From: Lingula anatina
Lineage: Eukaryota > Animalia > Brachiopoda
Assembly (NCBI GenBank): GCA_051362555.1
Contig: CM120643.1
Location: 29,888,848-29,952,847 of the forward strand
DNA length: 64,000 nucleotides
Direction: 5' to 3'
Shown: in pieces, positions 1 through 64,000 of the stretch
How the letters are laid out: the number at the start of each line of letters is the position of its first letter
Position numbering within the stretch: position 1 is the stretch's first letter
Notes under the pieces: generated by a model
The model's input: the letters and a program-made list of their open reading frames with translations, nothing else
Told to the model about the DNA's origin: nothing
Databases searched by the model: none
Made by a program: the position numbers and the translations under genes

Positions 1-3000
1 CCACTACAACAGTGGAGAGTACTACTACAACTGAACAGCCAACTACCACTGCTGAGGTAACAACTACTGAGGTAGCCACTACAACAGTGGAGAGCACTAC
101 TACAACTGAACAGCCAACTACCACTGCTGATGTAACAACTACTGAAGCTGCCACTACAACAGTGGAGAGTACCACTACAACTGAACAGCCAACTACCACT
201 GCTGAGGTAACAACTACTGAGGCAGCCACTACAACAGTGGAGAGTACTACTACAACTGAACAGCCAACTACCACTGCTGATGTAACAACTACTGAAGCTG
301 CCACTACAACAGTGGAAAGTACTACTACAACTGAACAGCCAACTACCACTGCTGAGGTTACAACTACTGAAGCAGCCACTACAACAGTGGAGAGTACTAC
401 TACAACTGAACAGCCAACTACCACTGCTGAGGTTACAACTACTGAAGCAGCCACTACAACATTAGAGAGTACTACTACAACTGAACAGCCAACTACCACT
501 GCTGAGGTAACAACTACTGAAGCAGGAACCACAACAGTAGAGAGTACTACTACAACTGAACAGCCTACTACCACTGCTGAGGTAACAACTACTGAGGCAG
601 CCACTACAACAGTGGAGAGTACTACTACAACTGAACAGCCAACTACCACTGCTGAGGTAACAACAACTGAAGCAGCCACTACAACAGTAGAGAGTACTAC
701 TACAACTGAACAGCCTACTACCACTGCTGAGGTAACAACTACTGAGGCAGCCACTACAACAGTGGAGAGTACTACTACAACTGAACAGCCAACTACCACT
801 GCTGAGGTAACAACAACTGAAGCAGCCACTACAACAGTAGAGAGTACTACTACAACTGAACAGCCAACTACCACTGTTGATGTAACAACTACTGAAGCTG
901 CCACTACAACAGTGGAGAGTACTACTACAACTGAACAGCCAACTACCACTGCTGAGGTAACAACTACTGAGGCAGCCACTACAACAGTGGAGAGTACTAC
1001 TACAACTGAACAGCCAACTACCACTGCTGATGTAACAACTACTGAAGCTGCCACTACAACAGTGGAGAGTACTATTACAACTGAACAGCCAACTACCACT
1101 GCTGAGGTAACAACTACTGAAGCAGCCACTACAACAATTGAGAGAAGTACTACAACTGAACAGCCAACTACCACTGCTGAGGTAACAACTACTGAAGCAG
1201 CCACTACAACAGTAGAGAGTACTACTACAACTGAACAGCCAACTACCACTGCTGAGGTAACAACTACTGGAGCAGCCACTACAACAGTAGAGAGTACTAG
1301 TACAACTGAACAGCCAACTACCACTGCTGAGGTTACAACTACTGAAGCAGCCACCACAACAGTAGAGAGTACTACTACAACTGAACAGCCAACTACCACT
1401 GCTGAGGTTACAACTACTGAAGCAGCCACTACAACAGTAGAGAGTACTACTACAACTGAACAGCGAACTACCACTACTGATGTAACAACTACTGAAGCAG
1501 ACACTACAACAGTAGAGAGCACTACTACAACTGAAGAGCCAAGTACCACTGCTGAGGTTACAACTACTGAAGCAGCCACTACAAAAGTAGAGAGCACTAC
1601 TACAACTGAACAGCCAACTACCACTGCTGAGGTTACAACTACTGAAGCAGCCACTACAACAGTAGAGAGCACTACTACAACTGAACAGCCAACTACCACT
1701 GCTGATGTTACAACTACTGAAGCAGGAACCACAACAGTAGAGAGCACTACGACAACTGAACAGCCAACTACCACTGCTGAGGTTACAACTACTGAAGCAG
1801 GAACCACAACAGTAGAGAGTACTACTACAACTGAACAGCCAACTACCACTGCTGAGGTTACAACTACTGAAGCAGCCACTACAACAGTAGAGAATACTAC
1901 TACAATTGAACAACCAACTACCACTGCTGAGGTTACAACTACTGAAGCAGCCACTACAACAGTAGAGAGTACTACTACAACTGAACAGCCATCTACCACT
2001 TCTGAGGTAAGAACTACTGAAGCAGCCACTACAACAGTAGAGAGAACCACAACAGTAGAGAGTACTACTACAACTGAACAGCCAACTACCACTGCTGAGG
2101 TAACAACTACTAAAGCAGCCACTACAACAGTAGAGAGTATTACTACAACTGAACAACCAACTGCCACTGCTGAAGTAACAACTACTGTAGCAGGAACCAC
2201 AACAGGAGAGCGTACTACTACAACTGAACAGCAAACTACCACTGCTGAGGTAACAACTACTGAAGAGGCCACTACAACAGTAGAGAGTACTACTATAACT
2301 GAACAGCCAACTACCACTGCTGAGGTAACAACTACTGAAGCAGCCACTACAACAGTACAGAGTACTACTACAACTGAACAGTCAACTACCACTGCTGAGG
2401 TTACAACTACTGAAGCAGCCACTACAACAGTAGAGAGTACTACTACAACTGAACAGCCATCTACCACTGCTGAGGTAACAACTACTGAAGCAGCCACTAC
2501 AACAGTGGAGAGTACTACTACAACTGAACTGCTAACTACCACTGCTGAGGTAACAACTACTGAGGTAGCCACTACAACAGTGGAGAGCACTACTACAACT
2601 GAACAGCCAACTACCACTGCTGATGTAACAACTACTGAAGCTGCCACTACAACAGTGGAGAGTACCACTACAACTGAACAGCCAACTACCACTTCTGAGG
2701 TAACAACTACTGAAGCAGCCACCACAACAGTAGAGAGTACTACTACAACTGAACTGCCAACTACCACTGCTGAGGAAACAACTACTGAAGCAGCCACTAC
2801 AACAGTAGAGAGTACTACTACAACTGAACTGCCAACTACCACTGCTGAGGTTACAACTACTGAAGCAGCCACTACAACAGTAGAGAGTACTACTACAACT
2901 GAACAGCCAACTACCACTGCTGAGGTTACAACTTCTGAAGCAGCCACTACAACAGTAGAGAGTACTACTACAACTGAACCCCCAACTACCACTGCTGAGG

Positions 3001-6000
3001 TTACAACTACTGAAGCAGCCACTACAACAGTAGAGAGTACTACTGCAACTGAACAGTCAACTACCACTGCTGAGGTTACAACAACTGAAGCAGCCACCAC
3101 AACAGTAGAGAGTACTACTACAACTGAACAGCCAACTACCACTGCTGAGGTAACAACTACTGAAGCAGCCACCACAACAATAGAGAGTACTACTACAACT
3201 GAACAGCCAACTACCACTGCTGAGGTAACAACTACTGAAGCAGCCACCACAACAGTAGAGAGTACTACTACAACTGAACAGCCAACTACCACTGCTGAGG
3301 TAACAACTACTGAAGCATCCACTACAACAGTAGAGAGTACTACTACAACTGAACTGCCAACTACCACTGCTGAGGTAACAACTACTGAAGCAGGCACTAC
3401 AACAGTAGAGAGTACTACTACAACTGAACAGCCAACTACCACTGCTGAGGTTACAACTTCTGAAGCAGCCACTACAACAGTAGAGAGTACTACTACAACT
3501 GAACAGCCAACTACCACTGCTGAGGTTACAACTACTGAAGCAGGAACCACAACAGTAGAGAGTACTACTACAACTGAACAGCCAACTACCACTGCTGAGG
3601 TTACAACTACTGAAGCAGCCACTACAACAGTAGAGAGTACTACTACAACTGAACAACCAACTACCACTGCTGAGGTTACAACTACTGAAGCAGCCACTAC
3701 AACAGTAGAGAGCACTACTACAACTGAAGAGCCAACTACCACTGCTGAGGTTACAACTACTGAAGCAGCCACTACAAAAGTAGGGAGCACTACTACAACT
3801 GAACAGCCAACTACCACTGCTGAGGTTACAACTACTGAAGCAGCCACTACAACAGTAGAGAGCACTACTACAACTGAACATCCAACTACCACTGCTGATG
3901 TTACAACTACTGAAGCAGGAACCACAACAGTAGAGAGCACTACTACAACTGAACAGCCAACTACCACTGCTGAGGTTACAACTACTGAAGCAGGAACCAC
4001 AACAGTAGAGAGTACTACTACAACTGAACAGCCAACTACCACTGCTGAGGTTACAACTACTGAAGCAGCCACTACAACAGTAGAGAGTACTACAACAACT
4101 GAACAACCAACTACCACTGCTGAGGTTACAACTACTGAAGCAGCCACTACAACAGTAGAGAGTACTACTACAACTGAACAGCCATCTACCACTGCTGAGG
4201 TAAGAACTACTGAAGCAGCCACTACAACAGTAGAGAGAACCACAACAGTAGAGAGTACTACTACAACTGAACAGCCAACTACCACTGCTGAGGTAACAAC
4301 TACTAAAGCAGCCACTACAACAGTAGAGAGTATTACTACAACTGAACAACCAACTGCCACTGCTGAAGTAACAACTACTGTAGCAGGAACCACAACAGGA
4401 GAGCGTACTACTACAACTGAACAGCAAACTACCACTGCTGAGGTAACAACTACTGAAGAGGCCACTACAACAGTAGAGAGTACTACTACAACTGAACTGC
4501 CAACTACCACTGCTGAGGAAACAACTACTGAAGCAGCCACTACAACAGTAGAGAGTACTACTACAACTGAACTGCCAACTACCACTGCTGAGGTTACAAC
4601 TACTGAAGCAGCCACTACAACAGTAGAGAGTACTACTACAACTGAACAGCCAACTACCACTGCTGAGGTTACAACTTCTGAAGCAGCCACTACAACAGTA
4701 GAGAGTACTACTACAACTGAACCCCCAACTACCACTGCTGAGGTTACAACTACTGAAGCAGCCACTACAACAGTAGAGAGTACTACTGCAACTGAACAGT
4801 CAACTACCACTGCTGAGGTTAAAACAACTGAAGCAGCCACCACAACAGTAGAGAGTACTACTACAACTGAACAGCCAACTACCACTGCTGAGGTAACAAC
4901 TACTGAAGCAGCCACCACAACAATAGAAAGTACTACTACAACTGAACAGCCAACTACCACTGCTGAGGTAACAACTACTGAAGCAGCCACCACAACAGTA
5001 GAGAGTACTACTACAACTGAACAGCCAACTACCACTGCTGAGGTAACAACTACTGAAGCAGCCACTACAACAGTAGAGAGTACTACTACAACTGAACTGC
5101 CAACTACCACTGCTGAGGTAACAACTACTGAAGCAGGCACTACAACAGTAGAGAGTACTACTACAACTGAACAGCCAACTACCACTGCTGAGGTTACAAC
5201 TTCTGAAGCAGCCACTACAACAGTAGAGAGTACTACTACAACTGAACCCCCAACTACCACTGCTGAGGTTACAACAACTGAAGCAGCCACTACAATAGTA
5301 GAGAGTACTACTACAACTGAACAGTCAACTACCACTGCTGAGGTTACAACAACTGAAGCAGCCACTACAACAGTAGAGAGTACTACTACAACTGAACAGC
5401 CAACTACCACTGCTGATGTTACAACTACTGAAGCAGCCACTACAACAGTAGAGAGTACTACTACAACTGAACTGCCAACTACCACTGCTGAGGTTACAAC
5501 AACTGAAGCAGCCACCACAACAATAGAGAGTACTACTACAACTGAACAGCCAACTACCACTGCTGAGGTAACAACTACTGAAGCAGCCACTACAACAGTA
5601 GAGAGTACTACTACAACTGAACAGCCAACTACCACTGCTGAGGTAACAACTACTGAAGCAGCCACTACAACAGTAGAGAGTACTACTACAACTGAACTGC
5701 CAACTACCACTGCTGAGGTAACAACTACTGAAGCAGGCACTACAACAGTAGAGAGTACTACTACAACTGAACAGCCAACTACCACTGCTGAGGTAACAAC
5801 TACTGAAGCAGCCACTACAACAGTAGAGAGTACTACTACAACTGAACCCCCAACTACCACTGCTGAGGTTACAACAACTGAAGCAGCCACTACAACAGTA
5901 GAGAGTACTACTACAACTGAACAGCCATCTACCACTGCTGAGGTAACAACAACTGAAGCAGTCACTATAACAGTAGAGAGAACCACAACAGTAGAGAGTA

Positions 6001-9000
6001 CTACTTCAACTGAACAGCCAACTACCACTGCTGAGGTTACAACTAATGAAGCAGCCACTACAACAGTAGAGAGTACTACTACAACTGAACAGCCAACTAC
6101 CACTGCTGAGGTAACAACTACTGAAGCAGCCACCACAACAGTAGAGAGTACTACTACAACTGAACAGCCAACTACCACTGCTGACGTAACAACTACTGAA
6201 GCTGCCACTATATCAGTAGAGAGTACTACTACAACTGAACTGCCAACTACCACTGCTGAGGTAACAACTACTGAAGCAGCCACTACAACAGTAGAGAGTA
6301 CTACTACAACTGAACAGCCAACTACCACTGCTGAGGTTACAACTACTGAAGCAGCCACTACAACAGTAGAGAGTACTACTACAACTGAACCCCCAACTAC
6401 CACTGCTGAGGTTACAACAACTGAAGCAGCCACTACAACAGTAGAGAGTACTACTACAACTGAACAGTCAACTACCACTGCTGAGGTTACAACAACTGAA
6501 GCAGCCACTACAACAGTAGAGAGTACTACTACAACTGAACAGCCAACTACCACTGCTGAGGTTACAACTACTGAAGCAGCCACCACAACAGTAGAAAGTA
6601 CTACTACAACTGAACAGCCAACTACCACTGCTGAGGTAACAACTACTGAAGCAGCCACCACAACAATAGAGAGTACTACTACAACTGAACAGCCAACTAC
6701 CACTGCTGAGGTTACAACTACTGAAGCAGCCACTACAACAGTAGAGAGTACTACTACAACTGAACTGCCAACTACCACTGCTGAGGTTACAACTTCTGAA
6801 GCAGCCACTACAACAGTAGAGAGTACTACTACAACTGAACAGCCAACTACCACTGCTGAGGTTACAACTACTGAAGCAGCCACTACAACAGTAGAGAGTA
6901 CTACTGCAACTGAACAGTCAACTACCACTGCTGAGGTTAAAACAACTGAAGCAGCCACTACAACAGTAGAGAGTACTACTACAACTGAACAGCCAACTAC
7001 CACTGCTGAGGTAACAACTACTGAAGCAGCCACCACAACAATAGAGAGTACTACTACAACTGAACAGCCATCTACCACTGCTGAGGTAAGAACTACTGAA
7101 GCAGCCACTACAACAGTAGAGAGAACCACAACAGTAGAGAGTACTACTACAACTGAACAGCCAACTACCACTGCTGAGGTAACAACTACTAAAGCAGCCA
7201 CTACAACAGTAGAGAGTATTACTACAACTGAACAACCAACTGCCACTGCTGAAGTAACAACTACTGTAGCAGGAACCACAACAGGAGAGCGTACTACTAC
7301 AACTGAACAGCAAACTACCACTGCTGAGGTAACAACTACTGAAGAGGCCACTACAACAGTAGAGAGTACTACTACAACTGAACTGCCAACTACCACTGCT
7401 GAGGAAACAACTACTGAAGCAGCCACTACAACAGTAGAGAGTACTACTACAACTGAACTGCCAACTACCACTGCTGAGGTTACAACTACTGAAGCAGCCA
7501 CTACAACAGTAGAGAGTACTACTACAACTGAACAGCCAACTACCACTGCTGAGGTTACAACTTCTGAAGCAGCCACTACAACAGTAGAGAGTACTACTAC
7601 AACTGAACCCCCAACTACCACTGCTGAGGTTACAACTACTGAAGCAGCCACTACAACAGTAGAGAGTACTACTGCAACTGAACAGTCAACTACCACTGCT
7701 GAGGTTACAACAACTGAAGCAGCCACCACAACAGTAGAGAGTACTACTACAACTGAACAGCCAACTACCACTGCTGAGGTAACAACTACTGAAGCAGCCA
7801 CCACAACAATAGAGAGTACTACTACAACTGAACAGCCAACTACCACTGCTGAGGTAACAACTACTGAAGCAGCCACCACAACAGTAGAGAGTATTACTAC
7901 AACTGAACAGCCAACTACCACTGCTGAGGTAACAACTACTGAAGCAGCCACTACAACAGTAGAGAGTACTACTACAACTGAACTGCCCACTACCACTGCT
8001 GAGGTAACAACTACTGAAGCAGGCACTACAACAGTAGAGAGTACTACTACAACTGAACCCCCAACTACCACTGCTGAGGTTACAACAACTGAAGCAGCCA
8101 CTACAACAGTAGAGAGTACTACTACAACTGAACTGCCCACTACCACTGCTGAGGTAACAACTACTGAAGCAGGCACTACAACAGTAGAGAGTACTACTAC
8201 AACTGAACAGCCAACTACCACTGCTGAGGTAACAACTACTGAAGCAGCCACCACAACAATAGAGAGTACTACTACAACTGAACAGCCAACTACCACTGCT
8301 GAGGTAACAACTACTGAAGCAGCCACCACAACAGTAGAGAGTATTACTACAACTGAACAGCCAACTACCACTGCTGAGGTAACAACTACTGAAGCAGCCA
8401 CTACAACAGTAGAGAGTACTACTACAACTGAACTGCCCACTACCACTGCTGAGGTAACAACTACTGAAGCAGGCACTACAACAGTAGAGAGTACTACTAC
8501 AACTGAACAGCCAACTACCACTGCTGAGGTTACAACTACTGAAGCAGCCACTACAACAGTAGAGAGTACTACTACAACTGAACAGCCAACTACCACTGCT
8601 GAGGTTACAACTTCTGAAGCAGCCACTACAACAGTAGAGAGTACTACTACAACTGAACCCCCAACTACCACTGCTGAGGTTACAACTACTGAAGCAGCCA
8701 CTACAACAGTAGAGAGTACTACTGCAACTGAACAGTCAACTACCACTGCTGAGGTTACAACAACTGAAGCAGCCACCACAACAGTAGAGAGTACTACTAC
8801 AACTGAACAGCCAACTACCACTGCTGAGGTAACAACTACTGAAGCAGCCACCACAACAATAGAGAGTACTACTACAACTGAACAGCCAACTACCACTGCT
8901 GAGGTAACAACTACTGAAGCAGCCACCACAACAGTAGAGAGTATTACTACAACTGAACAGCCAACTACCACTGCTGAGGTAACAACTACTGAAGCAGCCA

Positions 9001-12000
9001 CTACAACAGTAGAGAGTACTACTACAACTGAACTGCCCACTACCACTGCTGAGGTAACAACTACTGAAGCAGGCACTACAACAGTAGAGAGTACTACTAC
9101 AACTGAACAGCCAACTACCACTGCTGAGGTTACAACTTCTGAAGCAGCCACTACAACAGTAGAGAGTACTACTACAACTGAACCCCCAACTACCACTGCT
9201 GAGGTTACAACAACTGAAGCAGCCACTACAATAGTAGAGAGTACTACTACAACTGAACAGTCAACTACCACTGCTGAGGTTACAACAACTGAAGCAGCCA
9301 CTACAACAGTAGAGAGTACTACTACAACTGAACAGCCAACTACCACTGCTGAGGTTACAACAACTGAAGCAGCCACCACAACAGTAGAGAGTACTACTAC
9401 AACTGAACAGCCAACTACCACTGCTGAGGTAACAACTACTGAAGCAGCCACTACAACAGTAGAGAGTACTACTACAACTGAACTGCCAACTACCACTGCT
9501 GAGGTTACAACAACTGAAGCAGCCACCACAACAATAGAGAGTACTACTACAACTGAACAGCCAACTACCACTGCTGAAGTAACAACTACTGAAGCAGCCA
9601 CTACAACAGTAGAGAGTACTACTACAACTAAACAGCCAACTACCACTGCTGAGGTAACAACTACTGAAGCAGCCACTACAACAGTAGAGAGTACTACTAC
9701 AACTGAACTGCCAACTACCACTGCTGAGGTAACAACTACTGAAGCAGGCACTACAACAGTAGAGAGTACTACTACAACTGAACAGCCAACTACCACTGCT
9801 GAGGTAAGAACTACTGAAGCAGCCACTACAACAGTAGAGAGAACCACAACAGTAGAGAGTACTACTACAACTGAACAGCCAACTACCACTGCTGAGGTTA
9901 CAACTACTGAAGCAGCCACCACAACAGTAGAGAGTACTACTACAACTGAACAGCCAACTACCACTGCTGAGGTAACAACTACTGAAGCAGCCACTACAAC
10001 AGTAGAGAGTACTACTACAACTGAACTGCCAACTACCACTGCTGAGGTTACAACAACTGAAGCAGCCACCACAACAATAGAGAGTACTACTACAACTGAA
10101 CAGCCAACTACCACTGCTGAGGTAACAACTACTGAAGCAGCCACTACAACAGTAGAGAGTACTACTACAACTGAACTGCCAACTACCACTGCTGAGGTAA
10201 CAACTACTGAAGCAGGCACTACAACAGTAGAGAGTACTACTACAACTGAACAGCCAACTACCACTGCTGAGGTAACAACTACTGAAGCAGCCACTACAAC
10301 AGTAGAGAGTACTACTACAACTGAACCCCCAACTACCACTGCTGAGGTTACAACAACTGAAGCAGCCACTACAACAGTAGAGAGTACTACTACAACTGAA
10401 CAGTCAACTACCACTGCTGAGGTTACAACAACTGAAGCAGCCACCACAACAGTAGAGAGTACTACTACAACTGAACAGCCAACTACAACTGCTGAGGTTA
10501 GAACTACTGAAGCAGCCACTACAACAGTAGAGAGTACTACTACAACTGAACAGCCAACTACCACTGCTGAGGTTACAACTACTGAAGCAGCAACTACAAC
10601 AGTAGGGAGTACTACTACCACTGAACAGCCAACTACCACTGCTGAAGTTACAACTACTGAAGCAGCCACTACAACAGTAGAGAGCACTACTACAACTGAA
10701 CAGCCAACTACCACTGCTGAAGTTACAACTACTGAAGCAGCCACAACAACAGTAGAGAGCACTACTACAACTGAACAGCGAACTACCACTGCTGAGGTAA
10801 CAACTACTGAAGCAGCCACTACAACAGTAGAGAGCACTACTTCAACTGAACAGCCAACTACCACTGCTGAGGTTACAACTAATGAAGCAGCCACTACAAC
10901 AGTAGAGAGTACTACTACAACTGAACAGCCAACTACCACTGCTGAGGTTACAACTACTGAAGCAGCCACTACAACAGTAGAGAGTACTACTACAACTGAA
11001 CAGCCAACTACCACTGCTGAGGTTACAACTACTGAAGCAGCCACTACAACAGTAGAGAGTACTACTACAACTGAACAGCCAACTACCACTGCTGAAGTTA
11101 CAACTACTGAAGCAGCCACAACAACAGTAGAGAGCACTACTACAACTGAACAGCGAACTACCACTGCTGAGGTAACAACTACTGAAGCAGCCACTACAAC
11201 AGTAGAGAGCACTACTTCAACTGAACAGCCAACTACCACTGCTGAGGTTACAACTAATGAAGCAGCCACTACAACAGTAGAGAGTACTACTACAACTGAA
11301 CAGCCAACTACCACTGCTGAGGTTACAACTACTGAAGCAGCCACTACAACAGTAGAGAGTACTACTACAACTGAACAGCCAACTACCACTGCTGAGGTTA
11401 CAACTACTGAAGCAGCCACTACAACAGTAGAGAGTACTACTACAACTGAACAGCCAACTACCACTGCTGAGGTTACAACTACTGAAGCAGCCACTACAAC
11501 AGTAGAGAGTACTACGACAACTGAACAGCCAACTACCACTGCTGAGGTTACAACTACTGAAGCAGCCACTACAACAGTAGAGAGTACTACTACAACTGAA
11601 CAGCCAACTACCACTGCTGAGGTTACAACTACTGAAGCAGCCACTACAACAGTAGAGAGTACTACTACAACTGAACAGCCAACTACCACTGCTGAGGTTA
11701 CAACTACTGAAGCAGCCACTATAACAGTAGAGAGTACTACTACAACTGAACAGCCAACTACCACTGCTGAGGTTACAACTACTGAAGCAGCCACTACATC
11801 AGTAGAGAGTACTACTACAACTGATCAGCCAACTACCACTGCTGAGGTTACAACTACTGAAGCAGCCACTACAACAGTAGAGAGTACTACTACAACTGAA
11901 CATCCAACTACCACTGCTGAGGTAACAACTACTGAAGCAGCCACTACAACAGTAGAGAGTACTACTACAACTGAACAGCCAACTACCACTGCTGAGGTAA

Positions 12001-13305
12001 CAACTACTGAAGCTGCCACTACATCAGTAGAGAGTACTACTACAACTGAACAGCCAAGTACCACTGCTGAGGTTACAACTACTGAAGCAGCCACTACATC
12101 AGTAGAGAGTACTACTACAACTGAACAGCCAGCTACCACTGCTGAGGTTACAACTACTGAAGCAGCCACTACAACAGTAGAGAGTACTACTACAACTGAA
12201 CAGCCATCTACCACTGCTGAGGTAACAACTACTGAAGCAGTCACTATAACAGTAGAGAGAACTACAACAGTAGAGAGCACTACTTCAACTGAACAGCCAA
12301 CTACCACTGCTGAGGTTACAACTAATGAAGCAGCCACTACAACAGTAGAGAGTACTACTACAACTGAACAGCCAACTACCACTGCTGAGGTTACAACTAC
12401 TGAAGCAGCCACTACAACAGTAGAGAGTACTACTACAACTGAACAGCCAACTACCACTGCTGAGGTTACAACTACTGAAGCAGCCACTACAACAGTAGAG
12501 AGTACTACTACAACTGAACAGCCATCTACCACTGCTGAGGTAACAACTACTGAAGCAGTCACTATAACAGTAGAGAGAACCACAACAGTAGAGAGTACTA
12601 CTTCAACTGAACAGCCAACTACCACTGCTGAGGTTACAACTAATGAAGCAGCCACTACAACAGTAGAGAGTACTACTACAACTGAACAGCCAACTACCAC
12701 TGCTGAGGTAACAACTACTGAAGCAGCCACCACAACAGTAGAGAGTACTACTACAACTGAACAGCCAACTACCACTGCTGACGTAACAACTACTGAAGCT
12801 GCCACTATATCAGTAGAGAGTACAACTACAACTGAAAAGCCAACTACCACTGCAGAGGTTACAACTACTGAAACAGCCACTACAACAGTAGAGAGCACTA
12901 CTACAACTGAACAGCCAACTACCACTGCTGAGGTAACAACTACTGAAGCAGCCACCACAACAGTAGAGAGTACTACTACAACTGAACAGCCAACTACCAC
13001 TGCTGAGGTTACAACTACTGAAGCAGCCACTACAACAGTAGAGAGTACTACTACAACTGAACAGCCAACTACCACTGCTGAGGTTACAACTACTGAAGCA
13101 GCCACTACAACAGTAGAGAGTACTACTACAACTGAACAGCCAACTACCACTGCTGAGGTAACAACTACTGAAGCAGCCACCACAATAGTAGAGAGTACTA
13201 CTACAACTGAACAGCCAACTACCACTGCTGAGGTAACAACTACTGAAGCAGCCACTACAACAGTAGAGAGTACAACTACAACTGAAAAACCAACCACCAC
13301 TGCTG
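1..13305 (+). repeat. Coding VNTR, 75-bp / 25-aa unit ([25 protein letters not shown]), about 175 units in the window
   Basis: Period seen directly; occasional 18-bp in-frame insertions (VERTTT). Confidence 0.98.
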
Positions 13306-13404
13306 ACATGACTACCAGTACTCCTGATGCTTGCTCAAGCTCTCCATGTGTGAATGGGACATGCATATCAAGTGGGATATCATACATGTGTGCCTGCTTG
13401 CCAG
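1..13404 (+). CDS. Giant mucin exon: Thr/Glu-rich PTS domain plus first part of an EGF domain
   Basis: Uninterrupted ORF of >4400 codons ending in [26 protein letters not shown], then a phase-1 donor ccag|gtgggt at 13404/13405. Confidence 0.93.
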
Positions 13405-16400
13405 GTGGGTACACAGACTACACGATGAATACATTAATAAATAAATATCATCATTAGTGCAGGATTAAATTTTACGGGTACATTAATTTGAAAATTAATT
13501 GAATTAAATTCACATAACTTGGGTGATATTAATATTAGTAGAACAGTAAGAGCCAAAGGCTACGCATATATATGATCATATAACTAATGGAAGAATTTAA
13601 CTGGTTTGCACAGTCAGTTTTTCTCCACTTTAATTCAGTTTATCATCATGGAAATTTTGATATACAGCTATACATGTGGATACTATCTGTGATATAAAGT
13701 TGTCTGTACACTTGCAGGATATGTGGGTATCAACTGTGATATAAAGTTGTCTGTACACTTGCAGGATATGTGGGTATCAACTGTGATATAAAGTTGTCTG
13801 TACACTTGCAGGATATGTGGGTACCAACTGTGATATAAAGTTGTCTGTACACTTGCAGGATATGTGGGTACCAACTGTGATATAAAGTTGTCTGTACACT
13901 TGCAGGATATGTGGGTATCAACTGTGATATAAAGTTGTCTGTACACTTGCAGGATATGTGGGTATCAACTGTGATATAAAGTTGTCTGTACACTTGCAGG
14001 ATATGTGGGTATCAACTGTGATATAAAGTTGTCTGTACACTTGCAGGATATGTGGGTACCAACTGTGATATAAAGTTGTCTGTACACTTGCAGGATATGT
14101 GGGTACCAACTGTGATATAAAGTTGTCTGTACACTTGCAGGACATGTGGGTATCAACTGTGATAGAAAGTTGTCTGTACACTTGCAGGACATGTGGGTAT
14201 CAACTGTGATATAAAGTTGTCTGTACACTTGCAGGACATGTGGGTATCAACTGTGATATAAAGTTGTCTGTACACTTGCAGGATATGTGGATACTATCTG
14301 TGATATAAAGTTGTCTGTACACTTGCAGCATATGTAGGTATCAACTGTGATATAAAGTTGTCTGTACACTTGCAGGATATGTGGGTATCAACTGTGATAT
14401 AAAGTTGTCTGTACACTTGCAGGATATGTGGGTATCAACTGTGATATAAAGTTGTCTGTACACTTGCAGGATATGTGGGTATCAACTGTGATGTAAAGTT
14501 GTCTGTACACTTGCAGGATATGTGGGTACCAACTGTGATGTAAAGTTGTCTGTACACTTGCAGGATATGTGGGTATCAACTGTGATATAAAGTTGTCTGT
14601 ACACTTGCAGGATATGTGGGTACCAACTGTGATGTAGAGATCAATGAGTGCTCGGGATCCAGAAAATGCAATCATGGAGGCACCTGTGTTGATCAGATTG
14701 CTGGCTTCTCATGTCTCTGTCCTAATGGTAAGATTTTAATCACTTCAAGCCTTCCAACACAATATTATAATCTAAACATACTACGCAGGGATTAATTTTT
14801 CTCAGATAATTGTCTACCTGTCTACCTATTGTATTTATCAGATATACTAAACACGTACCGTCCCTGCAGAGGTCAAGTAATTGAACCTCAGAGCAATGGT
14901 TAAATCTGTTTAATGGCTCATGTGGTGGCAGGGAGACCATCAGCAGATTAGTCAGCTCTGTTTTCATGTATGGACCATCATATATGACCTGTGGATCAGT
15001 AGATCTGAGGGTCATCTGTTGTGAATGCTCTCTTACACAATGTCTTTTCGATTGACAATCTATTCTTTAATTGAAATGGGGCATGCTTATTCTTGTTATT
15101 TTGTGATCACATTCCAGGTACAATAGGATCGACCTGCAACATCAATGACTACTGTAACATCATCTCGCCATGTCAGAACAATGGCCAGTGTGTGGACATC
15201 AGCGTTCCATGCACTGACAACTCAGGAACTTTCTGTAATGCTACATATGAGTGTCAATGTCAAAGTGGTGAGTTTAGTGTCAGCATGTAGTGAATTGGAT
15301 GTCAATGTCAAAGTAGTGAGTTCAGTGTCAATGTCAAAGTAGTGAATTCAGTGTCAATGTCAGAGTAGTGAGTATTTTCAGTATCAGAGTAGTGAGTTGA
15401 GTGTCACTTACAGAGGTGTGAGCTGAGTGTCAATGTGGGGCTGTAGCAATACTCCAAAGGTTCAACAGTCTGTAGGTTCATTGGTCCGAATGTTCACTAT
15501 ATAAACTTCGGACCAATGAACTCTTGATTAGAAAACCGATGAAAATGTTACCATTTTTCGGACCAATGAACCTTTGGAGTATCAAGACGCCCCTGTCAAT
15601 GTCAGAGTGGCCAGTTGAGTGTCAATGTCAGTGCAGTGACTATTTTTGTTCCAGCATATGCATGTTTATTTTGACATTAAGTGATAACAGATGCTTTAAT
15701 ATATACCGGTATGTCCAAACTTTCAGGTTTCACTGGTATAAATTGTGAAATAAACATAGATGAATGTGCATCCTCCCCCTGCCAGAATGGTGCTACATGC
15801 ATTGATCAGGTGAATGGTTACATTTGTTCCTGTCCATCAGGTAGGTGCACAGGGCAGTCAAACCACAGTAATGAGTCTATGGTATTATTTATTTTATAAA
15901 ACATGATCATTATCAGCTATATCATGCCAACATTCTGACATGTTCATGACCTTCAAGATTGCTCTTCTGTCCTGAACATAGCTAATGAAGCCCCATTGAA
16001 AACAACATGCTAAAAAAACAGGTGTGCTTCTGTGACAACAAACATAATCACAATAAGTATATATTATTAATGAGTCATAGATGAAGAAACAATGACAATG
16101 CTTAAAATGTTGAAGTTTTGTTTCAAGCAAATTGTTTTTTGGCTATTATACATATAAAAAATTGTTATTGAATTCAGAAAATGTTCCCTATATTAATTAT
16201 AATTCATCGGGTTGTTTTTTAATAACATATCCACTGTTGATAGGCTTTACTGGAACCACCTGCCAAGTGAACATCAATGACTGCCAGTCCACATCCTGCA
16301 ACCAGCGTGGGACATGTGTGGACGGTGTGAACTCCTTCACTTGTAACTGTGCAACTGGGTACACTGGCGCCACCTGCAACAGATGTGAGAACTACCTGCT

Positions 16401-19400
16401 ATTAATTACTTAACTGAGTGGAAATATTCAGGAACAGTTATAAGAACACATTAGTCATGATTCCATTTTGTATTTCTATAACAACTTCAGACATGATTGT
16501 CATAAGAACACATTAGTCATGATTCCGTTTTGTATTTCTATAACAACTTCAGACATGATTGTCATTACACAACATTGTCCATCCAAGACCCAAATGAATG
16601 CATATTAATGGTAATAATTCCACAAACTAAAGCCCTATCAGTGATAATATACCCAAGAGCCAGCTAACCCAATGTTTTCTCTCTCTCCTGATAGTAATAA
16701 TTCCACAAACTAATGCCCTATCAGTGATAATATATCCAAGAGCCAGCTAACCCAATGTTTTCTCTCTCTCCTGGTAGTGGTGGAGACCAGACTGGTGTCA
16801 TACTCCTTCGAGGACTCCTGTTTCAAGCCTGGAGATGACAAAGGAATCACTGTCAACATGGATGTCACCTTCCCATACTTCCAGCACAAGGTTTCCTCTG
16901 TGTTTGTAAGTAAAAATCCACTGAGGCTGGAAGGGATAAATCATAGAAATCATTATCATCCTATAAAATACTTATAAATGATACACTTGATGTGAAAGGA
17001 GTTATGTAAGTTTATTTGTCTAGAACACAGAATAGACTGTTCCTTAGACTGAGCATAAATAAGCTCATTTATACTGTGCCTTTCTTTCACAGATCAGTGA
17101 CAATGGCTACCTGACCTTCAACACTCGACTGCCATTCTTGTTTCGGCCATATCCCTTCAGCCAGCTAAGGGTGCCTTTGCTTGGTGTGTTCTGGTTAGAC
17201 CAGGATTTCACCAACCCTGGACTCACTAATGCTGAGTCCAGACTCTGTTACCAGGCCTATGATGTCATCAAGGGACTCAGTGACACAGGAAACTATGTCA
17301 AAGATGTTGCTGAATATGAAGTGAATAATAACCCAAATATGCAGCTCAGCTTCAAGTTTAAAGCCAGTTTTATCTTTGTGGTCACTTGGGAGAAGGCTGT
17401 CCCCTTTCCCTCTGAATTATACTATGGACGTGAGGTAAGAGAAACCAGGCAATTAGAAAAATGTGTTTTGTAAAATAGTCATCCAGTTAAAATATAGCAA
17501 GACTTAGTATAATAAGTGAGCAGTTTCAGTGGAAAGAAAAATAGTTTGAATCAACAGAAAAATGAGGAAAATGTTACATTGATAAGTATTAATAAAAGGT
17601 TGAAATTACTTTTTTGAATTAAGACATGTCAATTTTAAAAAGTGTGCATTTGATATCTGAATGCTTTCAGAACTTCACCTACCAAGCAGTCATTGCTACT
17701 GATGAAAAGTATACCTTTGCCATTCTGAATTATGGTGATATGTTTATGAGGTCAGGAAGTAGGTCCCGCCCTGTTTATGTTGGGTATGCTACAGGGGATT
17801 TGTCCTGTCCGTCATTCAACCACGCCCAATGTTATGGACAGAATTACCTGTCTAATCTTCCTGCTGTCTACAACATCAACTCATTGAAAGGGAACACTGG
17901 TATGTGAATATGCTTTCTCTCATTTCTTTTTAATATGCCCCTCGCCTATTTTTATAAGAAATAAGATTGGATATATCACTGATGCAGCAATGGCTACTTG
18001 TAAGAAGGACAGAAATCATCTAAAGTTTGTGCTTGGATGAACAGAGGATCAGTGTCAGTTGAACACAGTGGAACATTCAGTTATATTCAGGAAACTTCCA
18101 GGTGAAGGAACACCATTTTTGTATTTCATGTAGTAACGTTTTGAAGATATTTTCAAGATTAAAAACACCTCGACTTATTTACAGGTTCAACAGGAAAAGA
18201 GATGTACAGACTTGACAACAGTGACAACCAGATCAACTACGACCAGCTGTGTCTGGATTGGGCCCTGGCCCAGAACACGGGACTCTTGCATTTGCTTGAC
18301 CAGTCCAACGGCCCCTGTCCCTGCACTGCATTGCAAGCACTACAAGACTTCAGCTACAGATTTGACACCAGCACTTTCTGTGCCATCAGCAGGTTTCCTG
18401 CAGAGCTAGGGGGAGGAAGGGTAGGAGAGAATTTGGACATTTTCATTACATTAACAATTGCTAGAAATATCAAGGCCAAACTTCGCACAATATCTTTTCC
18501 TCTATCCTCCTATCCTGTACCCTCTGTATTCAATATGTAGTCTGTTGGTTGGTTTTTCAGCAATGCTGTTACAACTCCCAGTTATGGCTGATCACCAGTG
18601 GCCCCACAGCTGGCACCATGATTAAGAGCTTGTACCCTGGAAGTCTTCGAGAGAGGGAGGACACCCTCCCTAAAGAGTGGTGCTGTCAGAAATCCAATAA
18701 CCCCGATGTTTACTGCCTGACGTACCAGAGATACCGACCTGTGGACACCTGCCTTGGCTATGGGATACGCTTCCGTAAGTGATACCATTATATGCTTGTG
18801 GGTGAATAATATCTACAATATATATTTCATCATTGTTTGCATACTAATACAAATATATGAAGATGCTTTGAGGGACAACTAAATATTGAAGATAATATTA
18901 GCTGCCAATAGTTACTTATAAGTTAAAAAAATACTTTATTCTTATAACATATAACAGCTGATGAACTTCTCTGATACATACATGTAGATGGTAAGTAATA
19001 TGCTGTAACTAATTGCATTAGTATATATATGGATGGAAATGGTTATCTATAGAAAGTATCAGATTGATTTATAAAGAGAAGCCTTTTGCATATAAAACCA
19101 ATGTATCAGCTGAGATAATTGTTAAACAGACAAATAAAAAAGAATAGTGCTTATTATGGTGCATTCAGAACTCATTAAGTGGTAGTCTGTATTGTATGAA
19201 CCAATATACTGTGTATTTTTCCAGCTTTTGCTGATGGTGATCCACATTTGGCCACCATAGATGGCAAGGACTACACCTTCAATGGCCACGGAGAATACGT
19301 CATGGTGGAGACTGTGGAGGGAGCCTCATCTGATGGCTACATCCCTTTCTCCTTCCAAGGACGTACACAGCCTGCGTTACGTGATGGTCAGGCAACCAAT

Positions 19401-22400
19401 GCCACCATGTTCAGTGCCTTCGCTGCTAAATCTAACAACTCTGACACACTGCATGTAGAAATGGTGACCAATAACACTGGTAAGTCTATGTATTGTCTCT
19501 AGAATAAAACACATTGCATGTAGAAATGGTGACCAATAACACTGGTAAGTCTATGTATTGTCTCTAGAATAAAACACACTGCATGTAGAAATGGTCACCA
19601 ATAACACTGGTAAGTCTATGTATTGTCTCTAGAATAAAACACACTGCATGTAGAAATGGTGACCAATAACACTGGTAAGTCTATGTATTGTCTCTAGAAT
19701 AAAACACACTGCATGTAGAAATGGTGACCAATAACACTGGTAAGTCTATGTATTGTCTCTAGAATAAAACACACTGCATGTAGAAATGGTGACCAATAAC
19801 ACTGGTAAGTCTATGTATTGTCTCTAGAATAAAACACACTGCATGTAGAAATGGTGACCAATAACACTGGTAAGTCTATGTATTGTCTCTAGAATAAAAC
19901 ACACTGCATGTAGAAATGGTGACCAATAACACTGGTAAGTCTATGTATTGTCTCTAGAATAAAACACACTGCATGTAGAAATGGTGACCAATAACACTGG
20001 TAAGTCTATGTATTGTCTCTAGAATAAAACACACTGCATGTAGAAATGGTGACCAATAATACTGGTAAGTCTATGTATTGTCTCTAGAATAAAACACATT
20101 GCATGTAGAAATGGTGACCAATAACACTGGTAAGTCTATGTATTGTCTCTAGAATAATTCTTGGTTGTATCTAACCCAGTGGCATCAAACCATGGTCAGT
20201 CAAATAACACTGGTGCCAGTAAGAACCTTTTGTACCCATGGCCATCTCATCAAACCCTGGCCCAAAGTTGAAGAGCTAATTTCACAAACAAACCTTACTG
20301 CTTAGGGTACCAAAAGCAAACATGGTAGAAAGCAAAGTCTGCTATTATATATATAGCTAAGATAGGACAAATATATGGTTATATTTCATTTTGAGTCAGT
20401 AGTAGTGTGAACTCCATGTGAATTTTGCCAATCACAGCAGTAGTCAGTGGTGTTTCTAAGGGATATGGTCCCCCTCTGAAGCTATTATTATAGAAATCTA
20501 AAAGAAGTGAGACAGAGGTGCAATATCAGTGATAGATGGTACCAGACCAGCACAGGTACCCCTGTTAAAATCCTAATATTAAGATCCAGTTATATTGTGC
20601 AATGATTTCTTCCTCAGCCTTAGAAGTCTGGGCATACCGTGAAAGCACTGGCCAATGGGAGCTGGTAAATCTGACTTCTGCAATTCCAACTTTCGACAAT
20701 ATGGAAGTGATCTATAATGCTACAGGCAGCAGTGTAACTGGGGTGTTTTCTTCAGGTAAGACTTTTCTCTCTGACTGTTATGTACATATTGGTATATACC
20801 GACCCTCAATCTAAGTTATGTTTTGCATTGAGGTGCTGTGGCTGAAACTATTGTAAAGCAAGCTGGGTTTAGTCTTGGATAATTGTGAAACCAAGATTAT
20901 AATTCACAACTAGGTTAATTAATCCAATGCCAAAATAATGTCCACTGATATTTCAATTTGCCACCAGGTATAATTACCTACTTTTCAGAGGACACAAAAA
21001 CATGCTTTTAAGGCAATTTCTGGAGGCTACCTATATTGAACATAAAGCATATTTTAACAACATAACACATTTCAATCCAGGCTGGTCTATCACCATTTCC
21101 CTCAGTGAAGGTGTGCTCAGTTTCTTGGCTGGAGCACCTGGGACTGCCATCAACAGGACACGAGGTCTACTGGGGGTGTTCAATAATGACATCACAGATG
21201 ACTTCACCACACCTGACGGCACTATTCTGCCTATCAATTCAACAGAAAGACAGATCCATTACAACTTTGGACAGCTGTGTAAGTGATGCAATTCATCTCA
21301 GTGATGTACAATGCAAACATTTGGAATCTTATACTAGAAATTTATAACCCATTCATGAGGTATTATATTATATTATATTATGGCATCAATGTAGAACAAA
21401 TGTTCCAACAACATACAGAAATTCAATTCTCCACTCTACCTCATTTGACTGAGAGCTACATGTATATATCCTTGGACCTGTTGTGAAGTATATATCAGAA
21501 GTTCACAACTTGGTGGTAAACAGCCATTTCCTTCAAAAACTCTGTCTTTTAAATCTGTATGTTGACTTACAAATATTTAAAACTAATTATCATCTTTCCA
21601 TCACAGGGATGGTCCAAGAAGGGGCTTCCCTCTTCCATTACAAGGGTGAACTGACAACCTCCAGTTTCCAGGAACCCTCTTTCCAGCCAGTTTTCTTTGA
21701 CGAAATCAGCTGGCCAAATGAAACCATCAAAGCCGAGTATTACACCATCTGTAATAATGTTACACAGTGTGTTTATGACTACTGGCTTACTCTGAACAAG
21801 AAGCTGGCAGAAGCCACAGCTACGAAGCAGGCAGAAAATGCTGTTAAGGCTGGGGAAGCAAGTGAGTGCCATTAATGTTTTATCACCTAAAACATTTCCT
21901 TTTACTGTTAAAAAGATCAGTTACCTACGAGTAGTACCCTATCTTTAATACAGACAGAAAGAACAAAAAGCCATTTATCTCTGATAATGTTTGAAACATT
22001 GTATTATAAGAAGACAGGAAATATTATTGACAATTTACCTCTGTAAACATACTGTATGCATGGTATGAGTACTGTAGATTACCCAGTGATGTAGTGTCTA
22101 TAGTGGCATATGTAAACATTGATCACTGAGTTTGTCCTTTGTTAATCTGACTGTTTCTTGTGTCCAGAGAATGCTGTCCCCAGAATCAGGCTGATTCCAG
22201 CCACAGTCAATGTCACAGGAGGTGACCTGGTCACTGTTAGTGTATCTGTCACTGATGATGATGTCACAGACGTGGTCAGCTTGTCATACACTGGAAATAC
22301 CACGGGAACTAGTTTTAACAACAGCACTGGACTCTTTACCTGGACCCCAGCTCTCACAGCACAGGTGTTTATGATCAGGTGAGATAGATATCCAACAATA

Positions 22401-25400
22401 CTATATAGCAGTCACAGCACAGGTGTTCATGATCAGGTGAGATAGATATCCAACTTTACTACATAGCAGTCACAGCACACCTATACACAACTATACTATA
22501 TAGCAGGCACAGCACACCTATACACACATATCACTTTTAAGATGTCTGTCAAGTTCAAATTTCAGATATATCTCATACTTATATATATATATATATATAT
22601 ATATATCACCTGAATAAATATTTTTTAAACCAAAGAAAATCTTGGTTGGTCTCAGCTGTTTCATCCGACTATTTAATTATTAAAACATGTTTCAACAGGA
22701 CTACTTTCATTACACTATTAACTTTGGATATGGCCCAAAGTGGCCTTATTCTATGTATTATCATGGTAGACAGATCCTAATGTATTTATACAGTATAATA
22801 ATTCACTGAGTAACTGTTTACTTTGGTCATGTGTAGGTTCATAGCTGACGATGGCAATGGTGGGGTGTCAGAGGCATCAGTCCGGATAAGTTACTGCAGT
22901 GGATGCTCTTCAAGTGGCACATGTAACTTTGACAGGCAGACCCTGCCAGATGTGAACTTCCCCAACTTTGCCGTGGCAACTTGTGAATGTGCTCTAGGAT
23001 ATACAGGTAGGTGTTCAATAGGTACAGGTAGTTACTCTAGGATATACAGGTAGGTGTTCAATAGGTACAGGTTGTTACTCTAGGATATACAGGTAGGTGT
23101 TCAATAGGTACAGGTAGTTACACTAGGATATACAGGTAGGTGTTGAGTAGGAACATTTGTAGTTACTACATGTATAGGATATACACGTAGGATAATGTTG
23201 AGTTGGTACAGGTATTTACTCTAGGATATACACGTAAGATAGTGTTGAGTTGGTACAGGTAGTTACTCTAGGATATACACATAGGATAGTGTTGAGTTGG
23301 TACAGGTAGTTACTCTAGGATATACACGTAGGATAGTGTTGAGTTGGTACAGGTAGTTACTCTAGGATATACAGGTAGGTGTTGAGTAGGAACATATGTA
23401 GTTACTACATGTATACGGTAGGATATACACGTAGGATAGTGTTGAGTTGGTACATGTAGTTACTCTAGGATATACAGGTAACTGAAATGTAAGAGGATTT
23501 TCTATTGGTTAATTAATACAACTAAATAAAGTTTATATAAAACTAATATTAGATTAATTGAAAAAACATTCAGTGTTAATCTCTGAAACTATTTTTTCAT
23601 AAGTACTAAAAAGGTATGAAGTGTTGATCTGTGTCCCTGTAGGTGATGACTGCAGTATAGATCTGGATGGCTGTCTAGCTAACCCATGTCCACAGGATGT
23701 GAACTGCACTGATGTTCCAGCCCCTCTCCACAGCAGTTCTGGAGTAGCCTTCACCTGCTCTGACTGCCCATCAGGGTTCACACTGGACAACAACACCAGA
23801 AAGTGTGTGGGTAAGTGGACATGACACCAGGAAGTGTGTGGATGTGTGGACATGACACCAAAAAGTGTATGGGTGTGTGGAAATTACACCAGGAAGTGTG
23901 TGGATGTGTAAACATGACACCAAAAAGTGTATGGGTGTGTGGAAATTACACCAGGAAGTATGTGGATATGTGGACATGACACCAAAAAGTGTATGGGTGT
24001 GTGGAAATTACACCAGGAAGTGTTTGGGTAAGTGGACATGACACCAGGAAGTGTGTGGGTAAGTGGACATGACATCAGGAAGTGTGTGGGTGTGTGGACA
24101 TGACACCAGGAAGTGTGTGGGTAAGTGGACATGACACCAGGAAGTGTGTGGGTAAGTGGACATGACACCAGGAAGTGTGTGGGTGTGTGGACATGACACC
24201 AGGAAGTGTGTGGGTAAGTGGACATGACACCAGGAAGTGTGTGGGTGTGTGGACATGACACCAGGAAGTGTGTGGGTAAGTGGACATGACACCAGGAAGT
24301 GTGTGGGTGTGTGGACATGACACCAGGAAGTGTGTGGGTAAGTGGACATGACACCAGGAAGTGTGTTTGTAAGTGGACATAGCACCAGGAAATGAAGTGG
24401 ACATACTAGTGGCAGTACAAGAGGTGTGCCTAACCAGCTTTTTTCTGTTTATAAGGGGGGTATGACAATTACATGTGTCACCAATTGTAAATTATTTGAA
24501 ATGCTTAATGTTAAATACTTTGTAGTACTGCTTTACATAAAGTCCCTTGAGAAAAAAATTTTTGTATCACAGCAGTTTAATTATGCACACGGTACAGCAA
24601 TTAAAACGTACTGAGATATATGACTATTTAAACCAAACTTGTTATTAAATTATCCATGCTGGTGAGCTCAAATATCCACAACAAACTGGGTTCAAAAATC
24701 AAACATGGCTGTGCATGCTCAAAAACAGAACCTTTTTTCTCTAAGAGTTCAAGTAATTATCTACATGAAGGGCTCATGATCAGCTAAACCTGCACAGTTA
24801 AAGATGCTCTATGACTGACTATTTCCAGATATTGATGAGTGTGCTATGGGCTCCAATGTGACCAATAACTGTGAACAGTTGTGTGAAAACACAGAGGGCA
24901 GCTACACATGCACCTGCTATGATGGATATAGAAGCAATGGATCACGCTGTTATGGTAAGTTGACATGTATATATCTTTTTTTTGCTGTCTCTTCAGTTGT
25001 GAATTTAATTAGTGATGAAGTTTCCAAGACCTTCAATATAGAGGGTAGGGAATACCTTTTGCATTCTGCGTGATTGGCCTTTTTTTTCAAGCATGATGCA
25101 TTATTTAAGCCCTATATTCTGCATGAAATGTGATTTAGGAATTCTGGGTGATTGAGCCATTTTCATCTTGGTGGTTGGTGGGAGGGGGGGGAGTATTCCT
25201 ACCCTCAATATACTGTGACTGTGGACATCCATGAAATCTAGCAGTGACTGAAAAGATCACATAGAAAAATTTCCTGTAGGAGTCCAATTGGACTTCAGTA
25301 GGACTCTGTATAACATTCTATTTGACTGCAAATGAATTCTACTAAAGATTCTGCAGGATTTATAGGACAGTCTATCAGACATGTCAAAGGAGAACCATCT

Positions 25401-28400
25401 GTGAACTCTGAGCTATGAGGAGATGTTAGAAGTCTCAAGTTGTTATCTCAACCTGAATCCATCTACAAACTTATCAAAGTTGTGAGATAGAGAGATGGAG
25501 ATCACCTAGCTCCTTATCATGCCTGAACCATAGTGGTGAAGGCTAACAGTCCTTCAAGCTGACTACTACAGTGTGACACATGTGTAATATATGTAATGGG
25601 TGAAGGCTAACAGTCCTTCAAGATGACTACTACAGTGAGACACGTGTCTAATATATGTTATGAGTGAAGGCTAACAACTAGTCCTTCAAGCTGACTACTA
25701 CAGTGTGACACATGTGTAATATATGTAATGAGTGAAGGCTAACAGTCCTTCAAGCTGACTACTACAGTGTGACACATGTCTTATATATGTAATGGGTGAA
25801 GGCTAACAGTCCTTCAAGATGACTACTACAGTGTGACACGTGTAATATATGTAATGGGTGAAGGCTAACAGTCCCTCAATATGACTACTACAGAGTGAGG
25901 GTCTAATATATGTAATGGTTTTTTTTTTTTACTTCACTTCAGATGTTGATGAATGTACTGAGAGGTCAGACAACTGTGACCAGATTTGTGTCAACACAAA
26001 TGGAAGTTTCTACTGTGAGTGTGCTGCAGGATACACCTTGAATGTCACCTCTAACCTGTGTATATCTGGTAAGTGCATCACCAAATTCTAGACAATGAAC
26101 ATTTTCCTCAAAAGCTGCCTCAAATCTCTCTTATATCTCAAATCACAGAGTCACAGGTCAGATTAGTGAGCTCCACCACAAACCTGTTGTTATAATTATT
26201 CATAAAAGATCAATTATAAGTGCTGTCACAGGAAGTGTATGCATGACCATTAAACCACAATAGCATGTGTTGATGATTCTTCAGTTATATCAGAGAATGA
26301 TGGTATGTGACTTGAAATATAACAAAGGTGATAACGCCATTTGAGTTAAGTATATCTATATCAAAACATGTATCCAGCAGTTGCAGTCAGTCAAATTCAA
26401 CTTACAAGACTAGGAAAGATTTTTAGACATATCCACACTGTAAATATGCCATTGTAGAGCATCTCCTAATATAATCACGTATACATGCCCTTTTTTTTTT
26501 TGGCTTTATAATAGTTTCCTATACTTTCTCCACGATTTCCAGACTCTGATATCTGCCAGCTGTTGAACTGTAGCCACTACTGTATTATCCTATATTTTGT
26601 CCACTATTTCCAGACTCTGATATCTGCCAGTTGTTGAACTGTAGCCACTACTGTATTATCCTATATTTTGTCCACTATTTCCAGACTCTGATATCTGCCA
26701 GTTGTTGAACTGTAGCCACTACTGTATTATCCTATATTTTGTCCACTATTTCCAGACTCTGATATCTGCCAGCTGTTGAACTGTAGCCACTACTGTATTA
26801 TCCTATATTTTGTCCACTATTTCCAGACTCTGATATCTGCCAGTTGTTGAACTGTAGCCACTACTGTATTATCCTATATTTTCTCCACTATTTCCAGACT
26901 CTGATATCTGCCAGCTGTTGAACTGTAGCCACTACTGTATTATCCTATATTTTGTCCACTATTTCCAGACTCTGATATCTGCCAGCTGTTGAACTGTAGC
27001 CACTACTGTATTATCCTATATTTTGTCCACTATTTCCAGACTCTGATATCTGCCAGCTGTTGAACTGTAGCCACTACTGTATTATCCTATATTTTGTCCA
27101 CTATTTCCAGACTCTGATATCTGCCAGTTGTTGAACTGTAGCCACTACTGTATTATCCTATATTTTGTCCACTATTTCCAGACTCTGATATCTGCCAGTT
27201 GTTGAACTGTAGCCACTACTGTATTATCCTATATTTTGTCCACTATTTCCAGACTCTGATATCTGCCAGTTGTTGAACTGTAGCCACTACTGCACCAACT
27301 CCACGGGGTCAGTCTTGTGTCAGTGTCCTGACGGCTTCAATCTGGACACCAACAACCGCACCTGTCTAGGTACGCAACACTGAGGAAATAAGTTTTCTTA
27401 TTCTTCTTTATTCTGCCAGAACATATTTGAATTTTTTGTGATTATAATGAACCAGGGGCGGATTTAGGGCGTCTTCTGGGTCTTCCGGAAGACGGTCAGA
27501 TTTTCAAGTTTACATTGACGGGTATCTAATTTTTTCTGTCGGAAGACGGTCAAAAATCAAGAACGGATTAACAAAGATAATTTGGAAGACTATCAGAAAA
27601 TATCTCTGAATCCGCTCCTGTGAACATACCACTAGCCATCACCCTGTACGATTCTGGTTAAAATACAGACATTAAAATATTCACATTGTCTTAAAAACTT
27701 TCAAGAACCCAAGTTTGACTTAAATTATAGAGTTAACCATCAGTTATTTTGTATAATACCTGTATGCTTATTTAATCATGTCAGTTTTTTCATGTCAGTT
27801 TTTTCTAAATAATAAATAATATTTTTCATAATTTTTACCATTATTATTTATATTTTACTCCAAGACATTAACGAGTGTTCAGACCCAGTGTTAAATGGCT
27901 GCGACCAGTTGCTAGGCAACTGTAGTAACACAGCTGGAGGCTACACCTGCTCCTGTCAGATAGGCTACGGGCTTGCCAGTGACAAAAGAAGTTGTGAAAG
28001 TAAGAGGGTGCTTTTCCTCAGAATGTTCCTCTTGTCTGGTAGATGTCTTTTACTTGAGGTGTAAATGTGTAAAGGAATTATGGGAAGGTGACAGTCTTTT
28101 ATAAAGATCGAGCATTTATTTGTGGGCCCAAGTTTTTACCTCTCATCATATATTTCAAAAGTATTTCATTTTTACTCTATGATAAAATCTGCAGAAAGGA
28201 ATCTGTGCTTAAAAATACAGACTTTTCATGTAGAATTTTCAGTAGAATGTGGCCCAAAAAAGAATAAGCTACGAAATAATTGACCATTTCTTGGAAGAAC
28301 CAAAAATGATAATGACAAGTTACATGTACCACCACTGTCAGCAATGATGATGCTAACCCCCACTAAGCACCATGACCTATCATGTGTCTTGTTTGTTCTG

Positions 28401-31400
28401 TGTTCAGAGTGTGTGGCCCCACAGTATGGCCTGGGTTGTGTGGAGATATGTGACTGTCAGGGCAGAGCTGCCACCTGTGACTACATCCTAGGCTGTGTAG
28501 ACTGTCAACCTGGCTGGAACGGCTCCCAATGTGCCGCTGACATCAATGAGTGTCTTAACAACACTATATGTGGCAACGCCGGCCAGTGTGTCAATACCAA
28601 TGGCTCATTCTACTGTGTATGCCCTCAAGGCTATGTGCTGAATGCTTTAGGCACATGTGAAAGTAAGTTGTTTTTACTGTGTTTCCACAGTCTGAAAACT
28701 GTTCATATAAACTGCAAATAAAATTTTAGTATATCAAAGTTGTAATTTTCCACTAGAAGGACAGTTTATTTCTTGATTTATTTAGTTGTGTTTATAGCTG
28801 GAAAACCATATTTTATTCAGTTCCTCGCAATTCTGAAATAAACTGATAGCAACTAAACAACAGAGGAACATGTGTTGACAACATGATTAGTCACTCCTGA
28901 ACATAAACTTAGCCTTACATGTCTGTTTTCCTTTCAGATATAGATGAGTGTGTGTTGCAGACACCTTGTAGTTTACAGGCAACATGCAATGACTCCATAG
29001 GCAGTTATGTCTGCACATGTAATGATGGCTACACAGGCAATGGAACCTTCTGTGCTGATGTGGATGAATGCAATAGCACCAACCCTTGCACTGGACCATA
29101 TGAGGAATGTATGAACACAGTGGGCTCGTATCTCTGCAAATGCCAGAGTGGCTTTCAGCGTGACGTGGACGGAGTTTGTGCTGATGATGATGAGTGTCTC
29201 CACAGTAGTTCCTGTGATACCATGGCAACATGTCTTAACACAGTTGGTTCATTCACCTGCACTTGTAATGCAGGGTACACTGGGACTGGTCTGGTTTGTA
29301 ATGATATAGATGAGTGTAAGAATATCTCTGCTTGTAGTGGTCAGGGTCAAGTGTGTAATAACACAGAGGGAGGGTTCCAGTGTCAGTGTGACTCTGGCTA
29401 TGTACAGAACAACACAGTATGTGAAGACATCAATGAGTGTGACCTCAATCTGTGTCCTATCAGCTCCTACTGTACCAACATCCCAGGGGGCTACTACTGC
29501 ACCTGCTTCCCTGGGTTACAGGGTGACTTCTGTAATATCACCACAGCTACAACTGCAGCTCCATTTACAGCAACAACTTCTGAGGCGGACTTATTAACAA
29601 CATCAGCTGACAACTACACAGTAACAACAACAGCAAATATTGTTACTGAAACTACAACAGAAGAAACTGTGACAACTTCTGAGGCCAACTTATTAACAAC
29701 ATTAGCTGACAACATCACAGTAACAACAACAGCAAATATTGATACTGAAACTACAACAGAAGAAACTGTGACAACTTCTGAGGCCAACTTATTAACAACA
29801 TTAGCTGACAACATCACAGTAACAACAACAGCAAATATTGATACTGAAACTACAACAGAAGAAACTGTGACAACTTCTGAGGCCAACTTATTAACAACAT
29901 TAGCTGACAACATCACAGTAACAACAACAGCAAATATTGATACTGAAACTACAACAGAAGAAACTGTGACAACTTCTGAGGCCAACTTATTAACAACATT
30001 AGCTGACAACATCACAGTAACAGCAACAGCAAATATTGATACTGAAACTACAACAGAAGAAACTGTGACAACTTCTGAGGCCAACTTATTAACAACATTA
30101 GCTGACAACATCACAGTAACAACAACAGCAAATATTGATACTGAAACAACTACAGAAGAAACTGTGACAACTTCTGAGGCCAGAATCACCACTGAAAACA
30201 TCTCTTCCACTGCTGTGAGTCTTGTGACAGGAGAAACAAGCACTTCTGCAACAGAGACAACCACTCAAATGATTTCTAATTCTGTACCAGGAGTAACAAT
30301 ACAAGAGACAACAACAACCACCAGACCAGCACCAGCAGAGGGCACCACTGTACTGCTCAGCATCACTGTTAACATCACTTACCAAGCAGGTTTTAACGAT
30401 TCCACCTCCCTGTTCTGGAAAACTCTAGAATTACAGTTGGCCAGCTTGTACAGTGGATTGTCAGGCTTCCTTAGAGTCGTCATCATTGAAATAAGGTAAT
30501 GTGCTTCCTTAGAGTTATCATCATTGAAATAAGGTAATGTGCTTCCTTAGAGTTATCATCATTGAAATAAGGTAATGTGCTTCCTTAGAGTTATTATCAT
30601 TGAAATAAGGTAATTTCTGATTTACTCTATGTATGTTAATGAGATACTGTTAAATCACAATGTCACTTTGAAAAGTGAAACTAGGTCTTTTTTTCTCAGC
30701 AATGCCAATAATATTTTAAATTTAAAATGCATTACGATTAAGAATACCTGTGCAAAAGCAGTTTTAATAATTTGATACCAGATGGTGTGATTTAGAAAAT
30801 GCTAGTAGTATATTCATTAAATACAACTTTTTCCAGAAATGGTAGTACCATAGTAGACCACCAGGTGGTATTCAACAGCACTGTCAATTCCCAGACTAAA
30901 GAGGAGGTGGCAAGCCAATTCAAAACTGGAATAGAGAGCCAAAACAAGATTTTCACATATAATGGAACAGAATACCCAGTGACTGCCGCCTCAGTCTTTA
31001 CAACAGGCGGTGAAGGTTGGCTGAAGTTCTGAAGTTCTTTAAGTATCTTGTTACAAGCCTAGTGCTTTTAGCTCTTATTGATGTGATGAAAGAAATTATA
31101 TCTTTGTCCTAATCTATATCACACCTTAGAAAAATGTATTGCCATATTTCTGGGAAGAAATACAACATACTGCATCAATGCTGTCTGATGGCAAGAGCTA
31201 TGTTGTATTTTGATATGTACCCGGTATGCTTGTTTTCAGTTTCCATATCATCTATTTCAGTTGTCATCTTCCCCAAGTTTTCCCCCTGTGACATCTACAT
31301 CAAGGAGAAGGCATGTCAGAATGGAGCTGTGTGTGAGACATCCAATAACACGGCCACATGCAGGTACGGTAATGAGGCTGTGTGTAAGACGTCCAATAAC

Positions 31401-31585
31401 ATGACCATATGCAGGTACTGGGGTGTACCTAGGGGACAGATAAAGAGCCGGAAAGAATAGCATTTACTGCTGAAAAGAATTGAATTACCAGTATGTGAAA
31501 ATATCTAATTAAAATAAAAGTTGATGTGACCTTTTACTTATGTTATTTAGAAGTATGTGTGTATATACACACATGCACACACACA

Positions 31586-31625
<40 letters not shown>

Positions 31626-34171
31626 CTCTGCGATATAAATGATTGCACCATGTTATCTCCACTCCTTGTTACCCACCAGATGTCCTCGCGGTTACTCGGG
31701 AGACTTCTGTGATGTGAAGAGCGGTCTGACGGAGCTGGAGATAGTATACGTTGTCCTGGGCTCTGTAGGAGGGGTTCTCTTGATTGTCATCCTTATACTG
31801 CCCATTTTGATCTGCTGCAGACACTACAGGTCTAAGAGCCTTGGAAGCTCTTCATACAGGTAAGTCTGTAGACACTACAGGTCTAAGAGCCTAGGAAGCT
31901 CTTCATACAGGTAAGTCTGCAGACACTACAGGTCTAAGAGCCTAGGAAGCTCTTCATACAGGTAAGTCTGCAGACACTACAGGTCTAAGAGCCTAGGAAG
32001 CTCTTCATATAGGTAAGTCTGCAGACACTACAGGTCTAAGAGCCTAGGAAGCTCTTCATACAGGTAAGTCTGCAGACACTACAGGTCTAAGAGCCTAGGA
32101 AGCTCTTCATACAGGTAAGTCTGCAGACACTACAGGTCTAAGAGCCTAGGAAGCTCTTCATACAGGTAAGTCTGCAGACACTACAGGTCTAAGAGCCTAG
32201 GAAGCTCTTCATACGGGTAAGTCTGCAGACACTACAGGTCTAAGAGCCTAGGAAGCTCTTCATACGGGTAAGTCTGCAGACACTACAGGTCTAAGAGCCT
32301 AGGAAGCTCTTCATACGGGTAAGTCTGCAGACACTACAGGTCTAAGAGCCTAGGAAGCTCTTCATACGGGCAAGTCTGCAGACACTACAGGTCTAAGAGC
32401 CTAGGAAGCTCTTCATACGGGCAAGTCTGCAGACACTACAGGTCTAAGAGCCTAGGAAGCTCTTCATTCAGGCAAGTCTGTATACACTACAGGTCTAAGA
32501 GCCTAGGAAGCTCTTCATACAGGTAAGTCTGTATACACTACAGGTCTAAGAGCCTAGGAAGCTCTTCATAGAGGTAAGTCTGTAGACACTACAGGTGTAA
32601 GAGCCTAGGAAGTTCTTCATACAGGTAAGTCTGTATACACTACAGGTCTAAGAGCCTAGGAAGCTTCAAACCCCAAAGCCCTGCTAGCAATTTTCCTTAA
32701 AAGCCTTAGTTCAGACATTATAATTGAGAAAGCAAAATAATGCCTTTGTTTAATGAAAGTCTGTAATTATGGGCTCACAACTCCATGACAAATAAATTTA
32801 AACTAAAATGATGGCACAGGATAGAAGCTCATACATTTGTGGTCACCTCTCCCAACTTTTGTGATAAAATCTTGTTCAGGGATGAAGATATGCCCCATAC
32901 CTATTGCTATATATATAAGCTACAGGTAAAAGTCTTACAGAATATCATGTTATAGGTAGAAATAAAATTCATTTTGATAATAAGCATTCCAACCTTAAAT
33001 TTGACCTTCAGTGACATAACTCAGATGTCCTACGGTCGAGTGACTGGCGCTTTCCATCCTAAATATGGCATGGACTGGAAGAACATGAGGGACGGACGTG
33101 GGATTTATAACCAACAAGGCTTCAACTGGCGTGACTGGCTTGGAGATGACGGGGAACAATCCCAGAGTTCCAGTGATATGACTGTGCACCGAGACCAGAT
33201 GCATTATGGGCCAGGTTTTTTCCATTCCTCCACGCAAGCCATAGCTCACCCTAGCAATTCTAGTCTGGATATCTATGACAGAAGGCTCAAAGGTAAACTA
33301 ACAAATGTCCATACTTATAATTATTTGCACATGGGATGCTAGAACTGTTTGAGAAACAGCTCGAGGTAAAATCTAATCCTTAAATACAATAATTTGATAA
33401 TTTTAATAATTTGCTTTTATCATTAAAATCATGCTCAGATTAAACAAAGTCCGAATGCTTTCATTTATGTGACACTGTGTATTTCATCTGTAGTGTGCAG
33501 AATAAAGAACATGTTATGAAGTGGGCAATAAATAAAATCATTGATATTTTCAGCTGATGATGACTCTGATTCAGACTGGGCAGACTTGGTCTCTACCACC
33601 CTGGACAAGGACAAAACTGTGAGTAGATGGAGAAATAGACAGATTATCACTTATGGCTTATCTCTAGAACAGAATCTATATACAATGTCAATTTATACAA
33701 TACCAATGAAGCAAATTTAACCATGATGACTATATTTACTGAGAAGTATCTATTACTACTAATACAAATTATCTTAACTGTATTTACCTGCAAGTAAGAT
33801 GACGCCAATTTTTTGCCCACTACCTGATTCATTCACAAATGGTTTACTGGTTTTAGCCATCAGTTCCTCTCCCATTCCAATTCATACATGAGCTCTGTAC
33901 CAGGTTGCTGATCAGTTTCTTACCAAATGATCCCCCTTTTTTTTCAGTTCCGTATAAAACGCCCACAGGTGGATCCAGCCAAGACAAGCCCATACAGGGT
34001 ATGATGACCTTTATATTTTAATTAGTTACAAAAATTGCTAATTGTTATAGCAAGTCACAATATATAAAACAAAGAAATTGCATTAATTAGTTACTTCATA
34101 GCATGACAGTTTTACTGATCATGAATTTTTTTCTCTTGCAGCTAAAACTGAAGCCAGAGTCTAACATCTGA
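1..34171 (+). CDS. Multi-exon transmembrane mucin (5' part outside window): PTS repeat - EGFs - NIDO - AMOP - VWD - cadherin-like - cbEGFs - PTS2 - SEA - EGF - TM - cytoplasmic tail; MUC4/SUSD2-like
   Basis: 30 exons joined by eye with GT-AG introns and consistent phases: <1-13404, 14611-14727, 15118-15267, 15727-15840, 16244-16384, 16778-16905, 17093-17434, 17671-17899, 18185-18420, 18561-18774, 19225-19479, 20618-20755, 21081-21278, 21607-21861, 22168-22378, 22837-23006, 23643-23810, 24829-24954, 25943-26068, 27253-27369, 27865-27999, 28408-28662, 28938-30495, 30837-31015, 31261-31363, 31680-31859, 33012-33292, 33554-33618, 33948-33998, 34142-34171 (TGA). Confidence 0.9.
13672..14633 (+). 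repeat. 47-bp tandem array spanning a 3' splice site (20 acceptors)
   Basis: Unit ataaagttgtctgtacacttgcag|gatatgtgggtatcaactgtgat; AG ends run from 13717 to 14610 = 19 x 47. Confidence 0.95.
14611..16384 (+). CDS. Four EGF-domain exons (14611-14727, 15118-15267, 15727-15840, 16244-16384)
   Basis: [39 protein letters not shown]; [30 protein letters not shown]; phase-1 introns as typical for Notch-type EGF exons. Confidence 0.9.
15437..15593. mobile_element. Short foldback MITE, MULE-like (9-bp TSD tgtcaatgt)
   Basis: Inverted ends atactccaaaggttca / tgaacctttggagtat, GGGG...CCCC termini, tgtcaatgt on both sides; sits inside a degenerate donor-derived repeat. Confidence 0.65.
16611..16777 (+). 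repeat. 83-bp duplication ending at a 3' splice site
   Basis: Two copies ending ctctcctgatag (16694) and ctctcctggtag (16777). A separate 61-bp duplication lies at 16441-16564. Confidence 0.85.
16778..17899 (+). CDS. NIDO domain exons (16778-16905, 17093-17434, 17671-17899)
   Basis: Motifs [33 protein letters not shown] and [23 protein letters not shown] are typical of NIDO. Confidence 0.88.
18185..18774 (+). CDS. AMOP domain exons (18185-18420, 18561-18774)
   Basis: CLDW...[12 protein letters not shown].. QCCY...DTLPKEWCC...[10 protein letters not shown] matches the AMOP Cys/Trp pattern. Confidence 0.88.
19225..21861 (+). CDS. VWD domain and following Cys-rich segment (19225-19479, 20618-20755, 21081-21278, 21607-21861)
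   Basis: [21 protein letters not shown]; [21 protein letters not shown]; IHYNFGQLW; CVYDY. Confidence 0.92.
19444..20156 (+). repeat. 65-bp tandem array spanning a 5' splice site (11 donors)
   Basis: Unit acacactgcatgtagaaatggtgaccaataacactg|gtaagtctatgtattgtctctagaataaa; GT from 19480 to 20130. Confidence 0.95.
22168..23006 (+). CDS. Cadherin/Ig-like domain plus EGF (22168-22378, 22837-23006)
   Basis: NAVP...VSVTDDD...GLFTWTP...FIADDGNGG resembles a cadherin-like/He_PIG fold; it is followed by [10 protein letters not shown]...CECALGYTG. Confidence 0.7.
22354..22455 (+). repeat. 58-bp duplication of a donor site
   Basis: tcacagcacaggtgtt.atgatcag|gtgagatagatatccaac at GT 22379 and 22437. 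Confidence 0.85.
22992..23481 (+). repeat. About 43-bp diverged tandem array spanning a donor site (about 11 units)
   Basis: ctctaggatatacag|gtaggtgttcaataggtacaggtagtta is repeated. Confidence 0.9.
23643..28662 (+). CDS. EGF / calcium-binding EGF exons (23643-23810, 24829-24954, 25943-26068, 27253-27369, 27865-27999, 28408-28662)
   Basis: DIDEC/DVDEC/DINEC...C.NT.GS[YF].C.C motifs; all introns are phase 1. Confidence 0.9.
23794..24403 (+). repeat. 31-bp tandem array spanning a donor site (about 19 units)
   Basis: acaccaggaagtgtgtgg|gtaagtggacatg; gtaag and gtgtg variants alternate. Confidence 0.92.
25535..25918 (+). repeat. About 64-bp intronic tandem repeat x6 abutting a polypyrimidine tract
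   Basis: gtgaaggctaacagtccttcaagctgactactacagtgtgacacatgtgtaatatatgtaatgg. Confidence 0.85.
26520..27292 (+). repeat. 71-bp tandem array spanning an acceptor (11 acceptors)
   Basis: tattatcctatattttgtccactatttccag|actctgatatctgccagttgttgaactgtagccactactg; AG ends from 26542 to 27252. Confidence 0.95.
27453..27620. mobile_element. 168-bp MITE with CAGGGGCGGATT-type TIRs and a 5-bp TSD (tgaac)
   Basis: caggggcggatt...aatccgctcctg flanked by tgaac on both sides; a second copy lies inverted at 55044-55207. Confidence 0.8.
28938..30495 (+). CDS. Exon with 5 cbEGF domains, a second Thr-rich repeat and the start of SEA
   Basis: ORF 28919-30499; acceptor ctttcag|, donor ataag|gtaat. Confidence 0.92.
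29573..30180 (+). repeat. Coding 99-bp / 33-aa repeat x6 ([33 protein letters not shown])
   Basis: Period seen directly; each unit carries an N-x-T sequon. Confidence 0.95.
30466..30615 (+). repeat. 38-bp tandem array spanning a donor (4 donors)
   Basis: gcttccttagagttatcatcattgaaataag|gtaatgt; GT at 30496, 30534, 30572 and 30610. Confidence 0.92.
30837..31363 (+). CDS. SEA C-terminal half (RNGSTIVD) and juxtamembrane EGF (30837-31015, 31261-31363)
   Basis: GSTIV matches the SEA G/SVVV cleavage motif; a phase-2 intron just before it is typical of SEA domains. Confidence 0.8.
31320..31420 (+). repeat. 51-bp in-frame duplication of an exon end and donor
   Basis: ...gccacatgcag|gtacgg (31364) and ...accatatgcag|gtactg (31415). 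Confidence 0.8.
31566..31623. repeat. (CA)n microsatellite
   Basis: Seen directly; (TA)n tracts also at about 22580-22606, 40601-40663 and 55717-55790. Confidence 0.95.
31680..31859 (+). CDS. End of EGF plus transmembrane helix exon
   Basis: [10 protein letters not shown] then [26 protein letters not shown] followed by basic RHYRSK. Confidence 0.92.
31815..32665 (+). repeat. 51-bp tandem array spanning the TM-exon donor (16 units)
   Basis: ctgcagacactacaggtctaagagcctaggaagctcttcatacag|gtaagt; 31860 to 32625 = 15 x 51; three units have gcaagt. Confidence 0.95.
33012..34171 (+). CDS. Cytoplasmic tail exons (33012-33292, 33554-33618, 33948-33998, 34142-34171)
   Basis: Phases are consistent; reads ...DKDKT|[17 protein letters not shown]|LKLKPESNI*. 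Confidence 0.78.
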
Positions 34172-35577
34172 GCCATTTGTCCACAGATTTATGTCCATAC
34201 AGCTCTGTGCAATAGTGGCCGTGCCATGCATGGTGCACAGTTTATGGTGCTCACAAAGATGAAAATGAACTCATTCTGTATCTCTCCATATCTGAATATA
34301 AGCAATATTACTGCTGTACTGTATGTACCATACATGTAGATCACCAAAGAGATATTGAAGTGTGCAGCATAGTTTAAATTGACAAAAACTGCAACTTTGT
34401 CATTTTGGTAAACTTTCAAACTTGAATACAAATGAGAGGATGTAATCATATTGACTCTATCTGAAACTGTGACAATTAGCTATGTTATTTGTCTGTACAT
34501 TTTTAGTAAAGTCATTACGCAAGCCCCTCCCTGATGATGCACTTTTGACAACATTTGTTCCAGACCAATCTGAAGTTAATGAAGTAGATATAATCAGTAT
34601 ATTTATTAGGTATATGTATATATGTACATGTAAAATCTGTAGAACTGTTTGATGAAAACTATACTCACTATCCGACTGTGAAACCTTCTGTAACTAGCTA
34701 AACATGCAGATTACAAGTTTGGGGGCTTATTAGAAGCACCCCATACTGGGACATTCCAAACTTTGAATTTATTTTTATATTATGTGAATTGTTTCCTTCA
34801 TATGGTGGAAACTTAACTGTGATATAAAAATTGAGGATGCATTCCATGCCAAGTATATGAGAGGTGGACCATTGTACTGTAGACATAATGTCCAGGTTAG
34901 TTAGCACATTGTTACTCCGTCCAAAGTATACAGGTTGTTACATATACAAGGTTATTTCACATACGATTACATCGTACTTGTATAGCTTTTTATCTCATGT
35001 TCAGCATATATTATGTCATTCATTCATAAAGAAACAAGTTATGCAAATGAAAGCAATCATCATGTGTCTTCCCAGCAATGAATGGTCACCAGGACGGTTC
35101 AGATTGCTTTGTGTTTACTATGCAACATTTTTATTCCAGAACATTTATTATTTACATATCATTTAATGTATTAGTAGTTTTACCTCAAAAAAGGGCTTGG
35201 TAAGCAATGTACATTTCATACCGTGTAGGTTATATGGCATATGTAAGTTTATTTTACTACAAATTGGAAACTTGTATTGTTACATTTTCTACAAGCAGTA
35301 AAGCATTTTTGCATTCATTTCATACTCACCAGCATTGTAGATTATTTCATACTTAAAACTTAGAACATACTATTGCTCGTATTTTTATTATGCTAGTATA
35401 CATTAGCCACTTTTATGATATCATAATAGTTTACATATGTAGAAGGCCTTTATTCAAGAATTTAACAATTGATAGATTACTATTTATTGATAATAATGTT
35501 GTAAGTTTTGCTGTTACAAAGACTTTCATAAAATGTTAAGTCTAGAATGTAAATATTTTATGTGTAGATACTAAAGA

Positions 35578-35602
35578 AATAAATTATTTTTACATTAATA
35601 AA
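35578..35602 (+). promoter_or_regulatory. Candidate polyadenylation signals (AATAAA x2) of the mucin gene
   Basis: AATAAA at 35578 and 35597, followed by a GT-rich tract (ttgtggttgtgtt), about 1.4 kb after the stop. Confidence 0.5.
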
Positions 35603-35707
35603 AAACAAGTAAAATTGTGGTTGTGTTCAAAGTACATTGATTTGAAATTAAAAAAAAACTAATCACCATAATTCCTTGCTGGTAAATTTTATTAAAAAAG
35701 AGTAACC

Positions 35708-37905
35708 AAACTACAGGATCAGAGAGGCGATACCGCCTCCGGATATTGTACCACCAGCTGGAGTAAGCGCATTCAAATGGAAAACCCCCCAAAAAAGGGA
35801 CACCACCACCAGTCTTGTGCTTAACAAGCTGTATAAAATACAATCGACAAAAGTTCTCAAAATATGCAACAAAAAAAAAAAAAAAAAAATGGTACAATCA
35901 AGCAGATTTTTGAACTGACCTGTATTTTCCTAACATTGATCACTCCTGTGATTCTCTAGACAATAGACCTATTGGTTTTCCTTGAAATGTGTTGTCAGTG
36001 TTGCATATATGCTGACAAAAGAAAAAAACTAGGGGCAACACTGGGCATATCTCTGCTAGTTTTGAAGATATGAGGGACAGGAAAATATGCAAAGCTCTGT
36101 TCATGGTGAAAAAGTAGGTCAAAGGTCAATTTCAATGTCAAAGATTGCCAGTATATGATTTCCTATTTAACTTTTATAGTAACTATGGGTGTATCTCTGC
36201 CAGTTTTTGGGATATAAGGGATAGAAAATTTGCAAAGATCAGTTTATGGTGAAAGTAAGGTCAAAGGTTAATTTCAGGGTCTCAGTTAGATTGCCAGTAT
36301 ATGAATTCCTATTCATGTTCAATAGTAACTATGGGTGTATCTTTACCAGTTTTTGAGATATGAAGATCAGAAAATTTGCAAAGTGCAGTTTATGGTAAAC
36401 AGTAGGTCAAAGGTCAAATTTAAGGTCACAGATTGCCAGTATGTGATTTCCCATTTAACTTAAGTAGTAACTATGGACCTATCTCTGTCAGTTTTGGAGA
36501 TAAAAGGGAAGGAAAATTTGCAAAGTTCATTTCATGGTGAAAAGTAGGTCAAAGGTTAATTTTAAGGTCACAGATTGCCAGTATATGACTTCCTATTCAA
36601 GTTTAATAGGAACTATATGCATATCTTTGCCAGTTTTGGAGATATAAAGATCAGAAAATTTGCAAAGTGCAGTTTATCATGAAAAAAAGGTCATAGGTCA
36701 ATTTCAAGGTAACAGTTAGATTACCAGTATATGACTTCCTATTCACTTTCAAAAGTAACTATGGACCTATCTCTGCCAGTTTTGGAGTTAAAAGGGAAAG
36801 AAATTTGCAAAGTTCAGTTCATGATAAAAAGTAGGTCAAAGGTCTATTTAAAGGCCACACTAAGATTGTCAGTATATGACATACTAAACAAGTTTAATAG
36901 TAACTACACTGTATGGGTGTATCTATGCCAGTTTTGAAGATATAAAGGAATCCTTGCAAAGTGCAGTTCATGGTGAAAAGTAGGTCAAAGGTTAATTATA
37001 AAGTCACAGTTAGATTGCTAATATATGACTTCCTATTCAAATTCAATAGTAACTATGGACGTATCTTTGCCAGTTTTGAAAGTATAAGCATTAAAAAATT
37101 GCAAAGTTCAGTTTATGGTGTAAAGTAGGTCAAAGGTCAATTTCAAGGTCACATTTAGATTGCCAGTATATGACTTCCTATTCAAGTTCAATAGTAACTA
37201 TGGACCTATCTCTGCCAGTTTTGGAGAAAAAAGGGAACAAAATTTGCAAATTTCAATTCATGATTTTGAGATACGGGGCCATGGAATCGAGACGCACTTG
37301 CACGTGCGCAAGTGTCTCGATACCATGGCCCCGTTTCTCAAAATAGAATCGGTTATGGAATCGAGACACTAACGCCTGTGCGCAACATAGCGAACCTTTT
37401 GAGATACGGAGCCCAGACAGGTAACACCTTCCAATAATATTATAGGTTAGGTCTGTGTAGTTTCTGAATATCATCGCAAATAATTTTTTTTTTCGTTAAA
37501 AAAATTCTTTTTTTTTTAAATGTTGGCCCGTTTGACCTTGAAATAAAGGTCAAAGGTCAAATCCAAGGGCATATTTGAAATCTCCACATATGACTTTTGG
37601 TCAGCCGTCTGTAACAATTTTCCCATAATTCCTTTGGTATGGTAGATAATTAACATTTAATTTTGCCATTTTTGGACAAGGGTGCATTGCAATGAACACC
37701 ACACCTAGACCCCAGCACCAACAAAGCCCAAATTTTACGTGGAACGAGTTGAGATTATAGGTGACCTAAATCCAAGAGATGGGTAAGCAGGCCCTTACCG
37801 TCTAGGAGGAGAAGCAGTAACGGTAACATGGCAGCGGAGCTGGCGGAACGATCCGGACAGGACTAAAACCATGTGTACCGCCATCGCCTACACTGGTGGT
37901 ACAAT
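35708..37905 (-). mobile_element. Helentron-associated non-autonomous element (HINE/DINE-1-like), family A copy 1, with a ~146-bp internal satellite
   Basis: aaactacag + hairpin gaggcg..cgcctc + subterminal IR attgtaccaccag ... ctggtggtacaat; internal tandem repeats at about 36040-37260; both ends match 51496-54120. Confidence 0.8.
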
Positions 37906-38425
37906 TAACATCACATAGAAAAATACACAAAATTTGAAATTATCAAGAATAATGAAAACAATCTACAAGTACGTCATCAACCTGCTCACTAATACCTTCT
38001 TGGTGACTTGCATTGTAAAGTTAAAATTTAACAATAAATATTAATCTCAAGTCAAATCATGCAGAGAAAATGCAAATAAAAAGAATGTTATTCAATGTTA
38101 TTCAATGGTCTCAGCCCTCATCTGATCACACACAGAATTAAAATAAAGAACTATCTTGGGAACATGCTGAACTTACATGTGCAAAACCGTGAAAATATTT
38201 ACATTCACATCCCAGATAGTAATGCTGGAAGGTAATGGAAGTAAAATACCTTATAAAAGTAGGATCCATCACCCCGCTCCCCCCCCCCCCCCCCCCTTTC
38301 CTCCCTTCACCCACCAGGTGTCACCACAACTGTGACCTTGAAAAGTAGGTCAAGGTGATAACTGGGGAAAGTCTCACTAAATCCAAAGAAAAGTATTCCA
38401 CATTTGGTGGTCATTTTATGTCTTA

Positions 38426-38817
38426 TATGCCAGAGTTAAGACAACTACTAGCAACTGTCTGTAGTGTCTCAGGAGGCTGAGCTAGTTCCCTGTATTGTAT
38501 ACCTTGTATGCCAGAGTTAAGACAACTACTAGCAACTGTCTGTAGTGTCTCAGGAGGCTGAGCTAGTTCCCTGTATTGTATACCTTGTATGCCAGAGTTA
38601 AGACAACTACTAGCAACTGTCTGTAGTGTCTCAGGAGGCTGAGCTAGTTCCCTGTATTGTATACCTTGTATGCCAGAGTTAAGACAACTACTAGCAACTG
38701 TCTGTAGTGTCTCAGGAGGCTGAGCTAGTTCCCTGTATTGTATGTCTTATATGCCAGAGTTAAGACAACTACTAGCAACTGTCTAGTGTCTCAGGAGGCT
38801 GAGCTATTTCCCTGTAT
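38426..38817 (-). repeat. 81-bp tandem array x5 covering the KAP gene stop-codon region
   Basis: tatgccagagttaagacaactactagcaactgtctgtagtgtctcaggaggctgagctagttccctgtat is repeated; the first minus-strand copy contains the in-frame TGA (38791-38793). Confidence 0.9.
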
Positions 38818-39104
38818 ACCTGCCTGTAAAACTCTGAACAAACTGTGGACATCCTCAGTCTTCAGGCAGGAGGCAGCATTGTCCTCTACCCGCTTCTCCT
38901 CCACGGCAGTAGTGACCAGCTGCTCCAGAGAATGGTCAATATTGACTGTGTACGGGAGAAAATGTCCAACATCTTGAAAAGTAAACTCGTGCTCCTTCAG
39001 GAGTGCTGCCATGTGTTGTGGATTGCAGTCCAACTTTAACAAGGACTTCCAGTCTGAGGGATGAGGACAGTTCACATCAACATTCTCCAGTAGCACATCC
39101 TGAT
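38791..39104 (-). CDS. KAP NTPase terminal coding exon
   Basis: Acceptor tattttacag|atcag; FLPYTVNID motif (FLPCTVNLD in KIDINS220-type proteins). Confidence 0.8.
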
Positions 39105-40584
39105 CTGTAAAATACAACACACATCAACTTTAACAAAGACTTCCAGTATGAGGGGTGAAGACAGTTCACAACAACCTTCTCCAGTAGCACATTCTGATCT
39201 GTAAAATACAAGACACATCAACTTTAACAAAGACTTCCAGTCTGAGGGGTGAGGACAGTTCACAACAACCCTCTCCAGTAGCACATTCTGATCTGTAAAA
39301 TACAAGACACATCAACTTTAACAAAGAATTCCAGTCTGAGGGGTGAAGACAGTTCACAACAACCTTCTCCAGTAGCACATTCTGATCTGTAAAATACAAG
39401 ACACATCAACTTTAACAAAGACTTCCAGTCTGAGGGGTGAAGACAGTTCACAACAACCTTCTCCAGTAGCACATCCTGATCTGTAAAATACAACACACAT
39501 CAAATTTAACAAGGGCTTCCAGTGGCACATGTACCACTCTGTGAATACATGTACATCAAAATGCAATCCTTTGATCATACATCATATTCTTTTCTATTAT
39601 CCGGATAAACAACAAGTGGAAATATACCAAACTTAAAGCAATTTCTAGAACTGCCCTGTATTTTGGAAATCTCTATATTTAAATTTAAGGGCCATTCCAA
39701 TGTATTTTCCTGCCAAAATGAATCTTCCTAGGTTAAAGAGTAAATTTCCTTACAAAACACTGCTTGATCCGTTACCCTGCACTTGGATTGGATGTTTTGT
39801 TCCATTTTTAATTGAATGCTGTAGTTTAAAATGACTGGCCAGTCAAAGTCACATACAAGAAAATGGTGGGGTGTTTTGTATAGGGGCCCTGTACGGTGTA
39901 TAACACAGTGGTTGCAAGCTGGTAATGGCTACCCAAGAAGGCTGAGAAGATAATAATGAAAGAAGGTATGCTTCAGATTAACTTTTATATTCAGGGTTTA
40001 TTTGTTTGTAGAGTCTGAATTTGGAAATTTAAGAGGCTTTACATAACATGAATATGACAGTGGAGGATCTTCAAACAAATGGGAAGAACTATAAAAACAA
40101 GGCAGCAAAGCTGTCAAATGTACAGACAAAAAACAGAAAAAAAGCGCAGGAAATAGGATACTGTCAATTTTGATGCATTAATGTATTATGCTTACTGTAA
40201 CTGCATAGCCAACATCAAATTCTAATTCTGCATAACATTGAATTAGGATGAAAGTAAAATGTGTAACAAGCATTAGACTGAGTTCCCATACCTAGATCAA
40301 TCTAACAGGATCAATCCAACTCCAAGGGGTTTCTCACTAAATTGCTTTCAGTTTAAGCGGCTTAGGATTCTGGCATGCCAGTTTCAGTAGGCGTGACAGA
40401 CAGCTAAGCCACTTACATTGATTGCAATTTAGCGAGAATTCCCTTGGAGATACATCGATCCACAGTTAGCGTGATAGGGTGTGGAAATAGTCCCTAAGGC
40501 TTGAGGCTGATAAGAGTTAAACTTTGGAAATGCCAGAATGAGATAAAGTGAAAATTTCTTAAACTCATTGCTTAAACTCAATTT

Positions 40585-40666
<82 letters not shown>

Positions 40667-43600
40667 CATACTTGTAAGTTAAAAAAATACAGAAAGTGTT
40701 ACAAAGTTACAGTACAGGGCTCCTGGTGGATGGGAGTGATAAGTCACATCTTGAAAATGCCAGTTTGAAAAATTAAAAATTAAAGAAAAAATTACAAAAA
40801 TATTCCACTAAAGCTCAATTCAGTCTAGCTGCATAACCATGATATGAATCATCCAACTTCAGTTTAAACAGTGTAAACAAGTCACAGAAATATAATATAT
40901 TTTGTTTTACCACAAAAAGGGCAGTCATAGCTATTATTCTGATATCTGAACTTGTCATCAGACCATGTGACCTCCATAGGTGGCTATACTTTGTAATAAT
41001 TTCTTAAGAGATTTTAACAAAAAAAACTTTTTAGAAAAAAAATTATTTGCCAAAAAAGAACAGTTATTATCCCTTTAACTGTAAAGTCAAGTTGCAAATA
41101 TTGCACAACAGGTAGTATCAATAAAAGTGAACTGTTACATACCCTTGGGAGTTATAAGTCCCACACTGAAAATGCCAGTAGGTAAAAGATAAAAATTTCA
41201 AAAATATATACAACAGAATAACATGGTCAATAAGATTCAGTTTCAGGACCATATGTGAGACTTCAAATTCACATAATGAAAATCCCTATATATGAAAAAT
41301 GATGACAGTGCATAAAATAATATTACACAATGTTTAAAGACATAAAAACCAACACAACTGCTAATGTGGAAAAACAAAATACACAGCGCTTCTGGTGGAT
41401 GACAGTTGAAAGTGTCATCTTGAAGATGCTAGTGTTTGAAAAAAAAATTAAAAGAAAATGTAAAATAAAACAACAAAAAATACCAATAAAGCTGCTATTC
41501 AAACTTTTAATCTAGCTGTACAATTACTAACATGATATGAATAACCCTATTGAGTTTGAGAATAATAAGGCACTGTTATTCATCTTAACATTAATGTAAG
41601 CGTTACACAAAATTTTTCTTTTGTAAACTTATTTTCAATATTAAATAACATTTACCTGCATAATAATAATCGATTCCTAATTATGTGACACAGTTAAGAG
41701 AGCTAAACCTATGGGACTTTACAATGAAATCTCAATGTGTGTTTATGTAATCTCATTTAATGGCCACTTGAAAATCAATTAAGCAAATTATTTTATAACC
41801 CTGAAATAACTTGAAAATCAATTAAGCAAATTACTTTACAACCCTGAATTAACTGCCTACTATCCATATACATTTATTGCACCAAATAGCACTCTACTGC
41901 ATTGCTTTCAAAACAGAAAACAATTACAATGGTTTTCCAACACAAGCTGCACTTCAGTCTTTTCAGTAAGGTTGATTATCATAAGTAACATGGTTTTCCC
42001 TTAATCGCTATCCTGGCAGCAGTGTACAAAGTAGGGTTTTCTTCAACTTTCATGCAATATAACATAATACTTACCAGCAATAAACCATCAATTTTTTTAT
42101 AAAAAAAAAATAAAAGTATCATGGATATTCAGAAAATGTGATACGGAAAGGTCTCCAAGGACATGGAAGTTCAGAGTCACACTTTCAAAATGCCAAAATG
42201 TTAACAAGAGATAACTGTACTGAAATGATTTTCTTTCCATTTTCAACACCTTTTTTACATAAAACAATAATCAATTTACTGTCATTTTTATATGATCAAC
42301 TAGGAAAATTGTTGACATAGGAAAAATATAAATAGAACAATTTATAATGTCCAATTTGCTCCATTTGGAGATTCTGAACATAGTGAATGATTGAATCTGA
42401 CAAACTGCAATGATGAGTTCCTTTCCATTTTTGATACTTTATTACACAATGCACTATAATAGGTTTACCGTCATTTTTATATAATCAACTAACAATATTG
42501 TTAAGAAGCAGAAAATGTTAAAACAACACTTTTACATATCCAATTAGTTCTGTAATGAGACTGTTAACATGCTTAAGAATTAAATCTGAAGAAAAACCAC
42601 TTATATACAAAAAGGCTAATAACTTCATCAAAACTTAACTGATCAAGCTTATTTTCAAACTTGATCTGTATACTGGTCAGATTGATCACTCCTGTGAGTT
42701 GCAAGATAAAAGGCTGATTGGTTTTCCTTAAAATGCGTTATCAGTGTTGCATGTATGCTGAATAAAGGAAAAAAACAGCATTACTTTTGTTAAAATAGTC
42801 CAATCATGCCAATTTTCAAACTTGACCTGCGTATTATAAATATTCACCAGTTCTGTAAATTTCAATCCAAAAGGAAAAACATTTTTACACTTATCAAGTT
42901 ATCGGTGTTACAAAAGTGCTGAAAAAATTGAAAAAAAAAAAAAAAAACAGGATAACTTCCATAAAAATTGCCCAATCTTGTTGATTTTCAAACTTGACCT
43001 GTGTATTATGAATATTCATTAGTTCTGTAAGTTTCAAGCCAAAAGAAAAAACAGTTTTCCACTTATTGTGTTATCAGTGCTGCATATATGCTGAAAAAAG
43101 TGAAAAAACAGCATAAATTCCCTAACAATGATCCAATCATGCTGATTTTCGAACTTGACCTGCCTATTATGAATATTCATCAGTTCTGCAAGTTTCAAGC
43201 CAAAAGGTTAATTGGTTTTCCACTTATCGTGTTATCGGTGCTGCATATATGCTGAAAAAAGTGAAAAATTAGCATAAATTCCCTAAAAATAACCCAATCA
43301 TGCCGATTTTCAAACTTGACCTGCGTATTATGAATATTCATCAGTTCTGTAAGTTTCAAGCCAAAAGGTAAAATGGTTTTCCACTTATCATGTTATCGGT
43401 GCTGCATATATGCTGAAAAAAGTGAAAAAACAGCATAAATTCCCTAAAAATGACCCAATCATGCTGATTTTCGAACTTGACCTGTGTATTATGAATCTTC
43501 ATCAGTTCTGTAAGTTTCAAGCCAAAAGGTAAAACGGTTTTCCACTTATTGTGTTATCGGTGCTGCATATATGCTGAAAAAAGTGAAAAAACAGCATAAA

Positions 43601-46600
43601 TTCCCTAAAAGTGACCCGATCATGCTGATTTTCGAACTTGACCTGCGTATTATGAATATTCATCAGTTCTGTAAGTTTCAAGCCAAAAGGTAAAATGGTT
43701 TTCCATTTATCGTGTTATCGGTGCTGCATATATGCTAAACAAGATAGCACTGTTCTGAAATGGGTTTATTTCCATTTTTAACACTTTTTTTAACATAAAA
43801 CAAAATAAACATTTTACTGCCATTTTTATATGACCAACTAAAAAAATTGATAAGATGGGAAAAGTATCAATAGAACAGTGTTAAATGTCCAATTTCCTCC
43901 ATTCTGAGATTCTGAACATAGTGGATGATTGAATCTGACAAACTGCAATGATATGAGTTTATTTCCATTTTTGACACTTTATTACACAATACATGATAAC
44001 AAGTTTACCATGTTTTTTACATAATCAACTAACAATGTTGTAAAGATGCAGGAAATATCAAACAAACACTTTTAGGCATCTTATTAGTTAAATAATGAGA
44101 CTGTTAACATGCTTAAGAATTGAATCTGAGGAAATGTGAAAAAAACAGTATAACTTCTAAAATAATGGCCCGATTATGCTGATTTTCGAACTCAACCTGC
44201 GTTTTAGTAAGATTGACCACTCCTGTGAGTATAATTACAATTGGCCAATCCGTTTTTCTTATATTGTGTTATCAGTGTTGCATTTATATTGAAAATAGTG
44301 AAAAAACAGCATAAATTCCCTCAAAATAACCCAATCATGCCGATTTTCGAACTTGACCTGCATATTATGAATATTCATCAGTTCTGTAGGTTTCAAGTCA
44401 AAAGGTAAAATGGTTTTCCACTTATCGTGTTATCGATGCTGCATATATGCTGAAAAAAGTGAAAAAAACAGCATAAATTCCCTAAAAGTGACCCGATCAT
44501 GCTGATTTTCGAACTTGACCTGCGTATTATGAATATTCATCAGTTCTGTAAGTTTCAAGTCAAAAGGTAAAATAGTTTTCCACTTATCGTGTTATCGGTG
44601 CTGCATATATGCTGAAAAAAGTGAAAAAACTGCATAAATTCCCTAAAAGTGACCCGATCATGCTGATTTTCGAACTTGACCTGCGTATTATGAATATTCA
44701 TCAGTTCTGCAAGTTTCAAGTCAAAAGGTAAAATGGTTTTCCACTTATCGTGTTATCGGTAAAAGTGCACGGCGACGGCGACGGCGACGACGGCGACAGC
44801 GACGACGGCGACGGCGACGACAGACGCAGATGATGGCTATATGTACAGACACATCTGTGTCTGTACATAAAAATTCATGTTGTAATTCATCTGGTAACAG
44901 CCAGGTCTTCCTAGTCAAGCACCTGTCCTGTACAAACCTACCCTTTCCTCAACTACCTAACCGTAACACATCTGGTAACAGCCAGGGGCCCGTTTCACGA
45001 AGCAGTCGTTAGTTAGAATAACTAACTACTGAACTATCTCGCAAATAAGAAAACTTAAAGGGTGTTTCACGAAGCAGTCGTTAACTCATTGCTAAGTTCA
45101 GTCATAAAGTTTGAACGTTAGTTCTGCCGTTACTCACCATACTCTCGAAACAGTCTACCGGAAGTAGAACTCTTGCGTAAAAGTGTCACGAAAGCACTAA
45201 CTCTCCAATTTTTGGTGGCTGGAAATGTATAAGAAAGTCTGCTTTGAGGTTGTCGTAAAGGATATCCACCACCTTTTTGCCGCTCTTTTTGTCACAGCTA
45301 GGCGCAACCTCTCGTAAATTGTATCATTGTGTGCATATTCTAATAGATTCTGCCTATCATGAAAATGTTGTAGTCTACTTGCGGTCTGGCAGTATGGATA
45401 GCAAGAAAGGTAGCCACCATATTGGATACAAAGACAAATGACAGACAACAGTAACTAAGCAACCTTTTTGTTTCATTCATTACGCATGCGTACGATGAAA
45501 CTCTAGAGTGAGCGACTGGACTAACCAGGCATTAAATATCCAAGGTAACAATGACACAATAACGAGCGAGAGAACTAGCGACAGTTTCGTGAAACGGCAC
45601 TCATAACTAGCGAGAGGCTAACTACCGATTGCTAACTAACTACTGCTTCGTGAAACGGGCCCCAGGTCTTCCTAGTCAGCTACCACATGTCCTTCACAAA
45701 CTTACCCTTTGTCCTCAGCTACCTAACCCTAACACATCTGGTAACAGTCAGGTCTTCCTAGCCAGCTAGCACCTGTCCTGTACAAACTTTCCCCTGTCCT
45801 CAGCTACCTAACCCTAACACATCTGGTAACAGTCAGGTCTTCCTAGCCAGCTAGCACCTGTCCTGTACAAACCTACCCCTGTCCTCAGCTACCTAACCCT
45901 AACACATCTGGTAATAGCCAGGTCTTCCTAGCCAGCTACCACCTGTCCTGTACAAACCTACCCCTGTCCTCAGCTGCCTTGTAGTGATGGATTATCCTGC
46001 TGGCTCTATAAGGCCACTGCTCTGTGAACACCACCCAGGCCGTCAGTTTCCTGATCTTTTTCCTGGTGTCTTCCTCCATCAGATCTCTCAGCTCTGCTAC
46101 ATACAACTTTAACACTAGGTTCAGAATATTGGTGATACGTTTGATACTGCGGGGATTGCTGTTCAACCAGTGTAACATCTTTCCTGTCATTAGAGATTCC
46201 AGACTGATCTCCAGACAGTTCTGGTACTTCCTGGCATCTGCTCTATCCTGGGCTGGGAGGTTGCTGGGGCCAGCATCCGTCACATCTAGGGCTGCATCCT
46301 GTTCTTTCTTTTCAGGAGCAGTTTTCTTCTTCACAGTTCTTAGCTTTATATAGACTCCTTTCTTTGGCGAGCCAGAAATAGTTCCATCACTTCCCTGGCC
46401 CTGATATGTTTTAACTGACTTTTCGCCCTTTTTACCCTTTACCGTATTAATTGAATTTTTAACCTCCTTTTGAGAATGGACAATTTCTGTTTGTTCTTCT
46501 CTCTTAATTCTCTCCAGGTAGGAGGTGATTAGGTGTTTGGTATCTTCTGGGTTTGCTGGGGAGAGGCTAAAAGGAAGTGTTATGATCTTCTTCAAGTACT

Positions 46601-49600
46601 CATATCCACTAACATTAGCCTCAGTAAGCCTGTCCCCATAGGAATGTTCAATAGATTTCACAATGAGGCGTGGGTCAATGGCAAGGACAGAGATGAAGCT
46701 GGAGTTTGGATCTGAAAGCAAAATATTCACTGCCTCTAACATTTTCACAATCTTCTTTTCCTCACATCTATCCAGGTCATCCACAAAGATCACAAAGCGG
46801 TACATTTTCCCGTGGAGCCACTGCATGTAGTTGATCAGCTTGGTGACAACTTCCACCTCTTTTTTTACCCTGTACATAAATCCAAGCTCCTCGTCAAAAT
46901 TTGCCCTGGTCATTCTGAGCTGAAGTCGTTGAATTCGACTTTTCTGTGACCTCCATACTGCCCTCATTAGACGGATGACAACCTTCAGTTTGTACAGTAC
47001 TGTGAGGCTGACAAATGTCCCAAACACTGCCTCAATGACAATGTTTTTTTCAGTTGCCCCATATTTGCTGCTGCTGGTAGCAGAGAGAATCACCATGGTA
47101 ACGCTTACTAACAGAAACCCAGTACAAAGCAAAGAGAAAAGAAAACTGGGCATGCAGCAAGTCTTTCTGAGGTGTAATTGTTCTGACCTGGGGTCTCTTT
47201 GGGCAGTGTCTCCTGTTACAGTGTCCGGCTGTCCTGCTTCCTCTCTCCTGTTTCCTCTCTGTTCTATCATGCTGTCTAAGAGGCTGTCTCTGGTAGTGTC
47301 TTCACTGAGGTCAGAGGTCAGCACATGGTGGTGGACCAGCCTGAAGCACCTGGTGGTCCAGAGACCAAAGCTTTGTTCTACCTGGTCACACAGGTGAGTG
47401 ATGATACCTGCCCACAGGAAGTCACTGCCAGCATACTCCCACGCATTGAACTTCACCAGGATTATCTGAGGCTTCTGGGAAGGGGGAACGCTGGGGGTCA
47501 GGTTCCTGGGTGCAACAGTGAACAGCAGTATCAAGAACTGCTTTAAAGCTGTCCAGTTGTCTGAAAGTGACCAGTGACCACTGCCTCCATAGTGAACACA
47601 GGAGATTAGGAAAACAATGATGATCACTGCTATAAAGCTGAGATAGGTTAACAAAGGTATGTTGTCATCTGGTCTGAACTCTGGGGTACTGGCAGTGCTG
47701 TTAGAACTGGTGAGGTTTGCGGCAGGTCCAGGAAACAGCAAGTGCGTAGTGATCATGGCCGCCATTGTTCCTGCAGTTATCAGGCATGTTAGCACAAATG
47801 ACAGGAAGAAAAAGATGCACACATTCTGGCGCTGGTCATGGCCTAGCTTGGAGCATGACGGGGTGACCTCTTCACTTCCTGCATCTGGGAAAGAAAGAAT
47901 TTCAAATCAGATACAAAAACTGACCATCGAACATGACACATACTAACTCAACCTTGACCATGTTTTACTATCTCATCCTTATACCATATCTGACCATGTT
48001 TTACTATCTCATCCTTATACCATATCTGACCATGTTTTACTATCTCATCCTTATACCACGTCCAGTTATCTTAACAATTAATTAATATACTGATGGAGGT
48101 GAATGATTGAGTATCTTCAACTTAAATTATTATTGTTATTTTGACAGTACAAGCATTTAAAGGGTTTGCTTCATGCCGTCAGAATGGCCTGAACGGAACA
48201 TATTCTTCAGAAAACATGCCCAACTAACGATATCTTTATCCAAATACACAAATTAAAAGCTCATTTTGTAAATTTTTGGCTTTAAAAAACGTCCTATTTG
48301 CTCGGCCTGGGAGTTAATGAGCTACGTGGTCACGTGGTCCAATGACGACAATCGAGCCACTGGAGAACAGAGCGTGCTTAGCTGTCAAACTGAGCTGCAT
48401 TGTCTACCTGTAAGATGACTTCTCTGGCTTCTGATAAAAGTTTATACTCATTCAAATCTCTTATCCGAGGGGTCTAAATCCTCGTGAAGCTGTGTAAAAC
48501 CATTTCCCGTCTAGTCATTTCTTTAACAAGCATTTCATTATGGTTATCCCAAGTTGTATAAAACACTGCATTTGAATGAGTTAAGGGAAATGTTGATTAT
48601 TGCATATGAGGTCCATGTTATTTGTGAAATTCAATTTATTTTATTAAACCGCTGACACTCCGTCTTGCATACTTTTATTAAACTGAGGTAAACAATGCCC
48701 GTTACCTTTACAAGTCCTATCTTAATCATCCATCTAACTGGAACTTCCTTTACCTCTTAATTAGAGGGTTAAATGGCATTCAATTTGTCTTGCTTGTATC
48801 GAACGCACTCTCTATCTAAGCTTTTCTCCAGTTATCTCAGGTAAAAATCTACCTGTGCGTTAGTTACAAAGCGCAGCTCCCGTAGACCTGGGGGTACTAG
48901 ATAAAATCTGAACACCAGGTTTATCGAGGAGCTAGAGAAAGAAAGGAAGAATTTTTCCTGCAAAACTTCATAGGAATGTTAACACGGACTTGATCCAGCT
49001 TAGACCTCCAAACTAACAGGGTGACATGGGCAATTTTCACAAACAAATCATAAAACTATATTTCAGTTAACCGCCTTTAAAATAAATATACCGTTCTGGG
49101 TAAATTAAAATAGTTATTAAATCGCAAGAATATTTTTGACTTAAATGATGATTTTATTATTAATGGAAATTAAGCTACTATATGAGGTACATTTGCTGTG
49201 ATTACGCTGTCCTTCATGTTTTGCGTAAGTCTACATTTTGCTGTATGTGCTTGTAATCTTTTTAAATATGTGCGTACAATTTTTGCAGGTCTGGTTACCC
49301 CCCTGTTATGTGATGAGAGTATTAATTTGGCAATTAGTTCCTTAGCTTATTTGAATAGAATTGCAGTGTAAAATTTTCAACAAGATGTTGGCGAAATAGC
49401 CCATTACTCTTTGTAGGTATTTCCCCCGTCAAAGTTTGTCTAAAATTATCTTTCAATCTTTACTCTTTCAAAGACAGTATAAAGTTACCTGACATATTTT
49501 CGTGTAAACTTAATGACAAGCCAAGTGTCTCCAGTTCATTCCGTACTCAATTTTACCCAAGCAAATTTTTTTCTTGAGTAGATCTTTATAGCACGTTGTT

Positions 49601-52600
49601 ATAAGCTTACAAATTTGCAAAAAAAAATTGCGTACTGACGCAGAATTTGCGTTTCAAGTTATAAAATAATCAATCTTTTAAATTCTTTAATATTTCAGAT
49701 GAAATAATCTTCAGAAACAAATCCTCAAAGCATAAACGAATTAGGATAACGAACCATTTTATTATAGCAGTTCCCATTTTTTCTTTAATATAACGCTCTT
49801 TTTCCTGTTTTTCCTCAACACGTTTTCTTCCACAGAAGCTTCAAGATACCCTGAGAGCAATTTCTTTTATTAATGTTCGCGACCGTGTTTGAACTTAATT
49901 GTTTAAGTATTGATATTTAACGTCATTTACAAATACCAATAAAATAACCCCATTAAATGAGATATATTGAAAAATATGAAAGCCCACCAAGACGAGTTTC
50001 ATACCTGTTATTACCTGGCTTGGGAATTGCAGCGGTGCATAATTAACAGGTTTGTTGTAAACGAGCTTTTGGTCAACTACAATGCATTTAAAATGCATCA
50101 GCAATCAGTAAGTTTGCCAACTGATGACAGTTAATCTGAAAGACTACCAGCTCTTGATATGATCTAAACCACCTGAGGTGACCATGATCTAGAGCATCGC
50201 AACTATTGTCACCGAAGTTAGTAAGTAAGTCACGGAAGACCGTCACAGACAAAGAAAGACTGTCAACGAGAGCTGCAATTTTGGTGAATCCCACGGCAAC
50301 ACACCGAGGCATAACGAAAATTCCTCAACTCCGTTCAACACAACTTTCCTTAACTTCTCCGTCTGTATGCACCTGCAGCTCAGTTGAGTCTCATAGACCT
50401 TTATCGTGATTGTCGTCACAGTACCACGTGACCCAGATCTGTTGCTTCATTTTTGCATATTGAGGTGAGGTTTACTAAAACGCTTTTCTTCTACTAATAG
50501 ATTGTTTTTATAATTTTTAAATGGCGGGGATCGATTAAAACATACCTCTAGTGTATAGATTGAGTGCTGTATCTTCAAAATTCCAGAAATGGATTTTTAC
50601 ATGAACATTGTCCTTTAAGAATTTCTTGAATTGAAGGTAATCATGCCTATTTTTTTAAACATACCAGTTTTCCTCAAGTGATACTCCAGCAGGTTGAGGA
50701 GGAATGTTTTCCCCACTCCCCAACTGCCCTGTATCCCCACTGTCACTGGCATGGACAACTTTCTGTCTCTCAGCACTTCACTCAGTACCTAGTATACAAA
50801 AGAACATATTAATGACTCTAGCATGAAAGAGACTTGGGACAAAGAAAAACACACACACACAAAAGAATATGAAAATACACAAACAAAGAGAAACGAATAT
50901 GAACACAAGGAGAACACAATGAGAGCCCAAGGAGAGCGCAACTAAAGCACTTCACCTGTCACATTCTCCCTCCACATCAAGAAATGGTGTCCTCAACATC
51001 ACAAAAACACCAGAGGTAATCTTAGAAATGACCCTTGAGGCACAGTTCAATTGATCAAAATAAATTGAGGAAAATACAGAGAAAAATACAAGACATTACA
51101 CAAGATAAATATTTACATATATACAGTTGGAACATGCATCATAATATTAATTCAAGCATACCTTTAAACAAATACCAACTGGTCTTCTCCACTGACATTG
51201 ACCATTAGGTCAATATAATCCCTTAACATCTTCCCTTTAAAAGTGGGAAGTGCAACTCTACATCCAGGTGACAGAGTTTTAGTAAAAACTGTAGCATTCA
51301 AGGAAGGGGGAAGACACAAATTGGCCGACAGGTGGCAAGATGAAGTTTTCACTGTTTTATCCCAACCTAACAAAGAAATCCCAGCATATCAAGTCCGGAG
51401 GGAAGGTGGAAAACAAGTCAAAGTATTACACCAAACTTACTGTTACCAATATCGTCATCAATGTCTGAGTCAAATAGCTGTGTTAATCCAAAGAAAAACT
51501 AGAGGATCAGAGAGGCGATACCGCCTCCGAATATTGTACCACCAGCTGGAGCAAGCGCATTCGTATAGACCCCCACATACACAAAATAAGGGACACAGCC
51601 ACCAGTTTTGTGCTTGACAAGCTGTTAAAATGCAATCAACAAAAATTTTTAAACTTTTGCAAAAAATATATATGGTACAATCAAATTTAAGTTCTTCGTA
51701 AGATAGGTCAAGGGTCAATTTCAAGGTCACAGTAAATTGCCAGTATATGACTTCCTATTCAAGTTCAAGAGTAACTATGGACCTATCTCTGCCAGTTTTG
51801 GAGACAAAAGGAAAGCAAAATTTGCAAAGTTCAGTTCATGGTGAAAAGTAGGTCAAAGGTCAATTTTAAGGTCACATTTAGATTGCCAGTATATGACTTT
51901 CTATTCAAGTTCAATAGTAACTACGGACCTATCTCAGCCAGTTTTGGAGATAAAAGAAAAGCAAAATTTGCAAAATTCAGTTCATGGTGTAAAGTAGGTC
52001 AAAGGTCAATTTTAAGGTCACATTTAGATTGCCAGTATATGACTTCCTATTCAAGTTCAATAGTAACTATGGACCTAACTCTGCCAGTTTTGGAGATAAA
52101 AGGGAAGAAAAATTTGCAAAGTTCAGTTCATGGTGAAAAGTAGGTCAAAGGTCAATTTTAAGATCACATTTAGATTGCCAGTATATGACTTCCTATTCAA
52201 GTTCAATAGTAACTACGGACCTATCTCTGCCAGTTTTAGAGATAAAAGGAAAGCAAAATTTGCAAAGTTCAATTCGTGGTGAAAAGTAGGTCAAAGGTCA
52301 ATTTTAAGGTCACATTTAGATTGCCAGTATATGACTTCCTATTCAAGTTCAATAGTAACTACGGACCTATCTCTGCCAGTTTTGGAGATAAAAGGAAAGC
52401 AAAATTTGCAAAGTTCAATTCATGGTGAAAAGTAGGTCAAAAGTCAATTTTAAGGTCACATATAGATTGCCAGTATATGACTTCCTATTCAAGTTCAATA
52501 GTAACTACGGACCTATCTCTGCCAGTTTTGGAGATAAAAGGAAAGCAAAATTTGCAAAGTTCAATTCATGGTGAAAAGTAGGTCAAAGGTCAATTTCAAG

Positions 52601-55600
52601 GTCACATTTAGATTGCCAGTATATGACTTTCTATTCAAGTTCAATAGTAACTACGGACCTATCTCAGCCAGTTTTGGAGATAAAAGAAAAGCAAAATTTG
52701 CAAAGTTCAGTTCATGGTGTAAAGTAGGTCAAAGGTCAATTTCAAGGTCACATTTAGATTGCCAGTATATGACTTTCTATTCAAGTTCAAGAGTAACTAT
52801 GGACCTATCTCAGCCAGTTTTGGAGATAAAAGGGAAGCAAAATTTGCAAAGTTCAGTTCATGGTGAAAAGTAGGTCAAAGGTTAATTTTAAGATCACATT
52901 TAGATTGCCAGTATATGACTTCCTATTCAAGTTCAATAGTAACTATGGACCTATCTCTGCCAGTTTTGGAGATAAAAGGGAAGCAAAATTTGCAAAGTTC
53001 AGTTCATGGTGAAAAGTAGGTCAAAGGTCAATTTCAAGGTCACAGTAAGATAGCCAGTATATGACTTCCTATTCAACTTCAATAGTAACTATGGACCTAT
53101 CTCTGCCAGTTTTGGAGATATAAGGGACTAAATGTTATAATTTTGGAGTTACCATAATGTGCCTTAAATTTCGTACAGAAAAAATTAATCAAAATAGAGA
53201 AAATGTCATTTTGGTCAAAATTCTTGAAATAGGAGGTGCTCTGAAGTTTCAGAAGTTCAAATTTGATGAAATAATGTCATTTTTGAACACAAGTTGTCTG
53301 CTTTGCCAAGCCTTATGTATTATTTTTCCAGAGTTCAAAATTTATTATCCATTACCGTACTGCACATTTTGCTTTTACCACCAATATGTACTTTTTGATA
53401 CAGCGTAACTCAAAAACCGTATGGAATACAAAAAAACCGAGACCACCTCCAGTGTTGGGCTTTACATGCACTACAAAATGCAAAAAAGAATGGGTCTCTA
53501 GCATTAACGGTTCCCGAATTAGAGACAGTTTTCAGTTTCGGTATCTTATGGCCGCTACTCCCGTGAAAATGCACCGATTGACCCCAAATTCATGGAGATG
53601 AAAGATGACCTGAAGGGTAACACTTTCCAATAATATTATTGGTTAAGTCTGTGTAGTGTCTGAATAACAGGGCAAAAAAAAATTTTTTCATAAAAAATTT
53701 CATTTTTTTGAAAATTTTGGCCCATTTGACCTTGAAGTAAAGGTCAAAGGTCAAATCCAAGGGTATATTTGAAATCTACACATATGACTTTTGGAAAGCC
53801 GTCTATAGAAATTTTTCCCATAACTCCTTCCGTAGGGTAGATAATTAGCATTTAATTTTGCCATTTTTAGACAAGGGTGCATTGTAATGAGTGCCACACC
53901 CAGACCCCAATACCGACAAAGCCCAAATTTTACGTGGAACGAGTTGAGATTATAGGTGACCTAAATCCATGAGATGGGTACGGGGGCCCTTACCGTCTAG
54001 GAGGAGAAGCGGTAACGGTAGCCGTCCGGCGGAGCCGGCGGAGCTGGTGGAGCCGGCGGAACGATCCGGACGGGACCGAAACCATGTGTACCGCCAGCGC
54101 TAACGCTGGTGGTACAATAAAACCCGTACATGCAAGAGTAAATGTATCAATAAGAATGATTCAGACAGTGAGGATGAAGATCAATTTGATGTTGATACCA
54201 TTTTACCTGGAAAGGTAGAAAGTATAATTGAACGTGAATATGACATAGAGAAATGTACAGAAAATATTGATGAGTATGAAAGTGAGGGTGATGTACATGT
54301 TGAGGAAGGGAATGAAAGAATTTCTCACATTGGTGAAGCTGTGTGCACAGGTGATTAGAGTAGCGAGAAGATTCCCATATTGAGGAGATCAAAAAGAACC
54401 AGAAGGAAACCTGTGTAGACGACTTATGTGTATATTATGGAACTACACGTAAGTTTAAGTGAGTTGACAGAGAAACAAGGGGACATATTACCATCAGTAG
54501 ATGTGTATGAAATGTTTTTTTCAGCAAGGCAAAAGCCTAATGAAAATATGACACTGTGGGCTAGTAGGTTGGAAAAACTTATTAGTTCTACAGAACTTGA
54601 TTCGCCTAGTATGTGTAATCAAATGTTGCAAAATAAATTCTACAGGGGGTTAGTGTCATCTGACATGAAAAATGGATTGAGACACAGATTTGACAATGGT
54701 GAGTGTTTTGAATGTTTATTGACCGCTGTGCAGTGCTGGAGCAAGAACGCAGTAGAGTTAGAATTGCTCAACATCTTCTTCATATTGTTGTCCCGCCAGA
54801 GACGGCTGAACCTGACAAAAATGGAAGAAGTACTTAAACTTTTTAGATAAAATGAATGAGAGATTAGAGAAATTAGAAAACAAGGCAGCAAAGCTGTCAA
54901 ATGTACAGACAAAAAAAAACAGAAAATAAAGATGCAAAATAGGTCATTTTGTCAATTTTGATGCAATAATAAATAATGCTTATAATAGCACTGTCAGTCA
55001 ACACTGAATTTTAATCATGCACAACAGGTAACATGGTCAATAACAGGAGCGGACCCTGAGATATTTTCTGACAGTATTCCAAAGTATCTATGTTGATTCA
55101 TCCTCCATTTTGATGGTCTTCCAACAGAAAAAAATAGATACTAGTCAATATAAACTTAATAACCTGTCTTCCAGAAGACCCAGAAGATGGTCTCAATCCA
55201 CCCCTTCAATAAGATTACAGTTTCAGGGCCATGAGAGACCAAAGTCACATGATGAAAGTCTCAATATTTGAAAAATGATGACAGTGCATAAAATAATATT
55301 ATATAATGTTTAAAGACATAAAAAACAATACAATTGCTTATGTGGAAATACAGAAAATGTGCAGAGCCTCGAGCGGATGAGAGTTAAAAGTCACAAATGC
55401 AAGTGTTTGAGAAAAAATTGTAAAGGAAAACATAACAAAACTAGAAAACCACTGAGAGTGCAGACCTCTGCCAAGGCAGCAATTGTTGATTATTATTGAT
55501 TATTGATTGATTATTGAGCCAGACCACCACTAAAAACTAATCATTGTCCTCTTTGGCCCAATTCTGACAGTTCCTGAAAATTTTAACAAAATCGGTCCAT

Positions 55601-55714
55601 AACTTTTTGAGTTATGTTGATGACAGACAAACAGGGGTGAAAATATAGCCTCCTTGGCAGAGCCTGAGGTAAATATAATTTCAATGAAGCTGCAATTCAA
55701 ACTTTTAATCTTTG

Positions 55715-55793
<79 letters not shown>

Positions 55794-58700
55794 ACCTGCA
55801 TAATTATCACTGCTTCCTTATTATTAATCTAGCAGAGCTTAACTTTTGGGAGTTTACAAGGAAATATCAACAAGTGTGCTTTATGTAATCTCCTTTAATG
55901 GCCTATCAATTAGGCAAATGACTTTATAACTCAGAAATTAGGCTAAGTGATACCCAAGGGATATTAACAGACTGACCCTCTCAAAGGTCTTTCAGGCCCA
56001 TAAGTCACATCTTAAGAAAAGCACAAAACAATAATGCACAAAATAGGAGACTACCAATTCTGATGCAATAATACATTATGTTTTACTGCACAGTCAACAT
56101 CAAATTTTAATTATGCACAACAGGTAACAACGACGAAAGTAAAAGCATAAGGCTTCAGGCCCATCAGAGTTCAAGTTTATACTTAGAAAGTGCCAGAATG
56201 AGAAAAATGAAAATTTCACACAAAATTGCATAAATTCAATAATAAATGATAACCCAATTGACCTGGCTTTCTAATTTGAACTGCATGCCTATTGATGCAA
56301 CATTACATAATGCTTAACAGCATAATGACCATCAATTTTTAATAATAGAATATTAGTAACATGGACATTCAGAAAACGTGACAAGCAAAGGTCTTCATGA
56401 TCATGGAACTTCAAAGTCACACCTTGAAAATGCCAATAAGTGAAAAATAAAATTTTCACAAAAAACTGTTTAACTGCCAGAAAAAATTACCAAACAGACT
56501 GCATTGCCTACTGAAGCTGTATTTTAGCCCCATGTTTCTTTCCTGTAAGTTTGAAAACAGTAAGTGACATGGTTTTTCTTAAATGGTCATCATGGGAGCA
56601 GTGCCCAAAATAGGGGTTTCTTCAAATTTTGATGCAATATTACATAATGTTTAACAGCATAATGACCATCAATTTTTCATAATAGAATATCAGTCACATG
56701 ATTATTAAGAAAACGTGACCAGCAAAGGTCTGCAGGCTCATGGAACTTCAAAGTCACACGCTGAAAATGCCAATATGTGAAAAATTAAATTTTTACAAAA
56801 AACTGTTTAACTGCCAGAAAAAATTACCAAACAGACTGCATTGCCTACTGAAGCTGTATTTTAGCCCTATGTTTCTTTCCTGTAAGTTTGAAAACAGTAA
56901 GTGACATGGTTTTTCTTAAATGGTCATCATGGGAGCAGTGCCTAAAATAGGGGTTTCTTCAAATTTTGATGCAACATTACATAATGTTTAACAGCATAAT
57001 GACCATCAATTTTTAATCATAAAATATAAGTATCATGCATATTCAGAAAATGTGACTAGCAAAGGTCTGCAGGCTCATGGAACCTCAAAGTCACATCTTA
57101 AAAATGCCAAAATGTAAACAAGACAGCACTGTTCTGAAATGGGTTTATTTCCATTTTTAACATTTTTTAACATAAAACAAAATAAACAGTTTGTTGCCAT
57201 TTTTATATGACCAACTAAGAAAATTGATGAGATGGGAAAAATATCAATAGAACAGTGTTAAATGTCCAATTTCCTTCATTCTGAGATTCTGAACATAGTG
57301 GATGATTGAATCTGACAAACTGCTGATATGAGTTTATTTCCATTTTTGACACTTTATTACACAATACATGAAAACAAGTTTACCATAATTTTTACATAAT
57401 CAATTAACAATGTTGTAAAGATGCAGGAAATATCAAACAAACACTTTAACGTATCTTATTAGTTAAATAATGAGACTGTTAACATGCCTAAGAATTGAAT
57501 CTGAGGAAATGTGAAAAAACAGCATAACTTTTAAAATAAAGGCCCGATTATGCTGATTTTCGAACTCAACCTGCGTTTTAGTTAGTTTGACTACTCCTGT
57601 GAGTATAATGACAATTGGCCTATCTGTTTTTCTTATATTGTGTTATCAGTGTTGTATATATGTTGAAAAAAGTGAAAAAACAGCATAAATTCCCTGGAAA
57701 TGACCCGCTCATGCTGATTTTCGAACTTGACCTGCAGATTATGAATATTCAACAGTTTTGTAAGTTTCAAGCCAAAAAGTAAAATGATTTTCCACTTATC
57801 GTGTTATCGGTGCTGCATATATGCTGAAAAAAGTGAAAAAACAGCATAACTTCCCTAAAAATGACCCAATCACGCTGATTTTCGAACTTGACCTGCGTAT
57901 TATGAATATTTATCAGTTCTGTAAGTTTCAAGCCGAAAGCAAAAACGGTTTTCCACTTATCGTGTTATCGGTAAAAGTGCACGACGGCAACGACGGTGAC
58001 GACAGACGCAGATGATGGCTATATGTACAGACACATCTGTGTCTGTACATAAAAAGCAAGGAAGAGTGGAACGTACGTGAGAAGAGAGCTTGTTTTACCT
58101 ATGGTGACACAGGTCGCATTAAAAGAAATTGACAGAAACGTTTAAACTAAATCAAACCCAACTCGAGAGGCGGATATTGGGTAAGAAAACACAAAGTCCC
58201 ATGAATAGACTGATTGGTCCTTCAAATGAGATGGATGTTGTGATTGGTGGTGTGAAATGTCAAGCATTGTGGGATACGGGTTCTATGGTGTCTACCATTT
58301 CAGAGTCATTTTTCAGAAACTCTTTGCACCGCAATGAACTGTTCCCTGTAAATGACTTACTGACTGTTCAAGGAGCCAATGGCTCTTCACTATTGTATAC
58401 TGGCTACACTGACGCTCATCTTGAAATCAATCAAGATTATTCTCACGTACCAAATTCTCCAATTTCAGTTCCAGCCTTGTTTCTCATAGTCCCTGACACA
58501 GAGTATAATGCCAGAATACCAGTCATCATCGTCACCAATGTCATGAATAGAGTTACAGGTTTGAAGTCTCTACTTAAAAGTAACGTGGTGCACTCTACCA
58601 AGTCATTTATAATAAAGCCAAACCAATCATTAGTCATACATGGCTTCCTGAGAGAGCCCCAGGGTAGTAAATTCCCTGTTGTAGTTGAACCATCTCCCAG

Positions 58701-61700
58701 CCTTTCAGGTGGTCTACTGTTGGAACCTAGTCTGATTGAGTTGAATGGACATTTCCAATGTTAGTCAGAAAAGTGTGTGTGTGCCTGCAAAGTGCGCAAC
58801 TGCTCAAGTCAGTGATGTTTGTCACATTGGTATGTTAGATTCACCAGTTGAAATATCTAGCCATTCTTAGACAAATGATCTTGAGAAAATCTTCCCAGAC
58901 GAGCCCCCAAATGCCAAAGCGATCAGTTTTATATGCTTTATTGAACAACAAAAGAGTCAGGTCTGAAAATGTAAAGAATTGTCTCATTTCAAGACAACAA
59001 ACTGGACAAGAAAGACCAAGTCTTTCCTATGGCGCGACTTGCGAACGACGCAAAAGAGATTTCGGACAAAGAAAAACACACACAAGAGAATACAAAAATT
59101 ATATGAAAGAAAGACAAATGAATACGAACACAAGGATGACACAATGAGAGCCCAAGGAGAGTGCAACTAAATCACTTCACCTGTTAGTTGTCACTTTAAC
59201 TTTCTGTCTCTCAGCACTTCACTCAGTACCTAGTATACAAAAGAACATAACTTTCTGTCTCTCAGCACTTCACTCAGTACCTAGTATACAACTCAACACC
59301 TGCCATATAGAAGAACAAAGACAACTTTTCTAAGCACTTCAAATAACTTTTTAAAATCTATAATTACAATATGACAACTGTTCTTTTTCTTACCTCTGCA
59401 TAGCGTTCATAATCCAAGGCGTCCTTCATTCCTCCATGGTCACTGATAACGCCGCCCACACTCTCGTACTTGTGGTCTGCAGACAAAGCAAACATTAAAT
59501 CAGTAAGACTCAGCTTATCATTACACAAAGAACACAAGAATATTGGGTCCAAGCTTAGATTTCCTGCAGATACCAGCTGACTCAATTACACCCAACCTTG
59601 GACCCTAGCTTAGATTTCCTGTAGATACCAGCTGAATGATTACACCCAACCTTGGACCCTAGCTTAGATTTCCTGTAGATACCAGCTGACTCAATTACAC
59701 CCAACCTTGGACCCTAGCTTAGATTTCCTGTAGATACCAGCTGAATGATTACACCCAACCTTGGACCCTAGCTTAGATTTCCTGTAGATACCAGCTGAAT
59801 GATTACACCCAACCTTGGACCCTAACTCACATTTCCTGTAGATACCAGCTGAATGATAACACCCAACCTTGGACCCTAGCTTAAATTTCCTGTAGATACC
59901 AGCTGAATGATTACACCCAACCTTGGACCCTAGCTTAGATTTCCTGTAGATACCAGATGAATGATTACACCCAACCTTGGACCCTAGCTTAGATTTCCTG
60001 TAGATACCAGCTGAATGATAATACCCAACCTTGGACCCTAGCTTAGATTTCCTGTAGATACCAGCTGAATGATTACACCCAACCTTGGACCCTAGCTTAG
60101 ATTTCCTGTAGATACCAGCTGAATGATTACACCAGCTGAATGATTACACCCAACCTTGGACCCTAGCTTAGATTTCCTGTAGATACCAGCTGAATGATTA
60201 CACCCAACCTTGGACCCTAGCTTAGATTTCCTGTAGATACCAGCTTAATGATTACACCCAACCTTGGACCCTAGCTTAGATTTCCTGTAGATACCAGCTG
60301 AATGATTACACTCAACCTTGGACCCTAGCTTAGATTTCCTGTAGATACCAGCTGAATGATAACACCCAACCTTGGACCCTAGCTTAGATTTCCTGTAGAT
60401 ACCAGCTGAATGATAACACCCAACCTTGGACCCTAGCTTAGATTTCCTGTAGATACCAGATGAATGATTACACCCAACCTTGGACCCTAGCTTAGATTTC
60501 CTGAAGATACCAGCTGAATGATAACACCCAACCTTGGACCCTAGCTTAGATTTCCTGTAGATAGCAGCTGAATGATTACACCCAACCTTGGACCCTAGCT
60601 TAGATTTCCTGTAGATACCAGCTGAATGATTACACCCAACCTTGGACCCTAGCTTAGATTTCCTGTAGATACCAGCTGAATGATTACACTCAACCTTGGA
60701 CCCTAGCTTAGATTTCCTGTAGATTCCAGCTTAATGATTACACCCAACCTTGGACCCTAGCTTAGATTTCCAGAAGATACCAGCTGAATGATTACACCAA
60801 ACCTTGGACCCTAGCTTAGATTTCCTGTAGATACCAGCTGAATGATTACACTCGACCTTGGACCCTAGCTTAGATTTCCTGTAGATTCCAGCTTAATGAT
60901 TACACCCGACCTTGGACCCTAGCTTAGATTTCCTGTAGATATCAGCTGAATGATTACACCCAACCTTGGACCCTAGCTCAGATTTCCTGTAGATACCAGC
61001 TGAATGATAACGCCCAACCTTGGACCCTAGCTTAGATTTCCTGGATGTAACACCTGGCAAAATTTAGCTAGCTGAATCAAAGTAGGTAGTAATGTGCTGA
61101 CCCCTATTGCCCATAGAAAGTGTTAGCTAGCAAATAGTTTTCTTTGATTGCTTTTTAACGACATTCCTGGAGGTGGCTTAAATTTCACTGCACATCTCAT
61201 TCCTTTGTCTGATCTAGAGAGGAGAAAACGTGTTTTCACAATACTAGCAGTTTTTTTACACCTTTTTGTACACCTTTGTGAAACCTGTCTGACCAGGAAT
61301 GTAAGTAAAATTGTTTTAATGTAATTTTTTTTTTTGTTTGTAACTAGAGAAATTAAGATGCGCTTAGTTAAGTGAATTGTTGTTTTTGGCTTGCCTTTGA
61401 GTTTAACGCTTACTGAGAAGCAGTTTGACCCACATTGATTTTAATTGATTTATCTACACTGTACTAGTTCTTTGCTGTGACATTTAATGGTTTTTATGAC
61501 ACACCTTGTCTTATGTGGTAGAATTTTTATAAGTAAAACATGTTTAAGGTTCAGTTAGATATTCTGAAGGAGTAATGCACCTCATGCTTTCTCTGCTGTC
61601 TCATGTTACACAAATTGTGCTAGTTGTATCAAAGATGTTGGGTGCCTGAATTGTGCCATATTGTGCTATTGCAGATTTCTCAATTACAGCATTCTAGATT

Positions 61701-63275
61701 ATTCCCTTTGTAATTATTGCATTAAAGTAGTTAAGTATTTTATTTATTTATTTATTTATTTAATTAATTTTTTATTTCAGTTAAAACCGTCGTTGTAGTC
61801 GTTGACGAGTATTGTACAACTGGTAGAGACAAAAGAAGGAGAATAAACAAATTACATCACCCCAACGAGACTATATTCCGTTTTCTAGCACTACGTGTGT
61901 TACACTGAAGATACCAGCTGAATGATTACACCCAATCTTGGACCCTAGCTTAGATTTCCTGTAGATACCAGCTGAATGATTACACCCAACCTTGGATCCT
62001 AGCTTAGATTTCCTGTAGATACCAGCTGAATGATCACACCCAACCTTGGACCCTAGCTCAGATTTCCTGTAGATACCAGCTGAATGATTACACCAAACCT
62101 TGGACCCTAGCTCAGATTTCCTGTAGATACCAGCTGAATGATTACACCAAACCTTGGACCCTAGCTTAGATTTCCTGAAGATACCAGCTGAATGATTACA
62201 CCCAACCTTGGACCCTAGCTTAGATTTCCTGTAGATACCAGCTGAATGATTACACCCAACCTTGGACACTAGCTTAGATTTCCTGTAGATACCAGCTGAA
62301 TGATTACACCCAACCTTGGACCCTAACTCACATTTCCTGAAGATACCAGCTGAATGATTACACCCAACCTTGGACCCTAGCTTAGATTTCCTGTAGATAC
62401 CAGCTGAATGATTACACCCAACCTTGGACCCTAGCTCAGATTTCCTGTAGATACCAGCTGAATGATTACACCCAACCTTGGATCCTTGCTTAGATTTCCT
62501 GTAGATACCAGCTGAATGATTACACCCAACCTTGGACCCTAGCTCAGATTTCCTGTAGATACCAGCTGAATGATTACACCCAACCTTGGATCCTTGCTTA
62601 GATTTCCTGTAGATACCAGCTGAATGATTACACCCAACCTTGGACCCTAGCTCAGATTTCCTGTAGATACCAGCTGAATGATTACACCCAACCTTGGATC
62701 CTTGCTTAGATTTCCTGTAGATACCAGCTGAATGATTACACCCAACCTTGGACCCTAGCTTAGATTTCCTGTAGGTACCAGCTGAATGATTACACCCAAC
62801 CCCACAACTCTCCTCTGCTGTCAACCCCACAACTCTCCTCTGCTGTCAACCCCACAACTCTCCTCTGCTGTCAACCCCACAACTCTCCTATGCTGCCAAC
62901 CCCACAACTCTCCTCTGCTGCCAACCCCACAACTCTCCTCTGCTGTCAACCCCACAATTCTTCTCTGCTGTCAACCCCACAACTCTCCTCTGCTGCTGCT
63001 GAGTCACCATTTTAGGAGTGGTGTAGTCACATAGCACCAAACAAGCTGGTGGGCTGTTTTCCCACAGTGTCCTGTACTTAAAGCTTGTATACTATTAGAG
63101 TTCCCTTATATGAGAGGGAAACCATCACATACCTTCATAGAACTTGACAATACTGGGGTGGGGGTGACCTTTCTGTGACCTCTTTGTCTTCTTGGCCTTC
63201 AGCCAAGGTTTGATGTGCTGATTGACATATGAAGCCACGCCCCTAGGATCATGCTCCTCAATGGGGTGCCAGAAT
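38791..63275 (-). CDS. KAP family P-loop NTPase, NKPD1/KIDINS220-like, with 4 predicted TM helices (5' end outside window)
   Basis: Exons 63275-63133, 59476-59394, 50788-50665, 47884-45962 and 39104-38791 join in phase: DALDYERYAE|VLSEVL..PVTVGIQGSWGVGKT (Walker A), VKFNAWEYAGSDFLWAG, FVIFVDDLDRC (Walker B), GYEYLKKIITLPFSL, NPRSIKRITN, EQWPYR, FLPYTVNID. Confidence 0.9.
39029..39523 (-). repeat. 94-bp tandem array spanning an acceptor (5 acceptors)
   Basis: gtgtcttgtattttacag|atcagaatgtgctactggagaagg...; AG positions from 39105 to 39481 = 4 x 94. Confidence 0.92.
40094..44870 (-). mobile_element. HINE-like element family B copy 1, with a 161-bp internal satellite
   Basis: aaaacaag + hairpin ggcagcaaagctgtc + atgtacagaca ... 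(GAC/GGC)n microsatellite + atgtacagacacatctgtgtctgtacat; same termini as 54877-58052; 161-bp period at 43141/43302/43463/43624. Confidence 0.82.
40275..40495. mobile_element. Diverged palindromic MITE nested in HINE B1
   Basis: ctccaaggggtttctcactaaattgc vs gcaatttagcgagaattcccttggag; absent from the paralogous sequence near 56145. Confidence 0.55.
44887..45976 (-). repeat. 83-bp tandem array spanning the donor of the main KAP exon, split by a MITE
   Basis: Minus-strand unit gctgaggacaggg|gtaggtttgtacaggacagg...; copies lie at 45663-45976 and 44887-44985. Confidence 0.88.
44986..45662. mobile_element. PIF/Harbinger-type MITE, 677 bp, 3-bp TSD CAG
   Basis: TIR gggcccgtttcacgaagcagt / actgcttcgtgaaacgggccc; neighbouring repeat units show the empty site agcCAGgtcttcc. 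Confidence 0.88.
45962..47884 (-). CDS. Main KAP NTPase exon (TM pairs, Walker B)
   Basis: ORF 45936-47822 extended to acceptor tttcccag|atgcag; phase 1 at both ends. Confidence 0.92.
47955..48058. repeat. 36-bp tandem repeat x3, about 70 bp from an acceptor
   Basis: tgaccatgttttactatctcatccttataccatatc. Confidence 0.9.
48161..50614 (-). mobile_element. Kolobok-like degenerate DNA transposon (TTAA TSD, AGG termini) with a possible THAP remnant
   Basis: ttaa|aggg..ttcatg ... catgaa..cct|ttaa; subterminal inverted ggtcacgtggt..tgacgac / gtcgtca..accacgtgacc; minus ORF 50312 starts MPRCVAVG, like THAP N-termini. Confidence 0.55.
50665..50788 (-). CDS. KAP NTPase Walker A exon (absent from the ORF track)
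   Basis: ttttgtatactag|VLSEVLRDRKLSMPVTVGIQGSWGVGKTFLLNLLEYHLRKT G|gtatgt; 124 nt, phase 0 to phase 1. Confidence 0.92.
51243..54420 (+). pseudogene. Ty3/Gypsy integrase C-terminal remnant, interrupted by HINE A2
   Basis: LHPGDRVLVK..GRHKLADRWQDEVFTV...YQVRREGG..KVLH; resumes after 54120 with an acidic tract and LRRSKRTRRKP. Confidence 0.75.
51496..54120 (-). mobile_element. HINE-like element family A copy 2, with about 10 x 146-bp satellite units
   Basis: aaactagag + hairpin + attgtaccaccagc ... (ggcggagcc)n + gtaccgccagcg-ctaa-cgctggtggtacaat; period 146 (51838, 51984 ... 52568). Confidence 0.85.
54428..54876 (+). pseudogene. Ty3/Gypsy gag (PNMA-like capsid) remnant
   Basis: FFSARQKPNENMTLWASRLEKL...MLQNKFYRGL; frameshifted; continues after HINE B2. 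Confidence 0.72.
55044..55207. mobile_element. Second, inverted copy of the 168-bp MITE
   Basis: Matches the reverse complement of 27453-27620; flanked by (c)aataa on both sides; the empty site is at about 41221-41240. Confidence 0.78.
55438..55673 (-). mobile_element. Short HINE-like element nested in B2
   Basis: aaactaga + hairpin cactgagagtg + acctctgccaagg ... gacagacaaaca ... ccttggcagag..aggt; missing at the paralogous site near 41475. Confidence 0.65.
58053..58870 (+). pseudogene. Gypsy zinc-knuckle remnant plus aspartic protease
   Basis: CFTYGDTGRIKRN* (decayed CX2CX4HX4C); IGGVKCQALWDTGSMVSTISESF...GANGSSLLYTGY. Confidence 0.85.
59198..59291 (-). repeat. Two displaced 51-bp copies of the Walker A exon acceptor
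   Basis: aactttctgtctctcagcacttcactcagtacctagtatacaa is identical to 50757-50799. Confidence 0.9.
59394..59476 (-). CDS. KAP NTPase exon preceding Walker A
   Basis: tttgtctgcag|DHKYESVGGVISDHGGMKDALDYERYAE|gtaaga; phase 1 to phase 0. Confidence 0.85.
59546..62800. repeat. 54-bp intronic minisatellite (about 44 units) split by a solo LTR
   Basis: acacccaaccttggaccctagcttagatttcctgtagataccagctgaatgatt; blocks 59546-61045 and 61905-62800. Confidence 0.96.
61046..61904 (+). mobile_element. Solo LTR, 859 bp
   Basis: TGTAACAC...GTGTTACA inverted termini; 5-bp TSD ctgga/ctgaa; AATAAA at about 61842. Confidence 0.8.
62796..62995. repeat. 29-bp minisatellite x7 fused to the 54-bp array
   Basis: caaccccacaactctcctctgctgt is repeated. 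Confidence 0.92.
63133..63275 (-). CDS. Upstream KAP gene exon
   Basis: catttcag|RFWHPIEEHDPRGVASYVNQHIKPWLK...VKFYE G|gtatgt; its phase-1 end matches exon 59476. Confidence 0.75.
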
Positions 63276-63744
63276 CTGAAATGTACATAAAATATGGTAA
63301 TCAACTGATTGACATATGAAGCCACGCCCCTAGGATCATGTCCCCCTATGGGGTGCCAGAATCTGAAATGTGCATAAAATATGGTAATCAACTGATTGAC
63401 ATATGAAGCCACGCCCCTAGGATCATGTCCCCCTATGGGGTGCCAGAATCTGAAATGTACATAAAATATGGTAATCAACTGATTGACATATGAAGCCACG
63501 CCCCTAGGATCATGTCCCCCTATGGGGTGCCAGAATCTGAAATGTACATAAAATATGGTAATCAACTGATTGACATATGAAGCCACGCCCCTAGGATCAT
63601 GTCCCCCTATGGGGTGCCAGAATCTGAAATGTACATAAAATATGGTAATCAACTGATTGACATATGAAGCCACGCCCCTAGGATCATGTTCCCCTATGGG
63701 GTGCCAGAATCTGAAATGTACATAATATATGGTAATCAACTGAT
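63218..63744 (-). repeat. 87-bp in-frame tandem array spanning an acceptor (6 acceptors)
   Basis: AG at 63276, 63363, 63450, 63537, 63624 and 63711; translates without stops as 29-aa repeats. Confidence 0.93.
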
Positions 63745-64000
63745 CTTTTAAACAGGCAAAAATTATCAATCTTTCAGTCACATAACTGTATTTCAAAAAT
63801 CATAAAAATTGTGAGAAAAAAAAGGTTCATTAGCTTGGTAGGGTTATACATGATAATTATCAAACACAAACTAAAACACTTTCGTATCGTTAACTTACGG
63901 CCAACCTGGATGTAGGCCTTCATCAAACTGATGTGAGTAGATGTTGTTACTCACTGACCGCTGTAAGAAACTAAAAGATTTTATAACATCCAAAATAGAA

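Follow-up and report, generated by a model that had tools for sequence, protein, structure and literature searches.

Why do so many splice junctions in two neighboring genes of the brachiopod Lingula anatina lie inside tandem repeats, and do duplications arise preferentially at junctions or simply survive there? Dense arrays whose excess can be measured make that question testable, and we address it here in one stretch of 64,000 nucleotides (the window). Reading frames were open throughout both gene models (31 exons on the plus strand and 5 on the minus strand), and one modeled exon was a 100% match to a Lingula anatina protein. Gene 1 carries a Thr-rich 75-bp repeat, EGF, NIDO, VWD, and EGF; its NIDO, VWD, and EGF_CA domains were matched in Pfam, and 12 of its 30 introns were backed by RNA. 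The two models hold 69 junctions, rather than the 67 of an initial annotation whose junction coordinates otherwise stood to within 0 to 1 base. Fifteen of these, or about one in five, lie inside arrays, which are real features of the sequence, as Tandem Repeats Finder (TRF) returned 13 of the 15 in place and the other two were confirmed by hand:

1..34171, plus strand: gene 1, membrane mucin-like, 31 modeled exons, start upstream of the window
13687..14633, plus strand: 47 bp x20 acceptor array, exon start 14611, unit of 24 intron and 23 exon bases (TRF)
15250..15436, plus strand: degenerate ~26 bp donor array, exon end 15267 (TRF)
16611..16778, plus strand: 83 bp x2 acceptor duplication, exon start 16778, 1 exon base per unit (TRF)
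19444..20157, plus strand: 65 bp x11 donor array, exon end 19479 (TRF)
22354..22479, plus strand: 58 bp x2 donor array, exon end 22378 (TRF)
22992..23480, plus strand: ~43-47 bp x11 donor array, exon end 23006 (TRF)
23793..24391, plus strand: 31 bp x19 donor array, exon end 23810 (TRF)
26517..27292, plus strand: 71 bp x11 acceptor array, exon start 27253 (TRF)
30465..30614, plus strand: 38 bp x4 donor array, exon end 30495 (TRF)
31322..31419, plus strand: 51 bp x2 donor duplication, exon end 31363 (missed by TRF, confirmed by hand)
31815..32665, plus strand: 51 bp x16.7 donor array, exon end 31859 (TRF)
38422..38817, minus strand: 81 bp x5 array, probable stop codon (38794-38796) within the first copy (TRF)
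38794..63275, minus strand: gene 2, KAP-family P-loop NTPase (NKPD1-like), 5 exons inside the window
39031..39523, minus strand: 94 bp x5 acceptor array, conserved last exon begins at 39104
44888..45979, minus strand: 85 bp x~5 donor array, exon end 45962
50759..59300, minus strand: 51 bp x3 acceptor array, exon start 50788 (missed by TRF, confirmed by hand)
63218..63744, minus strand: 87 bp x6 acceptor array, exon start 63275 (TRF)

In all 15 junction arrays the tandem unit (26 to 94 bp) spans the exon-intron boundary, marginally so in the 83-mer with its single exon base. Some details differ from those first described: the array at 45962 has an 85-bp rather than an 83-bp unit and is interrupted by a 675-bp inverted-repeat element (about 44987-45661), while the array at 50788 is split by an 8.4-kb insertion that leaves two of its three copies at 59200-59300. 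Motif counts in 13 arrays show AG and GT signals retained in the copies, most of which keep the splice signal, with, for example, 19 acceptors counted in the 47-mer and 11 and 8 donors in the 65-mer and 31-mer, respectively. Each unit is private to its locus within the window, where no cross-hits between arrays were found, as the initial annotation had held; a transposon or satellite family was ruled out because no unit is common to many loci of the window. Recurring 142/146-bp and 161-bp repeats were left out of the array set. On inspection the units are contiguous exon-plus-intron DNA, which does not fit templating on spliced mRNA, and that origin was rejected.

Copy-to-copy joins were present in DNA from two other studies, those of the 47-mer and 83-mer in run X3 and that of the 38-mer, at high depth, in run X5, so the arrays are not an assembly artefact. 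An assembly or polishing error is contradicted for four arrays, and a public protein (P0001) reads through copies of the 94-mer. The copies also differ among themselves, and later insertions divide two arrays. Taken together, these observations make an artefact exceedingly improbable. Possible signs that copy number differs between haplotypes are the P0001 tail, which implies another allele of the 94-mer, and the high X5 depth on the 38-mer, although contigs do not report how many copies are present. A 62-bp duplication is single copy in X3.

At the 6 of 15 arrays covered by RNA, each of the 113 junction reads listed took the exon-proximal site, although the animals sampled diverge from the window by several percent and may not carry these arrays. 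Four reads join the upstream exon to 14611 at the 47-mer, five run from 15267 to 15727 at the ~26-bp donor array, five use 16778 at the 83-mer, three join 19479 to the exon at 20618 at the 65-mer, and 52 run from 30495 to 30837 at the 38-mer. At the 51 bp x2 duplication, 44 reads exit at 31363, none of them used the in-frame decoy donor at 31414, and RNA depth was 0 across 31386-31431. Two further runs, X12 and X15, contributed only 3 and 7 reads, none informative for splicing. No joints within or between copies were listed at the six covered arrays, so no intron gain by tandem duplication was seen there. When the junction was shifted to the next copy, 12 of the 14 frames examined were truncated, and the remaining two, at 31414 and the 87-mer, gained 17 or 29 residues while staying in frame. 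Proximal use at a seventh array, the 94-mer, is backed by homology: the frame from the proximal acceptor has homologues.

The initial annotation had proposed that this lineage either tolerates or uses its stacked decoy sites, and tolerance is the half that held up. Functional stacks, in which decoys would adjust splicing, serve as steps of recursive splicing, or yield alternative products, could draw on the splice signals kept in most copies and on P0001, which takes the distal (decoy) acceptor of the 94-mer and loses the conserved C terminus. However, decoy use was 0 of 113 listed reads (0 of 44 for the in-frame decoy), the P0001 tail has no homologue, and units are private, with copy numbers that probably vary, making functional stacks very unlikely. 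The practical consequence is a public protein model whose C terminus, read from a decoy acceptor, is not conserved. When the last exon was compared pairwise with P0003 alone, which stops short of that region, no match emerged; a wider search found matches.

The original paper on "mirage" minisatellites is reportedly that of Canestro in 2002. This type of repeat is already known, contrary to the earlier statement that no named system was at hand. In the available portions of the sources, amphioxus mirages occur in Adh3, the globins BflGb6 and BflGb9, troponin C, and PGBD5; they are locus private and boundary spanning at either end, keep AG/GT, splice normally, and differ in copy number between haplotypes (PMC3087553, PMC3902484), with a mechanism called unclear (PMC3087553). 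As far as those portions go, the Lingula arrays are likewise private and boundary spanning, with signals kept and normal splicing where RNA covers them, but the host is a brachiopod and, in contrast to mirages of single genes, 15 cases fall in two genes and were counted against a placement null. The human F7 intron-7 37-bp variable number tandem repeat is also of this type: its first unit spans the donor and the most upstream of identical donors is used, and globin constructs with a duplicated donor or acceptor used only the proximal copy, with one opposite result (available text of PMC1557585 and work cited in it). Lingula arrays are similarly spliced at the proximal copy where RNA covers them; F7, as described there, is one mutation-tested donor array, whereas Lingula has donors and acceptors, many per gene. 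The accessible part of a study of human paralogues describes ~30 bp minisatellites at exon-intron boundaries that expand and are polymorphic, some making new introns or altered proteins (PMC2812944); by comparison, no new intron or altered protein was seen at the six Lingula arrays with RNA. No genome-wide mirage count and no brachiopod case were found in a literature search that mostly excluded subscription papers, and the parts seen of PMC2206037 and PMC6792250 do not mention junction arrays. What this window adds is a density above that of random placement, which may reflect a mutation bias toward exon edges.

The predicted excess over shuffled positions held when locally born arrays were placed at unit level (15 of 22 over a junction versus 4.4 expected; P = 3e-7), and it remained under the harshest null (P = 6e-5), although all enrichment statistics come from one window picked after the fact for showing the pattern. 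It did not hold when the first gene was shuffled naively at full length, which counts against enrichment (11 seen versus 8.2 expected; P = 0.07); we set this null aside as inappropriate, since the introns owe part of their length to the arrays. The junction excess over placement is real inside this window. Ordinary chance duplications, tolerated in a region rich in repeats and with the excess a window-picking effect, nonetheless form a rival reading to be taken seriously, if a doubtful one. Collapsed introns are short (median, 302 bp), so that roughly one random duplicate in four would overlap a junction in any case; chance also fits the naive shuffle, and the harshest-null P value could be reached by one window among thousands. 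Against this, the pattern appears in two unrelated genes (11 of 14 arrays, P = 6e-5; 4 of 8, P = 2e-3 once insertions were removed) and in the strict TRF-only subset (10 of 12 versus 2.6 expected; P = 4e-6), and no paired telomere repeat was found in the window, where a subtelomeric position has no support.

We favor, at a probability of roughly one-half, the reading that these are locally born mirage minisatellites over exon edges, their excess arising from a bias of duplication toward exon DNA plus survival at coding edges. Slippage or break repair would duplicate a short stretch in place; a wholly exonic duplicate would usually break the frame and be purged, while one crossing the edge with a whole splice signal would survive. 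Since the proximal copy is spliced where RNA covers the array, the extra copies are likely harmless intron. Slippage or unequal exchange may then expand the array, with copy number differing between animals. The roughly three-fold excess most likely reflects duplications that start or expand more often in DNA of exon type than in AT-rich introns, so that survivors would accumulate at coding edges of any kind. A coding-edge filter is consistent with the 81-bp array over a probable stop codon, with the 75- and 99-bp arrays, the two that lie wholly in exons among those called at score 50 and both in frame, and with a higher GC content in exons (47%) than in nonarray intron (33%). Units contain at least 6 intron bases in 9 of 9 donor units and at least 20 in 6 of 6 acceptor units, minima that match a splice-signal filter but are weak alone (P = 0.056). 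Units are also exon rich (mean, 0.56 versus 0.41 expected under that filter; P = 0.004), in a post hoc test that is sensitive to where unit ends are drawn and whose effect shrinks against an unfiltered expectation near 0.5.

Mutation targeted to splice junctions themselves, through pausing, R-loops, or nucleosome-edge nicks, would also give 15 arrays against 4.4 expected; the 83-mer ends at the acceptor AG, and the pattern recurs in lancelets, according to the portions of those reports at hand. We consider it rather improbable: the 83-mer aside, the junction sets no fixed end to the units, and the exon share of a unit ranges from 1% to 88%. Array ends share no common signature, with overhangs of 2 to 10 bases in four arrays, shortfalls of 1 to 5 bases in four, and partial end copies in others. 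Moreover, the 81-mer probably spans a stop codon, and only 4 of the 8 arrays of about three copies or fewer touch a junction. The last count, set against 10 of 12 for expanded arrays, would fit random births followed by persistence or lengthening of junction arrays, a selected copy reseeding the array. The numbers are small, however, constraint on part of one copy would be expected to have a modest effect, and long intronic arrays occur too (54 bp x44); this reading is less probable still.

On a wider scale, genome-wide minisatellite birth or expansion in the brachiopod, and perhaps in lancelets and annelids, might favor exon edges via splicing or an exon-chromatin bias, a tentative extension that we would not yet expect to hold. 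If it did, private stacks of silent splice sites would sit at one junction in five in certain regions, forming a natural library of mutation-made decoys for studying splice-site choice and intron birth.

Two observations sit uneasily with parts of the favored reading. Several junction arrays are AT rich (32 to 39% GC). The 81-bp array starts at a possible donor and may be a sixteenth splice array rather than a control at a stop codon.

Tandem arrays covering splice sites (junction arrays, named here by unit length) had been counted at about 15 in the initial annotation; 13 of the 15 named arrays were recovered by TRF and the remaining two by hand. Their units, 26 to 94 bp long and present in 2 to 20 copies, were local duplicates of contiguous exon and intron DNA and retained the splice signal in most copies. 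When compared among themselves, the arrays had no sequence likeness, each being private to its locus within the window. Two were interrupted by later insertions, the 85-mer and the gene 2 51-mer.

Insertions within junction arrays
44987-45661: element of 675 bp, ~24-bp terminal inverted repeats, lodged in the 85-bp donor array
50810-59199 (−): insertion of 8.4 kb between copies of the gene 2 51-bp acceptor array

The ends of the 8.4-kb insertion were LTR-like (~85% alike over 136 bp), and 146-, 161-, and 337-bp repeats were nested inside it; a Pfam search with its 105-residue frame at 58446-58760 returned no match. A high-copy interspersed element (15450-15590; contig depth of 3500 to 4000 in X3, a DNA run from another study) separated the 26-bp donor array from another degenerate piece of it at 15594-15624.

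Gene 1 (mucin-like, + strand; NIDO, VWD, and EGF domains) was modelled with 31 exons and gene 2 (− strand) with 5, both with open frames, giving 69 junctions in total. RNA supported 12 of the 30 gene 1 introns and fixed two of its sites (donor 16905 and acceptor 31261); gene 2 junctions were drawn from homology and from a matching predicted protein. At 45941-47882 (−), the large exon had 100% identity to a Lingula anatina-named protein, a KAP-family NTPase. A 75-bp Thr-rich coding repeat at 1-13306 (+; at least 13.3 kb, ~177 units, occasional 18-bp inserts) extended past the window start.

Arrays were in roughly threefold excess at exon edges within this one pattern-selected window. The count took in 22 locally born arrays that lay within or touched introns and had a unit of at least 25 bp; microsatellites and other arrays of shorter units were excluded, as were the 81-mer, two exonic arrays, the 337-bp repeat inside the insertion, and the recurring families of 142/146 bp and 161 bp. 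With each array collapsed to one unit and randomly positioned in collapsed introns, 15 of 22 arrays covered junctions versus 4.4 expected with insertions stripped (P = 3.5e-7) or 6.1 with all gene 2 introns set to 300 bp (P = 6e-5). The TRF-called subset (unit of ≥30 bp, at least 3 copies) gave 10 of 12 versus 2.6 expected (P = 4e-6), and gene 1 minus three doubtful cases gave 8 of 11 versus 2.9 (P = 0.002). These P values overstate the excess, since the window was chosen for showing the pattern. Chance placement combined with that choice is possible, if on the unlikely side; a shuffle of full-length gene 1 arrays is consistent with it (11 observed versus 8.2 expected; P = 0.07).

Minisatellites are made and expanded by slippage, break repair, and unequal exchange. 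At about even odds (0.5), we favor duplications that arise or expand more often in exon-type DNA and survive only at coding edges. Among the local duplicates of contiguous exon and intron DNA, selection would spare units retaining the intron bases of the splice signal; no donor unit had fewer than 6 intron bases and no acceptor unit fewer than 20 (joint P = 0.056). This filter alone yields no excess over intronic arrays, and some bias in how arrays are born or grow would be needed as well. Exon-rich units (mean exon fraction of 0.56 versus 0.41 expected given the filter; post hoc P = 0.004) and GC-richer exons (47% versus 33% in introns) favor a bias toward exon-type DNA, which would supply the excess, with coding edges as the sole place where duplicates would survive. 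Both wholly exonic arrays were in frame (n = 2). The 81-mer covered a probable stop codon, with a possible donor at the array start, and its additional copies likewise lay outside coding sequence. Beside this exon-type bias, mutation targeted at the junctions themselves appears unlikely, and longer survival of anchored arrays distinctly so.

An assembly artifact, the initial annotation's own alternative, is extremely improbable as the source of the arrays, since copy-to-copy joins recur in DNA runs from two other studies (X3 and X5) and the tail of the public predicted gene 2 protein P0001 passes through 94-mer copies. X3 contigs spanned copy joins of the 47-mer (64 bp; depth of 56.5 versus 14 to 22 in neighbors) and the 83-mer (73 bp), and a 68-bp X5 contig of the 38-mer had a depth of 516, two flank alleles being at ~55 each. 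These checks cover 4 of 15 arrays, the contigs indicating presence rather than copy number. A 62-bp intronic duplication (16440-16565) was single copy in X3 and is thus polymorphic and probably young.

The P0001 C terminus comprises 73 residues from a decoy acceptor, read through the 94-bp array (39031-39523, −); this tail had no match among the 64 homologues (best E, 0.21). Proximal acceptor 39104 gives 103 residues matching NKPD1-like homologues (E to 1.5e-8). Because this conserved end derives from acceptor 39104, homology indicates that the public model is likely mis-spliced.

All 113 listed RNA junction reads, from a single study and covering 6 of the 15 arrays, took the exon-proximal site, and none used a decoy: 4 at the 47-mer acceptor, 5 at the 26-mer donor, 5 at the 83-mer acceptor, and 3 at the 65-mer donor (run X18), with 52 at the 38-mer donor and 44 at the 51x2 donor (runs X18 to X20). 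Joints and loose ends were listed from 3 reads upward, with 9 and 1 further loose-end rows beyond those listed, and the first RNA-compared stretch included just 2 to 3 copies of the two long arrays. RNA depth was zero at the in-frame decoy 31414, and of 14 junctions shifted by one unit, 12 gave a truncated frame. The earlier proposal that decoy stacks are tolerated or used is supported for tolerance and, among these reads, not for use; functional arrays are very improbable. Since most reads were 90 to 99% alike to the window, with about one read on the 38-mer array, the same arrays may be absent in the RNA animals. At 30190-31363, reads from X18 to X20 differed at many fixed exon positions (mostly 90 to 95% alike, same species label), a divergence that, on sequence grounds, suggests a deeply divergent population or cryptic species.

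The initial annotation knew of no named system with this density, but the kind already has a name: the arrays share the testable defining features of mirage minisatellites, which span exon-intron boundaries in amphioxus. PMC3902484 adds troponin C and PGBD5 to the mirage cases, and PMC2812944 places repeats of such type in human paralogues. According to PMC1557585, of several identical donors in human F7 the most upstream alone is used; exon-proximal copies are likewise used at the six arrays here. The mostly non-subscription papers searched held no genome-wide count of mirage-type arrays and no brachiopod case. The Lingula arrays are real and dense, the kind itself is known, and what may go beyond it is the ~threefold excess at exon edges in this window.

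The largest nonjunction array, a 54-bp intronic repeat at 59552-62801 (−; ~44 copies in two blocks 860 bp apart), had one frame open over long stretches (324 codons) and adjoined a 25-bp x8 array. Recurring 142/146-bp and 161-bp tandem units (36044-37262, 51704-53125, 42737-44760, and 57636-57972) occurred inside dispersed elements, some with short CGACGG runs at the end.
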